Below, one piece after another: positions 1 to 64,000 of a stretch of 64,000 bases of DNA. The stretch lies in contig CBDEUK010000002.1 in the NCBI GenBank assembly GCA_965243205.1, positions 448,001 to 512,000 of the forward strand, read 5' to 3'. This DNA is from Gammaproteobacteria bacterium (GTDB lineage Bacteria > Pseudomonadota > Gammaproteobacteria > Eutrophobiales > Eutrophobiaceae). The notes below the pieces were generated by a model. It was given only the letters and a program-made list of their open reading frames with translations. It was not told where the DNA came from and searched no databases. Positions within the stretch are counted from its first letter, which is position 1, and each line of letters starts with the position of its first letter. The position numbers and the translations under genes are program-made.

Positions 1-266
1 TGATAGATCGAACCGATGCCACTCGCCAATAAGCGTTTCATAGGAAATTCAGGTGAACTATGTAAAAACCATTTATGCTCAGGATGAGAACGTGTCGCTA
101 ATTCAAGATTAATAATGTTTGGGTCTGTATTAGATGCAGAAGATAAATAAGGCGTTTCAATTTCTAAAACGCCTTTTTTCGACATGAAATCACGTAGGGT
201 TTTTAATAATTCTGCTCGAGCAGTAATAACATCAATTGATAAAGATGTTTTACCAGGATTGGTCAT
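1..266 (-). CDS. epmA: EF-P lysine aminoacylase EpmA (GenX/PoxA), 5' part; runs off the window start
   Basis: Manual translation from ATG at 266: MTNPGK...RAELLKTLRDFMSKKGVLEIETP...WFLHSSPEFPMKRLLASG. The LHSSPEFPMKRLL motif is typical of EpmA, and the gene directly follows efp. Not in the ORF track. Confidence 0.93.
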   Translation of the reverse strand, partial: MTNPGKTSLSIDVITARAELLKTLRDFMSKKGVLEIETPYLSSASNTDPNIINLELATRSHPEHKWFLHSSPEFPMKRLLASGIGSIY

Positions 267-269
267 TAT

Positions 270-839
270 TTAGTCTTTTTGTCGACCTACATATTCACCC
301 GTTCGAGTATCAATTTTTAACACTTCGCCTTGTTCCATATATAAAGGCACTTTAACTACTGCTCCTGTTTCAAGAGTAGCGGGTTTGGTACCACCCGATG
401 CTGTATCGCCTTTCACTCCAGGATCGGTTTCTGTGACTTCCAGGAATACAAAGTTTGGCGGGATCACTGAGATGGGATTATCGTTCCAAAGTGTAACTTC
501 ACAGGTCTCTTCGCCTTTGATCCATTTTGCTGCATCACCAACAGCTGACTCTGAGGTCTCATATTGTTCATATGAATCAGGATTCATGAAATGCCAGACT
601 TCGCCATCGCTGTATAAATATTGAAGTTTTACATCCATAACATCCGCCGCTTCGACACTCTCACCAGATTTATAAGTGCGTTCGATGACACGCCCCGTTT
701 TTAAATTACGGATTTTTACTCGGTTAAAAGCCTGGCCTTTGCCCGGTTTTACAAATTCATTTTCTATAATCGAACATGGATCGTTATCGATCATAATTTT
801 CAAACCGCTTTTAAATTCATTGGTACTATAAGACGCCAT
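270..839 (-). CDS. efp: Translation elongation factor P
   Basis: VKPGKGQAF loop with the modifiable Lys and PGVKGDT motif; flanked by epmA and epmB. Confidence 0.98.
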
Positions 840-917
840 GAGTTCCTCAATCTATTTATTACTTAACGTTTGCGAAAAAACGCCTATCATACCTGATTCG
901 AATAGGAATGCAGCATT

Positions 918-1889
918 ATGAACTGGCAAAAACAACTACAAAAGGCAATAAAAGAACCTGAAGAATTACTTAATCAGCTTGAATTAAATAAACAGTCCGT
1001 GCAAATCTCTGAGAAAGCTCAAAATATATTTAACTTACTCGCTACTAATTCCTATTTATCGAATATCCAAACAGGTAATATTGATGATCCGTTACTGAAA
1101 CAAATCCTACCTGTTATTGAAGAAGAACAAGAATCGTATGACTTTATAGAAGATCCGGTTAGTGATATCAACGCTCAAAAAACACCTGGTCTATTACATA
1201 AATATCACGGCAGAATCTTATTAATTCTAACAGGTGCTTGCCCTATCCATTGCCGATATTGTTTCCGACGTCATTATCCATACTCTGATAATAGTATTTC
1301 TCCTAAAGAACTATCAAAAGCACTCGATTATATCCAGCATAATACCGATATTACGGAAGTCATTTTAAGTGGTGGCGATCCTTTAATTTTAACCGATGAA
1401 AAATTATCAGAATTAATAAAAAAACTTGAAAACATAAAACATTTAAAACGGTTACGAATTCATACCCGCACTCCAATTGTATTACCAGAAAGAATTCTCG
1501 AAAGTAATTTAGAGTGGTTAAGTAATAGGCGATTAAAAACCACAGTAGTTCTTCACTGTAATCATAAAAATGAAATAAGTGATAATGTAAAATTAGCTAT
1601 TAAAAAATTAAAAACTTTCGACCTTTTATTATTAAATCAATCGGTTTTATTAAAAGGTGTAAATGATAATGTTGATTGCTTAGCAGAATTATCAGAAGAG
1701 TTATTTACTCAAGGAGTTCAACCTTATTACTTACATCAACTTGATCGAGTGAAAGGTGCCATGCACTTTGAAGTCGATATTAAGACTGCAAAGGAAATTC
1801 TTTCGAAACTTAGAGCAAGGCTGCCAGGATATTTAGTGCCAACCTTAGTTAAAGAACAAGCCGGTTATCAATCTAAGACTCCATTATAA
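918..1889 (+). CDS. epmB: EF-P beta-lysylation protein EpmB (lysine 2,3-aminomutase-like radical SAM)
   Basis: CPIHCRYCFRR radical SAM motif, ILSGGDPL, YYLHQLD; divergent from efp. Confidence 0.95.
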   Translation: MNWQKQLQKAIKEPEELLNQLELNKQSVQISEKAQNIFNLLATNSYLSNIQTGNIDDPLLKQILPVIEEEQESYDFIEDPVSDINAQKTPGLLHKYHGRILLILTGACPIHCRYCFRRHYPYSDNSISPKELSKALDYIQHNTDITEVILSGGDPLILTDEKLSELIKKLENIKHLKRLRIHTRTPIVLPERILESNLEWLSNRRLKTTVVLHCNHKNEISDNVKLAIKKLKTFDLLLLNQSVLLKGVNDNVDCLAELSEELFTQGVQPYYLHQLDRVKGAMHFEVDIKTAKEILSKLRARLPGYLVPTLVKEQAGYQSKTPL

Positions 1890-1894
1890 AATAT

Positions 1895-1925
1895 AAAAAA
1901 AGCCCAATAAAATATTGGGCCTTTT
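1895..1925. terminator. Bidirectional intrinsic terminator
   Basis: A-tract, GCCCAATA/TATTGGGC inverted repeat, then T-tract, between convergent genes. Confidence 0.75.
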
Positions 1926-1944
1926 ACTATAGATAAAACAATTA

Positions 1945-2619
1945 CTAAAAATTATATCCTAATGTTCCCATGGTTCTGAAATTATCAAACACTACCTCTG
2001 CATCAAATAGGTCAACATCAGTGTAGAAGTATGATGCGTTAAAACCAAAGTAAACATTATTTGTCACATCATAATCAAAACCAATAAATGCTTGTGCAGC
2101 TAGATTACTATCACCATCTTCGGCTGTTCCTAAACCGGTAAAAGTTGATCCTCCTACGGTAACCGCAGCCGTTGCACTAATATCTGCATCTACATTTGCA
2201 ATACCAAGCCCACCACCTATATAAGGATGAAATTTGCTGTTATTCATCAATTTGCCTTGATTATCTCTAATCATAATATTTGCCATAACTGCATCTATTT
2301 CATGTTCAATATTAAGATTACCTGCCAGAGTTGCATCACCAAATGTACCTCCAACAGATTCTTCATAATCCGCTCCTTTAGTGTGATGGTAAGTTAGACC
2401 CACTGATATTATTGGTGTTATTACTTCATCCTGCCAAATACCTCCACCGATAATCAGTCCTGTATCAGGGTCAATATCATCTGATACACCTGAAAATGAA
2501 ATTTCAGTACCACCAAATGATCCACCTGCTTGGATTTCAGCTCTAAAATGACTTTCTTCTTGTGCCTGAGAAGCTACAGTCCCCATGATAAAAAACGTGA
2601 ATAGCACTTTTTTTAGCAT
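1945..2619 (-). CDS. Outer membrane beta-barrel protein (OmpA-like/Opa-like 8-stranded barrel)
   Basis: Signal peptide, HPYIGGGLG and AAQAFIGFDY strands, C-terminal LGYNF Bam signal. Confidence 0.8.
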   Translation of the reverse strand: MLKKVLFTFFIMGTVASQAQEESHFRAEIQAGGSFGGTEISFSGVSDDIDPDTGLIIGGGIWQDEVITPIISVGLTYHHTKGADYEESVGGTFGDATLAGNLNIEHEIDAVMANIMIRDNQGKLMNNSKFHPYIGGGLGIANVDADISATAAVTVGGSTFTGLGTAEDGDSNLAAQAFIGFDYDVTNNVYFGFNASYFYTDVDLFDAEVVFDNFRTMGTLGYNF

Positions 2620-2808
2620 CCTATTTTCTCCCTCTCATCTTAAAGTTAATTATTAAAAGTAAATTATAAATATAAACTCTTAAATGTCTATTTTTTATTA
2701 ATTTTTTATGAAAATTTCCTATATTACTTTTATGAGATTCGACTGAAGATATAGGAATGGACAATATGAAATAGCTAAATAGAGTTAGCCTTTATGGATA
2801 AAAACAAC

Positions 2809-2835
2809 TAAAGAATTTTAGAAAACGGTCGTTAA
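2809..2835 (+). promoter_or_regulatory. Putative sigma28 (FliA) promoter
   Basis: TAAA-N15-GTCGTTAA against consensus TAAA-N15-GCCGATAA; predicted +1 (~2842) falls at the foot of the following hairpin. Confidence 0.55.
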
Positions 2836-2842
2836 ATGAATT

Positions 2843-2925
2843 ATCAGTGCGGATTTTCCTCCTTCCCCCTACGTATCCGAACTGAGATTTAAACTAATAG
2901 CCAGGTGATGAACCTGGCTTTTTTT
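2843..2925 (+). ncRNA. Candidate sRNA with a C-rich anti-SD loop and intrinsic terminator
   Basis: Stem TCAGT-G-CGGAT/ATCCG-A-ACTGA with loop TTTCCTCCTTCCCCCTACGT, then an AGCCAGGT/ACCTGGCT hairpin and T-run on the + strand where no ORF exists. Confidence 0.6.
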
Positions 2926-5197
2926 ATTCTTCTTGATCAGACTCAACTAAAATAGGCTTCATAAAAGCAACATTGCGAAATCCCCTCGGTAACATGCTGC
3001 CTCTACGACCACGTTCACTTACGTAGTGCTCTAAATCTGTTGGTTTTAAAGTTAATGTACGTTGACCCGAAGTGATTTCAATCGAGGCGTCTTCAGGATA
3101 AGCACATACTGCAGCCATGTATTCTTCTCGATTTTTGAGTTTATCGGTTGGGATTTGCATGATCTTATTGCCTTTACCTTTAGCTAACATCGGTAACTCT
3201 TCGACAGGAAATGTCATGAATCTCCCAGTTGAACTGACTGCCGCTATCCAATCATTTTCAGCATCTCTCACTAATGATGGCCTTAGCACTTTTGATGATT
3301 TAGGAACGCTGATAACTGCTTTACCATTTTTATTTTTAGTGAATAACGGCTCTAGATTACTCATAAACCCATAACCAGAATCAGTTGCTAGTAAATAAAT
3401 ATCTTCGTTCTCCCCCATCATTAGACCTTCAAAGGTTGCGCCATCGGGGGGATTTAAACGACTAGAAGCAGCTTCACCCAGACTTCGAGCAGAAGGCAAA
3501 CTATGTGCAGGTAAAGAATAGCAACGTCCACTTGAATCTAATAACATGGCTTGTTGATTACTCTTACCTTGAGCGGCCTGATTAAAACCATCGCCTGCTT
3601 TATAGTTAATGGATTCAGGATCAATATCATGGCCTTTAGCTGCACGGATCCAGCCTTTTTTAGATAAGATAACCGTAACACTTTCAGTTGGAATTAACGC
3701 TTTTTCATCGATTGCCTTAGCTTCTTCACGTTCTACCAATTTTGAACGTCTCTCATCACCAAAAGTTTCGGCATCAGCCAACAATTCTTTTTTAATTAAA
3801 GTTTTTAATCGTTGTTTAGAAGCAAGAATTTGTTGAAGCGAGTCACGTTCATTACTTAATTCATCCAACTCCCCTTTGATTTTCATTTCTTCAAGCTTGG
3901 CTAGCTTTCGAAGTTTTAATTCCAATACAGCTTCAGCTTGTTTATCACTTAGTTTGAAGCGTTTCATTAAAACTGGTTTCGGTTTATCTTCTTCACGAAT
4001 GATAGCGATCACTTCATCGATATTCAGATACGCAATCATCAAACCTTCTAAAATATGAATCTTGTCGAGTATTTTATCGAGTTGAAATTGCAAACGTTTG
4101 GTAACGGTTTCAGTTCGATAGGTTAACCATTCTTTTAAAATAATTTGCAAGTTTTTAACTTGAGGTCGACCGTTTAAACCAATCATATTCAAGTTAACTC
4201 GATAATTTTTTTCTAAGTCCGTCGTAGCAAATAAATGTGACATTAACGCTTCGAAATCAATTCGATTGGAACGAGGAACTAGAATAATTCGCGTAGGATT
4301 TTCATGATCCGATTCATCACGGATATCATCTAACATAGGAAGTTTTTTCGCCTGCATTTGTGCAGCAACTTGTTCTTGAATACGACTACCAGAACTTTGA
4401 TACGGCAATGCTGTAATCACTATGTTGCCGTTTTCTTTTTCCCACGTTGCACGCATTTTGATACTGCCATTTCCCGTTTCGTACAATTCTTGAATATCGG
4501 TAGCAGGGGTAATAATTTCTGCATTGGTTGGGAAATCAGGACCTTTAACATGCGTTAACAAATCTTTAACTGTGGCTTTTGGTGAATCCAATAAATGAAT
4601 ACACGCTGAAACAATTTCATTGAGATTATGCGGTGGGATATCTGTTGCCATACCAACTGCAATACCTGTTGTGCCATTTAATAAAACATTAGGTAAACGT
4701 GCTGGAAGTAATTTAGGTTCGTCTAAGGTTCCATCAAAATTAGGTTGCCACTCAACGGTACCTTGTTCGGTTTCACTGAGTAAAATATCGGAATATGCAG
4801 TCAGCTTAGATTCGGTGTATCTCATCGCTGCAAACGATTTTGGGTCATCCATCGAACCCCAGTTTCCTTGTCCATCTACTAACGGATAACGATACGAAAA
4901 CTCTTGAGCCATGTGCACCATTGCGTCATAACAAGCTGAGTCACCGTGTGGATGAAACTTGCCAATCACATCGCCTACGGTTCGCGCAGATTTTTTGTAT
5001 TTAGCTGTGGATTTAAGACCTAGCTCTGACATAGCGTAAACAATTCGCCTTTGTACTGGTTTTAAACCATCAGAGATATGAGGCAAAGCTCTGTCGAGAA
5101 TAACGTACATGGAATAATCCAAGTATGCTTGTTCGGTAAATTCGTTTAATGGACGTTGCTCTATCTGCTCAAAGTCCAAGCTCATGTTATCACTCAT
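2924..5197 (-). CDS. parC: DNA topoisomerase IV subunit A
   Basis: [26 protein letters not shown] catalytic Tyr; 757 aa; downstream of parE. Confidence 0.97.
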
Positions 5198-5224
5198 AAT
5201 TTTGTTATTTCACTGTATCTATTA

Positions 5225-5343
5225 TGTCTCTTAGAAAAGACAAAAAAACATTTTTAAGTTGAATATTCTCAATAATTAACTTTACATTATTTAATTAAAA
5301 TATTGATATTTAAATAATTTTATAAGCTGGCACTTGCGTTGCT
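5225..5343 (+). promoter_or_regulatory. sigma54 promoter with IHF site and enhancer-like palindrome
   Basis: TGGCAC-N5-TTGC at 5328-5342 (perfect -24/-12); IHF consensus YAANNNNTTGATW (TAAAATATTGATA) at 5296-5308; TGTC-N10-GACA at 5225-5242. Confidence 0.75.
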
Positions 5344-5353
5344 ATGATTTAAT

Positions 5354-5470
5354 TAAGCTTAACCTTTCTAAGTGGTTAGAAGGTTAACAACCGAATCAGG
5401 CCGGCTCTCTCTGTTTCTTAGTTAGAGATCACGTCGCAGGCAATATTGACAGGGATTGCTGGCTTGAACC
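5354..5470 (+). ncRNA. Candidate structured sigma54-dependent ncRNA between parE and parC
   Basis: Hairpin TTAACCTTTCTAA/TTAGAAGGTTAA (5359-5387). A 10-bp helix TCAGGCCGGC (5396-5405)/GCTGGCTTGA (5458-5467) pairs fully only on the + strand via two G-U pairs. No ORF. Confidence 0.5.
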
Positions 5471-5481
5471 AATTATCTTAA

Positions 5482-7374
5482 CTATTGCAATGATGCTAAA
5501 TCGCCCTTTGATTCTAACCAAGTTTTCCGATCAGGGGCACGCTTTTTAGCCAGCAACATATCAAGTAAGTCTACGGCTTTTTTTGGTTGTCCTGGCAAGG
5601 TCAATTGCACCAGCTTACGTGTTTCAGGCGCCATCGTAGTTTCACGTAATTGCATAGGGTTCATCTCCCCAAGCCCTTTAAACCGCTGGACGTTGACCTT
5701 GCCCCTCCTCTTTTCAGCACTAATTTGATCAAGAATTCCTTGTTTCTCATCATCGTCTAACGCGTAAAAAACATCTTTGCCAACATCAATACGAAACAAC
5801 GGTGGCATCGCCACATAGACATGTCCATTTTCAACCAATTGTCGGAAATGTCTCAAGAATAATGCACAAAGTAAGGTAGCGATATGCAGACCATCTGAAT
5901 CAGCATCCGCCAAAATACAAATCTTCCCATAACGCAATCCAGAAATATCCGCAGAACCTGGATCAACACCAATCGCCACAGCAATATCATGTACTTCTTT
6001 CGATGACAGTACTTGAGTTGAATCTACTTCCCAAGTATTTAAGATCTTACCTCTCAAAGGCATGACTGCTTGGAAATCCCGATCACGAGCTTGTTTAGCA
6101 GAACCACCCGCGGAATCACCTTCCACTAAAAATAATTCAGTGACTGTTAAATCTTGCATAGTGCAATCTGTTAACTTACCGGGTAACGCAGGTCCTCCAG
6201 TAACTTTTTTACGAACAACTTGTTTATTCGCTTTGAGTCTTCTTTGTGCAGATTGGATCGCAAGTTCTGCAACACGTTCTCCCATTTCAATATGTTGATG
6301 TAGCCATTGGCTAAACGAATCTTTAACAACACCTGAAACAAATGCAGCGCATTCTCGTGATGACAAACGTTCTTTTGTTTGACCCGCAAACTGTGGATCG
6401 TCTAATTTGACTGATAATAGATAGCTACAGCGATCCCAAACATCATCTGCGGTAAGCTTTACACCTCGTGGTAATAAGTTTCTGGCTTCGCAAAAATCTC
6501 TTAGCGCTTCCAATAAACCTTGTCTCAGACCATTAACATGGGTCCCACCTTGAGCAGTCGGAACTAGATTCACGTAACTTTCGGTAATTAAATCACCTTC
6601 TTCTGGTAACCAATGGATTGCCCATTCAACCGCTTCATGTTCAGCTTCCATATTGCCGAGAAACGGCTCAGGAGGAAGCAATTCAACACCTTCTAAACTC
6701 TCAGCTAAATAACTTTTTATACCATCTTCATAGAACCATTCGGTTTTATCTTTAGATTTTTCTTCAGTTAGCTTAATTGTTAAACCAGGAGCTAAAACAG
6801 CCTTCGCGCGTAATAAATGTTTTAGTTTGGCAATGGCTAAATTCGGTGATTCAAAGTATTTTTCGTTTGGCCAGAATCTCACAGAGGTTCCAGTATTACG
6901 TTTTCCAACGTCACCAATGACTTTTAAATCTTTGGTTTTATCGCCGTTAGCAAATGCGATTAAATATTCTTTACCTTCACGTTTAATTGTGACTTCTAGT
7001 TTTTTTGACAAGGCATTAACAACGGAGACACCCACACCATGTAAACCACCTGAAAACTTATAATTTTTATTCGAGAATTTACCTCCTGCATGCAGCTTAG
7101 TCAGAATCACTTCAACTCCAGAAATCTTTTGTTCCGGATGAATATCGACTGGCATCCCACGTCCGTCATCAGTGACGGTAACGGATTGGTCTTTGTGCAG
7201 AATCACCTCGATCGTTTTAGCATGGCCAGAAATGGCTTCATCCACACTATTATCAACGACTTCTTGGACTAGGTGATTGGGTCTGGTGGTATCAGTATAC
7301 ATGCCCGGTCGTTTGCGAACCGGTTCCAATCCCGTTAAAACTTCAATATCGGAAGCAGCGTAATCTTTTGCCAA
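5482..7374 (-). CDS. parE: DNA topoisomerase IV subunit B
   Basis: EVVDNSVDE, LHAGGKF, EGDSAGGS, DADSDG TOPRIM and RFKGLGEM motifs; 630 aa; TTG start. Confidence 0.97.
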   Translation of the reverse strand: MAKDYAASDIEVLTGLEPVRKRPGMYTDTTRPNHLVQEVVDNSVDEAISGHAKTIEVILHKDQSVTVTDDGRGMPVDIHPEQKISGVEVILTKLHAGGKFSNKNYKFSGGLHGVGVSVVNALSKKLEVTIKREGKEYLIAFANGDKTKDLKVIGDVGKRNTGTSVRFWPNEKYFESPNLAIAKLKHLLRAKAVLAPGLTIKLTEEKSKDKTEWFYEDGIKSYLAESLEGVELLPPEPFLGNMEAEHEAVEWAIHWLPEEGDLITESYVNLVPTAQGGTHVNGLRQGLLEALRDFCEARNLLPRGVKLTADDVWDRCSYLLSVKLDDPQFAGQTKERLSSRECAAFVSGVVKDSFSQWLHQHIEMGERVAELAIQSAQRRLKANKQVVRKKVTGGPALPGKLTDCTMQDLTVTELFLVEGDSAGGSAKQARDRDFQAVMPLRGKILNTWEVDSTQVLSSKEVHDIAVAIGVDPGSADISGLRYGKICILADADSDGLHIATLLCALFLRHFRQLVENGHVYVAMPPLFRIDVGKDVFYALDDDEKQGILDQISAEKRRGKVNVQRFKGLGEMNPMQLRETTMAPETRKLVQLTLPGQPKKAVDLLDMLLAKKRAPDRKTWLESKGDLASLQ

Positions 7375-7607
7375 GGAATAACCTCTTATTTATTCTTTAC
7401 TATGAAATAGCAGATGGTGTGCCCTAAAGGATGTCGATGATAAAACGTGGCGCTGCAATTGAACAGAGGCAATGTTATGCTTTTAAATTAATTTATCATT
7501 GAATCTTTATCAGAAAACTTGCATAAATTGTCGCAATCCCTATGCTGTGCGCTCTTTTTGAATAGTTAATGAAAACACGAACGTATTGCTAATCTGGAGA
7601 TATAACA

Positions 7608-7859
7608 TTGGCCAGAAAAAAATCTTCCAATCAATTTGAAGACTCACTGAATAAATTGGAGTCCATAGTAAAAAAAATGGAATCTGGTGATTTAACGTTA
7701 GAAGAATCTATTCAACAGTTTGAAGAAGGCATTGCATTGAGTCAAAGCTGCCAAAAAACCTTAGACGAAGCCGAACAGAAAATAAAAATCCTGATGCAAA
7801 AAAATGGTGACAATGAGTTAGTCGATTTTGATGATGATCAGGAGCAAGATGAAATTTAA
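7608..7859 (+). CDS. xseB: Exodeoxyribonuclease VII small subunit
   Basis: FEDSLNKLESIVKKMESGDLTLEESIQQFEEG pattern; precedes ispA. Confidence 0.95.
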   Translation: MARKKSSNQFEDSLNKLESIVKKMESGDLTLEESIQQFEEGIALSQSCQKTLDEAEQKIKILMQKNGDNELVDFDDDQEQDEI

Positions 7860-7861
7860 AT

Positions 7862-8752
7862 ATGGAATTAAAACAGCAACTAGAACAATACCAACAAGCC
7901 GTTGAACAAGCCCTTGACGATTGGCTACCAGCAAAAGAATTAAAACCTACGAATTTGCACAGCGCCATGCGCTATTCTGTGTTAAGTGAAGGTAAACGCA
8001 TCAGACCTGTTCTGGCCTATGCCGCAGGAGAGTCTTTAGGAATAGCTATTGAAAACTTAAATGGGCCTGCCTGTGCTGTGGAAATGATTCATGCTTACTC
8101 ATTAATCCATGATGATTTACCTGCAATGGATGACGATGACTTACGGCGTGGACGACCGACTTGTCATAAAGCGTATGATGAAGCGACTGCTATTCTAGCT
8201 GGAGACGCCTTACAAGCTTTGGCTTTCCATGTTTTAGCAAAAGACCAAAACATTCTTGTTGGACCTGAACAACGTTTAAAAATGATCAATGTATTGGCTA
8301 TTGCTAGTGGTTCAATCGGCATGGCGGGTGGTCAAGGTATCGACTTGGATTCAGTGGGTAAATCGCTCACCTTAGAAGAATTACAAGATATGCATTCGCG
8401 TAAAACCGGCGCTCTTATCCATGCAAGTGTGGAATTAGGTGCTTTATCGTCAAACGATGTCCAGAACAAACAGCTAGAGCAATTATCAACCTATGCTCAT
8501 AGTATCGGTTTAGCATTTCAAATACAGGACGATATTTTAGATATCGAAAGTGATACAGAAACCCTAGGTAAGCCACAAGGCTCTGATATTGCGAGAAATA
8601 AACCGACTTATCCTAATTTATTAGGCTTGGATGGTGCAAAAAAAGCTGCCAAAGATATGCATCAGCAAGCTCTAGATAGTCTTTCCGAGTTCGATAATAA
8701 AGCCGATACCCTACGTAAAATCGCTGACTATATTGTCCAACGAAATAAATAA
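7862..8752 (+). CDS. ispA: Farnesyl diphosphate synthase
   Basis: GKRIRP, HDDLPAMDDDDLRRG and FQIQDDILD motifs. Confidence 0.96.
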   Translation: MELKQQLEQYQQAVEQALDDWLPAKELKPTNLHSAMRYSVLSEGKRIRPVLAYAAGESLGIAIENLNGPACAVEMIHAYSLIHDDLPAMDDDDLRRGRPTCHKAYDEATAILAGDALQALAFHVLAKDQNILVGPEQRLKMINVLAIASGSIGMAGGQGIDLDSVGKSLTLEELQDMHSRKTGALIHASVELGALSSNDVQNKQLEQLSTYAHSIGLAFQIQDDILDIESDTETLGKPQGSDIARNKPTYPNLLGLDGAKKAAKDMHQQALDSLSEFDNKADTLRKIADYIVQRNK

Positions 8753-8829
8753 AGGATGTTAAGCCCTTGTAATCGGTCTAAAATATCCCATATAAGCACA
8801 GAATAATAATCTTAAGGTAGTAATTAAAA

Positions 8830-9642
8830 ATGAGTCAAAGCGCAGAAAACGTTAGCGAAAGCATACCTGATATTATGAAAAGTCAGGATACTCGCCAGAT
8901 CCCTATTGATCAGGTTGGAGTTAAGGGTATTCGTCATCCGGTAGTCGTTAATGATCGTTCTGGGCGTGAGCAACACACCGTTGCCAACTTCAACATGTAT
9001 GTGGCACTGCCTGCAGATTTCAAAGGCACTCACATGTCACGTTTTTTAGAGCTGTTAAATCAACATGAAGAAGAGATCACAGTTGAGTCATTTCGTACAA
9101 TGCTGAAAGAAATGGGCGATTTATTAGAAGCAAAAAGTGGCACGATTGAAATGGAATTTCCGTATTTCGTAATGAAAAAAGCTCCTGTTTCTGAAGTTAA
9201 AAGCATTATGGATTATGATGTTACCTTCATCGGTCAATTAGAAAACGGCAAGTCTGACGTGCTGGTAAAAGTCGTTGTACCAATAACGTCTCTTTGCCCT
9301 TGTTCTAAAAAGATTTCTGATTATGGTGCGCATAATCAACGCTCTCATGTCACTGTGTGTGTAAAAACCCGTGATTTTGTTTGGATTGAAGAATTAATTG
9401 ATTATGTCGAAAGCATCGCCTCTTGTCAGTTGTATGGCATATTAAAACGGCCAGATGAAAAATACGTTACCGAGCATGCTTATGAAAATCCAAAATTTGT
9501 GGAAGATATCGTGCGTGACGTCGCCATTTTATTCAATGACGACGACCGAATAGCCGCTTACACTGTTTCGTCTGAGAACTTCGAATCGATTCATAATCAT
9601 TCAGCCTACGCCAAAATTAGCAAAGACAAAGATAAGACTTAA
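8830..9642 (+). CDS. folE2: GTP cyclohydrolase IB FolE2
   Basis: [22 protein letters not shown] and ESIHNHSA motifs. Confidence 0.95.
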
Positions 9643-9655
9643 TCCATTTCCAATT

Positions 9656-9690
9656 TTAGGACGTCAAAATGCCAATATTTTGCCGTCCTA
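9656..9690. repeat. Imperfect inverted repeat (folE2 terminator or enhancer site)
   Basis: TAGGACGTCAAAAT ... ATTTTGCCGTCCTA; no T-tail; about 95-125 bp upstream of a sigma54 site. Confidence 0.45.
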
Positions 9691-9739
9691 ATCATTTCAA
9701 TTTGTTCTAAACACGCCTTCCCTAAAATTTAAAAAATTA

Positions 9740-9797
9740 TAAACCATTGATTATTAAGCTATAAATTTAATATGATTTTTTTGGCACAGCTTCTGCA
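9740..9797 (+). promoter_or_regulatory. sigma54 promoter with IHF site
   Basis: TTGGCACAGCTTCTGCA (GG-N10-GC, 9781-9797); IHF consensus TAAACCATTGATT at 9740-9752. Confidence 0.75.
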
Positions 9798-9807
9798 GTA
9801 GTGACAG

Positions 9808-9870
9808 CGTAGTTACTTCTCCTCCCCCTTTGTGTGAGTGGGTGCTGTTCATTCAGCACCCTATTTTTTT
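9808..9870 (+). ncRNA. Candidate ~60-nt sigma54-dependent sRNA with anti-SD seed
   Basis: Promoter, then TTCTCCTCCCCCTTT, then a GGGTGCTG/CAGCACCC hairpin and TATTTTTTT; no ORF. Confidence 0.7.
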
Positions 9871-9897
9871 GAACACTTCTCGGCTTTTCTCTTCTAA
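9871..9897 (+). promoter_or_regulatory. Putative sigmaE/ECF promoter
   Basis: GAACAC-N16-TCTAA against consensus GAACTT-N16-TCWRA. Confidence 0.4.
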
Positions 9898-9924
9898 GAA
9901 TTATTCATATAAACTTTGAACACC

Positions 9925-10218
9925 ATGAAAAAATTCTACTTTTTAATTGTATTTTTTACCTCTCCATTGGTTTTGGGTGATGCAGTACCTTTTTCAGATT
10001 TCAAATTTATTGATACAGGTATGTCAGAGGGAGAAGTCTTATATCGTATAGGTCCACCTGATCATGAGACTATTCAAAGTGATTTCTACCACAACATAAT
10101 TCGTAAAACCTGGTTTTACATTCCAGAAAAAAACACACCCACTTCTAGGCGTTGGATCAGTGAAGTGACTTTCGATTTCCGTGGGAATGTATCTAATACA
10201 AAGCGCTATCGTCCTTAA
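9925..10218 (+). CDS. Exported small protein, SmpA/BamE-like domain
   Basis: Signal peptide MKKFYFLIV...VLG, GMSEGEVLYRIGPPD and ..TWFY pattern; ATG at 9925 preferred over TTG 9916. Confidence 0.6.
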   Translation: MKKFYFLIVFFTSPLVLGDAVPFSDFKFIDTGMSEGEVLYRIGPPDHETIQSDFYHNIIRKTWFYIPEKNTPTSRRWISEVTFDFRGNVSNTKRYRP

Positions 10219-11012
10219 TTTTTTAAATCAATTTTAGCCTGTTCCCATAAAGCATCGAGAATTTCTAATTCTGTTTCTTCAACCTTCTGATCACGCTTAC
10301 GTAACTCTGCTTCGATGTATTGAAAACGTTGGGTGAATTTTTTATTGGTCTTTTGTAATGAGATTTCAGCATCAAGTTTGAGCCTTCTGGCAAGATTAAC
10401 GACTGAAAAGAATACATCACCGATTTCATCTGAGAGTTTAGCTTTATCCGCAGCTTGATCGATTTCATACTGTAACTCATTGCACTCTTCTTTGATTTTA
10501 TCAAATACAGATTGCATCTCGACCCAATCAAAGCCAACAGCAGCGGCTTTCTTTTGAATTTTCTGCGCTTGTTTTAAAGCAGGTAAGGTTTTTAATACGC
10601 CATCTAAAAGACTTTCGGGTTCTGAAGATTTATTTTTATCTACTCGTTCTTGTTGTTTAATCTTTTCCCAAGAACCTTTCACTTCTTCATCACTTTGGAA
10701 ATTTTCTTCGCCAAATACATGTGGATGTCGACGAATCATTTTGTCGCAAATACTTTTAACGACATCATCAAAGCTAAAATGCCCTAATTCTTTTGCCATT
10801 TGCGCGTGGTAAACCACTTGCAACAATAAATCACCCAATTCATCGCACAAAGCATCCATATCATTGTCCAATATAGCGTCTTGAACTTCATAGGCCTCTT
10901 CTAAGGTATAGGGAATGATGGTTTCAAAGTTTTGTTTTTTATCCCAAGGACAACCCGTTTCTGGATCGCGAAGGTCGGACATAATTTGCAATAAAGTTTC
11001 AATATTTGACAT
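10215..11012 (-). CDS. mazG: Nucleoside triphosphate pyrophosphohydrolase MazG
   Basis: LRDPETGCPWD, EEAYEV, ELGDLLLQVV and RRHPHVF motifs; tandem MazG domains; start at MSNIET (11012). Confidence 0.96.
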   Translation of the reverse strand: MSNIETLLQIMSDLRDPETGCPWDKKQNFETIIPYTLEEAYEVQDAILDNDMDALCDELGDLLLQVVYHAQMAKELGHFSFDDVVKSICDKMIRRHPHVFGEENFQSDEEVKGSWEKIKQQERVDKNKSSEPESLLDGVLKTLPALKQAQKIQKKAAAVGFDWVEMQSVFDKIKEECNELQYEIDQAADKAKLSDEIGDVFFSVVNLARRLKLDAEISLQKTNKKFTQRFQYIEAELRKRDQKVEETELEILDALWEQAKIDLKN

Positions 11013-11166
11013 TAAAAGCAACCGTAAATCTATGAAAATTAAAGATGACTTGATCAATCACCCGTTTTCGCATACAAAGAGATGCGTTTTTGTTGTGGCA
11101 TCTTTAAACCGTAACAATAAGCACTGTACAATGCACGCGCATACTTGATAAGTAAAAGTGACGCTT

Positions 11167-11739
11167 ATGACACCACTAATTTTAAGATTAGATATATCAG
11201 GCTCACCAGTTACCTGGATACCTTGGCAAGATGCAGTTTGTTTATACAGCCGAGATATGATCGCCTGGACCGCAGGAGAGAGTATATTTACTTTCAGGGG
11301 TGGTATTTGCCGTTTAACTGGCGAGCGTTCTACAGTCAGCATCAATTCCATTATTGCGATTAAGCGTTCTAATAAATACAACGTCAATAAGCGTATTATC
11401 CCACCACTGACTAACCGTGAATTATTCTTACGTGATGCACATTTATGCATGTATTGTGGCAATGAATTCAGTGAACGCTTGTTGACCCGAGATCATGTGA
11501 TGCCAATTTCTAAAGGCGGAAAAGATAAATGGTCGAATGTGGTGACAGCTTGTAAGCACTGTAATACTAAAAAAGGCAGTAAAACCCCTGAGCAAGCGCA
11601 TATGCCTTTGCTAGCGGTTCCTTTTGTACCAAATTGGGCTGAATACTTAGCGTTATCAAACCGTAAAATCTTAGTCGATCAAATGGATTTTCTAAAATCT
11701 CAGTTTTCTGGTCGCCCTATGCCATTCAACACTCAGTGA
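11167..11739 (+). CDS. HNH endonuclease
   Basis: LFLRDAHLCMYCG, TRDHVMPISKGG, WSNVVTACKHCNTKK. Confidence 0.9.
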   Translation: MTPLILRLDISGSPVTWIPWQDAVCLYSRDMIAWTAGESIFTFRGGICRLTGERSTVSINSIIAIKRSNKYNVNKRIIPPLTNRELFLRDAHLCMYCGNEFSERLLTRDHVMPISKGGKDKWSNVVTACKHCNTKKGSKTPEQAHMPLLAVPFVPNWAEYLALSNRKILVDQMDFLKSQFSGRPMPFNTQ

Positions 11740-11773
11740 TGTGTTCAGTAACATAGTTATCCGTTAATATTTC

Positions 11774-12952
11774 TTGATGACGAAAACTTACCGCTGCAGC
11801 CAGCGCATGCAGGCTGTACAAAATCCTATTATTCCAATTATTGGCAAAGCCATTAAAAATACTCCAGGCACAATTTCGCTGGCTCAAGGTGTGGTTAATT
11901 ACGATCCACCGCCATCTGTTTATAAATCAGTTGAGAAGACCATGCGAGATCGCTCAAAACAACTTTATGGTGCAGTCGAAGGTCACCCTGAGTTGTTAGA
12001 ATTGATCTCTGAAAAATTATCTGTCGAAAACAATATCAAATTAGCTGATGGCTATGGACTAATGGTCACCGCAGGTGCCAGCATGGCTTTTTTAAATGTC
12101 TTACTAGCGATTTGTGATCCTGGTGATGAGGTTGTTTTGCTCGCACCATATTATTTTAATCATGAAATGGCAGTGAATATTGTTAATTGCAAGGCAGTTA
12201 TTGTTAATACGGATGAAGAATATCAAGCTAATTTAACGGCAATCACACAAGCTATAACGTCAAAAACCAAAGCCATTGTCACTGTATCGCCGAATAATCC
12301 AACAGGCGTGGTCTATTCCAAAGAATCGTTAGTAGCTATAAACCAACTTTGTAAACAACATGGTTTGTATCATATTTCAGATGAGGCTTATGAATATTTT
12401 GTTTACGATGATGAAGCGCACTTTTCAGCTGCATCCCTAGAAAACTCATCTGAATACACCATTAGCTTATTCTCATTATCAAAAAGTTATGGCCTAGCTG
12501 GTTGGCGTATAGGTTATATGGTATTTCCTCAGCATTTATTTAAGGCCTTACAGAAAATACAAGATACAAACGTAATCTGTGCCACTCAAGTTTCACAACA
12601 AGCGGCTATAGCTTGCTTTAAAACAGGCTCTAATTACTGTAAACAGCATCTAGATTTACTAAATCAACTTCGACAACAATGCATATTAAGCTTGAAAAGC
12701 TTAGATTCTATTTGCGAATTGGTTATTCCCAAAGGTGCATTTTATATTTTCCTAAAATTACACACTGATTTAGCGGATATGGATATCGCTTTGCATCTAA
12801 TCAAAGAACATAATGTCGCCTTGCTGCCAGGTTCAACCTTCGGGGCAACAGATACAACTTATCTAAGATTATCTTACGGCGCATTATCAAAAAACGACTT
12901 ATCGGTGGCAATGGAACGACTTACTGTAGGTCTTGGTCATAGTATTAGCTGA
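11774..12952 (+). CDS. PLP-dependent aminotransferase class I/II
   Basis: SPNNPTG, ISDEAY, SLSKSYGLAGWRIG. Confidence 0.92.
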   Translation: MMTKTYRCSQRMQAVQNPIIPIIGKAIKNTPGTISLAQGVVNYDPPPSVYKSVEKTMRDRSKQLYGAVEGHPELLELISEKLSVENNIKLADGYGLMVTAGASMAFLNVLLAICDPGDEVVLLAPYYFNHEMAVNIVNCKAVIVNTDEEYQANLTAITQAITSKTKAIVTVSPNNPTGVVYSKESLVAINQLCKQHGLYHISDEAYEYFVYDDEAHFSAASLENSSEYTISLFSLSKSYGLAGWRIGYMVFPQHLFKALQKIQDTNVICATQVSQQAAIACFKTGSNYCKQHLDLLNQLRQQCILSLKSLDSICELVIPKGAFYIFLKLHTDLADMDIALHLIKEHNVALLPGSTFGATDTTYLRLSYGALSKNDLSVAMERLTVGLGHSIS

Positions 12953-13012
12953 ATTAACTTGATATCGATATAATCCGGCTACAATTACAAATAAATATAA
13001 GAGGAAGTCTTT

Positions 13013-13390
13013 ATGTTGCGGTTTATCTCGATAGCATTGTTATGCTTATCATTTACTTCAGCCAGCCAGGCCTACGACGAAGATGGCAACTATGCTGTGT
13101 GGGGATTAGGCAAAAAATCTTGCTTTAAATATAGTCAGGCTAGAGAAAAAAATGAATATGATGATTTCTCCAATTATATAAAAGGTTTTTTAACCGCCTA
13201 TAATATGATTGAAGAAGAAACCTATAGCATCTCTTCTGCTATGCCTTTTAAGAAAATTTTAGAGTGGCTAGACGATGAATGTGAATTAAAACAAGTACAC
13301 CCACTTGAACATGCCTTATTAGCCTTTATTGATGCTCATTATGATAAACGATTAAAAAAAGCAAAAAGTGGGAGCGGAATAGGTCGATAA
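13013..13390 (+). CDS. Exported hypothetical protein
   Basis: GAGG RBS, signal peptide ending SQA, two Cys. Confidence 0.7.
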   Translation: MLRFISIALLCLSFTSASQAYDEDGNYAVWGLGKKSCFKYSQAREKNEYDDFSNYIKGFLTAYNMIEEETYSISSAMPFKKILEWLDDECELKQVHPLEHALLAFIDAHYDKRLKKAKSGSGIGR

Positions 13391-13602
13391 TTTCAAATTT
13401 TAAATGAAATAGCATTGCTATTTAGTTGAAATTATTATATTTTCACTAAAAGTTGTTGATAATAAAGTCAATAATTTATTGTTTTATAGATATTTAGTGA
13501 CAGATTTCATTGATTAATGCTATGAAATCGTTCATTATTTTGTTGGTTTAAAGATCTGGGGAAACCTAAGCTTAGAAATCCGTTATAAATGGGAGAAACA
13601 TA

Positions 13603-13887
13603 ATGCAAACTCTAATTAAAACAACTGTACTTGCTACCTCAATCGCTTTAGTTGGCGGCTGTGCAACCATTACACCTGAACAATTCGACGCTGTTAAATC
13701 ACAAGCTGCTCAAGCTGCTGCTGATGCTAACCAAGCCCTTGGTACCGCTAACAGCGCTCTTAGCGTAGCTAACGAAGCTAATATCGCTGCTGCTGAAGCT
13801 CAATCTGCTGCAGAAACAGCTCTAGCATGTTGTAACGACAATGCTACTAAAATTGACCGTGCTTTTAGCAAAGCAATGGCAAAATAA
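13603..13887 (+). CDS. Lpp/OprI-family alanine-zipper lipoprotein
   Basis: Lipobox LVGGC, Ala-rich coiled coil, KIDRAFSKAMAK ending in Lys; codon bias typical of high expression. Confidence 0.88.
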   Translation: MQTLIKTTVLATSIALVGGCATITPEQFDAVKSQAAQAAADANQALGTANSALSVANEANIAAAEAQSAAETALACCNDNATKIDRAFSKAMAK

Positions 13888-13909
13888 GAAACGTTTTATA
13901 CGCTTCAAT

Positions 13910-13939
13910 AAAAAAACCTCGCCTAGGCGAGGTTTTTTT
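13910..13939. terminator. Bidirectional intrinsic terminator
   Basis: AAAAAAACCTCGC-CTAG-GCGAGGTTTTTTT. Confidence 0.85.
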
Positions 13940-13958
13940 ATGCCAATTATAATGTCCT

Positions 13959-15071
13959 TTATTGACTCAATATCGTATCTAACCTAAGGCGAAGTTTATT
14001 TTCCTGTGCATCAATCGCCCTACTAGTAATAGTATCTAAGCTATTCAGCTTTATTTCCTCATTCGTAGAAGCAACGGATAAATTTGATACTGGTGATGCT
14101 GCTTCAACAAGCATCAAATCTTGCGAGAACCCATCTTTGCCTATTTTTTTCTTTCCAATAGCGACAGGAACGCCATTAGGCGCCGCATTCACCTGACGAA
14201 CAATATCCCAGTCAATGTCGTATTCATCTTCCCGAGTTTGTTCGATGATTAACTCAACAATAGGAGTAATATTATTTTTAAAACGCTCAGCGTCTTCTTC
14301 AAGGTAAGGATGTGCTTCTAAATAGAGAATACCTTCACGAGCACCCACCTTATATGGTTGATTGATTATCTCAACACGGGTACCAATTTTTACTTGTTGA
14401 AATAACTTTTCAATATCTTCTGGATACAATCGAATACAACCATGACTCACGCGCATTCCAATACCAAACGGCTTATTGGTACCATGAATTAAATACTCTC
14501 GTCGTCCTAAACGCATGGCATAAGCACCTAATGGGTTATCAGGCCCTGCTTCAACAATTTCAGGCAATGGATCACCTGCATTAGCATGTTCTTCAATAAT
14601 GGATTTTGGTGGATACCAATTTGGATTTGCTTTTTTCTCAACAATCTTGGTCTTCATATAAGGTGTAGACCAACCTTCCCTACCAACACCAAGTGGGTAT
14701 GTTTCAACTTGGGTTTCACCGGCTTCACCTTTAAAATAATGATACAAACGCATTTCAGGTATGTTTAATACCAAACCCGTTCGTTGTGTTTTTGGCAAAA
14801 TAAACTTGGAAGGTAATTGAATTTCATTGCCTTCACCAGGCAACCAAGTATCTACTGTGGGATTGATTAATTTAATATCTTGATAACCGAGGCCATTTGC
14901 TCTGGCAATATCGAGTAAGGTATCTTGATCACGTGAATAAGTTGTAGAAACTTCACCAATGACGGTTTCTTCTTGATTGGATAAAGTATAAATTGTGGCA
15001 TACGAAATCTGGCAAAGGCTAAATTGCATTAACCCAATCAATACACATTGGAAAAGAAACTTGATATACAC
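13959..15071 (-). CDS. L,D-transpeptidase (ErfK/YcfS/YbiS family)
   Basis: LysM-like N-terminus, GPDNPLG, IHGTN, SHGCIRL catalytic Cys, YLEAH C-domain. Confidence 0.93.
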   Translation of the reverse strand: MYIKFLFQCVLIGLMQFSLCQISYATIYTLSNQEETVIGEVSTTYSRDQDTLLDIARANGLGYQDIKLINPTVDTWLPGEGNEIQLPSKFILPKTQRTGLVLNIPEMRLYHYFKGEAGETQVETYPLGVGREGWSTPYMKTKIVEKKANPNWYPPKSIIEEHANAGDPLPEIVEAGPDNPLGAYAMRLGRREYLIHGTNKPFGIGMRVSHGCIRLYPEDIEKLFQQVKIGTRVEIINQPYKVGAREGILYLEAHPYLEEDAERFKNNITPIVELIIEQTREDEYDIDWDIVRQVNAAPNGVPVAIGKKKIGKDGFSQDLMLVEAASPVSNLSVASTNEEIKLNSLDTITSRAIDAQENKLRLRLDTILSQ

Positions 15072-15108
15072 TGAGAGCCTATTCCTAAGTAGTTACTTTA
15101 ATTATTAA

Positions 15109-16149
15109 ATGTTATTGTTTTTGTATACAGTAATGAAATATTTTTCTGTTCGCAAATATTTCCAGCATTTTATGCAGAAAAACAGCATTATTTTTAGTTT
15201 ATTGGTTTCAATATCCGCTTGTGCGAACCAAACGATTACTGAGATTCATTTACATCGTCAATTTACAAAAGAATCTAGTAATGTAAAAGATTTTGAACTG
15301 ATATCTGTCTATCAGTTCCATAATTCTGAACAGTTTCCCTGGTTATACGAATTATCTGGTTTAGCTTGGGATTATGATGAACAAGTTTTGTATAGTGTCA
15401 CTGATAGCGGATACCTAATCGTTCTAAAGCCTTCCTTTGAGGATAATAAACTCATCGCTTTAAATATTTTAAGACATTTCCAATTAAAAAATTTTAACGA
15501 CGAGCCTTTACAAGAAATATTTAGTGATAGTGAAGGATTGGCCCTACGCAACCATAACAATAGTATTCAAGGCGATACTGAATTAGCCATATCGTTTGAA
15601 CGTAAACCACGAATTGATTTATATACAAATACAGGTGTGTTTTTAAAACAGATCTTGGATTTTAAACATCAGTTTAAAATTTATGAATTTTCATCCAGTA
15701 ACAAACAATTAGAGTCGTTAACCGAATTAAATGAAAAAAATTATGTGTATGGCTCAGAACGGCCACTAAAGCAATCTTTACCAGGTGAAATTCGATTATT
15801 TGATATTTCAAATACCATAGGAACATTCAGGTTGCATGATAAAAAATATGGCTCATTGGTTGGCCTGACTACTTTGCCTAATAATTCCTTAATTGCATTA
15901 GAAAGAGTTTTTGTAAATGTTTTTACTCCATTGCAATTTCACATACACAAAATAGAGCTAACTGAAGAAGGCGTAAAACAACAATTATTGCATTCAAGCA
16001 CGAAAGAATATGAAATTATTTCTGATAACTTCGAAGGAATTAGCCATCATAAAGATAATTATTTTTTTATGGTCTCAGATGACAATCAAAACTCTATACT
16101 AAGAACACTATTAATCTATTTTCGTTTACCTAATTTAAACGTAAAATGA
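15109..16149 (+). CDS. Esterase-like activity of phytase family beta-propeller protein
   Basis: ELSGL, VTDSG, DSEGL, DNFEGI and MVSDDN motifs; start codon uncertain. Confidence 0.75.
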   Translation: MLLFLYTVMKYFSVRKYFQHFMQKNSIIFSLLVSISACANQTITEIHLHRQFTKESSNVKDFELISVYQFHNSEQFPWLYELSGLAWDYDEQVLYSVTDSGYLIVLKPSFEDNKLIALNILRHFQLKNFNDEPLQEIFSDSEGLALRNHNNSIQGDTELAISFERKPRIDLYTNTGVFLKQILDFKHQFKIYEFSSSNKQLESLTELNEKNYVYGSERPLKQSLPGEIRLFDISNTIGTFRLHDKKYGSLVGLTTLPNNSLIALERVFVNVFTPLQFHIHKIELTEEGVKQQLLHSSTKEYEIISDNFEGISHHKDNYFFMVSDDNQNSILRTLLIYFRLPNLNVK

Positions 16150-16150
16150 A

Positions 16151-16675
16151 TTACTCTTTCAAACGAGGCATTAACTCCACTAAATTACATGGACGTGTTC
16201 GATAATCTAATTGAAAGTTAATAATATTATCCCAGGCATCAGCGCATGCACTTTTTGAACCTGGCAAGCAAAAAATAAAAGTACGATTTGCTACGCCAGC
16301 AATCGCTCTGGACTGAATTGTTGAGGTTTTAATTTTTTCATAGGAAATCGCTCGAAATATTTCCCCGAAACCATCTATGGTTTTATCAAATAACACACTG
16401 GCAGCTTCTGGGGTTCCATCCCTCCCTGTTATTCCAGTACCTCCAGTCGATATAATCGCATCTACATCTGAATCTGCTATCCAATCTGATAATACTTTAC
16501 GTATTTGATATGTATCGTCTTTGACAATTTGTTTGGATGATAAAATATGTCCAGCATCAGTTATGCGTTTTACTATTAATTTTCCAGAAGTATCATCTTT
16601 TTCTGTTCGACTATCAGAAACAGTAAGCACGCATATATTTAAAGGCTTGAATTGTCTTTCATTCTGTTCGGCCAT
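16151..16675 (-). CDS. moaB: Molybdenum cofactor biosynthesis protein B
   Basis: LTVSDSR, TGGTGITGRDGTPEA, RPCNLV. Confidence 0.95.
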   Translation of the reverse strand: MAEQNERQFKPLNICVLTVSDSRTEKDDTSGKLIVKRITDAGHILSSKQIVKDDTYQIRKVLSDWIADSDVDAIISTGGTGITGRDGTPEAASVLFDKTIDGFGEIFRAISYEKIKTSTIQSRAIAGVANRTFIFCLPGSKSACADAWDNIINFQLDYRTRPCNLVELMPRLKE

Positions 16676-16736
16676 TGATTTACCTATTTAATAATTTATG
16701 ATCTATATATTCTGTGAAATTATTTTACATCGTACT

Positions 16737-17141
16737 ATGACTGAAAAAAATGAAAATAATACTATTCGTTTAGATAAATGGCTTTGGTGTGCCCGATTTT
16801 ACAAAACACGCAGTCTGGCTGCTGAATCGATCAAGTCAGGGAAAATAAAAATAAATGGTGATAAAGCAAAACCATCAAAATTGGTATCAATAAACGATAA
16901 TTTATTCATTCGTAAAGAATCATTTAACTACGATATTACTGTATTAGGAATACCAAAAAACCGTCTATCTGCAAGTCTAGCAATTGAGCTGTATGAAGAG
17001 ACACAGGATAGCATTGATCTCAGAGAGCAATTAACTGCCCAAATAAAGGCAGAATCTAAACTTTATCCAAGAAGCTTGGGTAGGCCTACCAAACGCGATC
17101 GACGACAAATTGTACGTTTTAAAACTGGCGAGAAAATATAA
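16737..17141 (+). CDS. hslR: Ribosome-associated heat shock protein Hsp15 (S4 domain)
   Basis: RLDKWLWCARFYKTRSLA and GRPTKRDRR. Confidence 0.93.
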   Translation: MTEKNENNTIRLDKWLWCARFYKTRSLAAESIKSGKIKINGDKAKPSKLVSINDNLFIRKESFNYDITVLGIPKNRLSASLAIELYEETQDSIDLREQLTAQIKAESKLYPRSLGRPTKRDRRQIVRFKTGEKI

Positions 17142-17572
17142 TGTCAATTGCTATCATTTTTATCGTCAACTTAATATTAATATCATTATGTTTGCTCGTA
17201 CATTATGAAATGTTTTCTCATTTAAATAATTTTTTAAATATTTTAAACATCAGGCATAGAGCTAAAGTATTTTGGTCTATGATTATTGTGGTTATTACTC
17301 ACGTGATTGAAGTATGGATATTTGCTATCGCGTTTTATTTGACAGCGGCTTATGAAAATTTAGGTGGATTTACCGGCAACTTAAAACATCAATTACTCGA
17401 TTATGTTTATTATTCCTTTGTTACTTATACTTCTTTAGGTTTAGGCGATATTATACCAACTGGTTCTATGCGTTTTTTAACTGGAATAGAGTCATTAGTA
17501 GGATTAGTGCTAATAGCTTGGTCTGCCTCATTTATGTATTTTCAAATGCAACAATTTTGGCAAAAAAACTAA
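17141..17572 (+). CDS. Small ion channel domain protein (Ion_trans_2)
   Basis: YYSFVTYTSLGLGDIIP pore loop between TM helices. Confidence 0.85.
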   Translation: MSIAIIFIVNLILISLCLLVHYEMFSHLNNFLNILNIRHRAKVFWSMIIVVITHVIEVWIFAIAFYLTAAYENLGGFTGNLKHQLLDYVYYSFVTYTSLGLGDIIPTGSMRFLTGIESLVGLVLIAWSASFMYFQMQQFWQKN

Positions 17573-18942
17573 TTTTTTTGAACAAAACCATTCTTCTTTT
17601 CTAATAAGAATGCATAAAGTGTCATCGAAACTGTTCTAGCAAGTTGAAAACAAATGAATGCCAACCATAAACCATGATTATCGAGTGTTTGTGAAAAATA
17701 CCAAACAGGGAAAAAAATTAAAAAAGTTGAGAAGACCATACTATTTCTCATTTCCATCGCTTTTCTAGCACCCGTAAAAACACCATCCCAAACATAACTC
17801 CATACTGAAATCATCGTCGCTAATAAAACCCAAACCAAATATTTTTCTGCTATGATTTGAACATTAGTAATTGAAGTCATTGCATTGATTAAATGCCCGC
17901 CAAACATTCCATATAAAATAGTAATTACTATTGCAAACAAACCACTCCATAACATCGAGAGTAAAACAGAATTCCAAAATAAAGAATGTTTTTTTTCTCC
18001 AATCGCTTTACCTGAAAGTACTTCAGAAGCAATAGCAAAGCCATCTAATGTTAACGCCATTAATAAATAAAAATTCTTTAATATTGCATTTGCAGCAAGT
18101 ACTTCATCACTTTGACCAGCACCTTGATGTATAAAAAAACTAAACACAAATATCAAACTCAGCGTCCTTAAAAATAAATTATGATTGACGCTCAGCATTT
18201 CAAAAATGCTCTCTATATCGAAAAGTTGTGAACGTTGCCATGAACCAGGGTGTTTTTTTAGTGTGCAAAGACATAACCACAATGAAACAAACATTCCTGC
18301 GTATTGAGCTATTACCGTAGCTAACGCTACACCCTGAACTTCCATATTCAATTCAATAACAAAAATTAAATCTAATATGATATTTAATATATTGATAAAT
18401 ACAGAAATCAATAATGTAGCTTTGGCATTATGCATTCCCAGCAACCAACCTGTGATCACTAGATTAATTAATATTGCAGGAATAGCCCATATTGCAATAT
18501 CAAAATATCGATTTGCATGAAATTTAACTTCCGTACTTCCATTTAAAATGGAAAAGCATATGTTCGAGATGAATGTTTGAAATAGTAAAACAAATAAAGA
18601 CAATGTTAGAGCTAAAATAATCGCATGCCCTAAACTACTGCGAATAAGATCGGTTTTATTTGCGCCAAAATGCTGAGCAACAATCCCTGTTGTCCCCATG
18701 CGTAGAAATGACAGACCCCAATATAATAAATTAAATATCACCATCGCCAATGTAACACCGCCTAGATAATAAGGTTGATCTAGATGGCCTACGACAGCAG
18801 TATCGACAATGCCTAATAGTGCAATGGTTATATTTGATAACATAATCGGTCCAGCTAAACGCCAGAGCGATTTATGTTGTTCGATAGAAAACTGCAAGTA
18901 AGAAATAATCTTTAAGAAGTGAAGTTTAAAGAAACTTCCCAA
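17569..18942 (-). CDS. dinF: MATE family efflux transporter, DinF-like
   Basis: LLGIVDTAVVGHL and FLRMGTTG, about 12 TM; start uncertain. Confidence 0.88.
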   Translation of the reverse strand: MGSFFKLHFLKIISYLQFSIEQHKSLWRLAGPIMLSNITIALLGIVDTAVVGHLDQPYYLGGVTLAMVIFNLLYWGLSFLRMGTTGIVAQHFGANKTDLIRSSLGHAIILALTLSLFVLLFQTFISNICFSILNGSTEVKFHANRYFDIAIWAIPAILINLVITGWLLGMHNAKATLLISVFINILNIILDLIFVIELNMEVQGVALATVIAQYAGMFVSLWLCLCTLKKHPGSWQRSQLFDIESIFEMLSVNHNLFLRTLSLIFVFSFFIHQGAGQSDEVLAANAILKNFYLLMALTLDGFAIASEVLSGKAIGEKKHSLFWNSVLLSMLWSGLFAIVITILYGMFGGHLINAMTSITNVQIIAEKYLVWVLLATMISVWSYVWDGVFTGARKAMEMRNSMVFSTFLIFFPVWYFSQTLDNHGLWLAFICFQLARTVSMTLYAFLLEKKNGFVQKN

Positions 18943-19523
18943 TCACCATCAAAAAACTTATCTTTTAATGGGCTACGCTGACGATCTGCCAGTTCACGTT
19001 CCTTTTGTTCTTCGTTCATTTTTTCAACCGCTAATTGATAACCTATGGAAATCATAGATAACATTGTGAATTGCTCAGGTATGTTAAATTCCTTCCTTGC
19101 TTTTTCTGGATCATAACCACCCATTTGATGCACCATTAATCCAAGTTCTGTAGCTTGGATACTTAAACTCATTGAGGCAGCCCCTGTATCGAATTCACCC
19201 CAACGATTTGGTTTTCCATTTTTTGATAGAATAGTATCTCCTACACCTAACATTAATACTTGTGCATCTTTAGCCCAACCTTGATTACCTTCCATTAAAC
19301 AATTAAATGCTTTTTGCCATGCATCAGGGTTTGTTTGCTTATTACATACAATAAAACGCCAAGGTTCATCACCAAAACATGAAGGAGCCCATCGAGCCGC
19401 TTCTAATAAAGATTGTATTGATGCTTCATCAACAATTTTTTCTGGGTCATAGGCTCGACCACTCCATCGATTAGCTAAAACATTATTTATTGGTACTGAA
19501 GTAGACGCTTTTTTTTCAAACAT
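18912..19523 (-). CDS. Nitroreductase family protein
   Basis: RWSGRAY, EAARWAPS, EPWRF, HQMGG. Confidence 0.9.
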   Translation of the reverse strand: MFEKKASTSVPINNVLANRWSGRAYDPEKIVDEASIQSLLEAARWAPSCFGDEPWRFIVCNKQTNPDAWQKAFNCLMEGNQGWAKDAQVLMLGVGDTILSKNGKPNRWGEFDTGAASMSLSIQATELGLMVHQMGGYDPEKARKEFNIPEQFTMLSMISIGYQLAVEKMNEEQKERELADRQRSPLKDKFFDGDWEVSLNFTS

Positions 19524-19547
19524 ATATTGATATCTCTTTAGTTTGTG

Positions 19548-20171
19548 TTAGATGTAAATTTTTAAAATTTCATTTTCTATCTTTGTTCGGTATTCTACTA
19601 AAGCTTTGTTACCACCTTCTATACATTCACCCGACGAAAGGTTAAATACCCATTGATGTTTTGGACAAGTAATACAATCACCTGAAGCGTCTTCAAGTTG
19701 TAAAGGTGTATTGTTGTGAGGACATTTTGCTTCATATACTGTAAAAAGATCATTTTCTTTATTGACAAAAATATTTACGCCATTAATTGTAAAATAATTA
19801 ATTCCATCATTAATTGAAGAAAGACTTGAAACATCATACCATTGAGCTTTATCTTTCAAATTTTCAGGTGCAAATTCAGACAAACCCATTTCTGAAATTT
19901 GCTCAACTGCCCAAATAATCTTACTCAAACCTAAGGTTGGAAATGCCACTAACAAAGCATCAATGATTTCATTAGCTGAATTACCTTCTTTTAAAGCACG
20001 TTTAACATATTGACGAAAACCCTTTTCAGTTTGCTTGTCGACTTTTGTAATCACTGAAATTAGAAATCGAGTTTTATCATCTAAATGTTCTGCTGATTTA
20101 CTAAGAAAAGTAAAATATGCTTCTACAGCTTCTGGACGTATTTCTTTCAAATAATTTATAGCATCACTCAT
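19548..20171 (-). CDS. CMD/AhpD-like domain fused to a Rieske [2Fe-2S] domain
   Basis: N-terminal helical CMD-like region (LDDKTRFLISV...ALKEGNSANEIIDAL); C-terminal CPH...CPKH Rieske ligands. Confidence 0.75.
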   Translation of the reverse strand: MSDAINYLKEIRPEAVEAYFTFLSKSAEHLDDKTRFLISVITKVDKQTEKGFRQYVKRALKEGNSANEIIDALLVAFPTLGLSKIIWAVEQISEMGLSEFAPENLKDKAQWYDVSSLSSINDGINYFTINGVNIFVNKENDLFTVYEAKCPHNNTPLQLEDASGDCITCPKHQWVFNLSSGECIEGGNKALVEYRTKIENEILKIYI

Positions 20172-20637
20172 TTCCTACACCATCATCTTTAGTCCAATTT
20201 CCAGGTTTCATTTTTATAATTATCTCTTGCTCAGAATTTGCATATATATCATTCATATCAAAATCTTCAGATATTTTTTCATAGTCATTATGAATAAACA
20301 TGATCTTAAAATTAGGATCGGCTGCCACGGGTAGTTTTTCTGATTTAGTGAATAAAAAAGTATTGTATTCTGTTTTATGAAAAGGAAAGTATGCAGAGAC
20401 AATATCTTTCTTTTTTCCTTCTCTTTCTTGACAAATATCATTATTGCGATGTCTATAACATCTGATATGAGCTGAAAATATAGGAGCACCTGTCTCTTTA
20501 TCAACAGTTTTAAAATGTAAAATTGAAAAATCCAATACTTTTTTTGGCTTTACTCCAAACAAAGCAAAATAATCCGCAGCGACTAACAGCAAAACCAAAA
20601 CAGCCAACACACCTATATATTTAAAAAATTTAATCAT
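20164..20637 (-). CDS. Hypothetical membrane-anchored protein
   Basis: N-terminal TM, one Cys pair; overlaps the next gene in the operon. Confidence 0.65.
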   Translation of the reverse strand: MIKFFKYIGVLAVLVLLLVAADYFALFGVKPKKVLDFSILHFKTVDKETGAPIFSAHIRCYRHRNNDICQEREGKKKDIVSAYFPFHKTEYNTFLFTKSEKLPVAADPNFKIMFIHNDYEKISEDFDMNDIYANSEQEIIIKMKPGNWTKDDGVGNE

Positions 20638-20644
20638 TACTTTA

Positions 20645-21814
20645 TTAATCTCTTCTTAATCTATCACTAACAGCAATCGGGGTTGGGTAACGTAACACTA
20701 TTAAATAGGATGAAATCATAAATGTTAATAATGTCGTTAATTGTATTAGATAAGATGCAGACTGACTAATTAAATGAGATTCCAATGCCAACACTGCAAT
20801 TAATAATGAAAACTCACTTACCTGCCCTAATCGAAAACCTACTTCTAATGATACAGCTGGAGTTTCACCTATACGTTTTAATAAAAATAGAAAAATTAAT
20901 GGTTTTAATATTAAGACTAGTGCAGCAAGTAATAATGCAGGCAGTAATATTTCATTAATTATCGACAAATCAAAACCAGCGCCTAATGAAAAGAAAAAGA
21001 TAATCAAAAAGAAATCTCTTAAAGGTTTTAAATGATCGGTAATAAATAAAGCTATGGGACTTGAAGCTAAGGTTACACCCGCAATAAACGCTCCAATCTC
21101 ATGCGACAAACCCATGTAAGAAGCTAATTCCGCGATACCTAAACACCATGCAATCGCTAGAAGAAAAATATATTCATGAATTCTATCAAACTGCATAATC
21201 AGTTTTAACAAAACGTATTTAGATAAAACATAAGTAATGACGATTAAAACTGGCAAACTGACGAGTTGTAAAGCGATATCAATGATTAATGATCCACCTT
21301 TGCCATAACCTTGAATCATTAACAAAATGATAATTGCCAATAAATCTTGGATTAGTAAAATACTGATGATAATTTGACCTGTATGTTTATGATGTAAGAT
21401 GGTGGTTGGCAATAATTTTAGCCCAATAATTGTGCTAGAAAACATCATTACTGCACCAATCATGACCGCATTTAATACATCGTATCCAAAAAAATACCCA
21501 ATAAAAAAACCTACCAGTAAAAAAGAAAATGAACTAATTAATGTAACCATTAATGCTTTGCTTAACATGCTCAGCAGTTGCTGGGGTAATAAATCTAAGC
21601 CTAATAAATATAAAAGAAAAATTATCCCAATATTCGATATCTCCTGAATAAGTTCAGGATCATTGACCAAACCAAAACCATATGGACCGAATAAAATACC
21701 TAGAATGATATGCCCTACTAATATTGCCTGACGTGCATACAAAGAAAGCGTTGCCATAACAGCCGCGCCTGTAAAGATCAAAAAAATAGAAAACTCAACC
21801 GATGTATGTTCCAT
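20645..21814 (-). CDS. Cation:proton antiporter (CPA2/Kef-type membrane domain only)
   Basis: FSSTII, LLIQD, GAFIAG, LRDFF and QVSEFS motifs; no KTN domain. Confidence 0.88.
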   Translation of the reverse strand: MEHTSVEFSIFLIFTGAAVMATLSLYARQAILVGHIILGILFGPYGFGLVNDPELIQEISNIGIIFLLYLLGLDLLPQQLLSMLSKALMVTLISSFSFLLVGFFIGYFFGYDVLNAVMIGAVMMFSSTIIGLKLLPTTILHHKHTGQIIISILLIQDLLAIIILLMIQGYGKGGSLIIDIALQLVSLPVLIVITYVLSKYVLLKLIMQFDRIHEYIFLLAIAWCLGIAELASYMGLSHEIGAFIAGVTLASSPIALFITDHLKPLRDFFLIIFFFSLGAGFDLSIINEILLPALLLAALVLILKPLIFLFLLKRIGETPAVSLEVGFRLGQVSEFSLLIAVLALESHLISQSASYLIQLTTLLTFMISSYLIVLRYPTPIAVSDRLRRD

Positions 21815-21847
21815 ACCTTATAAACGAAACGAGTGATAGTATATTTA

Positions 21848-24800
21848 TTATAACTTTTTATCTTGATGATTTCTGATTATATTTAATTGTTTATCCAGTC
21901 TTTCTGGAGAAATTTTAATATTCGTTTTCATTTCTTGAGCAAACAAGGATATTCGAAATTCTTCAATCATCCATCGATAGTCAAATACATTCTTATCAAA
22001 ATTTTCAGTTTTTTTCTGTAAAGCATCCATTTCTATATACTTACTCCAATAAGGTAAAAGTTTGTTTAAATTCTGTTGATCTTTTTTTAATGAAGAATCT
22101 AGCTTTTCTATCCTATATATGATCGCTGATAAATATTTTGGGTATTTCTCCAACCACTTATAAGGCACATTTTTTATAAACCCTAATGGCATTAAAAAAT
22201 CCATTTGAGATTGAATATCTCCTTTCACCAAGTTCAGATTTTCGCTTTTTAAATTCCTTAACAACCTTAAAATAGTTTGATACTGTTTAAACATATCAGA
22301 AATTAGTGGCATAAACTCATTGATACTCGCGATAAATTTAATTTGTTCACGCTGTAAAATCTCATCGAAACCTTGTTTCGTTCTGGTAATGCTATATTTA
22401 TCTATAAAAGAATGTTCAATTGTTTTATAAATAATTTCCTGAATTAATTGCTCTTTGCTATAACCACTATTTAATAAAGTAATTGCTATTTTATTATCTA
22501 AAAGATTCTTTTTAACATATTTAATATCTTTTCGAAGGTATTTCTGAAATAGTTTATTTAAACCATTTCTCATCGATAATTCAGCTTTCGCCTCAACATC
22601 AAATGATTTAATAGAAATAACATCATCTTTTTCAAGCAATGCGGGAAACAGTGTGATTTCAATATCATTGATTTTTGAGATATATGAAACTGGTAAATCA
22701 GGAAAATCCCAGACTTCAATATTATCTCTTTCAAATTCTGATTGATGTGTCACATCAATCAGCTGGTCAATCTTTTCTGCTAGATCCGATTTAATAGCTT
22801 TTACATCACGTCCCTCGGCAATACAACTACCTTCTTCATCGATTATTTTTATATTTAACAATAGGTGTTCAGGTATTGATGTGACATCAAAATCTTTTTC
22901 TTTTATTTTTATACCACGAGTTTTGAAAACAAATTCAATTAAACCATGAACTATATTTCCATTCAGATATGATATATTTTTTTCACATTCATCAACGAAC
23001 TCAGGCAATGGCACAAACTGTTTTCTGATTGATTTTGGTAATGATTTTAATAAATAGGTCAATCGTTGCTTAGATAAACCAGGAACAATTGAATGGTAAA
23101 TTGACTCATCTAGCTTATTTAATAGAATTATTGGTACTTCTAATGAAGCACCATCATCTTTAGATTCAGGTGAAAAATTATAGGTAATAGGCAATTCAGA
23201 TTTTTGAATAACAATACTGTCTGGAAAAAGATGTTCTATACTATCATCTAAATTTTCTTCTTTTAATAAATCATTATCTTGAATAAACAAATATTCTCTA
23301 TCTTCTTTTTCAATTTTTTTTCGCCAACCATCCAAAGTTTGCAAACTACAAACATTAACAGGTAGTTTGTTGTCATAAAATTCAAACACGACAGATTCAT
23401 CCAACTTATCTTGACGTCTGGTTTTAGCTTCTAATAATCGTGCATTTTCAATCAACGTTTTATTATGCATATAATACTTTGCATCACTATTAAGTTTCAG
23501 ATTGATAAATGCTTCTTCTATAAAAAGCTTTCTCGCTTCTTGTGAATTTATTTTTCCGAAATTGACTGGTTGTTTCGCAACTATAACTAAACCATATAAA
23601 CTGATACTTTCATAAGCCGTGATTTGTTGTTTTTTATCATCCCAATGCGGCTCAGTATAACTACGTTGAACAAGATGTTTTGCTGGCTTTAACACCCATT
23701 TCGGATCGATTTTAGCGACTGTTCTAGCAAATAATTTACTGGTTTCAGCAATCTCAGCCGACATAATCCATTTCGGCATTACTTTAAACTGACTGGAACC
23801 TGGGAAAATATTCAACTTACTTCCGCGCGCACCTAAATAATTTTTTTCATCATCTTTAATCGCTAAGTGGCTAAGTAAACCCGCAATGATTGCGCAATGA
23901 ATATTATTGTAATCAGCTGCTTCGGAATTCATTGAATACTTAAGTTCTTTAACAATATCTTTTAATTGACGATGTATATCTTGCCACTCATTCATTCTGT
24001 TAAAAGACAAATAATTTGTTTTACAAAGTTTTTTTAACTGATTTTTTGAAAGCTGTTTAGATTGCTTTTGATAAAACTGCCAAAGATTAATGTAACGTAA
24101 AAAATCCGAATATTGATGATCAAATTGTTTATGAGCTTCGTCCGCTTTACCAGGTTCATCTAGTGGCCTTTCTCTTGGATCTAAAATACTCAAAGCACTA
24201 ATGATAATTAATATTTCATTGACACAATGATAACTTTTAGCTGCGATTAACATACGACCAAATCGCGGTTCAACTGGCAAACGCGATAATTCTTTACCAA
24301 TCGCTGTTAATTCTTGTTGTTTATCTAATGCTGATAACTCGGTTAATAACCGTAGACCATCATTGATATAACGTTGGTTAGGCTTTGTTATAAATGGAAA
24401 ATCACTGATATCACCCAACCGCATTGATTTCATTTGTAATATAACAGTCGCAAGGTTAGTTCTTAGAATCTCAGGCTCAGTAAAACATGAACGTTGTTCG
24501 AAATCGTCCTCCGAATACAAACGAATACATACACCTTCATGTGTTCGTCCACAACGTCCTTTTCGCTGATTAGCAGCCGCTTGCGAAATCTTTTCAACAG
24601 GCAAACGTTGAATCTTGCTTTTGTAACTATAACGACTGATTTTGGCATAACCTAGGTCAATCACAAATGAAATTCCTGGAATCGTTAGCGATGTTTCGGC
24701 CACATTAGTTGCCAAAATAATGTGACGTTTATTATGCGGCTTGAAAATTTTTGACTGGCCTTCACTGGTTAATCGAGAATACAACGGTAGGATTTCAGTA

Positions 24801-25741
24801 TTGGATAAAGATTGCTTACGTAAAAACGTCAGCATCTCATGAATTTCTCGTTCGCCAGGTAGAAAGACAAGAATATCACCTAAACCAACATGTCCTAATT
24901 CTGTTATTGCATCGTGTAGAACATTCTGAGTCGCTGCTTCTTCATCGGCAGCATCCTCTAACGGACGATAACGAACTTCAACTGGATATGTACGCCCTTC
25001 TACTTGAATAATTGGCGCATCATTAAAATGTTCAGAAAATTGTTCAACATCGATTGTTGCTGAAGTAATGATAACTTTTAAATCTGGGCGTTTTGGCAAT
25101 AATCGTTTTAGATACCCCAAGATAAAATCAATATTGAGACTGCGCTCATGAGCTTCATCAATGATCAAAACCTCATAGTCATTCAGCCATCGGTCTTTCT
25201 GCATTTCTGCTAACAGCACACCGTCGGTCATTAATTTGATATAAGTCTCATCCGATGTCTTATCATTATGACGGATCTTATAACCAACCCCTTTGCCCAA
25301 TGGCATATCCAATTCCTTAGCTAATCGGTTTGCTATGGATTTTGCTGCTAACCTTCTTGGCTGAGTATGGCCCACTAAACCTTTTGCACCATAACCTTGG
25401 GCTAAACAAATTTTTGGAAGTTGAGTCGTTTTGCCCGAACCGGTTTCACCACATACTACTATCAATTGATTTTCGTTCAGTAATCTCGAAATTTCTTCTA
25501 CATGCGAATAAATTGGCAAATCTTGGTTATACGTAATCTCTGACAGATTATTACGTTTTTTATTGACATAATTCATAGAATTATCAATGTCTTGTTGTAA
25601 TTTATTAAATAAATTTTTAGTTTTTTGGCTTGACCCTTGCTTGAGTTTTGATAATTGAGAACGAAATAAATATTGTTCCCTCATACGGCATTGAGGGATT
25701 TTATTTTTAAGGGTACTCAGCTCGGATATATCAAAGGACAT
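21848..25741 (-). CDS. hrpA: ATP-dependent RNA helicase HrpA
   Basis: GETGSGKTTQ, DEAH, SAT and QRKGRCGR motifs; C-terminal RWMIEEFRISLFAQ; 1297 aa. Confidence 0.96.
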   Translation of the reverse strand: MSFDISELSTLKNKIPQCRMREQYLFRSQLSKLKQGSSQKTKNLFNKLQQDIDNSMNYVNKKRNNLSEITYNQDLPIYSHVEEISRLLNENQLIVVCGETGSGKTTQLPKICLAQGYGAKGLVGHTQPRRLAAKSIANRLAKELDMPLGKGVGYKIRHNDKTSDETYIKLMTDGVLLAEMQKDRWLNDYEVLIIDEAHERSLNIDFILGYLKRLLPKRPDLKVIITSATIDVEQFSEHFNDAPIIQVEGRTYPVEVRYRPLEDAADEEAATQNVLHDAITELGHVGLGDILVFLPGEREIHEMLTFLRKQSLSNTEILPLYSRLTSEGQSKIFKPHNKRHIILATNVAETSLTIPGISFVIDLGYAKISRYSYKSKIQRLPVEKISQAAANQRKGRCGRTHEGVCIRLYSEDDFEQRSCFTEPEILRTNLATVILQMKSMRLGDISDFPFITKPNQRYINDGLRLLTELSALDKQQELTAIGKELSRLPVEPRFGRMLIAAKSYHCVNEILIIISALSILDPRERPLDEPGKADEAHKQFDHQYSDFLRYINLWQFYQKQSKQLSKNQLKKLCKTNYLSFNRMNEWQDIHRQLKDIVKELKYSMNSEAADYNNIHCAIIAGLLSHLAIKDDEKNYLGARGSKLNIFPGSSQFKVMPKWIMSAEIAETSKLFARTVAKIDPKWVLKPAKHLVQRSYTEPHWDDKKQQITAYESISLYGLVIVAKQPVNFGKINSQEARKLFIEEAFINLKLNSDAKYYMHNKTLIENARLLEAKTRRQDKLDESVVFEFYDNKLPVNVCSLQTLDGWRKKIEKEDREYLFIQDNDLLKEENLDDSIEHLFPDSIVIQKSELPITYNFSPESKDDGASLEVPIILLNKLDESIYHSIVPGLSKQRLTYLLKSLPKSIRKQFVPLPEFVDECEKNISYLNGNIVHGLIEFVFKTRGIKIKEKDFDVTSIPEHLLLNIKIIDEEGSCIAEGRDVKAIKSDLAEKIDQLIDVTHQSEFERDNIEVWDFPDLPVSYISKINDIEITLFPALLEKDDVISIKSFDVEAKAELSMRNGLNKLFQKYLRKDIKYVKKNLLDNKIAITLLNSGYSKEQLIQEIIYKTIEHSFIDKYSITRTKQGFDEILQREQIKFIASINEFMPLISDMFKQYQTILRLLRNLKSENLNLVKGDIQSQMDFLMPLGFIKNVPYKWLEKYPKYLSAIIYRIEKLDSSLKKDQQNLNKLLPYWSKYIEMDALQKKTENFDKNVFDYRWMIEEFRISLFAQEMKTNIKISPERLDKQLNIIRNHQDKKL

Positions 25742-25965
25742 TTAACACGCTTTAAAAGGTAAAAATTACGTTTATGGGATTCAGTTTCTGCATGATGAAA
25801 TATGAAAAAACCAGTATTTTTCAGGCATTAAGCATTTATTTATCTTGTAATTCCTCAAACTACTGGTACGATGAGAAAATTGTCATATAACAAATCTGAA
25901 TCTGTATTTGCAGCGATAATACTAATCATTATGCAAATAGCAACATATGCTCGAGCGGAATACTA

Positions 25966-27906
25966 ATGCGGTTGGATTTTGAACTCGCTGGCAGCCAAAT
26001 TGATGGTGCAAGAGACTATCAAGAGGACGCCTTTTTAATTACACATCTGACTGATACCGATGGTAATCCAAGTGCCTTAATTATTGTGGCCGATGGCATG
26101 GGCGGGCATGCTGCAGGCAACGTAGCCAGTAATATGGCCGTTCAAGCCTTCAATAAGCACGTAAGCAGCCATTATCCTACCTTAGCTGTTTCAAAAATCC
26201 TCGAAGAAGCCGTTGATAAAGCCAATTTATCTATTCGTGAAACCATAGAAGAAACCCCCGCTCTACAAGGCATGGGGTGCACGATGATCGGGGCCATATT
26301 GGAAAAAGGCAAAATTTGGTGGGCTAGCGTTGGTGATTCACATTTATATTTGGTAAGAGAAAGTGGTATAGCAAAAATCAACCAAGACCACAGCTATGGT
26401 GGTTTTATTGATCGCATGGAAGCTGCTGGTAAATTCATCGAGCCCGATCCAGGCCTTACCCGAAATATGCTCATGAGCGCTATAACGGGTGAAACCGTTA
26501 ATGAAATCGATTGTCCAGATACTCCTCGAGAACTCTATCCAGATGATCGTGTACTTATTTGCACCGATGGTATGGATACATTAAGTAACGGCAAAATTCT
26601 CGAGTTTATGACCAATGGCAATAATCCGAAAGAATGCTCGGATAGCTTGATGCAAGCCGTTATCGACGCTGACATGCCTCGTCAAGATAATACTACTGCT
26701 GTCGTTGCAAATATCTCTGGCGAAAAAATTAGCTCTAAACCACTTGAACAACCTGTTGCTGAGACAGAAAACGGTATTGCTGAAGATAATCTCAATATAG
26801 AAGCTATTGAAGAAAACTTAACAGCTGAAAGCATTAATATTCCGAAGCCAGAAACAGACCCTTATCAAAGTAATATCGATGATTATCCTGATAGCGACAA
26901 AAGTTATACCGGTTTAATTATTTCAGCCTTAGCATTATTAGTATTAATTGGCATCGGTGTTTACTACTTCCTACCAAAATCACCGACTGATACACCACCA
27001 ATTGTCACAACACCAATTGAAGAGCCATCCGAAATTGAAGTCACTGATATAGTAGATGAACCACTTGAAGACGAATTAGATGAAGAAACGGAAGAAATTG
27101 ATGAACCCCTTGAGGATGAACTGGAAGAATTATCTGAACCAGAAACTGAAGTCGCCGTAGTGATTCCTATAGAAGTTGAAGAGTTCACTGATAAACTAAA
27201 CTCTGGCGGTAACAGCCCTACAATGGTTAAGTTACCTGCTGGAAAATTTAAAATGGGTAATTCCAATACAACACGTTTCGCCAATGAACAACCTGTTCAT
27301 GATGTTAATATTAATGCCTTTGCAATCAGCAAATATGAAATAACGTTTGCCCAATATGACCGTTTTGCTAAAGCCACAGGCAGAGGTTTACCAAACAGCA
27401 AGGGCTTATCTCGTTCTGAAAATCCAGTATCAAAAATCAGCTGGGCTAATGCCAAAGCCTATACTGAATGGTTATCGAAACAAACAGGACAGAGCTATCA
27501 ACTTCCAACAGAAGCTCAATGGGAGTATGCAGCAACTGCTGGTGAGAAAGAACCATATCCTTGGGGTTATAAAGAACTGTCAGGAAAAGCCCATTGTTTA
27601 ACATGTAATATGCCTAACCAACCAATCAAACAAACCAAGGTTGGTAGTTATCCAGTCAATAAATTTGGTTTGCATGATATGAACGGAAACGTAGCCGAAT
27701 GGGTGCAGGAATGTTGGCATCGTAACTATGCAGATGCTCCTTCTACTGGCGAATTACGAACGGGTGGAGATTGTTCGTATCGCACCGTTAGAGGTGGAAG
27801 TTTTGAAAGCCCCCAAAGCTCTTTACGTAGCCAGCGGCGTGATAAATACGGGGCTAAAAATACTTATGATAATATTGGATTTAGAGTCGTCAGAATACTT
27901 GATTAA
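25966..27906 (+). CDS. PP2C Ser/Thr phosphatase - TM - FGE-sulfatase (SUMF1) domain fusion
   Basis: RDYQED, VADGMGGH, VGDS, CTDG and DNTT (PP2C); one TM; acidic linker; YEITFAQY, LPTEAQWEYAA, GNVAEW, RGGSF and GFRVV (FGE domain). Confidence 0.88.
   Translation: MRLDFELAGSQIDGARDYQEDAFLITHLTDTDGNPSALIIVADGMGGHAAGNVASNMAVQAFNKHVSSHYPTLAVSKILEEAVDKANLSIRETIEETPALQGMGCTMIGAILEKGKIWWASVGDSHLYLVRESGIAKINQDHSYGGFIDRMEAAGKFIEPDPGLTRNMLMSAITGETVNEIDCPDTPRELYPDDRVLICTDGMDTLSNGKILEFMTNGNNPKECSDSLMQAVIDADMPRQDNTTAVVANISGEKISSKPLEQPVAETENGIAEDNLNIEAIEENLTAESINIPKPETDPYQSNIDDYPDSDKSYTGLIISALALLVLIGIGVYYFLPKSPTDTPPIVTTPIEEPSEIEVTDIVDEPLEDELDEETEEIDEPLEDELEELSEPETEVAVVIPIEVEEFTDKLNSGGNSPTMVKLPAGKFKMGNSNTTRFANEQPVHDVNINAFAISKYEITFAQYDRFAKATGRGLPNSKGLSRSENPVSKISWANAKAYTEWLSKQTGQSYQLPTEAQWEYAATAGEKEPYPWGYKELSGKAHCLTCNMPNQPIKQTKVGSYPVNKFGLHDMNGNVAEWVQECWHRNYADAPSTGELRTGGDCSYRTVRGGSFESPQSSLRSQRRDKYGAKNTYDNIGFRVVRILD
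27055..27129 (+). repeat. Degenerate 45-bp-period tandem duplication encoding DEPLEDEL
   Basis: GATGAACCACTTGAAGACGAATTAGA / GATGAACCCCTTGAGGATGAACTGGA. Confidence 0.65.
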
Positions 27907-27963
27907 ATCTTGAAATAAACCGCGTCCATGCGGTACAACTTCGTCCAATCCTTTTAAAACTAT

Positions 27964-28701
27964 TTATTTACTATCTTCTTTACGTCCACCAATCAAGACT
28001 AAACCTGCTGTTGCTGATAAGAATAGAGGTAAGCTATCAGGCAATGGCACTGGTTGTGGATTCAAATCTATATTTAAACTACCACCACCACGCTTTCTAC
28101 CATTAATAGCATCAAAAAATTGTAATTGTGCTGAAGCACCAAAAAATATATTTTTGTTGTTAGCACCCTCGCCTATTTGAAATCCTGAATTAATTAAAGA
28201 GAACTCAAACGTAGCGGCATCTTTATCGGCAGGCTGGAAACCATCATTTAATGTTCCTTCATCTAATAAATAACCTGACCAACCTGCGGTTGAAGTATTA
28301 CCAGTATATTGCCAAGTATTGGTATCAACAGGTCCACCTTTTTCAGTATAAGCCTTGCCTTTGAGTTGTTTCTTTGGATTAGTTACAGGTGTTGATGAAA
28401 GATCATTAAATTCTGCATAAACATCATATGTTTTTACACCATTACTGATCCTTGCCATTAATACTGCGTTGTTACTATCATCAACATTCAAAAAGCCAAA
28501 ATTATCAACAATAGTAAATTCTTTGGACTCTGTCTTGCCACCACGGATATTTTTATTATTGATTTTAAATGCATAGCCATCTCCGCAAACTCTGCCATAA
28601 CTATCGCAAAATGCTTCTTTTGCATCGTAAACCATTGCAGACATGGCACTTGAAGAAACGAATAAAAGCAATAATGTAGTGATTAGTTGTTTCATAGTCA
28701 T
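27964..28701 (-). CDS. Secreted protein with VPLPA/PEP-CTERM-type sorting signal
   Basis: Signal peptide; C-terminal PVPLPDSLPLFLSATAGLVLIGGRK. Confidence 0.82.
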   Translation of the reverse strand: MTMKQLITTLLLLFVSSSAMSAMVYDAKEAFCDSYGRVCGDGYAFKINNKNIRGGKTESKEFTIVDNFGFLNVDDSNNAVLMARISNGVKTYDVYAEFNDLSSTPVTNPKKQLKGKAYTEKGGPVDTNTWQYTGNTSTAGWSGYLLDEGTLNDGFQPADKDAATFEFSLINSGFQIGEGANNKNIFFGASAQLQFFDAINGRKRGGGSLNIDLNPQPVPLPDSLPLFLSATAGLVLIGGRKEDSK

Positions 28702-28730
28702 AATTTTATTTTTAAACTTAATATGACTAT

Positions 28731-28840
28731 GGCGAAGAATGTGCCAATAAATTTTATGCTTGGTAAAACAGTAGTTTATAAAACTAGTGAGAAGTAGTTC
28801 TCAGAGGGTTTTTTATAAAATGTGTCAGGTTTCTCCGACA
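28731..28840 (-). promoter_or_regulatory. sigma54 promoter with enhancer palindrome for the VPLPA-CTERM gene
   Basis: TTGGCACATTCTTCGC (GG-N10-GC) on the - strand at 28747-28732; TGTC-N10-GACA at 28823-28840. Confidence 0.65.
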
Positions 28841-28897
28841 AACACCTTGTGAACTAGTTAACATTCCCTTTTTTATCAAAAACTTACATGAATTTTA

Positions 28898-28913
28898 TGT
28901 GATTTTTATCACA
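28898..28913. promoter_or_regulatory. CRP-like binding site
   Basis: Exact TGTGA-N6-TCACA. Confidence 0.5.
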
Positions 28914-28915
28914 GT

Positions 28916-29200
28916 TTAAGATTCATCTTTATCGCTATGACCTAAGTCTTTATCAGGCGCGATAACATCTCTTATAAGTTGTTTCAGTTCTTTTGATTCG
29001 GGAAATTTTCCCATGTCTTTTTTTGAATGAATTACGGTTTCGTTAATCAAAACTTCAAAGACACCGCCACTTCCAGGACGCAGAGCAAGCTCCTCGATTT
29101 CATCGGCAAATGTCATTAATAACTCCTGAGCTAACCAACTGGCTCTGAGAATAAAACGACATTGAGAACAATAGTGGATAGTGACTTTAGCTTTTTTCAT
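28916..29200 (-). CDS. SelT/SelW/SelH (Rdx) family protein
   Basis: IHYCSQC, RASWLAQELL, GGVFEV, DLGHSD. Confidence 0.92.
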   Translation of the reverse strand: MKKAKVTIHYCSQCRFILRASWLAQELLMTFADEIEELALRPGSGGVFEVLINETVIHSKKDMGKFPESKELKQLIRDVIAPDKDLGHSDKDES

Positions 29201-29215
29201 TCGTGATTTAATTTT

Positions 29216-29242
29216 GAACTCATTGGAAGAAGTCGTATCTAC
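29216..29242 (+). promoter_or_regulatory. Putative sigmaE/ECF promoter
   Basis: GAACTC-N16-TCTAC about 20 bp upstream of the ATG. Confidence 0.4.
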
Positions 29243-29262
29243 TTAGAAACGAGGTATTGATT

Positions 29263-29679
29263 ATGAAAAATATAAAATATTTATTAGCAATTTTAGCATT
29301 TTCATTAATGTCTACAACTGCATCAGCAGGCGTAAAAATAATTTTTAATAATGGTGGCTATGGTCATTACCCAGTCCATTATTCTTATAAGAATTATAAC
29401 AGGCACTATAATAATCGGTATTATAAACACAGATATTATCAACCGCGTCCCAAATACTATCGACATTATAATAATGCATATAGAACACCTTCATATCCTT
29501 ATGCTTATAAAAGACCAATAAATAAATATAAACATTATTACCACAACCCTGGTTACTATAACCACAAACCTCATAGATCATATAAAAATAAATATAGAAA
29601 ATATAAGTATCATCAACGTGGTTATGGAAATTATCACAATAAGTATAGGAAAGGCCGTCTGACAAATAGAAGATATTAA
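29263..29679 (+). CDS. Secreted Tyr/His/Lys/Arg/Asn-rich low-complexity protein
   Basis: GAGG RBS, signal peptide ending ASA; about 30 Tyr and no Asp/Glu in the mature part; followed by a terminator. Confidence 0.75.
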   Translation: MKNIKYLLAILAFSLMSTTASAGVKIIFNNGGYGHYPVHYSYKNYNRHYNNRYYKHRYYQPRPKYYRHYNNAYRTPSYPYAYKRPINKYKHYYHNPGYYNHKPHRSYKNKYRKYKYHQRGYGNYHNKYRKGRLTNRRY

Positions 29680-29709
29680 TTTACGATTTCATCTACACCT
29701 CCTCAACCC

Positions 29710-29735
29710 AGGGCAGCTAACCACTGCCCTTTTTT
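29710..29735 (+). terminator. Intrinsic terminator
   Basis: AGGGCAG-N7-CTGCCCT-TTTTT. Confidence 0.8.
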
Positions 29736-29831
29736 CATTATCGTAATTAAAAATCAAATAATTAATTCTTTATTGGAAAAACTTAAAGTAAACTCTATTT
29801 TCCATTACTAAATTCAAAAAAATAAAGTCTA

Positions 29832-31364
29832 ATGCAAAGTTGGAATTCAAGTTTTAAAGCCTTTTTACATCCTCGTGTTATTACCATGTTGTTTTTTGGC
29901 TTTTCAGCTGGCATTCCTTTGCTACTTATTTTTTCATCTCTGGGTTTGTGGTTAAGGGAAGCGGGGTTAGAACGTTCTACCGTGACCTACTTTAGTTGGG
30001 CAGCCTTAGCTTATTCTTTTAAATTTGTATGGGCTCCATTAGTCGATTCTATACCAATTCCATTATTGACTAAAAAACTAGGAAGAAGACGTGCTTGGAT
30101 TTTAATTTCTCAATTTTCAATTATTTTAGCAATTAGCTTAATGGCTCTAACCGATCCATCACAAGGCACACACCAAGTAACTATGATGGCTTTAGCCACT
30201 ATCCTTTTAGGTTTTTCATCTGCTACTCAAGATATTGTGATCGATGCTTACCGAATAGAATCTGCATCTAGTGATTTACAAGCTCTTATGTCATCAACCT
30301 ATATTACAGGTTATCGAATTGCCATGATTATATCGGGGGCGGGAAGTTTATATTTAGCAAGTTTTTTTGGTTCAACCTCTGAATCATATAATTACACTGC
30401 TTGGCAAAGCACTTATTTATGTATGAGTCTAGTGATGTTAATTGGAGTTACAACAACTTTATTGATAAAAGAACCTCACATAAATAGATCAAAAAATTAT
30501 AACTACGACAAAAATACATACCTTAGAATCTTTATAACTTTTATATTATCAGTCACTGGTTTTATCTTATTATTTTTTATCAGCTCAGAAACAGCTAATA
30601 CATGGAAAATTACTTTATCTAATTATACAAACAACCAGATACTTAGTAACTTTACCGTAGAAGCACTTAGGTTAATCATTGCTACTACATTAGCTTTTAT
30701 CATTGCATTGTTATGCATAAAATTAAATATTGTTGATAAAAAAATTGTTGCTAATACTTACATTGAACCAATTGCTGATTTTTTTAATCGTTACCAATTA
30801 AAACTTGCTCTGTTATTACTCATATTAATTTGCCTCTATCGAATCTCCGATATTGTTCTTGGAGTTATTGCAAATATTTTTTATCAAGATATAGGTTATA
30901 GTAAAAATGAAATTGCTACTGTTGTGAAAACTTTTGGGGTTTTTATGACTATCTTAGGTGGTTTTATTGGCGGAGTATTATCATATCGATATGGAATAAT
31001 AAAAATATTATCACTTGGTGCAGTATTAACAGTTGTTACTAATTTATTATTTATGTTGCTTGCAGAAATTGGATACAATATCACTTTACTTTATATCGTA
31101 ATTTCGGCCGATAATCTTGCGGCAGGTATTGCAAGCGCTGCTTTTATTGCATTTTTATCTAAACTAACAAATATTAGTTTTACAGCCATGCAATATGCAA
31201 TATTTAGTTCTTTTATGACTTTATTTCCAAAAATAATCGGCGGTTACTCTGGCTCAATTGTAGACCAGATTGGTTATTCACAATTTTTTCTATTTGCTTC
31301 TTTACTAGGACTACCAGTATTAGGCATTATTTATTTAAGTAATAAATATTTAAAATTTGATTAA
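29832..31364 (+). CDS. ampG: AmpG-family muropeptide MFS permease
   Basis: GFSAGIP, KFVWAPLVD, LGRRRAW, SATQDIVIDAYRIE, FTAMQYA. Confidence 0.92.
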   Translation: MQSWNSSFKAFLHPRVITMLFFGFSAGIPLLLIFSSLGLWLREAGLERSTVTYFSWAALAYSFKFVWAPLVDSIPIPLLTKKLGRRRAWILISQFSIILAISLMALTDPSQGTHQVTMMALATILLGFSSATQDIVIDAYRIESASSDLQALMSSTYITGYRIAMIISGAGSLYLASFFGSTSESYNYTAWQSTYLCMSLVMLIGVTTTLLIKEPHINRSKNYNYDKNTYLRIFITFILSVTGFILLFFISSETANTWKITLSNYTNNQILSNFTVEALRLIIATTLAFIIALLCIKLNIVDKKIVANTYIEPIADFFNRYQLKLALLLLILICLYRISDIVLGVIANIFYQDIGYSKNEIATVVKTFGVFMTILGGFIGGVLSYRYGIIKILSLGAVLTVVTNLLFMLLAEIGYNITLLYIVISADNLAAGIASAAFIAFLSKLTNISFTAMQYAIFSSFMTLFPKIIGGYSGSIVDQIGYSQFFLFASLLGLPVLGIIYLSNKYLKFD

Positions 31365-31367
31365 AAC

Positions 31368-31850
31368 ATGGCAACAGAGATAGAACGTAAATTTTTAGTC
31401 ATAAATGATGACTGGAAAAAACAAGTTTATAAACAAGAACATTATATTCAAGCATATTTATATACCAATGATAAAAGCTCTACGCGAATTCGTATATGCA
31501 ATGATAAAGCAAATATAAATATTAAAAGTTCAACCATAGGAATCACCCGCGCTGAATATGATTATGAATTACCGATTGATGAAGCTAAAGAAATAGTTGA
31601 AAACCTTTGCGAAAGGCCTTTCATTGAAAAAATGCGTTATTTTGTAAGACATGTAGAACATGTATGGGAGATTGATGTATTTGCAAGAGAAAACGAAGGT
31701 TTAGTAGTGGCTGAAGTTGAATTAGAGTCTACAATTCAAACATTCGAAAAACCAAATTGGGCTGGTCAAGATGTTTCAGATGATCCGAAATATTATAATG
31801 TATTACTAGTTACCACCCCTTTTAATACTTGGCCTGAAAATCAAAAATAA
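31368..31850 (+). CDS. CYTH domain protein (triphosphate tunnel metalloenzyme)
   Basis: EIERKFLV, WEIDVF, VAEVEL. Confidence 0.93.
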   Translation: MATEIERKFLVINDDWKKQVYKQEHYIQAYLYTNDKSSTRIRICNDKANINIKSSTIGITRAEYDYELPIDEAKEIVENLCERPFIEKMRYFVRHVEHVWEIDVFARENEGLVVAEVELESTIQTFEKPNWAGQDVSDDPKYYNVLLVTTPFNTWPENQK

Positions 31851-31853
31851 CTT

Positions 31854-32117
31854 TTATTCTACGATGGCATGTGATGTTTTTGGACGCATGATCAACCACG
31901 CTAAATAGCCTAAAGGCCATACGGCTAAAGCATAAAACCAACCTAAAATTAATGCCAACGCCCCACCTACAATAAACATAAGTGGTAAAATTAAGCCTTT
32001 AGTTCCCATGTCACGTACAGCGGCATCGCCATATATCCATAAAATACTACAAACATAAACCGAACAAAATATTATGAACAAAAATACGCCTAGAACGTTT
32101 TCAAATGATACGGCCAT
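31854..32117 (-). CDS. Small hypothetical membrane protein
   Basis: About 3 TM helices; 4 bp downstream of the MFS gene, with a GGAG RBS. Confidence 0.65.
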   Translation of the reverse strand: MAVSFENVLGVFLFIIFCSVYVCSILWIYGDAAVRDMGTKGLILPLMFIVGGALALILGWFYALAVWPLGYLAWLIMRPKTSHAIVE

Positions 32118-32121
32118 AGTA

Positions 32122-33810
32122 TCACTCCTTCATATAATGTTTTGCATCAACAGGTCGCATAGTAGCGTTCATAATCAATGCTATAAATAATAAAGTTGCC
32201 ATTAAATACATAGTCGTATTATACAAGCTTGGAGTTGGATCAATCGTACCTGCAGGTGCAATTTCCATTAACTTTGCAATTGTCACTGTTTTAGCCGCAA
32301 CTAATTGTTCTAATTGTTCTACACCAGCACCAAAGGTTGTTTTAAAAGTAGCTGGATCAATTTTAGACACTAAATCATTGATCGCATTATTAACAGAAAT
32401 TTCACGAAGAGATGTAATTGCAACAGGTCCAAATACTCCAGCACTACTCCATGCTGTTAACAATCGACCATGTATACCACCAACATATTTTGTTCCAAAG
32501 ATATCCGCAAGATAAGCTGGTATCGTTGCAAAACCTCCTCCATACATAGTAAAGATGATCATTGTGGCGGCGTAGAAATACACTAACCAAACAACCGATG
32601 GATTGATACTAGCTTGTTGAGCGGTATATGGAATAGAACAATACAAAATAATACCTAAAGTAAAAAATACCCAATAAGTATTACGTCTGCCTAAATAGTC
32701 TGAAGTACTTGCCCAGAAAAAACGTCCAACCATGTTAAATAAACTGATCATCAAAACGTAAGTTGAAGCAAAACCAAAATCAACTATACCAGGCAAGCTT
32801 GTGCCAAAAATTTCTTTAATCATTGTTTTAGCTACTGCAAGCACACCAATACCTGCAGTCACGTTAAAACATAATACAATCCAAAGTTGATAAAATTGAC
32901 GTGTTTTTAATGCTTCATCAATATGCACATGATGTTGTGTAATCATACTGCTCTTGCCATTATCTTTGGGTGGTTCCCAACCGGCTGGTTTCCAATCTTC
33001 GGCTGGTACACGATAGGAAAATGCAGCAATTAACATAACAACAAAATAAATCGCACCTAAGGAGAAAAATGCTTGTGCTACTCCAACAGTTCCAGAGCCT
33101 ACTAAGTAAACACCTTCTGGGCCTGGCACAATCATATTGCCAATATCATTCGCACCAATCACCACAACTTCTTTCAGTTCTCCAGCGACTTCAGCTAAAC
33201 GTCTTCCAAAATCATCTGTCGTTAATTTAATAGCATCAACAGTTCCTAAATACTCTGGAGCAACATAAAACAACCTTACAAATGGCTCGATCATAAATTT
33301 GGCAATCATGGCACCACCGCCAAAACCCATAATCGCTAATCCAGTTGCCATGCCTCTTCTATCAGGAAACCAACGAATCAAAGTACTGACAGGCGAAACA
33401 TAGCCTAGACCTAGACCACAACCACCAACGACTCCATAACCTATATAAAGTAACCAAAGCTGGCCTGTTAAAATTCCAAAACCGCCGATGAAAAAGCCCC
33501 CTGCCCAACAACAAGCTGCAACTACTCCAACCATTCTGGGACCAACTTTTTCTAGCCATTTACCTGCGATGGCAGCGGATAAGCCTAGAAAAACTATAGC
33601 AACGGTGAAAATCCACACAACTTGACTAAGCGTCCAATCACCAGATGAACTAGTAACAACACCTAAACGTTTAATCAAAGCTGGATTAAATAGGCTCCAT
33701 GCGTAGACAGAACCGATACAGAGGTGAATACCAAGTGCCGCTGGCGCGATAAGCCAACGGTTAAATCCAGGTTTTGCTACTATGCGTTGCTTAGAAAGTA
33801 AGCCCGACAT
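32122..33810 (-). CDS. OFA (oxalate/formate antiporter) family MFS transporter
   Basis: HLCIGSVYAWS, WFPDRRGMATGLAIMGFGGG, YGGGFATIPAY, IHGRLLTAW. Confidence 0.9.
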   Translation of the reverse strand: MSGLLSKQRIVAKPGFNRWLIAPAALGIHLCIGSVYAWSLFNPALIKRLGVVTSSSGDWTLSQVVWIFTVAIVFLGLSAAIAGKWLEKVGPRMVGVVAACCWAGGFFIGGFGILTGQLWLLYIGYGVVGGCGLGLGYVSPVSTLIRWFPDRRGMATGLAIMGFGGGAMIAKFMIEPFVRLFYVAPEYLGTVDAIKLTTDDFGRRLAEVAGELKEVVVIGANDIGNMIVPGPEGVYLVGSGTVGVAQAFFSLGAIYFVVMLIAAFSYRVPAEDWKPAGWEPPKDNGKSSMITQHHVHIDEALKTRQFYQLWIVLCFNVTAGIGVLAVAKTMIKEIFGTSLPGIVDFGFASTYVLMISLFNMVGRFFWASTSDYLGRRNTYWVFFTLGIILYCSIPYTAQQASINPSVVWLVYFYAATMIIFTMYGGGFATIPAYLADIFGTKYVGGIHGRLLTAWSSAGVFGPVAITSLREISVNNAINDLVSKIDPATFKTTFGAGVEQLEQLVAAKTVTIAKLMEIAPAGTIDPTPSLYNTTMYLMATLLFIALIMNATMRPVDAKHYMKE

Positions 33811-34053
33811 AATAAATCTCCCAACTCAAGTTATTATTATTGTTTACCCTATTTTATAAGGTTGTAGTCATTCTCACATGATTCATGACAGAATGTTATA
33901 AGCGCTTACCGAAGTCAAGTTCCAGTCATATAAGTCATAAAAATTAAGAGTTTATTCATCTATTTAAAGGTTATAATGCATTGCTTTTGACCAAAACTTA
34001 TGAAAAAAATATAATTCAACTAATTGAATTCATTTAAATTTTAGGAAACGTTA

Positions 34054-35055
34054 TTGTCTAATTCTGCAACACAGCTAACCGATAAATTCGGCCGTACTGT
34101 TGACTATCTCAGGATCTCCGTAACTGATCGTTGTGATTTTCGCTGTGTCTATTGTATGGCGGAAGAAATGCAATTTGTTCCAAGAAAAAACTTACTCACT
34201 TTAGAAGAGCTATCAATGATTGCTCGTGCTTTCACTGAACTGGGTACAAAAAAAATTCGCATCACGGGCGGTGAACCTTTAATCAGACGCAATGTATTAA
34301 AACTATTTAAGGACATTGGAGCTTTGCCAGGATTAAACGAATTAGTTACGACCACTAATGGTTCTCAGTTAACAAAAATGTCTGCTGAGCTTAAAGAAGC
34401 TGGTGTTAAAAGAATTAATGTAAGTTTAGATTCATTAAACCCTGAGAAATTTAAACGTATCACTCGGGTAGGTGAACTTAAAGTTGTACTTGATGGTATT
34501 GATAGTGCAATTGAATCAGGTTTTGAAAAAATTAAAATTAATTCAGTTATTTTAAAAAATCGTAACGATGATGAAATTATTGATTTAGTTAATTACTCAA
34601 TTGATAAAGGAATTGATATTAGTTTTATAGAAGAAATGCCTTTAGGTGTTATTGGGGACCATGATAGAGCTGAGGCTTATTATTCAAGCGATCAAATCAA
34701 AGCTGATTTAGAACAACATTTTTCATTAATACCAACCACTGAAACTACTGGTGGTCCCTCTAAATATTATCGCCTTGCTGATTCTAAAACTCGTATTGGA
34801 TTTATATCACCTCATTCACATAATTTTTGTGATACCTGTAATCGAGTTCGTCTAACTTGCGAAGGCCGTTTATTACTTTGTTTAGGACAAGAACATTCTG
34901 TCGACTTACGTGCAATCGTGCGTGAATATCCAAACGATATGAATAAACTTAAACAAACGATTATCGACTCTATGGACATTAAACCTAAAGGTCATGAATT
35001 TGATCTAACTGAGAAACCTATTTTATTCCGTCATATGAATGTGACGGGAGGTTAA
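34054..35055 (+). CDS. moaA: GTP 3',8-cyclase MoaA
   Basis: CDFRCVYC and FCDTCNRVR; C-terminal GG. Confidence 0.97.
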   Translation: MSNSATQLTDKFGRTVDYLRISVTDRCDFRCVYCMAEEMQFVPRKNLLTLEELSMIARAFTELGTKKIRITGGEPLIRRNVLKLFKDIGALPGLNELVTTTNGSQLTKMSAELKEAGVKRINVSLDSLNPEKFKRITRVGELKVVLDGIDSAIESGFEKIKINSVILKNRNDDEIIDLVNYSIDKGIDISFIEEMPLGVIGDHDRAEAYYSSDQIKADLEQHFSLIPTTETTGGPSKYYRLADSKTRIGFISPHSHNFCDTCNRVRLTCEGRLLLCLGQEHSVDLRAIVREYPNDMNKLKQTIIDSMDIKPKGHEFDLTEKPILFRHMNVTGG

Positions 35056-35913
35056 ATGTCTACAAATAATCAACCGGAACTGAGTCAAGCCGGTCTTGAA
35101 CCTACCATTGCTGTTATAGCAACAGATGAATATCAAAACAAACGACAAATGTTCATTGCCGATGAACGTCCATTAACCATCTATGTCGATAGTTATGAAA
35201 TCGTTACATTAATGACCTTAGGCACTAACCCAGAACTATTAACTTTAGGCTATTTAAAAAACCAAGGTATCATAAAAGATATTGCTGAAATCAAATCCGT
35301 TCAAGTTGATTGGGAAGTCAATGCTGCTGCCGTAACCACCCAATCAAAACGAGATGATTGGCAAGATAAACTAGGGCCACGTATCGTTACGACTGGCTGT
35401 GGTCAAGGCACGGTTTATGGCAATATTCTTGAAAATTTAGAATCTTTAAATATTAATCCAATCAAAATAAAACAATCTGATTTATATCGCTTATTAAAAA
35501 ATCTCAATGCTTATAATGAAGTTTATAAAAATGCTGGCGCGGTTCATGGTTGCGCACTATGTAATTTAGTTAATATAGAAATATTTATTGAAGACGTCGG
35601 CAGACATAATGCTGTTGATGCAATCGCTGGCAAGATGTGGTTAGAAAATATTTCTGGCACTAATAAAATATTTTATACCACTGGGAGATTAACCTCTGAA
35701 ATGGTAATGAAAGTTGCACAAATGCAGATCCCAGTTTTGTTATCTCGTTCAGGAATTACTCAAATGGGTTTGAAACTAGCGCAAGATACTGGCGTGACTT
35801 TATTATCAAGAGCCAAAGGCAAACACTTTCTTGTGTACAACGGCAGTGAAAATATTATTTATGATGTTGAACTACCTCAGAAAAAAGAAGTAAGTCATTT
35901 AATAGCTGAATAA
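35056..35913 (+). CDS. fdhD: Formate dehydrogenase accessory sulfurtransferase
   Basis: TTGCGQG, GAVHGCAL, EDVGRHNAVD, GRLTSEMVMK. Confidence 0.93.
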   Translation: MSTNNQPELSQAGLEPTIAVIATDEYQNKRQMFIADERPLTIYVDSYEIVTLMTLGTNPELLTLGYLKNQGIIKDIAEIKSVQVDWEVNAAAVTTQSKRDDWQDKLGPRIVTTGCGQGTVYGNILENLESLNINPIKIKQSDLYRLLKNLNAYNEVYKNAGAVHGCALCNLVNIEIFIEDVGRHNAVDAIAGKMWLENISGTNKIFYTTGRLTSEMVMKVAQMQIPVLLSRSGITQMGLKLAQDTGVTLLSRAKGKHFLVYNGSENIIYDVELPQKKEVSHLIAE

Positions 35914-35919
35914 ATTATT

Positions 35920-36525
35920 ATGAATAACATTCATAAACATGACGATGTTACTGCGATTATTCTTGCTGGTGGGCAAGCGAGACGCATGGATGGTGTTGAT
36001 AAAGGTTTAGTCGAATTGAATCATAAAGCGATGATTGAGTACGTTATTGATAACATAAAAAACCAAACTGATTGGATCATAATTAATGCAAATCGCAATC
36101 AGGATATTTACGAGCAATATCAATATCCCGTTATTCCTGACGACATACCTGACTATGCAGGGCCATTATCTGGCATAGCCAGTTGTTTAAAATTAACTTT
36201 AACGCGCTTCATAGTGACTTGCCCTTGTGACTCGCCTTTCGTCCCTCATAATTTAATTCAAAGATTGCATAATAATTTAGAAGACAACCAATCCGATATT
36301 AGCGTTGCTCATGATGGGGAACGTATGCAACCTGTATTTTCATTAATTAAAGTCAGTTTATTACCATCGTTATTAGATTACTTATCATCTGGAGAACGTA
36401 AAATTGATCGATGGTTCCAACAACATCGATTATCTCTATGTGATTTTTCAGATAATAAAGACGCGTTCATCAATATCAATACATTAGAAGAAAAAGCTGC
36501 AATAGAAAAAAAGTTGAATGAATAA
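35920..36525 (+). CDS. mobA: Molybdenum cofactor guanylyltransferase
   Basis: ILAGGQARRMDGVDKG, GPLSG, PCDSP, NINT. Confidence 0.95.
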   Translation: MNNIHKHDDVTAIILAGGQARRMDGVDKGLVELNHKAMIEYVIDNIKNQTDWIIINANRNQDIYEQYQYPVIPDDIPDYAGPLSGIASCLKLTLTRFIVTCPCDSPFVPHNLIQRLHNNLEDNQSDISVAHDGERMQPVFSLIKVSLLPSLLDYLSSGERKIDRWFQQHRLSLCDFSDNKDAFININTLEEKAAIEKKLNE

Positions 36526-37042
36526 AAAACAGAACATACCAATGATAGGTTTTGCAGCTTATAGTGGCACAGGCAAAACTACATTATTAAAGAAACTAAT
36601 CCCTGAATTAAAATCATATGGTTTAGGTATTGCGGTTATTAAACATGCGCATCATTCATTTGAAATTGATCATGAAGGTAAAGATAGTTATGAACTACGT
36701 AAAGCTGGAGCCGATCAATTGCTCATAGGCTCTAGGGAGCGCTGGGCATTAATCGTTGAAAAACCTGATGAGGATTTATCTTTAGAAGACTACATACAAA
36801 ATCTAAATTTAGATAAAACCGATTTAGTACTTGTCGAAGGTTTTAAACCAGAAAAGATCGCTAAAATTGAATTATGTCGCCCTAGTTTAAATAAGGAACC
36901 TTTTTATATAAACGATGACTCTATCATAGCTGTCGCAACAGATGATAAAAAGCACCACGAAACCCAACTTCCGTTGCTCGACATAAATAACCCAAAACAA
37001 ATCAGCGAATTTATTATTGATTATTTTAAATTATCCGTATGA
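36518..37042 (+). CDS. mobB: Molybdopterin-guanine dinucleotide biosynthesis protein B
   Basis: SGTGKTT, IKHAHH, GKDS, VEGFK. Confidence 0.95.
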   Translation: MNKKQNIPMIGFAAYSGTGKTTLLKKLIPELKSYGLGIAVIKHAHHSFEIDHEGKDSYELRKAGADQLLIGSRERWALIVEKPDEDLSLEDYIQNLNLDKTDLVLVEGFKPEKIAKIELCRPSLNKEPFYINDDSIIAVATDDKKHHETQLPLLDINNPKQISEFIIDYFKLSV

Positions 37043-38319
37043 CATCAAACGATAAAAACTCTATTAAAACCGAAATCAGCTGTAAAGACGATTATGATCC
37101 TAATTCATTAACGCCTGATGAAGCTAACAGACGTATTCGTAATAGTGTTAACATTACTAATCAAGTTGAAACCACTGCTATTCGAGAAAGTCTAGGTAGA
37201 ATCTTAGCAAAAGATATTATATCAACTATGAATGTACCTTCTGCTACTAACTCAGCTATGGATGGTTATGCCATTCGAGGTCAAGATATTCCTGAAACAG
37301 GCATTCAATCGTTCGAACTCATTGGTAATAGCTTCGCTGGGAATGCGTTTTCTGGAAATGTAAAACAAAACCAAACTGTACGTATCATGACAGGTGCCGT
37401 TATGCCAGCAGGAACAGATACTGTTGTCATGCAAGAAAACACAGAAGTTATTTCAGAAACTCAAATTAATATCGGCCAAGATACAAAAACTGGCGACAAC
37501 GTTAGACAAGCCGGCGAAGATATAAATATAAATGATGTCGTACTCAGCGCTGGACAAATACTTTCTCCAGCAGATATTGGTTTAATTGCTTCTCTTGGAC
37601 AAGCTGAGGTTTCTGTTTATAAAAAACTTAGAGTTGCATTTTTCTCTACAGGCGATGAATTGCGCTCTATCGGTGAAGAATTAGAACCTGGCATGATCTA
37701 CGATAGTAATCGTTACACGCTATATAGCATGTTAAAACAATTGGATGTTGAGATTATCGATATGGGTGTGGTGAAAGATATTAAGGAAGATATAGATACT
37801 GCATTTAAACAAGCTTCTGAACAAGCCGATGTTATCATCACTTCTGGTGGTGTATCGGTTGGTGATGCTGACTTTGTTAAAGCCAGTTTAGAAAGCCAAG
37901 GCGAGATGAATTTTTGGAAAGTGGCTATGAAACCAGGTCGGCCCTTAACCTTTGGCAAGATCAATAATGCTTACTTCTTTGGTTTACCGGGTAACCCTGT
38001 TTCTGTCATGGTAACGTTTTATCAATTTGTACAACCCGCTTTAAAATACATGATGGGTAATCAACATTTAAATGAATTTACCATACGTGTTAAATGTGAA
38101 AGTAAATTACGCAAACGTCCCGGTCGAGTTGAATATCAAAGAGGTATTCTAACTAAGAACGAAGAAGGTGAATTAACTGTTAGAAAAACCGGTGCCCAAG
38201 GTTCTGGTATTTTAAAATCCATGTCGAGTGCCAATTGCTTTATTGTTTTACCGCTAGAAAGTGATGGCGTACGCCCTAATGATTGGGTTGACGTTCAACC
38301 TTTTCATGGTGGATTGTAA
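37039..38319 (+). CDS. moeA: Molybdopterin molybdotransferase
   Basis: SAMDGYA, IMTGA, STGDEL, GGVSVG, KPGRP, LPGNPVS. Confidence 0.96.
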   Translation: MTSNDKNSIKTEISCKDDYDPNSLTPDEANRRIRNSVNITNQVETTAIRESLGRILAKDIISTMNVPSATNSAMDGYAIRGQDIPETGIQSFELIGNSFAGNAFSGNVKQNQTVRIMTGAVMPAGTDTVVMQENTEVISETQINIGQDTKTGDNVRQAGEDININDVVLSAGQILSPADIGLIASLGQAEVSVYKKLRVAFFSTGDELRSIGEELEPGMIYDSNRYTLYSMLKQLDVEIIDMGVVKDIKEDIDTAFKQASEQADVIITSGGVSVGDADFVKASLESQGEMNFWKVAMKPGRPLTFGKINNAYFFGLPGNPVSVMVTFYQFVQPALKYMMGNQHLNEFTIRVKCESKLRKRPGRVEYQRGILTKNEEGELTVRKTGAQGSGILKSMSSANCFIVLPLESDGVRPNDWVDVQPFHGGL

Positions 38320-38484
38320 AAATTAAACTCATCAGTTCTTTCTTAATAAATCTTCTATTTCGTCTCTAACCGCTGAATTAATCTAACCTTGTTGTATAAC
38401 TTTCTATGTTTTTCAAACAACACGGCTCTATATAAATTCTATCTTCTTAATTATTGATTTAAATAATGCTACTACAGATGTAGA

Positions 38485-38501
38485 TTGGCATTATTCCTGC
38501 T
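38485..38501 (+). promoter_or_regulatory. Putative sigma54 promoter of the ParA-family gene
   Basis: TTGGCATTATTCCTGCT (GG-N10-GC) with an imperfect IHF-like ATTGATTT upstream. Confidence 0.5.
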
Positions 38502-38620
38502 GCTATGTTTTGAATAAATATGCTCAAAATACTAATTATTTATTTGAAAAAAGTTAATTATTATTTATAGTTAGAGAATAAACTAAAATAACAACTTTAA
38601 TAGTGTGACGTAATATACAA

Positions 38621-39382
38621 ATGGATCTACATTCCATTCATTCTTCCGGCATTAAAGTAAAACGAGTAACCATTCTGAACTCGAAAGGTGGCTGTGGGAA
38701 ATCCACTCTGTCCACAAATCTCGCCAGTATTTATTCGACAAATCAACTACGTACAACACTTATTGATCATGATCCTCAAGGTTCTTCTATACGTTGGCTG
38801 AATCTTCGTTCTAATCATTATCCAAATATTCATGGAATTAACGCGGCGGTTCCACAAGCAGGAGTTACCCGAAGCTGGCAAATGCGAATCCCTGCAGGAA
38901 CCGATAGGCTAATTATTGATACACCAGCTGGTGTTCGAGGCATGGAATTGAATGATTTCGCAAATAATACCGATTTCATTTTAATTCCAGTAGTGCCTTC
39001 TGACGGAGATATTCATGCGACTACACAGTTAATTGCTGAATTACTACTGAACGTAAAGGTGCGCTCATTGGGCGTAAAAGTTGGTGTTGTTGCGAATCGC
39101 GTTAAGAAAAATACCCGAATATTAGAGCAGCTCTATAAATTTTTAGAGCATGTTAAATTTCCTTGTGTCACGGTCTTACGGGACACTCAAAACTATGTCA
39201 ATGCATCCAAACAAGGGCTAGGAATTCATGAAGTCGCTGCAGCTTCAGTGGTGAATGAAGATTTAAAAAGCTGGGATAATTTATTAGCGTTTCTAGAAGA
39301 TGGCAGTGTTCTGGATGTTCATAAATCAGTGCCATCACAAGTCATTGATATTACATCAAAAATAAGCAACTTAAACAAATAA
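38621..39382 (+). CDS. Orphan ParA/MinD-family ATPase
   Basis: KGGCGKST deviant Walker A, DHDPQG, IIDTP; no parB nearby. Confidence 0.9.
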   Translation: MDLHSIHSSGIKVKRVTILNSKGGCGKSTLSTNLASIYSTNQLRTTLIDHDPQGSSIRWLNLRSNHYPNIHGINAAVPQAGVTRSWQMRIPAGTDRLIIDTPAGVRGMELNDFANNTDFILIPVVPSDGDIHATTQLIAELLLNVKVRSLGVKVGVVANRVKKNTRILEQLYKFLEHVKFPCVTVLRDTQNYVNASKQGLGIHEVAAASVVNEDLKSWDNLLAFLEDGSVLDVHKSVPSQVIDITSKISNLNK

Positions 39383-39387
39383 CAGTA

Positions 39388-39831
39388 TTATTCCGAATAG
39401 CCAGCCGTATTCTTTTCTACCCAGCGTTCTCCTTGCTCTAGTTGTTCTTTTTTCCAAAATGGTGCTTTGGATTTTAGATCTTCCATAATGAATCGACAGG
39501 CCTCAAACGCATCGAGCCGATGTTCAGACCACACAGCCACTAATACAATTGCATCACCAATAGCCACTTTTCCAATGCGATGTAGTAGCAACACATCCAG
39601 TAACTGCCATTTTTCACTGGCGGCATCAATTATCGTCTGAAGATGTTTTTCAGTCATCTCAGGGTAATGTTCTAAGGTCATAGATATGACCTTATCGCCT
39701 TCATTACTGTTACGCATAAAGCCTATAAAGCTAGCTTGTGCACCAAATTTACCCAGCTTCAAACGCTTTTGTTCGTAAGATTCAAGCTCTTGATAAGGGT
39801 TGTAAATATCAGGACGTATTTCAATTTGCAT
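39388..39831 (-). CDS. moaE: Molybdopterin synthase catalytic subunit
   Basis: LEHYPEM, HRIG, LKSKAPFWKKE. Confidence 0.96.
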   Translation of the reverse strand: MQIEIRPDIYNPYQELESYEQKRLKLGKFGAQASFIGFMRNSNEGDKVISMTLEHYPEMTEKHLQTIIDAASEKWQLLDVLLLHRIGKVAIGDAIVLVAVWSEHRLDAFEACRFIMEDLKSKAPFWKKEQLEQGERWVEKNTAGYSE

Positions 39832-39839
39832 AGATTGAT

Positions 39840-40073
39840 TTAACCACCCGTTACAGGTGGGAAAAAGGCCACTTCATCGCCATCATGTATCTGTGTATCT
39901 TTGGTTACGTATTCCATATTAATTGCAGATTTGATTGTTTCCGCCAAATCATTATTACCTGACACCTGTTGCCAAAGTTGCTGTACAGTAGTGTTTGGCT
40001 TCAGCTCAAGTGCTTCTTCTGAACAGCCGATAGCTTCTTTCAGACTTGCGAAATATTTTACTTTAACTTTCAT
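39840..40073 (-). CDS. moaD: Molybdopterin synthase sulfur carrier subunit
   Basis: YFASLKE; C-terminal FFPPVTGG. Confidence 0.96.
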   Translation of the reverse strand: MKVKVKYFASLKEAIGCSEEALELKPNTTVQQLWQQVSGNNDLAETIKSAINMEYVTKDTQIHDGDEVAFFPPVTGG

Positions 40074-40186
40074 TTAAATATTTAATATTATCAATAATTT
40101 ATAAATTAGTCTTAATGTTAATAATTGGTTATTTATAGTGAATATTGTACACTATTCTTAATCATGAATTTGGATCAGAATAAACT

Positions 40187-40666
40187 ATGAGCAAATTAAC
40201 GCATTTTAACGCCCAAGGCGAAGCCCATATGGTAGACGTTGGTGATAAAGCAATTACACACCGCGTTGCTGTCGCCGAAGGAGCTATATCTATGCAGGCA
40301 GAAACATTGAAAATGATCCAACAAGGGGAACATAAAAAAGGCGATGTGTTAGGCATTGCTCGTACAGCGGGGATTATGGCTTCGAAAAAAACTTCGGAAT
40401 TGATCCCCTTATGTCACCCTATTTCGTTAACGCATGTTGAAATCGATTTAGCCACCATTCCTGATTTAAACCGCGTCCATTGTGTAGTAAGGACAGAGTC
40501 TCGTGACCAAACTGGCGTTGAAATGGAAGCGCTTGCCGCCGTTCAAGTAACGCTATTGACCATATATGATATGTGTAAAGCTGTAGATCGAGGCATGGAA
40601 ATATCACAAGTACGTTTATTAGAAAAGTCTGGCGGTAAATCTGGAGATTGGAAACGAGAAGAATAA
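40187..40666 (+). CDS. moaC: Cyclic pyranopterin monophosphate synthase
   Basis: [34 protein letters not shown]. Confidence 0.97.
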
Positions 40667-41185
40667 TTAAGCAATCTCCTTGGCTAAATATTCTAACGTT
40701 CGATTAAACGTGGCTTGAATAACCCAGGCATCGCTACTGGCACGATGTCGAATCAGTTTTTCTTCTTCAATTACCTCTTGTTTCGTTTTATCCCAAATAA
40801 GCATTTGCTGCTCACTTAATAGCATTTCAAGCGGACTTACATAAAACTCCATATCTACCTGAGCATATTGAAATAATGTAATTAACCAAGGTTTATCGAC
40901 TACCCAACCATCTGAATAAATAGTTTTATTCTTTAGAAGGCCATTTAATTCAAGTGCAACTTTTTGAACCGATTTACCATATTGAAATAAACAATCTCGA
41001 GTAATCCCATGAATTTGTTCGGCACTTTTATCCCAATGTTTCCATTCATCTACTGGTGTTATTAAGGTGCAAAACTTTACATCCTGTTCTAATACAATTC
41101 CGACTTCAATTGGATAACTATCGATTCCAAATCCAGAAGCTTCAACATCAATAATGAAAGGATTTCTTTTGTGTCCTTCTAACAT
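40667..41185 (-). CDS. DEDDh-type 3'-5' exonuclease-like protein
   Basis: IIDVEASG, AEQIHGI, HRASSDA. Confidence 0.78.
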   Translation of the reverse strand: MLEGHKRNPFIIDVEASGFGIDSYPIEVGIVLEQDVKFCTLITPVDEWKHWDKSAEQIHGITRDCLFQYGKSVQKVALELNGLLKNKTIYSDGWVVDKPWLITLFQYAQVDMEFYVSPLEMLLSEQQMLIWDKTKQEVIEEEKLIRHRASSDAWVIQATFNRTLEYLAKEIA

Positions 41186-41224
41186 TTGTTATTTATCCCT
41201 TTTACTACGGTTTTAACAATAGGA

Positions 41225-41251
41225 TTAACGATAAAATTCATAAATTCTTTA
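41225..41251 (-). promoter_or_regulatory. Putative sigma28 promoter
   Basis: TAAA-N15-ATCGTTAA on the - strand. Confidence 0.4.
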
Positions 41252-41335
41252 AAGAAGTTTTTCTAATAATTACGCATCATGTATTATTGATACTACAATA
41301 TTATTACCGCATTAAACTCGTATCTATTATTTTCA

Positions 41336-42238
41336 ATGCAGCAATTCAAATACATTCTTTCTTGGGTCCTGTGGCCGGCTTTATTCATCATCTGTTGTTT
41401 GATTACCCAATTAGGTTTTCACTATGATTCGCCGATTCTTTATTTCAATATAGCCTATTTATTTTTAATTGTTTCGTTATTTTTCCTTGAGCAATGGATG
41501 CCCCATGAACGTGCATGGCTAGAACCAGATGGGCAAAACATCGCTAGTATTTTGCATACTTTAACCAGTAAAGGTACTGTGCAAGGAATATTATTATTCA
41601 GTGGCGTGATCGGTTTTGCTGAATATGTTACTCCGCTTTCAGAGCCAGCATATTCTATTTGGCCTAGAGATTGGCCTTTATGGACACAGGTCCTTCTCGG
41701 TGTGACTGCTGCAGAGTTTGGTCTTTATTGGGCACACAGACTCGCACATGAAGTTCCATTGATATGGCGCTTTCATGCCATTCACCATAGTGTTACAAAA
41801 TTATGGTTTTTAAATACCGGTCGCTTCCACTTCATCGATAGTTTATTCAGTATCGCTCTCGGTATTTGTATCTTATTAGCGCTAGGCGCTCCATTAGAAG
41901 TTGTGACATGGCTAAGCGCGATTACGGCCTTCATCGGCATGTTAACCCATACCAATGTTGAAATGCGTTTTGGTTGGATAAACTATATATTTAATACACC
42001 AGGCCTACATCGTTGGCACCATTCAAAAAAAATTCACGAAGGTAATACAAATTACGGTGAAAATATTATGTTATGGGACATAATTTTTAACACTTTTTAC
42101 AATGCAGATTACCGCCCACCAAAAGATATTGGCATTAATGATCACATGCCAAAACGGTTTATTCATCAACTAGCTTGGCCATTCTTAAATCAACAGCAAA
42201 AAACCAAATTAGACTCTGAATATAGGTCAAATATTTAA
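41336..42238 (+). CDS. Sterol desaturase/fatty acid hydroxylase family protein
   Basis: His boxes HRLAH, HAIHH and HRWHH; NYG..WD. Confidence 0.9.
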   Translation: MQQFKYILSWVLWPALFIICCLITQLGFHYDSPILYFNIAYLFLIVSLFFLEQWMPHERAWLEPDGQNIASILHTLTSKGTVQGILLFSGVIGFAEYVTPLSEPAYSIWPRDWPLWTQVLLGVTAAEFGLYWAHRLAHEVPLIWRFHAIHHSVTKLWFLNTGRFHFIDSLFSIALGICILLALGAPLEVVTWLSAITAFIGMLTHTNVEMRFGWINYIFNTPGLHRWHHSKKIHEGNTNYGENIMLWDIIFNTFYNADYRPPKDIGINDHMPKRFIHQLAWPFLNQQQKTKLDSEYRSNI

Positions 42239-42259
42239 CATAGAATTCCAAATTACATC

Positions 42260-42286
42260 TTAAGTATTTTTAAAAATTGCCGTTAA
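42260..42286 (+). promoter_or_regulatory. Putative sigma28 promoter
   Basis: TTAA-N15-GCCGTTAA (7/8 at -10). Confidence 0.5.
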
Positions 42287-42319
42287 TATTTCATTAGAAT
42301 ATTCTAATTTTTTAATGAA

Positions 42320-44113
42320 ATGGCTGACAATAAACAAGCAAAAATTGGACGTTTTGAAGTATTGGAACGTATCGGTGAAGGATTTCATGGCAAACTCTAT
42401 CTGTGTTGGGATCCCACTCTAAAACGTAAAGTCGCGTTAAAAGTCATTACTCAAGCGCAAGGTGATGTAGAAATTGCCAAAGAAGTCGTTGACGAAGCGC
42501 TGATGGTCGCTCGTATTTCTCATCCTAACGTTATTCCTATATACGAAGCATCAATCGAAAATAACACTCCTGTTATGGTGTTTGAATTCGTTCAAGGAAT
42601 GACTTTAAAAGAATATTTAGAGCAACATGGTGCTTTTAATGAAAAAGAAGCATTATCCATCATGGTTAGAATTGCTGTGGGATTAGCTACAGCTCATGAA
42701 CAAAATATTGTACATCTCGATCTTTCCCCAAATAACTTCATGATTGATGAAGAGACTCGACCAAGAATTATGGATTTTGGTTTAGCCCGTTTAGCAACAA
42801 AAACTAAAGAAGAAAATTTAGAAAATAAAGTATCAGGCACACCACGTTATATGAGCCCTGAACATTTAAATGGTGAAGATTTTTCACCCGCATCGGATAT
42901 ATTTACCTTAGGTTTAGTATTTTTTGAATTATTGACGGGTAAAAAGGCGGTAGAAAAAAATTCCTTATTAGAAGTATTTCTTGCGATTGAAACTGCTGAT
43001 ATTAATTGGCGAGCAATTCAATATTTTGGTATATCGCCACATGTTATTGCTATTCTTAAAAACATGATTAATGTTGATCCCAAACAACGTTATCAAACAG
43101 CTTCAGAACTCGTCGTTGATTTAGATAAAGTCATACAATCTTTAAATCAAGATGTAAAAGATTCCCTAGCATTAGAATTTTTATTACGACGTTTAGAGCG
43201 AAACCCTGACTTTCCGGTTTGTTCACAAAAGATTGCCGAAATAAATAAATTAACCGATGTTTCAAGCAACACTGATTTTATTAAAATCGCAGATCTCATT
43301 ATTAAAGATTATTCCTTGACCAAACGAGTAATGACAGTTGCTAATTCTGTCGCGTTTAATCCATTAGGCGGTAATATTACAACTGTCTCACACGCCATCT
43401 CAAAGTTAGGGTTAAAATTAGTTAGGATGATATGTACGAATGTCATCTTACAAAATCAATCTAAAACATTAGATGATAATTTAAAAGATGAATTGGTTAT
43501 TTCATTCGTTGCAGCATTAATAGCAAAAGAACTCACAGAAATAACTAATAAACGAATTGCAGAAGAAGCGTTTATATGTGCTTTATTTCATCGGTTAGGT
43601 ATACACTTGCTCGCATTTTATCTAACCGATGAATATTTAGATATAGCCCATTACACTCAAGAAGGTATGGATATTAACGATGCTGAACATAAAGTATTGG
43701 CAACCAGCAGTAATGCTTTAGGTCAGCATATTGCCAAAAAATGGAATTTTCCCGAAGATATTATTAATAGCATGAAACGTTTACCATTAGGTAAATTAGA
43801 AGCGCCTACTAATGAACAAGATTTTTTATCCCATATTAGCAACTATACAAATGAGCTTTGTTGTTTAATTCATCTGAGCAAAGATAATGAAAAACTAATT
43901 GGGGAATTAAATCAATTCATTCAACGACATCATAATTTCATAAAACAAGATATTTTTAATATTGTTGAAACACTTAACAATATTACTGAAGAGATAAAAA
44001 TTATCTCTCCAGATTTAGGTGTGAGTTATCAAGGCAGTAATTTTTGTTCTAAATTAGAACAATTAGTGTCTGAAGTTTTAAAAAACCAAGAAGAAATATT
44101 ACAGATTGCTTAA
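42320..44113 (+). CDS. Ser/Thr protein kinase - HDOD domain fusion
   Basis: GEGFHG, VALK, HLDLSPNN, DFG and GTPRYMSPE; HDOD region D.SLTKRVMTVANS...ALFHRLG...WNFP. Confidence 0.88.
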   Translation: MADNKQAKIGRFEVLERIGEGFHGKLYLCWDPTLKRKVALKVITQAQGDVEIAKEVVDEALMVARISHPNVIPIYEASIENNTPVMVFEFVQGMTLKEYLEQHGAFNEKEALSIMVRIAVGLATAHEQNIVHLDLSPNNFMIDEETRPRIMDFGLARLATKTKEENLENKVSGTPRYMSPEHLNGEDFSPASDIFTLGLVFFELLTGKKAVEKNSLLEVFLAIETADINWRAIQYFGISPHVIAILKNMINVDPKQRYQTASELVVDLDKVIQSLNQDVKDSLALEFLLRRLERNPDFPVCSQKIAEINKLTDVSSNTDFIKIADLIIKDYSLTKRVMTVANSVAFNPLGGNITTVSHAISKLGLKLVRMICTNVILQNQSKTLDDNLKDELVISFVAALIAKELTEITNKRIAEEAFICALFHRLGIHLLAFYLTDEYLDIAHYTQEGMDINDAEHKVLATSSNALGQHIAKKWNFPEDIINSMKRLPLGKLEAPTNEQDFLSHISNYTNELCCLIHLSKDNEKLIGELNQFIQRHHNFIKQDIFNIVETLNNITEEIKIISPDLGVSYQGSNFCSKLEQLVSEVLKNQEEILQIA

Positions 44114-44120
44114 ACAATTT

Positions 44121-44507
44121 TTAATCGTATTTTATATAGGCAAAACGTTGGTCGCTTGGCGTTCCTTCCAAATCATTTTCTTCTAATCCTGGTTGCCACT
44201 GTACTACTTCTTCAATTTTTTTAGCAAGTTCAAAATCTTTATCAGTAATGCCTTTAGCAGCATGATTCATTAATTTTACAATGACAAATGCATATGAAAC
44301 GGTTAAATCAGGATGATGCCAAGCCGCTTCCGCTAAATGTCCAACTGTATTCACAACCATTAGAGTACTTTTCCAACTATGGGTTTTGTATTTACGACGG
44401 ATCCAATCGCCTTCATATTTCCAGTTAGGTAATTCTTCTGCCAAACGTGCGTTAACCTCTTCTTCTGAATACACTTCATCTTTAGTTTTATTGCGCCATT
44501 GAGCCAT
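44121..44507 (-). CDS. Pterin-4-alpha-carbinolamine dehydratase (C1-cluster PcbD type)
   Basis: AEAAWHHPDL and HAAKGITDKDFELA. Confidence 0.9.
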   Translation of the reverse strand: MAQWRNKTKDEVYSEEEVNARLAEELPNWKYEGDWIRRKYKTHSWKSTLMVVNTVGHLAEAAWHHPDLTVSYAFVIVKLMNHAAKGITDKDFELAKKIEEVVQWQPGLEENDLEGTPSDQRFAYIKYD

Positions 44508-44520
44508 AATTTTTCTCCCA

Positions 44521-45228
44521 CTAAATCGTTTTACGATAATTTACTTCAGTGATATTGATATGTTGTTTAATCCTATGTACTGCTAATTCATCGAGCTGAG
44601 AAACTCTATTATTGTCACTGCACAAAGCTCCACGAAAACCTAAATAATCTGGTTCTAATGGCAATAGATATTCAATATCTTCTAATTTTAATGACCCTGC
44701 CAAACCAGTAAATAAATTATTTTTTTTAGCTGTCATAACAAATTCATTCAGTTTTTCAAGACTGGAGTTTTTTAATAAAGAGCCAGAATTTTTATTTGCC
44801 GTATCTAACATCACGCCATAAATAATCGATGAATCTAATAATTTAATAACTTCTATATAATCGAATAATTTATCGGCAAAAAAAACCAAAACAATTTTTA
44901 TGTTCTGTTTTTTATATTCAATCAACGTTTCGAAGAGTTCTTGTGTAAAGCCATCATTGAATACACCAATCTTAATAATATCAACATTTGCATTTATCAA
45001 AGAATCGATAGAAGGCTTGACCTGATCCTTATCAAGAGGCTTATCGCCGATGGTTGCACTAATAGTTAGTTTATTTGAATATTTCTTAACAATTGATTCA
45101 ATAACGTCCATATCAACAGCACCTAGAGCACCTTGACTCGGTTCTTTCAAATCTAATATATCAACACCAGCTTTAACAACAATATCTGATTCAGTTATAG
45201 ATTTAACACTTGCAAGCATTCCTGTCAT
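44521..45228 (-). CDS. mfnB: (5-formylfuran-3-yl)methyl phosphate synthase, MfnB/Orf22 (DUF556)
   Basis: LASV, DLKEPSQGALGA, SATIGD, MLDTANK, GLAGSL, GFRGALC. Confidence 0.85.
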   Translation of the reverse strand: MTGMLASVKSITESDIVVKAGVDILDLKEPSQGALGAVDMDVIESIVKKYSNKLTISATIGDKPLDKDQVKPSIDSLINANVDIIKIGVFNDGFTQELFETLIEYKKQNIKIVLVFFADKLFDYIEVIKLLDSSIIYGVMLDTANKNSGSLLKNSSLEKLNEFVMTAKKNNLFTGLAGSLKLEDIEYLLPLEPDYLGFRGALCSDNNRVSQLDELAVHRIKQHINITEVNYRKTI

Positions 45229-45797
45229 GATTGTTGCTCTGCTTGCTGTATATAAAAGTCATCGATCTTATCCATCAACCAACCCCAAGCAGTTAATTCA
45301 CTTTCACCTGCTGTTTTATCAATTGAAATTTTATGATATTCAATTTCAGTCATAATTTTTTCTTTCGATAACATATGTAAGCGACTAGCAAGAATGGCTG
45401 CTTCTAACACAGCAGCTTGTGCACGATTAAAACCTAAAAAAGGTTTATGAATCACTTCATGCAAAATTTTACAATAGAACTGAGGTCTTACATCATCATC
45501 TTCGAATTTGATCACTTCTAACTCATGATGAGTTAAACAATCTTCAAGATGTTTACCTGTGATTTTTTCAGCATCAATAGTCTTCCAATCACGCCTTCCT
45601 GTTAAACACCCTGCAAAGATCTGCACATTATCCGTCATATTGATACAAACAGATTGTTCACGTTGAATATTACTCAACGTTGTAGAAGGTTTAAAAGGTG
45701 CAATAACAATTAAGTCATCTTCTTCTCGAATGCCCATAGGTGCGATATGAACTGAACCATCGTCATTCAATGTGGTTACTATTATTTCATGGATCAT
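45225..45797 (-). CDS. DUF447 family protein (Orf19 of the H4MPT cluster)
   Basis: EIIVTT, HIAPMG, FNRAQAAVLEAAILASRL, IDKTAG. Confidence 0.85.
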   Translation of the reverse strand: MIHEIIVTTLNDDGSVHIAPMGIREEDDLIVIAPFKPSTTLSNIQREQSVCINMTDNVQIFAGCLTGRRDWKTIDAEKITGKHLEDCLTHHELEVIKFEDDDVRPQFYCKILHEVIHKPFLGFNRAQAAVLEAAILASRLHMLSKEKIMTEIEYHKISIDKTAGESELTAWGWLMDKIDDFYIQQAEQQS

Positions 45798-45799
45798 AT

Positions 45800-47272
45800 T
45801 TAATCTTTTGTTTGTGCTTTCTTCTTTTTTTGCTCTCGACTCATCTTAACTGTCGAGCCTTCTTCTTTAAATAACGATTTTTTTCGTTGTTTTAAGTCAT
45901 GAACTGCTTTGGATAAAGCCTCTTCTTCATCTTCCGTCTTCATAGGTAAGGCTGCACCCCAATCTAATTCTTCATCCTGATGATAACGTTTGCCCAACTG
46001 CCAAGCGATTTGAGCTTTGGCTAGTTCAACTCCCATATAAAATGCATGCGGAGCATCTTCGTGCAATAAATCTAATTTAGGAAATAATTCAAATGGATCG
46101 GTATGCGTGTCAAAACCATCTCGATTATAAACGTGTATGCCATTATCCGATACCTGTACACGATAATTAGGGTCTTTTACATCCTTAGCTAATTCTTTGA
46201 TTTCTTCTGCAGTATAAGGAAATGGTTTTCGAGCATGTGTGGTTAATAAAGAACTATCTAACCCTTTTGGTAGGCTCTCCTCTTCTCTCGCTGCAAACAT
46301 CATACGTCGTGCTTTATCGGCTTCTCGAATAGCCGAACGTGCATGTGGGCTTACTTCTGTTGCTAATACGGCAGTGATGCGCATTTCCGAAATTAACCCA
46401 AATAACATAGCATTAATACCAGTCGTATCCGCTTCGGTTAGTTCGGTTAAGTTACCAATACCCATCATAATTTCTATATCCGGACATTGGGTTCGACATT
46501 CATGGTAGCGCAATATGGATTCGGTAAAACCAAAATGAATAGGATCGAGTATCGGATCGGCATAGAAAGGTTTATTTTGTTGAGCAAATTTTTCTATGAC
46601 TCTATACAAAGACTGCATATCGCCATGTTTATCAGGGATAAGTATTGGAATCGAATCGACTTCATCAGCTACCCAAGCCGTACTTTCTTTTAAACTTAAT
46701 AAATAATCGGCACCTGCTTTTCCACCGCGTAATAAATCATCAGTTTCTAACGAATCAACACTGACGATAAAACCTTCTTGCTTTAAGGTTTTAACAGTCT
46801 CTTCTAAATGAGGGAATGAAGTATCGGGTAAACAACCTATATCAATCACATCGGCGCCATCATCTCGATAGCGTTCAGCTCGCTTGATAATATCTTCGAT
46901 GGTTGATTGTGGAGCATCAACAATTTCAGCAAAAATTTTAGTATCGTATCTTGAAAGATCAACTGGTTTTCCATCACGACCGAAAAATACAGGCAAATCT
47001 TTTAAATCAATTGGACCGCGTGATATAGGAACATTTAACTTCTTCCCTAATTCTTCTAAATCTCCACGACATAAGCCAGGAACAATAATCCGGTCAAATC
47101 CATTGGCCTCTTCTAATCGACGACCAATCATCTCTGCTGTCATTAGTGCCGCAACACTAACGCCAATATTTTTAACTTCATATTCAAAATCCTTTTCAGG
47201 CATTGCATCAAGCACCCTATGCAGACGCTTTTCAGCTAATTTTCCAGTTAAAAATAATATCTGTTCAGACAT
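45800..47272 (-). CDS. Dihydropteroate synthase-like protein (Orf20/DUF6513), methanopterin biosynthesis
   Basis: FLTGKLA, VAALMT, IFAEIVDAP, GADVIDIG, DPILDP, GNLTEL, HAFYMGVELAKA. Confidence 0.85.
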   Translation of the reverse strand: MSEQILFLTGKLAEKRLHRVLDAMPEKDFEYEVKNIGVSVAALMTAEMIGRRLEEANGFDRIIVPGLCRGDLEELGKKLNVPISRGPIDLKDLPVFFGRDGKPVDLSRYDTKIFAEIVDAPQSTIEDIIKRAERYRDDGADVIDIGCLPDTSFPHLEETVKTLKQEGFIVSVDSLETDDLLRGGKAGADYLLSLKESTAWVADEVDSIPILIPDKHGDMQSLYRVIEKFAQQNKPFYADPILDPIHFGFTESILRYHECRTQCPDIEIMMGIGNLTELTEADTTGINAMLFGLISEMRITAVLATEVSPHARSAIREADKARRMMFAAREEESLPKGLDSSLLTTHARKPFPYTAEEIKELAKDVKDPNYRVQVSDNGIHVYNRDGFDTHTDPFELFPKLDLLHEDAPHAFYMGVELAKAQIAWQLGKRYHQDEELDWGAALPMKTEDEEEALSKAVHDLKQRKKSLFKEEGSTVKMSREQKKKKAQTKD

Positions 47273-47553
47273 TCAGACGCCTTTATTATTGGTTGATATG
47301 AACCAATTAATTGGTTTAAGACACGCAAATATTGCTATAAAAAGAAAGCGTAAAGTACGTGACTATATGCTAAAGTGCAAGCTTAAATATATTATAAGCT
47401 ATTAATTTCTATACATTTTTTATTTATAATACATTTTATAAAAATAGCAATTAATGCTCTGGCATAGTTCTAGCTCAGCATCATCGCATATGAGCTGGTA
47501 TGTCTATGATTCATATAAATTAATTACAACATACGATTTGGGAAAAGAAGTAA

Positions 47554-48468
47554 ATGCATATTCGATTATTAGGAACTGGCGCTGGTGGCGGCTTTCCACA
47601 GTGGAACTGTAACTGCGATAACTGTAAACGATTACGTTCAGGCGACATTAAAAGCTCTGCTAGAACACAGTCTTCGATCACTATCAGCGGCAATGGTACC
47701 GATTGGGTATTATTCAATGCTTCGCCAGATATTCGTGCACAAATTGAATCATTTCCTCCTTTACAACCTGCTCGAAAAATTCGTGATACAGGCATATGCT
47801 CCATTATTTTATGTGATGCGCAAATTGATCATACAACAGGCTTAATTATTCTAAGAGAGCATGATAAACCTTGGGATGTTTATTGTACCGATGCTGTACA
47901 TGAAGACATGACCACAGGCTATCCTATCTTTAATATCCTCAGTCACTTTCGTGGTGTGAACTGGCATGAAATAAAAACCGATCAATCTTCTTTTACCATT
48001 CCTAAAGCAGATAATTTAATTTTTACCGCGGTACCGTTAAAAAGTGAAGCACCTCCATTCTCTCCTCATCGCCATAATACTGTTCCTGGTGATAATGTTG
48101 GTTTTAAAGTTGAAGATACTTCAACAGGTAAGAACTTATTCTATGCCCCAGGTTTAGGCATTATTGAAGACCATGTTTATGATTACATGAAAGATGCTGA
48201 TGTGGTTTTAGTCGATGGCACCATGTGGACCAATGACGAAATGGCTAAACATGGTATCAGTAATAAACTTGCTAGTGAGATGGGGCATCTCGATCAATCC
48301 AGTAAAGGCGGCATCATGGAAACCTTAAACTCACTGGAAAAACCTCGAAAGATTTTGATCCATATCAATAACACTAATCCAATCTTAGATGAAGATTCAG
48401 ACGAGCGTAAAGCATTAGACGCCGCGGGTATCGAAGTTTCTTACGACGGTATGGATATTATTATTTAA
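47554..48468 (+). CDS. pqqB: PQQ biosynthesis protein B
   Basis: GAGGGFPQWNCNC, RTQSS, NASPDIR, MGHL, HINNTNP. Confidence 0.97.
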   Translation: MHIRLLGTGAGGGFPQWNCNCDNCKRLRSGDIKSSARTQSSITISGNGTDWVLFNASPDIRAQIESFPPLQPARKIRDTGICSIILCDAQIDHTTGLIILREHDKPWDVYCTDAVHEDMTTGYPIFNILSHFRGVNWHEIKTDQSSFTIPKADNLIFTAVPLKSEAPPFSPHRHNTVPGDNVGFKVEDTSTGKNLFYAPGLGIIEDHVYDYMKDADVVLVDGTMWTNDEMAKHGISNKLASEMGHLDQSSKGGIMETLNSLEKPRKILIHINNTNPILDEDSDERKALDAAGIEVSYDGMDIII

Positions 48469-48480
48469 TAGAGAGTTATT

Positions 48481-49203
48481 ATGACTGATAAAACACCTTG
48501 GACCAGAGAAGAGTTTGAACAGAAATTACGTGATAAAGAAAAGTATTATCACATTAACCATGAATTCCATGTCTTAATGAATGAAGGTGGTTTAAGTAAA
48601 GAAGCCGTACAAGGCTGGGTAGCGAATCGTTTTTATTATCAAACGACCATTCCAATTAAAGATGCAAACATTATGGCTAACTGCCCTGATCGAGATACAC
48701 GTCGTCAATGGGTACAACGTATCATTGATCACGATGGTGTAGAAGGTGAAGATGGTGGTATTGAAGCCTGGTTACAACTTGCCGAAGCAGTAGGCTTAAC
48801 TCGTGAAGAAACATTATCTTATGAACATGTACTACCTGGTGTACGTTTCGCGATTGATGCCTATACAAACTTTGCTCGTCGAGCTACTTGGCAAGAAGCG
48901 GCAAGTTCATCATTGACTGAATTATTCGCACCTACGATTCATCAAAAACGTTTGGATAATTGGCCTGAGATTTATCCTTGGATTGATGAAAAAGGTTATA
49001 GCTACTTTCGTAAACGTTTAACTGAGGCACGTCGTGATGTTCAACATGGGCTAGATATTACTCTAGACTATTATAAAACCCGTGAAGAACAAGAACGCGC
49101 TTTAAACATTCTACAGTTTAAACTCGATATACTATGGACTATGCTTGATTGTATGTGGATGGCTTATATTGAAAAGAAACCACCTTTTCATAATTGTAAA
49201 TAG
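48481..49203 (+). CDS. pqqC: Pyrroloquinoline-quinone synthase
   Basis: [38 protein letters not shown]. Confidence 0.97.
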
Positions 49204-49211
49204 GATTAATT

Positions 49212-49484
49212 ATGGATACTAATAACATACCTGAAATTGCCCCAACCTTTCGTTTTCAATGGGAAGAAGCTCAAGACTGCTATGTTGTTTTGTATCCTGA
49301 GGGCATGGTAAAACTCAGTGGCAGTGCTGGTGAAATTATGAAACGTGTAACTGGTGAATTGAGTATAAAAGAAATTGTTAATGACTTAGAAACAACATTT
49401 TCCGAATCGAATTTAGAGGATGATGTTATAAAATTTTTGGAGGTGGCCTATGACAACGGCTGGATCAGAAACAAAGCAAACTAA
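49212..49484 (+). CDS. pqqD: PQQ biosynthesis peptide chaperone (RRE)
   Basis: [23 protein letters not shown]. Confidence 0.95.
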
Positions 49485-50616
49485 TGTTAATCCACCTCTA
49501 TGGTTATTAGCAGAGCTGACATACCGCTGTCCGCTACAATGCCCTTATTGTTCTAACCCTGTAGAGATTGCCAAATATCAAAACGAACTCAGTACAGAGG
49601 ATTGGGTTCGAGTTATGCAACAAGCTCGTAAGATGGGTGCTACTCAACTAGGCTTTTCAGGCGGTGAGCCATTAGTCCGTCAAGATTTAGAAGAACTCAT
49701 TCAGGAAGCACGTCATTTAGGTTATTACACAAACCTAATCACATCAGGCGTTGGCATGGATGAACAACGTGTTAAGCGTTTTAAAGACGCCGGTTTGGAT
49801 CATATTCAAATCAGTTTCCAAGCTAGCAATGAAGAATTAAATAACTATTTAGGTGGTACGAAAAGCTTTCAACATAAAAAAGATATGGCACGTATCGTCA
49901 AAGAATATGAATACCCAATGGTATTAAACATTGTCATTCATCGAAAAAATATTGATCAGATTCGTGACATATTAGATATGACTGTCGAACTCAATGCTGA
50001 TTATGTTGAACTCGCTAGCACACAATATTATGGCTGGTCACGTATCAATGTTGATCAATTACTACCTACACGCGAGCAGTTAGCGAATGCCGAAAAAGTT
50101 GCACAAGAATACCAAGAAAAAATGAAAGGAAAATCTAAAATCATTTATGTTATTCCTGATTATTTCGAAAATCGACCTAAACCATGTATGAATGGTTGGG
50201 GTGCAATCTTCTTAACGATTGCTCCTGATGGTACTGCTTTACCTTGTCATGAAGCTGGCCAACTACCGATCGAATTTCCAAATGTAAAAGATTACAGCAT
50301 TTCAGAGTTATGGAATGATTCACCAGGATTTAACCATTTTAGAGGCTTTGAATGGATGCAAGAACCATGTCGTTCATGCCCTGAAAAAGAAAAAGATTTT
50401 GGTGGCTGCCGATGCCAGGCCTTTATGATCACAGGTGATGCAGCAGCAACTGACCCTGTCTGTGATAAATCTCCGCACCATCAGGCATTATTAGATGATG
50501 TCGAACGTATTGGTAAATTAGCTGGCGATGAAAAATCTGGTGTTGTCAAAGAACAACCTCTGATATTCCGCAATATGAAAAACTCAAAAGAATATATCAA
50601 AGAAGAATCTGTATAA
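49450..50616 (+). CDS. pqqE: PqqA peptide cyclase (radical SAM/SPASM)
   Basis: [28 protein letters not shown]...GGCRCQA. Confidence 0.97.
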
Positions 50617-50703
50617 ATTATCAATTTTCTTTTTTGTAATTATTTAAATTATCTATAAGTTTGTAGATAATGCTCATCTTTATAATATTTCTAATAAAAA
50701 ATC

Positions 50704-51648
50704 ATGCGTGAGCTTTTCCCTGAAATAGAAAAAAACTTTCATAATTATTTAGAGACTGATTCAAATAAAATTTACTATGAAGAATCAGGTAATCCTAATG
50801 GCATTCCAGTAATTTTTTTGCACGGCGGTCCTGGTTCAGGTTGTAATGATAATCATCGACGTTATTTTGATCCGAACCTTTATCGGATTATTTTAATGGA
50901 TCAACGTGGTTGTAACCGCTCTATTCCTAGTGGAAATATAATTAATAATACAGCTCAAGAAATTCTAAGTGATATAGATACTATACGACAAATACTGCAT
51001 ATCGATAAATGGTTGTTATTTGGTGGTTCTTGGGGAGCTACACTAGCATTACTTTATGCAGAAACTTATCCAAATAATGTACAAGGAATAATTCTTAGAG
51101 GTAGTTTTTTAGCAAGAAAACAAGATTTAAATTGGTTTATCGATGGAGTCACTCGATTATTCCCTGACTATTGGGATGACTTACTAAAAGAATATCCTAA
51201 TAGAGAAACTTTAATAGATGATATTGCTAACGATATTTTTTCTGATGACAAAACTAAACAAATTAAGGCGGCAAAAGCTTGGTCATTATGGGCTGGAAGA
51301 ATAGTTACATCTTCAATTACAGATGAATATATTTTAGAAATTGAAGATGAAAATAAACTTATCAATGATGTACAAATTGAAATGCATTTTGCGACAAATC
51401 GATATTTCATCAAAGAAAATCAGATATTAAATAATATTAACAATATTCCTGATATTCCAATTAGTATCATACATGGCAGAAGGGATTACACATGTCTTAT
51501 TGAATCCTCACATACGTTACATAAAGCATTACCAAATGCTGAATTTATTTTATTATCTGATGCTGGTCATTTAGGCGGTGAACCCGCTATGATAGACGCA
51601 CTAATTAGAGCAACAGATTTAATGGCTAATAAATTATCATTATCATGA
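50704..51648 (+). CDS. pip: Proline iminopeptidase
   Basis: HGGPG, DQRGC, FGGSWG, HGRRD, AGH. Confidence 0.92.
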   Translation: MRELFPEIEKNFHNYLETDSNKIYYEESGNPNGIPVIFLHGGPGSGCNDNHRRYFDPNLYRIILMDQRGCNRSIPSGNIINNTAQEILSDIDTIRQILHIDKWLLFGGSWGATLALLYAETYPNNVQGIILRGSFLARKQDLNWFIDGVTRLFPDYWDDLLKEYPNRETLIDDIANDIFSDDKTKQIKAAKAWSLWAGRIVTSSITDEYILEIEDENKLINDVQIEMHFATNRYFIKENQILNNINNIPDIPISIIHGRRDYTCLIESSHTLHKALPNAEFILLSDAGHLGGEPAMIDALIRATDLMANKLSLS

Positions 51649-52463
51649 CATCCTTTCCCAAAAAACCTTTAATAATGGGTATTCTGAATGTAACGCCTGA
51701 TAGCTTTTCCGATGGTGGCTTACATAATAAGTTTGCTCAAGCTGTTAATCATGTACGACAAATGATTGATGAAGGTGCTGATATTATTGATGTTGGTGGT
51801 GAATCAACTCGTCCTGGTTCTGAACGTATTAGCGTTGAAGAACAATTGACTCGTACCATTGATATCATTGCGGAATGCCGAAAACAAATTCCTGAAAATA
51901 TAGATATCAGTATTGATACCACTCGTAGCAAAGTTGCTGAAGAAGCATTAAACAAAGGCGCATCTATTATTAATGATGTTACTGCAGGAACAGACGATCC
52001 TGATATTTTATCATTAGCAGCTGACCGCAAAGTCCCTATTTGTTTAATGCATATGCAAGGACAACCTTCAAATATGCAAGTTAATCCAAGCTATGATGAT
52101 GTTGTAGAAGATATTCGTGCCTATTTATTAGAACGAGTAGAAGTTGCTATTAAAGCTGGTATAGATAAAGAACGTATTATTCTTGACCCAGGTATTGGCT
52201 TTGGAAAAACACGTGAGCATAATCTGACTCTCTTAAATCGCTTAGATCGTTTTACTGATACAGGCTTTAATGTACTACTTGGAACAAGTCGTAAACGTTT
52301 TATGGGTTCGCTTTGTAATGTTGAATCACCCAAAGAATTAGTTGCTGCAACTTGTGCAACAACCGTGTTAGGTATGGAACAAAACGTTAGGATTTTCCGA
52401 GTTCACGATGTAAAAGAAAATCGTCAAGCTGCAGATGTTGCATGGGCAGTATTAAATAGTTAA
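51645..52463 (+). CDS. folP: Dihydropteroate synthase
   Basis: GILNVTPDSFSDGG, GGESTRPG, DPGIGFGK, SRKRF, RVHDV. Confidence 0.96.
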   Translation: MTSFPKKPLIMGILNVTPDSFSDGGLHNKFAQAVNHVRQMIDEGADIIDVGGESTRPGSERISVEEQLTRTIDIIAECRKQIPENIDISIDTTRSKVAEEALNKGASIINDVTAGTDDPDILSLAADRKVPICLMHMQGQPSNMQVNPSYDDVVEDIRAYLLERVEVAIKAGIDKERIILDPGIGFGKTREHNLTLLNRLDRFTDTGFNVLLGTSRKRFMGSLCNVESPKELVAATCATTVLGMEQNVRIFRVHDVKENRQAADVAWAVLNS

Positions 52464-52467
52464 AGAA

Positions 52468-53400
52468 CTAAATATCATTTAAGATTTCTTCGCGTTTAGA
52501 TTTATATTCATCATCAGTAACTAAACCTTTATCACGTAATTTATCTAAATTCTCTAAACGTTGTTCAACACTAGAACCAGAAGAAGCACTTCCCCCCTCT
52601 TTCATCTCTTTTCGTATACGTGCCATCTCAATACGCATTTCCCTACGCTCTTTTGCCATTTTTGCTGCCTCAATTTCAAATTGTTTATCACGGGCAGTTT
52701 TTGGATTTTCTCTTTCTTCCTTTAATGCTAAATATGTCTCAGATGATTTTTTTACATCAATAATAAACCAATCATTCCGTGCACGTTTTTTTACAAGCTT
52801 GTTCTCAATTCCAACAACTTTAACTGTTTGTTTATCGAATTTTTGCTGAGAATTACGACTACCATGTAAAAAATAATATTTAACAATTCCGACCTCAGTG
52901 GGGTCATAGGCTTTTTCATAGCCTTCTTGTCTAGGTTTTTCATAATCACCAATAATAATATTCAATTTACCATCTTTATAAAAAGCTCTACCTGCTGTGT
53001 AATACACCGAAGTTTTTAAACCGAGCAATCGTTCTTTTCTCTTTTCTACAGCAAATAGAATATCTTGGTCAGGCTTAGCTTTAGCTAAACCTTTTGCTAA
53101 TTGTTGCCCTAAAATAGTAACCTGCTTTATTGAAAAGACTGGAGGTAAACTTTCATTCAATTCTAATTTATCTTGATCCCATATCTGTAATGATTCTAGA
53201 GCATAACGAATATCATCTTTTTTTAATTTAATAGGATGATCATTACTTCCGGTGATTGAAGAATCTTGCTCATCGTACTTTAAATAGGTATTTCTACCTT
53301 GATTCCAATAAACAGACTCATCTTCGAATATATCAAGGCTATAAGTATTTTGACTGAAAAAAAATATAACCGATAAAGTGACAAGAGTTGGATATTTCAT
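52468..53400 (-). CDS. Exported protein with a C-terminal SHOCT domain
   Basis: Signal peptide, coiled coil, RLENLDKLRDKGLVTDDEYKSKREEIL. Confidence 0.8.
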   Translation of the reverse strand: MKYPTLVTLSVIFFFSQNTYSLDIFEDESVYWNQGRNTYLKYDEQDSSITGSNDHPIKLKKDDIRYALESLQIWDQDKLELNESLPPVFSIKQVTILGQQLAKGLAKAKPDQDILFAVEKRKERLLGLKTSVYYTAGRAFYKDGKLNIIIGDYEKPRQEGYEKAYDPTEVGIVKYYFLHGSRNSQQKFDKQTVKVVGIENKLVKKRARNDWFIIDVKKSSETYLALKEERENPKTARDKQFEIEAAKMAKERREMRIEMARIRKEMKEGGSASSGSSVEQRLENLDKLRDKGLVTDDEYKSKREEILNDI

Positions 53401-53469
53401 AGAATTTAGAATTTATAAATTTAATAACATATTATGATTTGATTTTAGCCAAATAGTTTACACTAAATC

Positions 53470-53499
53470 AAAAAAAAAGACCTCCGAAGAGGTCTTTTT
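53470..53499 (-). terminator. Intrinsic terminator of the porin gene
   Basis: AAAAAGACCTC-TTCG-GAGGTC followed by a long T-run on the - strand (cUUCGg loop). Confidence 0.88.
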
Positions 53500-53523
53500 A
53501 AATTAAGAAGTTAATTTAGCTTC

Positions 53524-54717
53524 TTAGAAGAAGTATGTACCACCTAATGTGAAGGTATCTAACTCTTCAGCACCGCCGTATAAACCAGCTGCAGCACCAT
53601 CAACATCTAGATCTAACTGCTCATAAACACCATAAAGGATTAAAGAGCTACCGAAATATTGGTTAACTTCAAAACCAATACGCTCAACTTCAGAGCCTGT
53701 AATACCGTCAGCAGCAGTACCAAACTGGTCATTATAAGAACCGTATTGGATTGCTATTGAAGTATCACCAACACTGGTAAAGCCTTTCTTAATACCAGCT
53801 TTGATCCAGTATGCATCAGTATCATCACCAGCAACAGTACCTGCAGCAACGCCATCAGCTTCTTCAGTTTGATATGCGATTGAACCGAAAATACCAGTTA
53901 CTGAATCCATTAAACCAGCTTGGATTTGAAAAGTTTCAGCTTCTGTACCACCAGCGCCAGCAGCACCTTGGTTAATGCTGTAACCACCATGAACGTTAGC
54001 AGTCATACGACCAATGTTACCGCTGTATTTAACAGCAATATCATAAATATCATCGTTTGCGTAACCTACAGCAACACTAACAGGTCCAAAAGCAGGTAAA
54101 TCATAACGAATACCTTGACGATATACACCATTACAATCAATACCAATACCTAAACCAGGAGTACCAAGACATTGTAAGAATGAACCCCAAGTTGTTTTAG
54201 TTGCACCAGCACCTAAACCTTGGATTGTAGCGCCATTACCACGGAAAACTGGAGAAATAGAAGCCCAAAGTGTAAGTGAAGGATCAGCTAATACAGCAAT
54301 GTTATCAGTAGGCATTGTTTGTAAACCAACAGTCACTTTACCCCAAGAACCGCCGATGTTTAAGCTGTTGCCTAAAACACCAATAGCGTGGCCATTTTGG
54401 TTTTCACCAGCATCACCGATACCGCTTGAACCAAAGCCTAAAAGGTTACCTGTAGCACTAGGCTCTAAGATTATTTCGAAACCAGCAGTTAATCCAGCGC
54501 CAACTTCTGAAGAACCTGCAAATGTCATACGTGTACCTAAAGTAGTACCGTTATCAGATGTTTGGACTATATCACTGCCTACACCGTCGTCATACCAGGT
54601 CAAACCTTCGTTCACCCAACCAGAAATATTCACTTCTGCTTGCGCAGCTTGTGAAAGTGGTAACATTGCAGCTGTTGCTACTAATGCACCTTTAAGTACT
54701 TTATTAGATTTCATCAT
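53524..54717 (-). CDS. Major outer membrane porin
   Basis: Signal peptide, Gly-rich amphipathic strands, C-terminal TYFF, AGGAGG RBS, codon bias typical of high expression. Confidence 0.88.
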   Translation of the reverse strand: MMKSNKVLKGALVATAAMLPLSQAAQAEVNISGWVNEGLTWYDDGVGSDIVQTSDNGTTLGTRMTFAGSSEVGAGLTAGFEIILEPSATGNLLGFGSSGIGDAGENQNGHAIGVLGNSLNIGGSWGKVTVGLQTMPTDNIAVLADPSLTLWASISPVFRGNGATIQGLGAGATKTTWGSFLQCLGTPGLGIGIDCNGVYRQGIRYDLPAFGPVSVAVGYANDDIYDIAVKYSGNIGRMTANVHGGYSINQGAAGAGGTEAETFQIQAGLMDSVTGIFGSIAYQTEEADGVAAGTVAGDDTDAYWIKAGIKKGFTSVGDTSIAIQYGSYNDQFGTAADGITGSEVERIGFEVNQYFGSSLILYGVYEQLDLDVDGAAAGLYGGAEELDTFTLGGTYFF

Positions 54718-55259
54718 TATCCTCCTAAAGGAATATTTAGTACTCTAGAGAAATTCGGCCTCCCCAAGACTATCCCCCCAAACGGTAAGAAGTTTTTGAG
54801 ACCACTCATGAGCGTCTTATAATTCTAAAGACAAACGAAAAATAGCAAACTCAAACCAACTTATCAACATAATTTCTACTTTTTTACAACAAAAAAACAT
54901 AAAAATTTAAGTTTGTTGTAAAATAACAACGATTATTCATAATAATTAGCAAGTTTTATCAAAATATCAGTTACATATAGCACTTTTATAAGCGATATTC
55001 GATATTGGTAAATCAATAGTTCGAAGCACATTATTAGAAATATAATCTGTTAACCGTTGTATATTTGCTACAAAGTTAAGTGGTTTCATATAGCAAAATT
55101 TAATTTTATCTTACTGTCGATAATAAGTTATTGAATTTAAAGTTATTAAACTAAATATTCAGGAAAATATCATGGGAAATTATGGTAAATGAAACGGTCT
55201 ACAATGATAGACTGAATTAGATTAACTGTAATATTGCTAAATTTATCTAGGAACTAAAT

Positions 55260-56078
55260 ATGAAATTCATGATTTCAAAGATAACAAAAACTATTTTTTT
55301 TCTTCTATTAATTCAAACTGATTTTACTTATGCAGAAAATATAGAAGCAACTTTCTTATTCGTTGGTGATAAATCAAGTCAGGCATACTTTGGAGCTAAC
55401 CAAGGTCTAGTAGAGGCTAATCTACAAGGTGAATTCTTAGGTCAAAAATACACATTAACTAACACAACTATTGATAATATCGATTCAAACCTTGATAGTT
55501 CTGTTGCCGCAATATTAGTCAGTGACACTAAAGAAAATTTTCTTATAATTTCGAAGAACCACTCTAACCTACCCGTTTTCAACTTAAGTTTAGAAGATGA
55601 TGATTTAAGACAAGTTTGTTCAACTAATCAATTCCACACCATTCCTAGCCATCGCATGAAAGACGATGCTTTAAATCAATGGCAACAAAAAGAACCAGAC
55701 TCAAAGGCTATATCACAAACCTGGCATCCTAGTTTCAAGAAATTTGCAGCCCGCGATTTAAACAAGCGTTTTTTCAAAACCAATAACGAAAAAATGTTAG
55801 ATGAAGGTTGGGCTGGTTGGGCTGCAGTCAAAATGGTTTCCGATACAGTAGCGAGAGAAAATAAAGTTGACCAAAAAAGAATTATCGATTTTCTAAAAAA
55901 TGAATTAGATTTTGATGGTCAAAAAGGAATCAGCATGTCCTTTAGAGATAATGGGCAATTACGCCAACCTATACTCATTGTTGAAGGCGATAAAATTCAT
56001 GCCGAGGCACCGATTCGAGGTGTTGCAAATCCACCGACTTTAGATAGTCTAGGCAACACTGATTCTGTTTGTGAATAA
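55260..56078 (+). CDS. ABC substrate-binding protein of PQQ-dependent alcohol dehydrogenase systems (PedA1/LutA-like)
   Basis: GANQGLVEANLQGEFLGQKY, DDDLRQ.C, FHTIPS..M..DAL, WH....FAARDLNKRF, DGQKG..MSFR..GQLRQP. Confidence 0.75.
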   Translation: MKFMISKITKTIFFLLLIQTDFTYAENIEATFLFVGDKSSQAYFGANQGLVEANLQGEFLGQKYTLTNTTIDNIDSNLDSSVAAILVSDTKENFLIISKNHSNLPVFNLSLEDDDLRQVCSTNQFHTIPSHRMKDDALNQWQQKEPDSKAISQTWHPSFKKFAARDLNKRFFKTNNEKMLDEGWAGWAAVKMVSDTVARENKVDQKRIIDFLKNELDFDGQKGISMSFRDNGQLRQPILIVEGDKIHAEAPIRGVANPPTLDSLGNTDSVCE

Positions 56079-56110
56079 TATTTAAAATATTCTAGGAGTA
56101 AGCAAATAAA

Positions 56111-57166
56111 ATGAAATACATTCTACTATTGATAACATTATTAACTATAGGCTCTTGTGGAAATGACTCCGCAGAGCATTCTTCAGATACAGAAAAACAG
56201 GAATCAAACGTATCCGATGCTAATAATGTATCTGATTCTTCAAATACGAACGACAAAGCGGCTTCGAATGGCCCTACAGGTCGTATCTTTGTTACCAATG
56301 AAAAAGACGATACAGTAAGCGTGATCAATGGAAGTACTTTAGAAGTTGAAGCCACGATTGATGTTGGTGAACGCCCTCGAGGTATTGGTATCGCTCCCGA
56401 TGGTTCTGAGGTATATGTAGCAGTCAGTGAAGAAAATAAAATTGCTGTAATTGATCCTAATAGTCTAGAAGTCTTGCGAAAATTTGAATCAGGTTCTGAC
56501 CCTGAAACTTTTGCGGTTCATCCTAATGGAAATATTTATATCTCTAATGAAGATGATGCTAAGGCAACTGCATTCAATCCTAAAACAGGCGAACAAATTG
56601 CTGAGATTAAAGTCGGTTTAGAACCTGAAGGCGTAGCAATTTCACCCGACGGTAAATACGTTATAGTCACCAGTGAATCAACCAACATGTTACATGTGAT
56701 TGAAGTGCCTTCACATAAAATTGCTTCAAACATCTTAGTTGGCGCGCGTCCTCGTGCGGCGACTTTTAGTGCTGATAGTAAAACTGCCTACTCAACTTCT
56801 GAAATCAGTGGAGAGGTGAAGAAAGTCGATATGGAAACCTTTAAGGTTTTAGCTGTTGGACAACTTCCTGATGCTAAAGCAAAGCCAAAAGATGTTTTAT
56901 TAAGCGGTGATGAAAAAACTTTATATGTCGCTGGTGGTAGAGCAAATAGTGTTATTACTCTGGATGCTGAAACGATGGAAGTCACTGGCAGCATTCCTGT
57001 CGGCAAACGCGTTTGGGGTTTGGCTATGAATCAAGATAAAACACGTTTATACAGTACTGATGGTGTTAGTGGTACAGTCTCTGTGATTGATACTACTAAT
57101 AATACCAATATCAAAACTATTGAAGTTGGTAAATTCCCTTGGGGCATTGTGATAGACGATAAATAA
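56111..57166 (+). CDS. YVTN-type beta-propeller lipoprotein of PQQ-dependent catabolism (PedA2/LutB-like)
   Basis: Lipobox IGSC; FVTNEKDDTVSVI, VGERPRG, GSDPETF, VGLEPEG, VGKFPWG repeats. Confidence 0.82.
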   Translation: MKYILLLITLLTIGSCGNDSAEHSSDTEKQESNVSDANNVSDSSNTNDKAASNGPTGRIFVTNEKDDTVSVINGSTLEVEATIDVGERPRGIGIAPDGSEVYVAVSEENKIAVIDPNSLEVLRKFESGSDPETFAVHPNGNIYISNEDDAKATAFNPKTGEQIAEIKVGLEPEGVAISPDGKYVIVTSESTNMLHVIEVPSHKIASNILVGARPRAATFSADSKTAYSTSEISGEVKKVDMETFKVLAVGQLPDAKAKPKDVLLSGDEKTLYVAGGRANSVITLDAETMEVTGSIPVGKRVWGLAMNQDKTRLYSTDGVSGTVSVIDTTNNTNIKTIEVGKFPWGIVIDDK

Positions 57167-57187
57167 AATTATCTTTTAAGTAATAAT

Positions 57188-57215
57188 AAAAAAGCCGCTT
57201 TAACGCGGCTTTTTT
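57188..57215. terminator. Bidirectional intrinsic terminator
   Basis: AAAAAAGCCGC-TTTAAC-GCGGCTTTTTT. Confidence 0.85.
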
Positions 57216-57233
57216 ATTGGAATAGAAATTTAA

Positions 57234-58541
57234 TTATAAATCATAACCTCTTTCATTATGCATCGATATATCAAGTCCTGTTTGCTCATCGTCATTCGAA
57301 GCGCGTAGACCAACAATTAAATCCGTAATTTTTAAAATGATATAAGTAACAAATACAGTAAAAACCAGTACTGAAACTACACCAATAAGTTGAACTGATA
57401 ATTGACCAACAATCGAACTGATATTTTCACTTGCGTAACCCTGACCACTGAAAATTCCTAAACCAGTATTTGCAAACACTGCTGTCAGTAATGTACCTAA
57501 AACACCACCGACTCCATGAACTGGGAACACATCTAAAGAATCATCGATCACTAAAACGCGTTTGATAAACATTGTTGCATTAAAACAAACAATACCCGCT
57601 GCGAACCCTATAACCAAAGCACCCGCAGGTCCTACAAAACCTGAAGCAGGAGTAATCGTTCCAAGACCAGCCACCATGCCAGTCACAGCCCCTAAAGCAC
57701 TTGGTTTACCATATTTGATCCATTCAATTAACATCCAAGTAAAAGCGCCTGTCGCAGCTGAAATATGCGTCACTAACATGGCCATGCCTGCATCACCATT
57801 TGCAGCTAGTGCACTGCCGCCATTAAAACCAAACCAGCCAACCCATAACATGCCGGCGCCAGTGATACACATGGTCATATTATGTGGTGGCATTGGTTCT
57901 TTAGGAAATCCTTTACGTTTACCTAAAACAACTGCTGTTACTAAAGCTGCAGCGCCAGCTGTTAAGTGAACTACTAAACCGCCAGCAAAATCCATAACTC
58001 CCATTTCACCTAACCAGCCGCCGCCCCAAATCCAATGAGTTACTGGTGCATAAACGATAAGTAACCAAAGCGTTGAAAAAATTAATACCGCAGAAAATTT
58101 CATACGTTCTGCAAAACCACCAACAATCAATGCAGGAGTAATAACAGCAAAGGTCATTTGAAATAAAGCAAAAACACTTTCAGGGATAGAACCAGAAACA
58201 GTATCTTCAGCGATGCCACCTAAAAATAGATTGCCTAAGCCGCCGAAATAAGGACTGCCTTCAGAAAACGCAATGCTATAACCACAAACCATCCAAACAA
58301 TGGACATTAAGCAAGTAAGTGCAAAGCATTGCATCAACACACTTAATACATTTTTACTGCGTACTAAGCCTGCATAAAATAATGATAAGCCGGGGATTGT
58401 CATAAACAACACTAAAGCTGTTGAAGTCATGATCCAAGCTGTATCTGCTGGGTTTAATTCATCAGCCTGAACTGAAAAAGAAAAGCATAGGAATAAAATA
58501 GCTAAAATTGAGCGTGGTAGAACTCTTAAGATCATCGACAT
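57234..58541 (-). CDS. amtB: Ammonium transporter AmtB
   Basis: FQMTFA, DFAGGLVVH, WFGFNGGS, DDSLDVFPVHG; ATG 58541 follows GGGGGAGGG. Confidence 0.95.
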   Translation of the reverse strand: MSMILRVLPRSILAILFLCFSFSVQADELNPADTAWIMTSTALVLFMTIPGLSLFYAGLVRSKNVLSVLMQCFALTCLMSIVWMVCGYSIAFSEGSPYFGGLGNLFLGGIAEDTVSGSIPESVFALFQMTFAVITPALIVGGFAERMKFSAVLIFSTLWLLIVYAPVTHWIWGGGWLGEMGVMDFAGGLVVHLTAGAAALVTAVVLGKRKGFPKEPMPPHNMTMCITGAGMLWVGWFGFNGGSALAANGDAGMAMLVTHISAATGAFTWMLIEWIKYGKPSALGAVTGMVAGLGTITPASGFVGPAGALVIGFAAGIVCFNATMFIKRVLVIDDSLDVFPVHGVGGVLGTLLTAVFANTGLGIFSGQGYASENISSIVGQLSVQLIGVVSVLVFTVFVTYIILKITDLIVGLRASNDDEQTGLDISMHNERGYDL

Positions 58542-58611
58542 AACGACCCTCCCCCGTTTATCAATAGATGATATTGTTATTTTGAATAAAAACGCACTCT
58601 CAAGCATCATA

Positions 58612-58680
58612 AGATACTTAATGGTGCGATATTAAACCTTTTGAGGGATGAAAAAAACTAGAACGAACCAAAATAATGCG
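58612..58680. promoter_or_regulatory. Possible NtrC-like binding sites upstream of amtB
   Basis: CGAACCAAAATAATGCG (12/17 match to TGCACCAAAATGGTGCA) and a TGGTGCG half-site. Confidence 0.35.
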
Positions 58681-58682
58681 TT

Positions 58683-59333
58683 TTACGCACCAAGTATGTT
58701 ATGTCGAATCGCCATTCTTACTAATTCAGCGACTGTATTGACCTCTAATTTGTTTTTAATCTGAGTACTATAATTTGCGACAGTCTTGTAACTGATAGAA
58801 AGTTGTTTAGCAATCTCACTGGTATTTAGGCCTTTTGCCAATAAACAAAAAATCTCAAACTCTCGCGTTGATAAATTACTGAACGGCGTATCGTCCCCTC
58901 GCACTTTATCAATTGCTAATCTCTCAGCAATTTTGCTATCAATATGAGTAGAACCTTTAAATACGTCTCGTATTCCTTCAATTAATTGCGATGGTGGACT
59001 TGATTTAGGTATATATCCTCTCGCGCCGGCTTGTAGGGCCTGCTCTACAAAAATAGTATCTTCATGCATACTAAAGACTAAAATTTTTGCCTTACCATCT
59101 CTGGCTTTAATTCTTCTAATAGCTTCTAAGCCACCAATTCCAGGCAGAGACAAATCCATTACTACCACATCAGGAATATCATCGATATAAGACTTAATCG
59201 CCTGTTCACCGCTTTCTGCATGTCCTAGAACTTCTATATCATCAGAGTTTTTAAGTAACATTTCATAACCAGCTCTAACAACCGCATGGTCATCTACAAG
59301 TAATACTCGAATTTTTCTACTGAGTGCATTCAT
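58683..59333 (-). CDS. NarL/LuxR-family response regulator (MoxX/MxcE/PedR2-like)
   Basis: VDDH, MDL and GYIPK receiver; LSTREFEI...ISYKTV HTH. Confidence 0.92.
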   Translation of the reverse strand: MNALSRKIRVLLVDDHAVVRAGYEMLLKNSDDIEVLGHAESGEQAIKSYIDDIPDVVVMDLSLPGIGGLEAIRRIKARDGKAKILVFSMHEDTIFVEQALQAGARGYIPKSSPPSQLIEGIRDVFKGSTHIDSKIAERLAIDKVRGDDTPFSNLSTREFEIFCLLAKGLNTSEIAKQLSISYKTVANYSTQIKNKLEVNTVAELVRMAIRHNILGA

Positions 59334-59341
59334 ATTTATAA

Positions 59342-60655
59342 TTATATTATTGGGATGGATACCTTGATAAGTACGCCATCATTTTTAAAACTGCTTATTT
59401 TAAAACTACCTGATAGGGCTTCTACTCGCTCTCTCATACCTAATAAACCTAAACCTTTTTGGGTTGTCGCTTTATCAAAGCCTTCACCGTTGTCTTGAAT
59501 CACTAATAGAATGGTCGAGTTTTGGTTTTCTAAATCAATTTTCACACTGTCCGCATTCGAATGTTTTGCAACATTGGTTAGGCTCTCTTGGACTATTCGA
59601 TATAAGGTAATATTAATAGATTCGTTTAAGTTATCTAACTTACCTGAAAAATTAAACTGACAAAACACATCTTCATGATAAATGTTCCAATCATCGACCA
59701 TTTCTTGTAATGCAGGAACAATTCCTAATTCATCGAGAATAGACGGCCGTAATCGTTGCATCATATTTTTAGCAACATCGTACATACGATTGGAAACATC
59801 AATAATCGCTTCAACACTATCATTGATCTGTTTTTCCGTTTGCTGTGTACTATTAATAGATGCTGCAACTGCTTTTACGGCGGTAATGGATTGCCCTAAT
59901 TCATCATGAAGTGCTAATGCTAGATCTTGTCGCTCTTGTTCTTGGATTTCTAAAGAGCGTTGAGTCAAGGCCCTATTCTCTTCCCGACTTTTCTCCATTA
60001 CACCAGCCATGTGATTAAATTTTCCGGAAATCTTGGATAACTCTGGCAAATTAAATTCAGGAAGTCGTAATTGATAATCTCCTTGCTCAATTCCATCCAA
60101 ACCTTGCAGAATTTTATCGATCGGCTTCAAGCCTCGGCCTAATGTGTAATAAACCAGACCTATCGCAAATAACACAAACATCATCAAAATTAACAAAACA
60201 CCCTTGGTTTCATGCCAAGCCTCAGTGATTTCATCCGCAGGGTTAGCTTTGATAATGACTTCAATGGGTAAATCGTTAGATGGAAAATTCCGTCTAAACT
60301 CAATAGGACTAGGCTTTACCTGTTTTAAAAACCACTCTGGCACCTCAGGAGGGATATTATGTTCTGGTAAAAAAGGCGCATGCCTGGAATTACTATGACG
60401 TATCAGGTCAATTGTTAAATGACGACTACTCTCCATATTTGAAATTTTTTCCAATAATTCAACTTTTTTCTGAGTAGATTGGTTTTCAACGCTACTAAAG
60501 GCAATTTCAAGCAGTTGAATTGTCAGTTTAGCGCTTGAATGAATTTCATCCTCAATCGCTTTTCGAGCGTTTTCGATTACAACATAGCCAGTTGCAGCTA
60601 AAATAATCAAAAATAATAAGGTCATTAATAAGCTGAGACGTAACCTAAGACTCAT
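59342..60655 (-). CDS. HisKA_3 sensor histidine kinase with MoxY-type periplasmic domain and HAMP
   Basis: MSLRLRL N-terminus, PEWF, ANPADEITEAW, HAMP, LHDELGQ, QESLTNVAKH, DNGEGF, GLGLLGMRER. Confidence 0.88.
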   Translation of the reverse strand: MSLRLRLSLLMTLLFLIILAATGYVVIENARKAIEDEIHSSAKLTIQLLEIAFSSVENQSTQKKVELLEKISNMESSRHLTIDLIRHSNSRHAPFLPEHNIPPEVPEWFLKQVKPSPIEFRRNFPSNDLPIEVIIKANPADEITEAWHETKGVLLILMMFVLFAIGLVYYTLGRGLKPIDKILQGLDGIEQGDYQLRLPEFNLPELSKISGKFNHMAGVMEKSREENRALTQRSLEIQEQERQDLALALHDELGQSITAVKAVAASINSTQQTEKQINDSVEAIIDVSNRMYDVAKNMMQRLRPSILDELGIVPALQEMVDDWNIYHEDVFCQFNFSGKLDNLNESINITLYRIVQESLTNVAKHSNADSVKIDLENQNSTILLVIQDNGEGFDKATTQKGLGLLGMRERVEALSGSFKISSFKNDGVLIKVSIPII

Positions 60656-60786
60656 TTTTGTTCCTTTTTAGAGTAATTTAAGAAAACAGTATAAGTAATT
60701 AAAATCACAAAAATAATAAATATTAAAATAGATATTTATCCACAAAAAAGAATATTCAACATCTATTCAGATCATGGTTATAATAT

Positions 60787-60805
60787 GAGAACAATAATCA
60801 TTATC
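60787..60805. promoter_or_regulatory. Fur box
   Basis: GAGAACAATAATCATTATC matches GATAATGATAATCATTATC at 16/19, upstream of the TonB operon. Confidence 0.7.
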
Positions 60806-60826
60806 TATAGTATTTAGGGAATACTC

Positions 60827-61591
60827 GTGTATCAATCAATTTTCTGGTCTTTTATTGGCATAGCCATTGTTTCTTTTTCGATTAACGCTGCAGAACCTCT
60901 AAAATCCGCTGTCGAAACGACTTTAGAATCTCAAAACAATAATATTCAATCGCAAAAAACTATCGATTCATTGGCTGATTCAACCCGAACGATGGAACAA
61001 GAATATAAAACTATCCTGCATTCAATGGATGGACTTGTAAGCTATAACAATCAATTACAAGTACTTGTTAAAAAACAACAAGACGAGTTGTCTTCGATTC
61101 AAAAACAGCTTGGATATATCGAAGAAACTCAACGTGACATTGTGCCTTTGATGCTCAAAATGATTAATGTCTTAGAAGAATTTATCAGCCTTGATCTTCC
61201 TTTCCTAAAATCAGAACGCGAAGAACGTATCACATTGATTAAAGAAATTATGGATAGACCTGATGTGACACTTCCAGATAAATATCGACGCATTATGGAA
61301 GCGTATCAAATAGAGATGGAATACGGTCGTACCATTGAAGCTTATGAAGATGAAATTAATGTAAATGGTAAAAATCAAACGGTAGATATTTTACGTGTAG
61401 GACGATTAGCTCTAGCGTTTTCAACTTTAGATAAAAATACTGTTGGTAAATGGGATCCTCAAATCAAACAATGGACCATTCTTGATAGCACGCAAAACCA
61501 AGGCATACAACGCGGCATTAAAATAGCACGTAATCAAGCACCCCCAGATCTATTTGCTGTTCCTGTCACAGCACCGGAGGTAGCAAAATGA
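60827..61591 (+). CDS. DUF3450 family protein (TtpB-like)
   Basis: Signal peptide, coiled coil, DLPFL..ER, KYRRIMEAYQIEMEYGR, LRVGRL. Confidence 0.88.
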   Translation: MYQSIFWSFIGIAIVSFSINAAEPLKSAVETTLESQNNNIQSQKTIDSLADSTRTMEQEYKTILHSMDGLVSYNNQLQVLVKKQQDELSSIQKQLGYIEETQRDIVPLMLKMINVLEEFISLDLPFLKSEREERITLIKEIMDRPDVTLPDKYRRIMEAYQIEMEYGRTIEAYEDEINVNGKNQTVDILRVGRLALAFSTLDKNTVGKWDPQIKQWTILDSTQNQGIQRGIKIARNQAPPDLFAVPVTAPEVAK

Positions 61592-62946
61592 TTTTACGAA
61601 TAACAACTGTTTTATTTTTTGTCTTCTTTATTAGTAATGCACAAAGTCAAAGTAAAGCGACTTCATTAGATGAATTAGTTAATCAAGTTAAGCAAGAACG
61701 TTTAAAAGAGAAACAAGCTTTAAACAAACGTGAACAACGATTTAAAGCTGCAAGAGATAAACAATCTTCTTTACTTAATCAAATAAAACAAAAATACACT
61801 AAAGAAGAATCACGCGGTGATAGTCTCAGAAGAAAATATGAATTAAATCAAACAAACATCAACCGTCTACAAACTCAATTAGATAACAAAGCCGGCTCAC
61901 TGGATGAATTACATGGTATTGTGAGACAAATTTCTCAAGACATAAATAATGTAATAGATGGCTCTATCATCACAGCTCAAAAACCCGAACGAGCTGAAAC
62001 CTTAAATCAGCTAATAGAGAGTAAAGAACTACCTTCTATTCAAGAACTGGAAAAGCTTTGGTTAGTGACATTAGATGAAATGGCTGAATCAGCAAAAGTC
62101 GTTTCATACCCTACCAAGGTAATACGTAATACAGGCGAAGAAGCTCAAGTCAATGTAACTCGCGTAGGAAGTTTTAATACCTTCGCTGAAGGCAATTATC
62201 TACGTTATCTTCCAGAAACAGGAAGATTAGTAGAACCTGGTCGCCAACCAACACCTCGTTATCGTGCTATGGCCAGAGAATTAGAAACATCTAGTTCAGG
62301 TAGTCATTCCATTGCACTTGATCCAACCCGTGGTGCAATGTTGGCCTTACTCGTTCAAGTCCCAAATACCATGGAACGTATTAAGCAAGGTGGACTCGTT
62401 GGTTATATTATTATTGCGGTTGGTATTATCGGTTTATTAATTTCAATTGAACGTATTATTAGCTTAAGCATTACAGGTTCAAAAGTTCGTGGTCAGTTAA
62501 AAACCAAGTCTGCAAAAAATAATCCATTAGGTCGTATTTTGAAGGTCTACAAAGATAATACAAACGTTGATGTTGAAACTTTAGAATTCAAGCTCGATGA
62601 AGCCATCTTAAAAGAGTTACCGAAACTACAACGTGGTATGAACATACTTGCCCTACTAGCGGCAATCGCTCCACTATTAGGCCTATTAGGTACTGTCGTC
62701 GGTATTATTGAAACCTTCCAGTCGATCACCTTATTTGGCACAGGTGATCCGAGAGCCATGTCTGATGGTATCTCTCAAGCATTGGTCACAACGGTTATGG
62801 GGCTTGTTGTCGCAATACCATTATTGTTACTGCACAGTTTCATTTCAGGTAAAAGTAATAGCATTGTTCAAACCTTAGATGAAAAAAGCAAAAGCTTTAT
62901 TGCTCAACTGGCAGAATTCAAACAATCTAAGCGAGCCAATGTATAA
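61588..62946 (+). CDS. Large MotA/TolQ/ExbB family protein (TtpC-like)
   Basis: Periplasmic coiled coil, DPTRG, APLLGLLGTV, GISQALVTT. Confidence 0.9.
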   Translation: MILRITTVLFFVFFISNAQSQSKATSLDELVNQVKQERLKEKQALNKREQRFKAARDKQSSLLNQIKQKYTKEESRGDSLRRKYELNQTNINRLQTQLDNKAGSLDELHGIVRQISQDINNVIDGSIITAQKPERAETLNQLIESKELPSIQELEKLWLVTLDEMAESAKVVSYPTKVIRNTGEEAQVNVTRVGSFNTFAEGNYLRYLPETGRLVEPGRQPTPRYRAMARELETSSSGSHSIALDPTRGAMLALLVQVPNTMERIKQGGLVGYIIIAVGIIGLLISIERIISLSITGSKVRGQLKTKSAKNNPLGRILKVYKDNTNVDVETLEFKLDEAILKELPKLQRGMNILALLAAIAPLLGLLGTVVGIIETFQSITLFGTGDPRAMSDGISQALVTTVMGLVVAIPLLLLHSFISGKSNSIVQTLDEKSKSFIAQLAEFKQSKRANV

Positions 62947-63451
62947 CTTTTATATACAATTTAACGAATTTTTCGACCAAGGTGGTCCTGTACTATTTGT
63001 GATCTTACTTTCTTCAATTCTGTTATGGAGTTTGATCATTGAACGCTACTGGTTTTTTTTAGTCGGTTATAAAAAAATTCATAATAAAACCATTAAACAA
63101 TGGGAAAAACGGACCGATAAAAACTCATGGCATTCGAAAATGGTTCGTGAAGGCTTATTAGCGGATATTCAAGTCAGTGCAAAATATAACCTGATACCAA
63201 TTAACACTTTAATTGCTGTGTTGCCGCTGTTAGGTTTGTTAGGAACGGTGACAGGAATGATTACTATCTTCGATGTGATAAATGTCTTCGGTACTAGCAA
63301 TGCAAGAGGTATGGCCGATGGTATTTCGCGCGCGTTATTACCAACAACTGCAGGCTTGGTCACATCCATTGTCGCACTCTACTTTAGTACTGATTTAAGC
63401 CGCAGAGCACAAAACCAATTAGATAAAACCAGAGATTTATTAACACACTAA
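62939..63451 (+). CDS. exbB: ExbB proton channel
   Basis: GGPVL, LPLLGLLGTVTGMI, GISRALLPT; ATG 62939 overlaps the upstream gene. Confidence 0.88.
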   Translation: MYNFYIQFNEFFDQGGPVLFVILLSSILLWSLIIERYWFFLVGYKKIHNKTIKQWEKRTDKNSWHSKMVREGLLADIQVSAKYNLIPINTLIAVLPLLGLLGTVTGMITIFDVINVFGTSNARGMADGISRALLPTTAGLVTSIVALYFSTDLSRRAQNQLDKTRDLLTH

Positions 63452-63456
63452 ATATT

Positions 63457-63861
63457 ATGCGTAACCGTCATACGAATAACGATAATGTAGCTTCTAACGT
63501 AAACTTAACACCATTAATTGATATGGTGTTTATTTTACTTATCTTCTTTTTAGTCACCGCTTCATTTACCAAAGAGTCTGGCATTGAAGTTGACAGACCA
63601 TCGGCTAAAACAGCTACTCGTCAAGAACAAGGCACGCTTATTATTGGCGTTAATGAAATCGGTGAAGTATGGATTGAAGGCAAAAAAGTTAAACTTCGTT
63701 CTGTACGTGCACATGTTGAACGTTTAACAGCTCAAAACCCGGAAGGCACCGTAATTATTATGGCGGATAAAAAATCGAATACAGGCGTTACTATAGATGT
63801 ATTAGATCAAGTTCGATTAGCCGGTGTTTCCAATGTTTCTATTGCAGCAAAGCAAGAATAA
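63457..63861 (+). CDS. exbD: ExbD
   Basis: NLTPLIDMVFILLIFFLVT; IMADK. Confidence 0.93.
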   Translation: MRNRHTNNDNVASNVNLTPLIDMVFILLIFFLVTASFTKESGIEVDRPSAKTATRQEQGTLIIGVNEIGEVWIEGKKVKLRSVRAHVERLTAQNPEGTVIIMADKKSNTGVTIDVLDQVRLAGVSNVSIAAKQE

Positions 63862-63873
63862 GTAAATATTCCA

Positions 63874-64000
63874 ATGTGGTCTTCTTTATCACGTACTCCA
63901 GCTTTTGTTTTTTTTGCATTTATTGCGAATTTATTTATTTTTTATTTCATTATGCAATTGGTAACGAACGAAGATTTCAGAGCTCGTTCGTTTGATTCAG
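63874..64000 (+). CDS. Probable TonB, N-terminus; truncated by the window end
   Basis: MWSSLSRTPAFVFFAFIANLFIFYFIMQLV TM anchor, immediately after exbD in ttpB-ttpC-exbB-exbD-tonB order. Confidence 0.6.
   Translation, partial: MWSSLSRTPAFVFFAFIANLFIFYFIMQLVTNEDFRARSFDS

Follow-up and report, generated by a model that had tools for sequence, protein, structure and literature searches.

Two of the three CU-rich elements in the window (the 64,000-nt stretch of DNA analyzed here; contig CBDEUK010000002.1, positions 448,001-512,000 of the forward strand, assembly GCA_965243205.1) are conserved stand-alone units that present exposed anti-Shine-Dalgarno (anti-SD)/C-run seeds behind a sigma28-type motif (E1, ~2842-2925) and a sigma54-type motif (E2, ~9808-9870). 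For both, comparative sequence analysis establishes conserved promoter boxes with free spacers, a conserved seed that stays unpaired, stems and terminators that covary, and a fixed locus; no ORF is conserved on the opposite strand. We lean toward interpreting E1 and E2, which are unrelated to each other, as trans-acting small RNAs (sRNAs) of the polar-flagellum cascade that mask G-run ribosome-binding sites. The third element (E3, 29696-29735) is likely the tail end (3' untranslated region [UTR]) of an ordinary gene with an ECF-type promoter.

The host belongs to the Gammaproteobacteria (Eutrophobiales; Eutrophobiaceae), carries EpmB and a Gram-negative ParC/ParE, and has folE2 whose closest relatives are labelled Gammaproteobacteria. 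FliA, RpoN, and Hfq genes are all present in its genome. The family comparison set comprised 126 genomes; these share kinship and are not independent, so p values are overstated.

An initial annotation of the window had proposed three sibling anti-SD sRNAs, each behind a different alternative sigma factor. Its observation is partly confirmed and its interpretation partly supported. The seed strings match exactly at 2855, 9817, and 29696 and at those positions only, each is followed by a U-tailed terminator, and the sigma28-like (2809), sigma54-like (9782), and sigmaE-like (29216) motifs exist, but the last does not front the third seed (Table 1). The term "siblings" applies at most to function, as E1 and E2 have a seed type in common but neither a body that can be aligned nor a structure family.

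Table 1. Features of the three element regions and of a predicted target, in window positions
Feature	Position	Strand	Remark
epmB, conserved E1 neighbor	918..1889	+	own terminator at 1902
sigma28-type promoter of E1	2809..2835	+	-35 box, 14-nt spacer, -10 box
E1, predicted ~84-nt sRNA	2842..2925	+	start inferred from promoter; fold; 25 syntenic orthologues
E1 5' stem with 20-nt CU loop	2844-2885	+	followed by AU-rich linker and terminator
E1 seed (anti-SD plus C-run) in hairpin loop	2855..2870	+	unpaired probability
E1 intrinsic terminator	2899..2925	+	U-tract overlaps stop codon of convergent parC
folE2, conserved E2 upstream neighbor	8830..9642	+	synteny
14-bp enhancer-like box (FleQ-type)	9671..9684	+	second overlapping half-site from 9663
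IHF-like site between FleQ-type box and sigma54 promoter	9740..9752	-	consensus match
sigma54 -24/-12 motif of E2	9782..9796	+	kept in 29/31 orthologues
E2, predicted ~63-nt sRNA	9808..9870	+	start inferred; 31 syntenic orthologues
E2 exposed CU seed	9817-9831	+	unpaired in 29/31
E2 terminator	9840-9870	+	pairing conservation
ECF/sigmaE-like promoter motif of downstream ORF	9871..9896	+	after E2 terminator
97-aa ORF downstream of E2	9925-10218	+	own ECF/sigmaE-like motif
sigmaE-like motif of ORF mRNA, not of a short RNA	29216..29241	+	22 nt before ATG
138-aa His/Tyr/Arg-rich ORF	29263..29679	+	signal-peptide-like start
E3: CU tract plus terminator, gene 3' UTR	29696..29735	+	not found in relatives
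G-run ribosome-binding site of amtB (57234-58541)	58547..58559	-	best E1 partner, second-best E2

Conservation of E1 and E2

Conservation, rather than rarity within a single genome, is the decisive evidence for E1 and E2. Both elements show two traits expected of trans-acting base-pairing sRNAs: a conserved promoter motif of their own with a conserved intrinsic terminator, which E3 does not show, and a conserved single-stranded seed with no conserved ORF. Syntenic orthologues of E1 occur in 25 of the 126 family genomes (6 genera), with the sigma28 boxes, seed-loop stem, and terminator kept, and a covariance model retrieved matches in 24 of 126 genomes at E<1e-4 (5 being training sequences). 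The covariance alignment suggested by the annotation bore out the E1 stem: 11/16 pairs were changed on both sides, a result seen in 0/500 shuffles. Across 30 homologues, the seed has a mean unpaired probability of 0.95 (unpaired in 28/30) and the sigma28 geometry is retained in 27. Pairwise identity in this set is 0.92 for the -35 box, 0.35 for the spacer, and 0.73 for the -10 box, and we counted conserved boxes around a drifting spacer in favor of a sigma28 promoter. The E1 site is the sole one of 33 sigma28 sites in the host genome with a terminator behind it; the same motif fronts flagellin, cheV, and cheY genes (names assigned by eye). A loose sigma28 pattern was discarded as an E1 finder, as it returned mostly coding-region noise.

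BLAST of E1 against 61 genomes found no genuine homologue; synteny, patterns, and covariance models were therefore needed. Regions downstream of parC contained E1 at just 2/30 loci, because epmB more often precedes E1. Outside the family, four published genomes have the same E1 anatomy beside parC or epmB; E1 is recurrent at the parC/epmB locus in other gammaproteobacterial families. In favor of the flagellar reading, FliA was found in 18/25 E1 carriers and in 26/126 genomes overall. Counting against it, 8 FliA-positive genomes gave no E1 match, no FliA or FleQ match was obtained in 7/25 E1-carrying and 10/31 E2-carrying genomes, and 4/5 tested FliA/FleQ-negative carriers also yielded no flagellin, two of these being 96-98% complete.

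The E2 locus, folE2/mazG, is syntenic in 31 of the 126 family genomes (9 genera). Alignment of these loci upheld the terminator, which is 98.5% paired with 10 double-sided changes. Support for the E2 5' stem is weak, as 12/31 orthologues have 4 or more pairs enclosing it. An E2 pattern gave one match each in 22/126 family genomes and none when reversed as a control. Outside the family, E2 was present at 1/80 folE2 loci, which was of the same syntenic type, and 11 of 15 metagenome matches were syntenic (4 unrelated). In the five E1-positive outside genomes the best E2 match had E=0.17. Among the genomes searched, E2 was thus not found outside the family.

Within the host genome, among 259 intergenic terminators, only E1 and E2 are preceded by a 12-nt pyrimidine window with at least 8 C (expectation, 0.33 from shuffles to 0.84 from random intergenic sequence), and this rarity, taken alone, is weak evidence. 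The genome-wide scan for C/T-rich seeds plus terminators proposed in the annotation thus singled out E1 and E2 under strict settings but not E3. A looser anti-SD hexamer precedes 17/259 terminators, compared with 6.5 for shuffles (200 shuffles, none exceeding 15), and several of these hexamers fall in 3' UTRs. A sigmaE-like three-loop unit lies elsewhere in the host genome and lends some support to the broader notion that several anti-SD RNAs answer to different regulators.

Proposed regulators of E2 and probable assignment of E3

The annotation attributed to E2 a nitrogen/enhancer input. The sigma54-type motif is conserved, but the region upstream fits a different activator. A 14-bp box, the motif recovered from E2 upstream regions, deviates from the published FleQ box by 3.2/12 mismatches (shuffles, 4.8) and lies within 4 mismatches of it in 28/30 orthologues versus 29% of shuffles. 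A candidate NtrC box was not enriched (5.3 mismatches versus 5.1 in shuffles). Because the box resembles the FleQ consensus and not that of NtrC, a flagellar reading is preferred to a nitrogen-driven one. With a box matrix built without the host genome, the fleS, fliL, flgB, and fliE promoters rank 3, 8, 10, and 12 of 36 and the glnK promoter ranks 13 (all named by gene recognition). A caution is that this box is an AT-rich pseudopalindrome of loose definition and that pilA- and nirB-like promoters score too. A putative IHF-like site lies within 1 mismatch of a consensus in 27/31 orthologues, in a region that is AT-rich. In favor of the flagellar reading, both E2 orthologues that deviate from the canonical sigma54 motif belong to near-complete genomes in which neither FleQ nor FliA gave a match. 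E2 would likely be transcribed by sigma54 with FleQ, in the middle flagellar tier, and E1 likely by sigma28, in the late tier.

The proposal that E3 is a sigmaE-dependent sRNA was not supported. The sigmaE-like motif is 470 nt away on the upstream side, where it fronts the gene for the 138-aa ORF, and the seed begins 17 nt past the stop codon of that ORF; this arrangement identifies E3 as a 3' UTR. The ORF itself has no Pfam or NCBIfam match, and relatives carry similar ORFs beside ampG. In two relatives (G019 and G123), the CU tracts that follow the E3-type ORF were set aside, as they are the opposite strand of the last codons of ampG. The sole same-genus genome gave no ampG match, which leaves the closest E3 comparison missing.

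Predicted targets

Both RNAs are predicted to repress translation when their exposed CU loop pairs with ribosome-binding sites that contain an extended G-run, and the Hfq gene together with the U-tails suggests that both RNAs may use Hfq. The best candidate targets would be amt/amtB, fleQ, and strongly translated C1/redox genes, on target evidence from pairing models that is weak. The annotation's first candidate, amtB, fared well, ranking 1 (E1) and 2 (E2) among 2574 leaders, and a G-run was seen in 9/12 amt leaders of relatives (counted by eye). Its second, the porin leader, was middling (ranks 224, 650, and 157 of 2574; 13 and 23 of 622 in a two-genome list) and was dropped as a priority target. 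fleQ ranks 27 and 25 of 2574, the best among 83 starts in the flagellar region, where enrichment is not clear (p=0.08 and 0.04) and only fleQ and a fliE-like gene have high-ranked leaders.

A G-run is present in 17/23 fleQ leaders versus 9/163 other starts in the same genomes, and was absent in 4/4 genomes of one genus (g16). Matched E1-fleQ pairs outperformed mismatched ones (p=0.014, overstated by the relatedness of the genomes); no such matching was found for E2 (p=0.50). Targeting of fleQ would constitute feedback on the flagellar cascade and is best supported for E1. The G-run may simply serve to support a non-AUG start (15/23). In genomes outside the family it showed no link with E1 (2/5 versus 14/45) and was dropped as an E1 marker there.

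The annotation's caveat that such seeds pair with any strong SD proved apt. The target energies predicted for the two RNAs correlate at 0.93 with each other and at 0.78-0.79 with those of the 16S tail. Between orthologues, predicted pairing correlates at 0.48/0.50, against 0.50 for the 16S tail; pairing thus follows general SD strength. The seeds would favor GGGG leaders (~4% of host leaders), since their conserved C-run is absent from the 16S tail.

Alternative explanations and known systems

It is unlikely, in our estimate, that E1 and E2, though genuine anti-SD sRNAs, are separate regulators with just a generic seed in common, E2 answering to a nonflagellar sigma54 activator (NtrC-type nitrogen, PilR, or other). 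The genome encodes 12 sigma54-activator-domain proteins, 10/31 E2-carrying genomes have no FleQ match yet several of them retain a strong box, and amt and glnK leaders score high in a two-genome ranking; against this, the NtrC box is not enriched, the 14-bp spacing fits FleQ and flagellar promoters, and both RNAs occur together in 23 genomes. A further scenario, which we consider quite improbable, has both RNAs produced but lacking a selected target set: they would damp translation of all strong-SD messages as general decoys, or act through proteins as C-rich ligands or sponges. The shared, 16S-like target energies, the predominance of strong-SD genes in the two-genome ranking, and the variable length of the C-run among orthologues would suit such a role, whereas the conservation of a C-run that exceeds the 16S tail, the G-runs kept in amt and fleQ leaders, and the selectivity that C-loop/4G pairing can have, as reported for sX13 (PMC3771888), argue against it.

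A comparably doubtful possibility is that the full trio is correct, with E3 a lineage-specific anti-SD sRNA cut from the 3' UTR of a sigmaE-driven mRNA. The E3 seed and terminator do exist, anti-SD hexamers are enriched before terminators, some in 3' UTRs, and two relatives have a sigma54 unit bearing a similar seed elsewhere; however, counterpart ORFs lacked a seed plus terminator in 5/5 relatives, and the E3 pattern was missing from 5/5 genomes searched. Action in cis is very unlikely: E2 would be a leader, attenuator, or anti-SD insulator of the downstream ORF, and E1 either the terminator region of parC or an SD that serves a tiny antisense ORF. One preprint reports that a ribosome-binding site can be silenced by CT-rich motifs upstream of it in sigma54 promoters (bioRxiv 10.1101/086108), and on the parC strand the E1 hairpin could pass for a weak terminator. 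Such insulation requires the motif to lie within 25 bp of the SD, whereas ~90 nt, with a terminator in between, separate the E2 seed from it. Moreover, the ORF after E2 has its own ECF-like motif (21/30 loci) and is absent at 5/31 loci that keep E2, E1 is retained where parC is no neighbor, and an antisense SD, start, and 8 codons appear at just 4/25 (E1) and 7/31 (E2) loci, without conservation.

The annotation had named a match to a described Rfam family as a counterargument; a search of the window and 19 orthologue loci with Rfam 15 gave 0 matches at the gathering threshold. The similar short CU-rich RNAs with a terminator scored far lower: RF02278 (Betaproteobacteria toxic sRNA; 15.2 bits versus 50), RF02274 AniS (19.2 versus 50), RF02877 NmsRb (17.4 versus 52), and RF02343 ar9 (28.2 versus 45). 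A literature search that covered few subscription papers returned no published description of the E1 or E2 loci.

Several known systems are close in function. Campylobacter jejuni FlmE (CJnc230) is processed from flgE mRNA and represses flgM, and the predicted targets of FlmR (CJnc170/CjNC4) are sigma54 flagellar leaders (PMC11187230, PMC4626219). FlmE is sigma54 dependent and FlmR sigma28 dependent, a division that the promoter motifs of E2 and E1 would parallel; both target ribosome-binding regions, and in FlmE an anti-SD stretch separates two stem-loops. E1 and E2 differ in being stand-alone, outside the flagellar cluster, of one seed type, and in a different bacterial class, and fleQ is the one flagellar leader for which they show a clear preference; FlmE derives from the flgE 3' region, whereas E2 follows folE2 with its own promoter motif. 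Xanthomonas sX13, described as Hfq independent and located beside polA, uses three C-rich loops to repress mRNAs in which a 4G motif lies close to the start codon, and ~5% of genes carry such a motif at the ribosome-binding site (PMC3771888), compared with 4% in the E1/E2 host; E1 and E2 have one seed each, epmB/parC and folE2/mazG loci, and alternative-sigma promoter motifs. Cuckoo/CcsR and alpha-r14/NfeR1 RNAs also place an anti-SD in a hairpin loop on variable stems and occlude ribosome-binding sites (PMC4615179, PMC10746234). These RNAs are alphaproteobacterial, a distribution the E1/E2 host does not fit, and have 2 to 4 adjacent hairpins each with CCUCCUCCC (PMC4615179), whereas E1 and E2 have a single seed and the exact CCUCCUCCC is absent from the window copies; the NfeR1 promoter, as presented, has no sigma54 signature, unlike E2 (PMC10746234). 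The Escherichia coli sigma28 sRNAs MotR, FliX, UhpU, and FlgO feed back on flagellar synthesis (PMC10578931) but are UTR derived and partly pair within coding regions, whereas E1 is intergenic with an anti-SD loop.

E1 and E2 represent two predicted sRNA families that Rfam lacks, each now defined by an alignment, promoter motifs, and a locus. The fixed E1 locus across gammaproteobacterial families means that a cultured carrier may exist. More tentatively, the FleQ-sigma54 and sigma28 tiers may each drive a stand-alone sRNA with a convergent C-run/anti-SD loop, which, with sigmaE- and CRP-type look-alikes at other sites of the host genome, might form an OR-gate on G-run leaders (fleQ, ammonium transporters, and methanol/formaldehyde and transhydrogenase genes) that ties motility to nutrient uptake and C1 metabolism; E1 would then be an overlooked multifamily sigma28 sRNA. 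Flagellar-cascade sRNAs are already known in E. coli and Campylobacter, as is the anti-SD mode of action. If our preferred reading of E1 and E2 is true, a stand-alone FleQ/sigma54 and sigma28 pair would extend such sRNAs to polar-flagellum systems and to marine methylotroph-like bacteria, and the way in which a C-run lends specificity to near-generic anti-SD seeds would become testable.

Anatomy and conservation of E1 and E2

The three CU-rich seeds in the initial annotation, with their terminators and promoter motifs, were each found at the position claimed. From the genome under study (G000) alone, the case is weak. A strong C-rich window marks only 2 of 259 intergenic terminators, those of the predicted small RNAs (sRNAs) E1 and E2, against an expectation of 0.33 to 0.84; a looser anti-Shine-Dalgarno (anti-SD) hexamer precedes 17 of the 259, versus 6.5 in shuffles. 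Such a hexamer lies immediately before the terminator in several 3' UTRs, and elsewhere in the genome a hairpin accompanied by a CU tract was confirmed. No Rfam match reached the gathering score across the window and 19 orthologue loci, and subthreshold scores fell far below the gathering cutoffs. Comparative evidence supports E1 and E2 as real, uncatalogued sRNA genes and does not support E3, a CU tract with a terminator; the alignments described below establish the anatomy and conservation of the first two.

The window corresponds to G000:C2:448001-512000. The genome (2.79 Mb, 36% GC, 100% complete) encodes FliA, RpoN, Hfq, and FleQ. With epmB, parC/parE, folE2, pqq genes, and amtB in the window, the host looks, by gene content, like a gammaproteobacterial methylotroph. 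Gene starts came from a crude caller (2574 ORFs genome-wide), and motifs for sigma factors, IHF, and NtrC were called by consensus. Genes that we presume to be flagellin, cheV, cheY, fleS, fliL, flgB, fliE, pilA, glnK, nirB, pntA, xoxF, and fae were named by recognizing N-terminal sequences.

Features discussed, by position in the window unless a contig or locus is given
Feature	Location (strand)	Description
E1	about 2842-2925 (+)	predicted ~84 nt; sigma28-type motif 2809-2835; seed 2855-2870
parE-parC unit	5328-5482 (+)	sigma54 motif in the gap; a pair of stable hairpins follows (-39.9 kcal/mol), reading antisense toward the end of parE
E2	about 9808-9870 (+)	predicted ~63 nt; sigma54 motif 9782-9796; seed 9817-9831
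HNH-endonuclease-like ORF	11158-11739 (+)	adjoins mazG
SigmaE-like motif	29216	precedes 138-aa ORF (29263-29679)
E3	29696-29735 (+)	3' of the 138-aa ORF
Anti-SD 3' UTRs	G000:C2:245806, 663976, 777759	examples
Three-loop unit	G000:C2:about 1875170-1875020 (-)	sigmaE-like promoter, then three C-rich-loop hairpins; converges with engB-like gene
fleQ start	G000:C1:281107 (-)	non-AUG
Signalling-type gene	G000:C2:305306 (-)	sigma54 promoter
Tandem units (L275)	G000:C1:267015 and 266714 (-)	near-identical, ~140 nt, sigma54 motif; several hairpins and terminator each
Nitrate-related leaders	G000:C2:1673485 and 1148080 (-)	sigma54 leaders with terminal terminators
queG/perM units	L228:1505-1617 (+); L229:1551-1663 (-)	sigma54 motif, CU seed, terminator

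For E1, the search was seeded by patterns that found four relatives, and a model was built on the resulting five sequences. Of the 126 family genomes, 44 matched it at E ≤ 0.5, and 24 of these passed E < 1e-4. Among the best 28 matched loci, which were inspected, 25 adjoin epmB and/or parC; the 3 non-syntenic loci were excluded. Each of the 25 syntenic loci combines sigma28-type boxes with a terminator and a 5' stem whose loop holds the CU tract. In their alignment, 89.7% of cells are paired and 11 of 16 pairs show double-sided changes, a level of covariation reached in 0 of 500 shuffles and not by slid controls. Against 150 genomes of other families, the model matched eight at E ≤ 0.01. Four published genomes (G258, G213, G193, and G157) have the complete anatomy, with parC or epmB as neighbor, as does G164, which is unpublished and on which alone no claim rests; G229 has it at a different locus, G262 matches without the CU loop, and the G181 match looks like chance. 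Over 30 homologues, conservation is 0.92 in the -35 box, 0.73 in the -10 box, and 0.35 in the spacer, and the seed is unpaired (0.95).

The sigma28 motif stands before flagellin and chemotaxis genes in G000, where only the E1 site among 33 has a terminator downstream. Counting against the sigma28 reading, a FliA match is absent in 7 of 25 E1 carriers, and eight FliA-positive genomes have no E1 match; flagellin is also missing in 4 of 5 tested FliA-negative carriers, two of them 96 to 98% complete. Other CU-loop hairpins in relatives (L144, L147, and L268) have no sigma28 promoter, and one is the terminator itself, 3' of a fimbrial-like gene. The parE-parC gap of the relative G131 contains no sigma54 motif of the kind seen in the window.

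For E2, a sigma54-plus-seed pattern matched 22 of 126 genomes (control, 0), with 20 matches real and 2 within coding regions. The model from these 20 sequences matched 34 of 126, of which 31 keep the folE2/mazG synteny, 2 are look-alikes from a different locus, and 1 is a chance match. The sigma54 motif is retained in 29 of the 31 orthologues. The terminator has 98.5% of cells paired, with 10 double-sided changes (20 sequences); the stem around the seed is weak, having at least four pairs in 12/31, and exceeds flank-shuffled controls in 26/31. The genomes searched beyond the family yielded no E2, and 23 genomes carry both RNAs. Two relatives have an E2 look-alike, its seed similar to that of E3, flanked by queG-like and perM-like genes; the corresponding gap in G000 is short, with no such unit listed. 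The HNH-like ORF nearby is conserved beside mazG in 16 relatives and gave weak IscB/Cas9d matches, far under the cutoff.

Predicted targets

The E1 and E2 seeds combine an anti-SD with a C-run that is missing from the 16S tail; GGGG occurs in 106 of 2574 leaders. Of the two targets proposed initially, amtB ranks 1 (E1) and 2 (E2) of 2574 leaders by predicted pairing, and the porin leader ranks 224 and 650. In 10 relatives, 12 amt leaders were compared and 9 have a G-run, only 2 being positional orthologues.

The fleQ leader ranks 27 (E1) and 25 (E2), best among 83 flagellar-region starts, and a G-run is present in 17/23 fleQ leaders versus 9/163 other starts. Matched E1-fleQ pairs were modestly better than mismatched ones (p = 0.014) and E2-fleQ pairs showed no effect (p = 0.50), p-values that kinship inflates. 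Counted against fleQ are the lack of its G-run in all four g16 genomes and its non-AUG start in 15 of 23 relatives as well as in G000. Outside the family, the G-run was unlinked to E1 (2/5 versus 14/45) in a test of 50 of 66 FleQ-positive genomes. A joint ranking with G131, covering the 622 of 1127 orthologue pairs with matching N-termini, put pntA, amtB, xoxF, fae, a second amt, glnK, and ftsZ at the top; fleQ was absent, and orthologue agreement was the same as for the 16S tail. All listed targets are candidates only.

Activation, rival readings, and proposed role

A nitrogen input had been proposed for E2. NtrC boxes are not enriched upstream, and the 14-bp box ~90 nt upstream of the promoter fits FleQ instead. 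PMC10723142 describes a FleQ box of 14 bp that contains two inverted hexamers; mismatches to it were 3.2/12 in 30 E2 regions (G007, rearranged upstream, was omitted) versus 4.8 in shuffles. The next-best scores belong to flagellar sigma54 promoters, not exclusively, in G000 and 2.0 of 2.66 Mb of G131. FleQ is thus the likeliest, though still putative, activator. An IHF-like site lies upstream in 27/31, a count with no null.

The second-best match to the upstream box precedes a signalling-type gene. Tandem units within the flagellar gene region gave only one weak 40-nt match in 2.0 Mb of G131. The leaders ahead of nitrate-related genes resemble ANTAR/NasT-type attenuators.

A non-flagellar activator of E2 is a doubtful alternative to FleQ: a FleQ match is missing in 10 of the 31 carriers, and 12 proteins in the genome have a sigma54-activator domain. 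That E1 and E2 are generic decoys seems unlikely. The full sigma28/sigma54/sigmaE trio, which overlaps the other rivals, is improbable. Its sigmaE-like motif, claimed as the promoter of the third seed, instead precedes an ORF whose stop lies 17 nt before that seed. A similar low-complexity ORF adjoins ampG in G007, G014, G019, G123, and G131, in none of which a seed and terminator follow it; an ECF-like motif upstream of such ORFs was seen by eye, with the strict pattern in 0/4. The exact E3 pattern was absent from 5/5 genomes searched, and ampG had no match in the same-genus genome. The best reading of E3 is a 3' UTR, with a lineage-specific 3'-derived RNA as a less likely one; the three-loop unit is a better candidate for a sigmaE anti-SD element. 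Cis roles, whose insulator version draws on bioRxiv 10.1101/086108, are very improbable. E2 as leader of the next ORF was rejected because a separate ECF-like motif serves that ORF in 21/30 loci and the ORF is absent from 5/31.

E1 and E2 would be like sX13 (PMC3771888) and cuckoo/NfeR1 RNAs (PMC4615179, PMC10746234) in mode of action and like Campylobacter jejuni FlmE/FlmR (PMC11187230, PMC4626219) and Escherichia coli sigma28 sRNAs (PMC10578931) in regulatory wiring; they belong to none of these groups, differing in loop number, motif, locus, or biogenesis. No description of either locus was found in the literature searched; supplementary sRNA tables could hold unnamed copies.

The reading we favor, at somewhat better than even odds, is a flagellar one. 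FleQ and sigma54 would switch on E2 at the middle step of the flagellar cascade, and sigma28 would switch on E1 at the late step. Once expressed, the CU loop of each RNA would nucleate on G-run SDs and block 30S loading, with probable help from Hfq.
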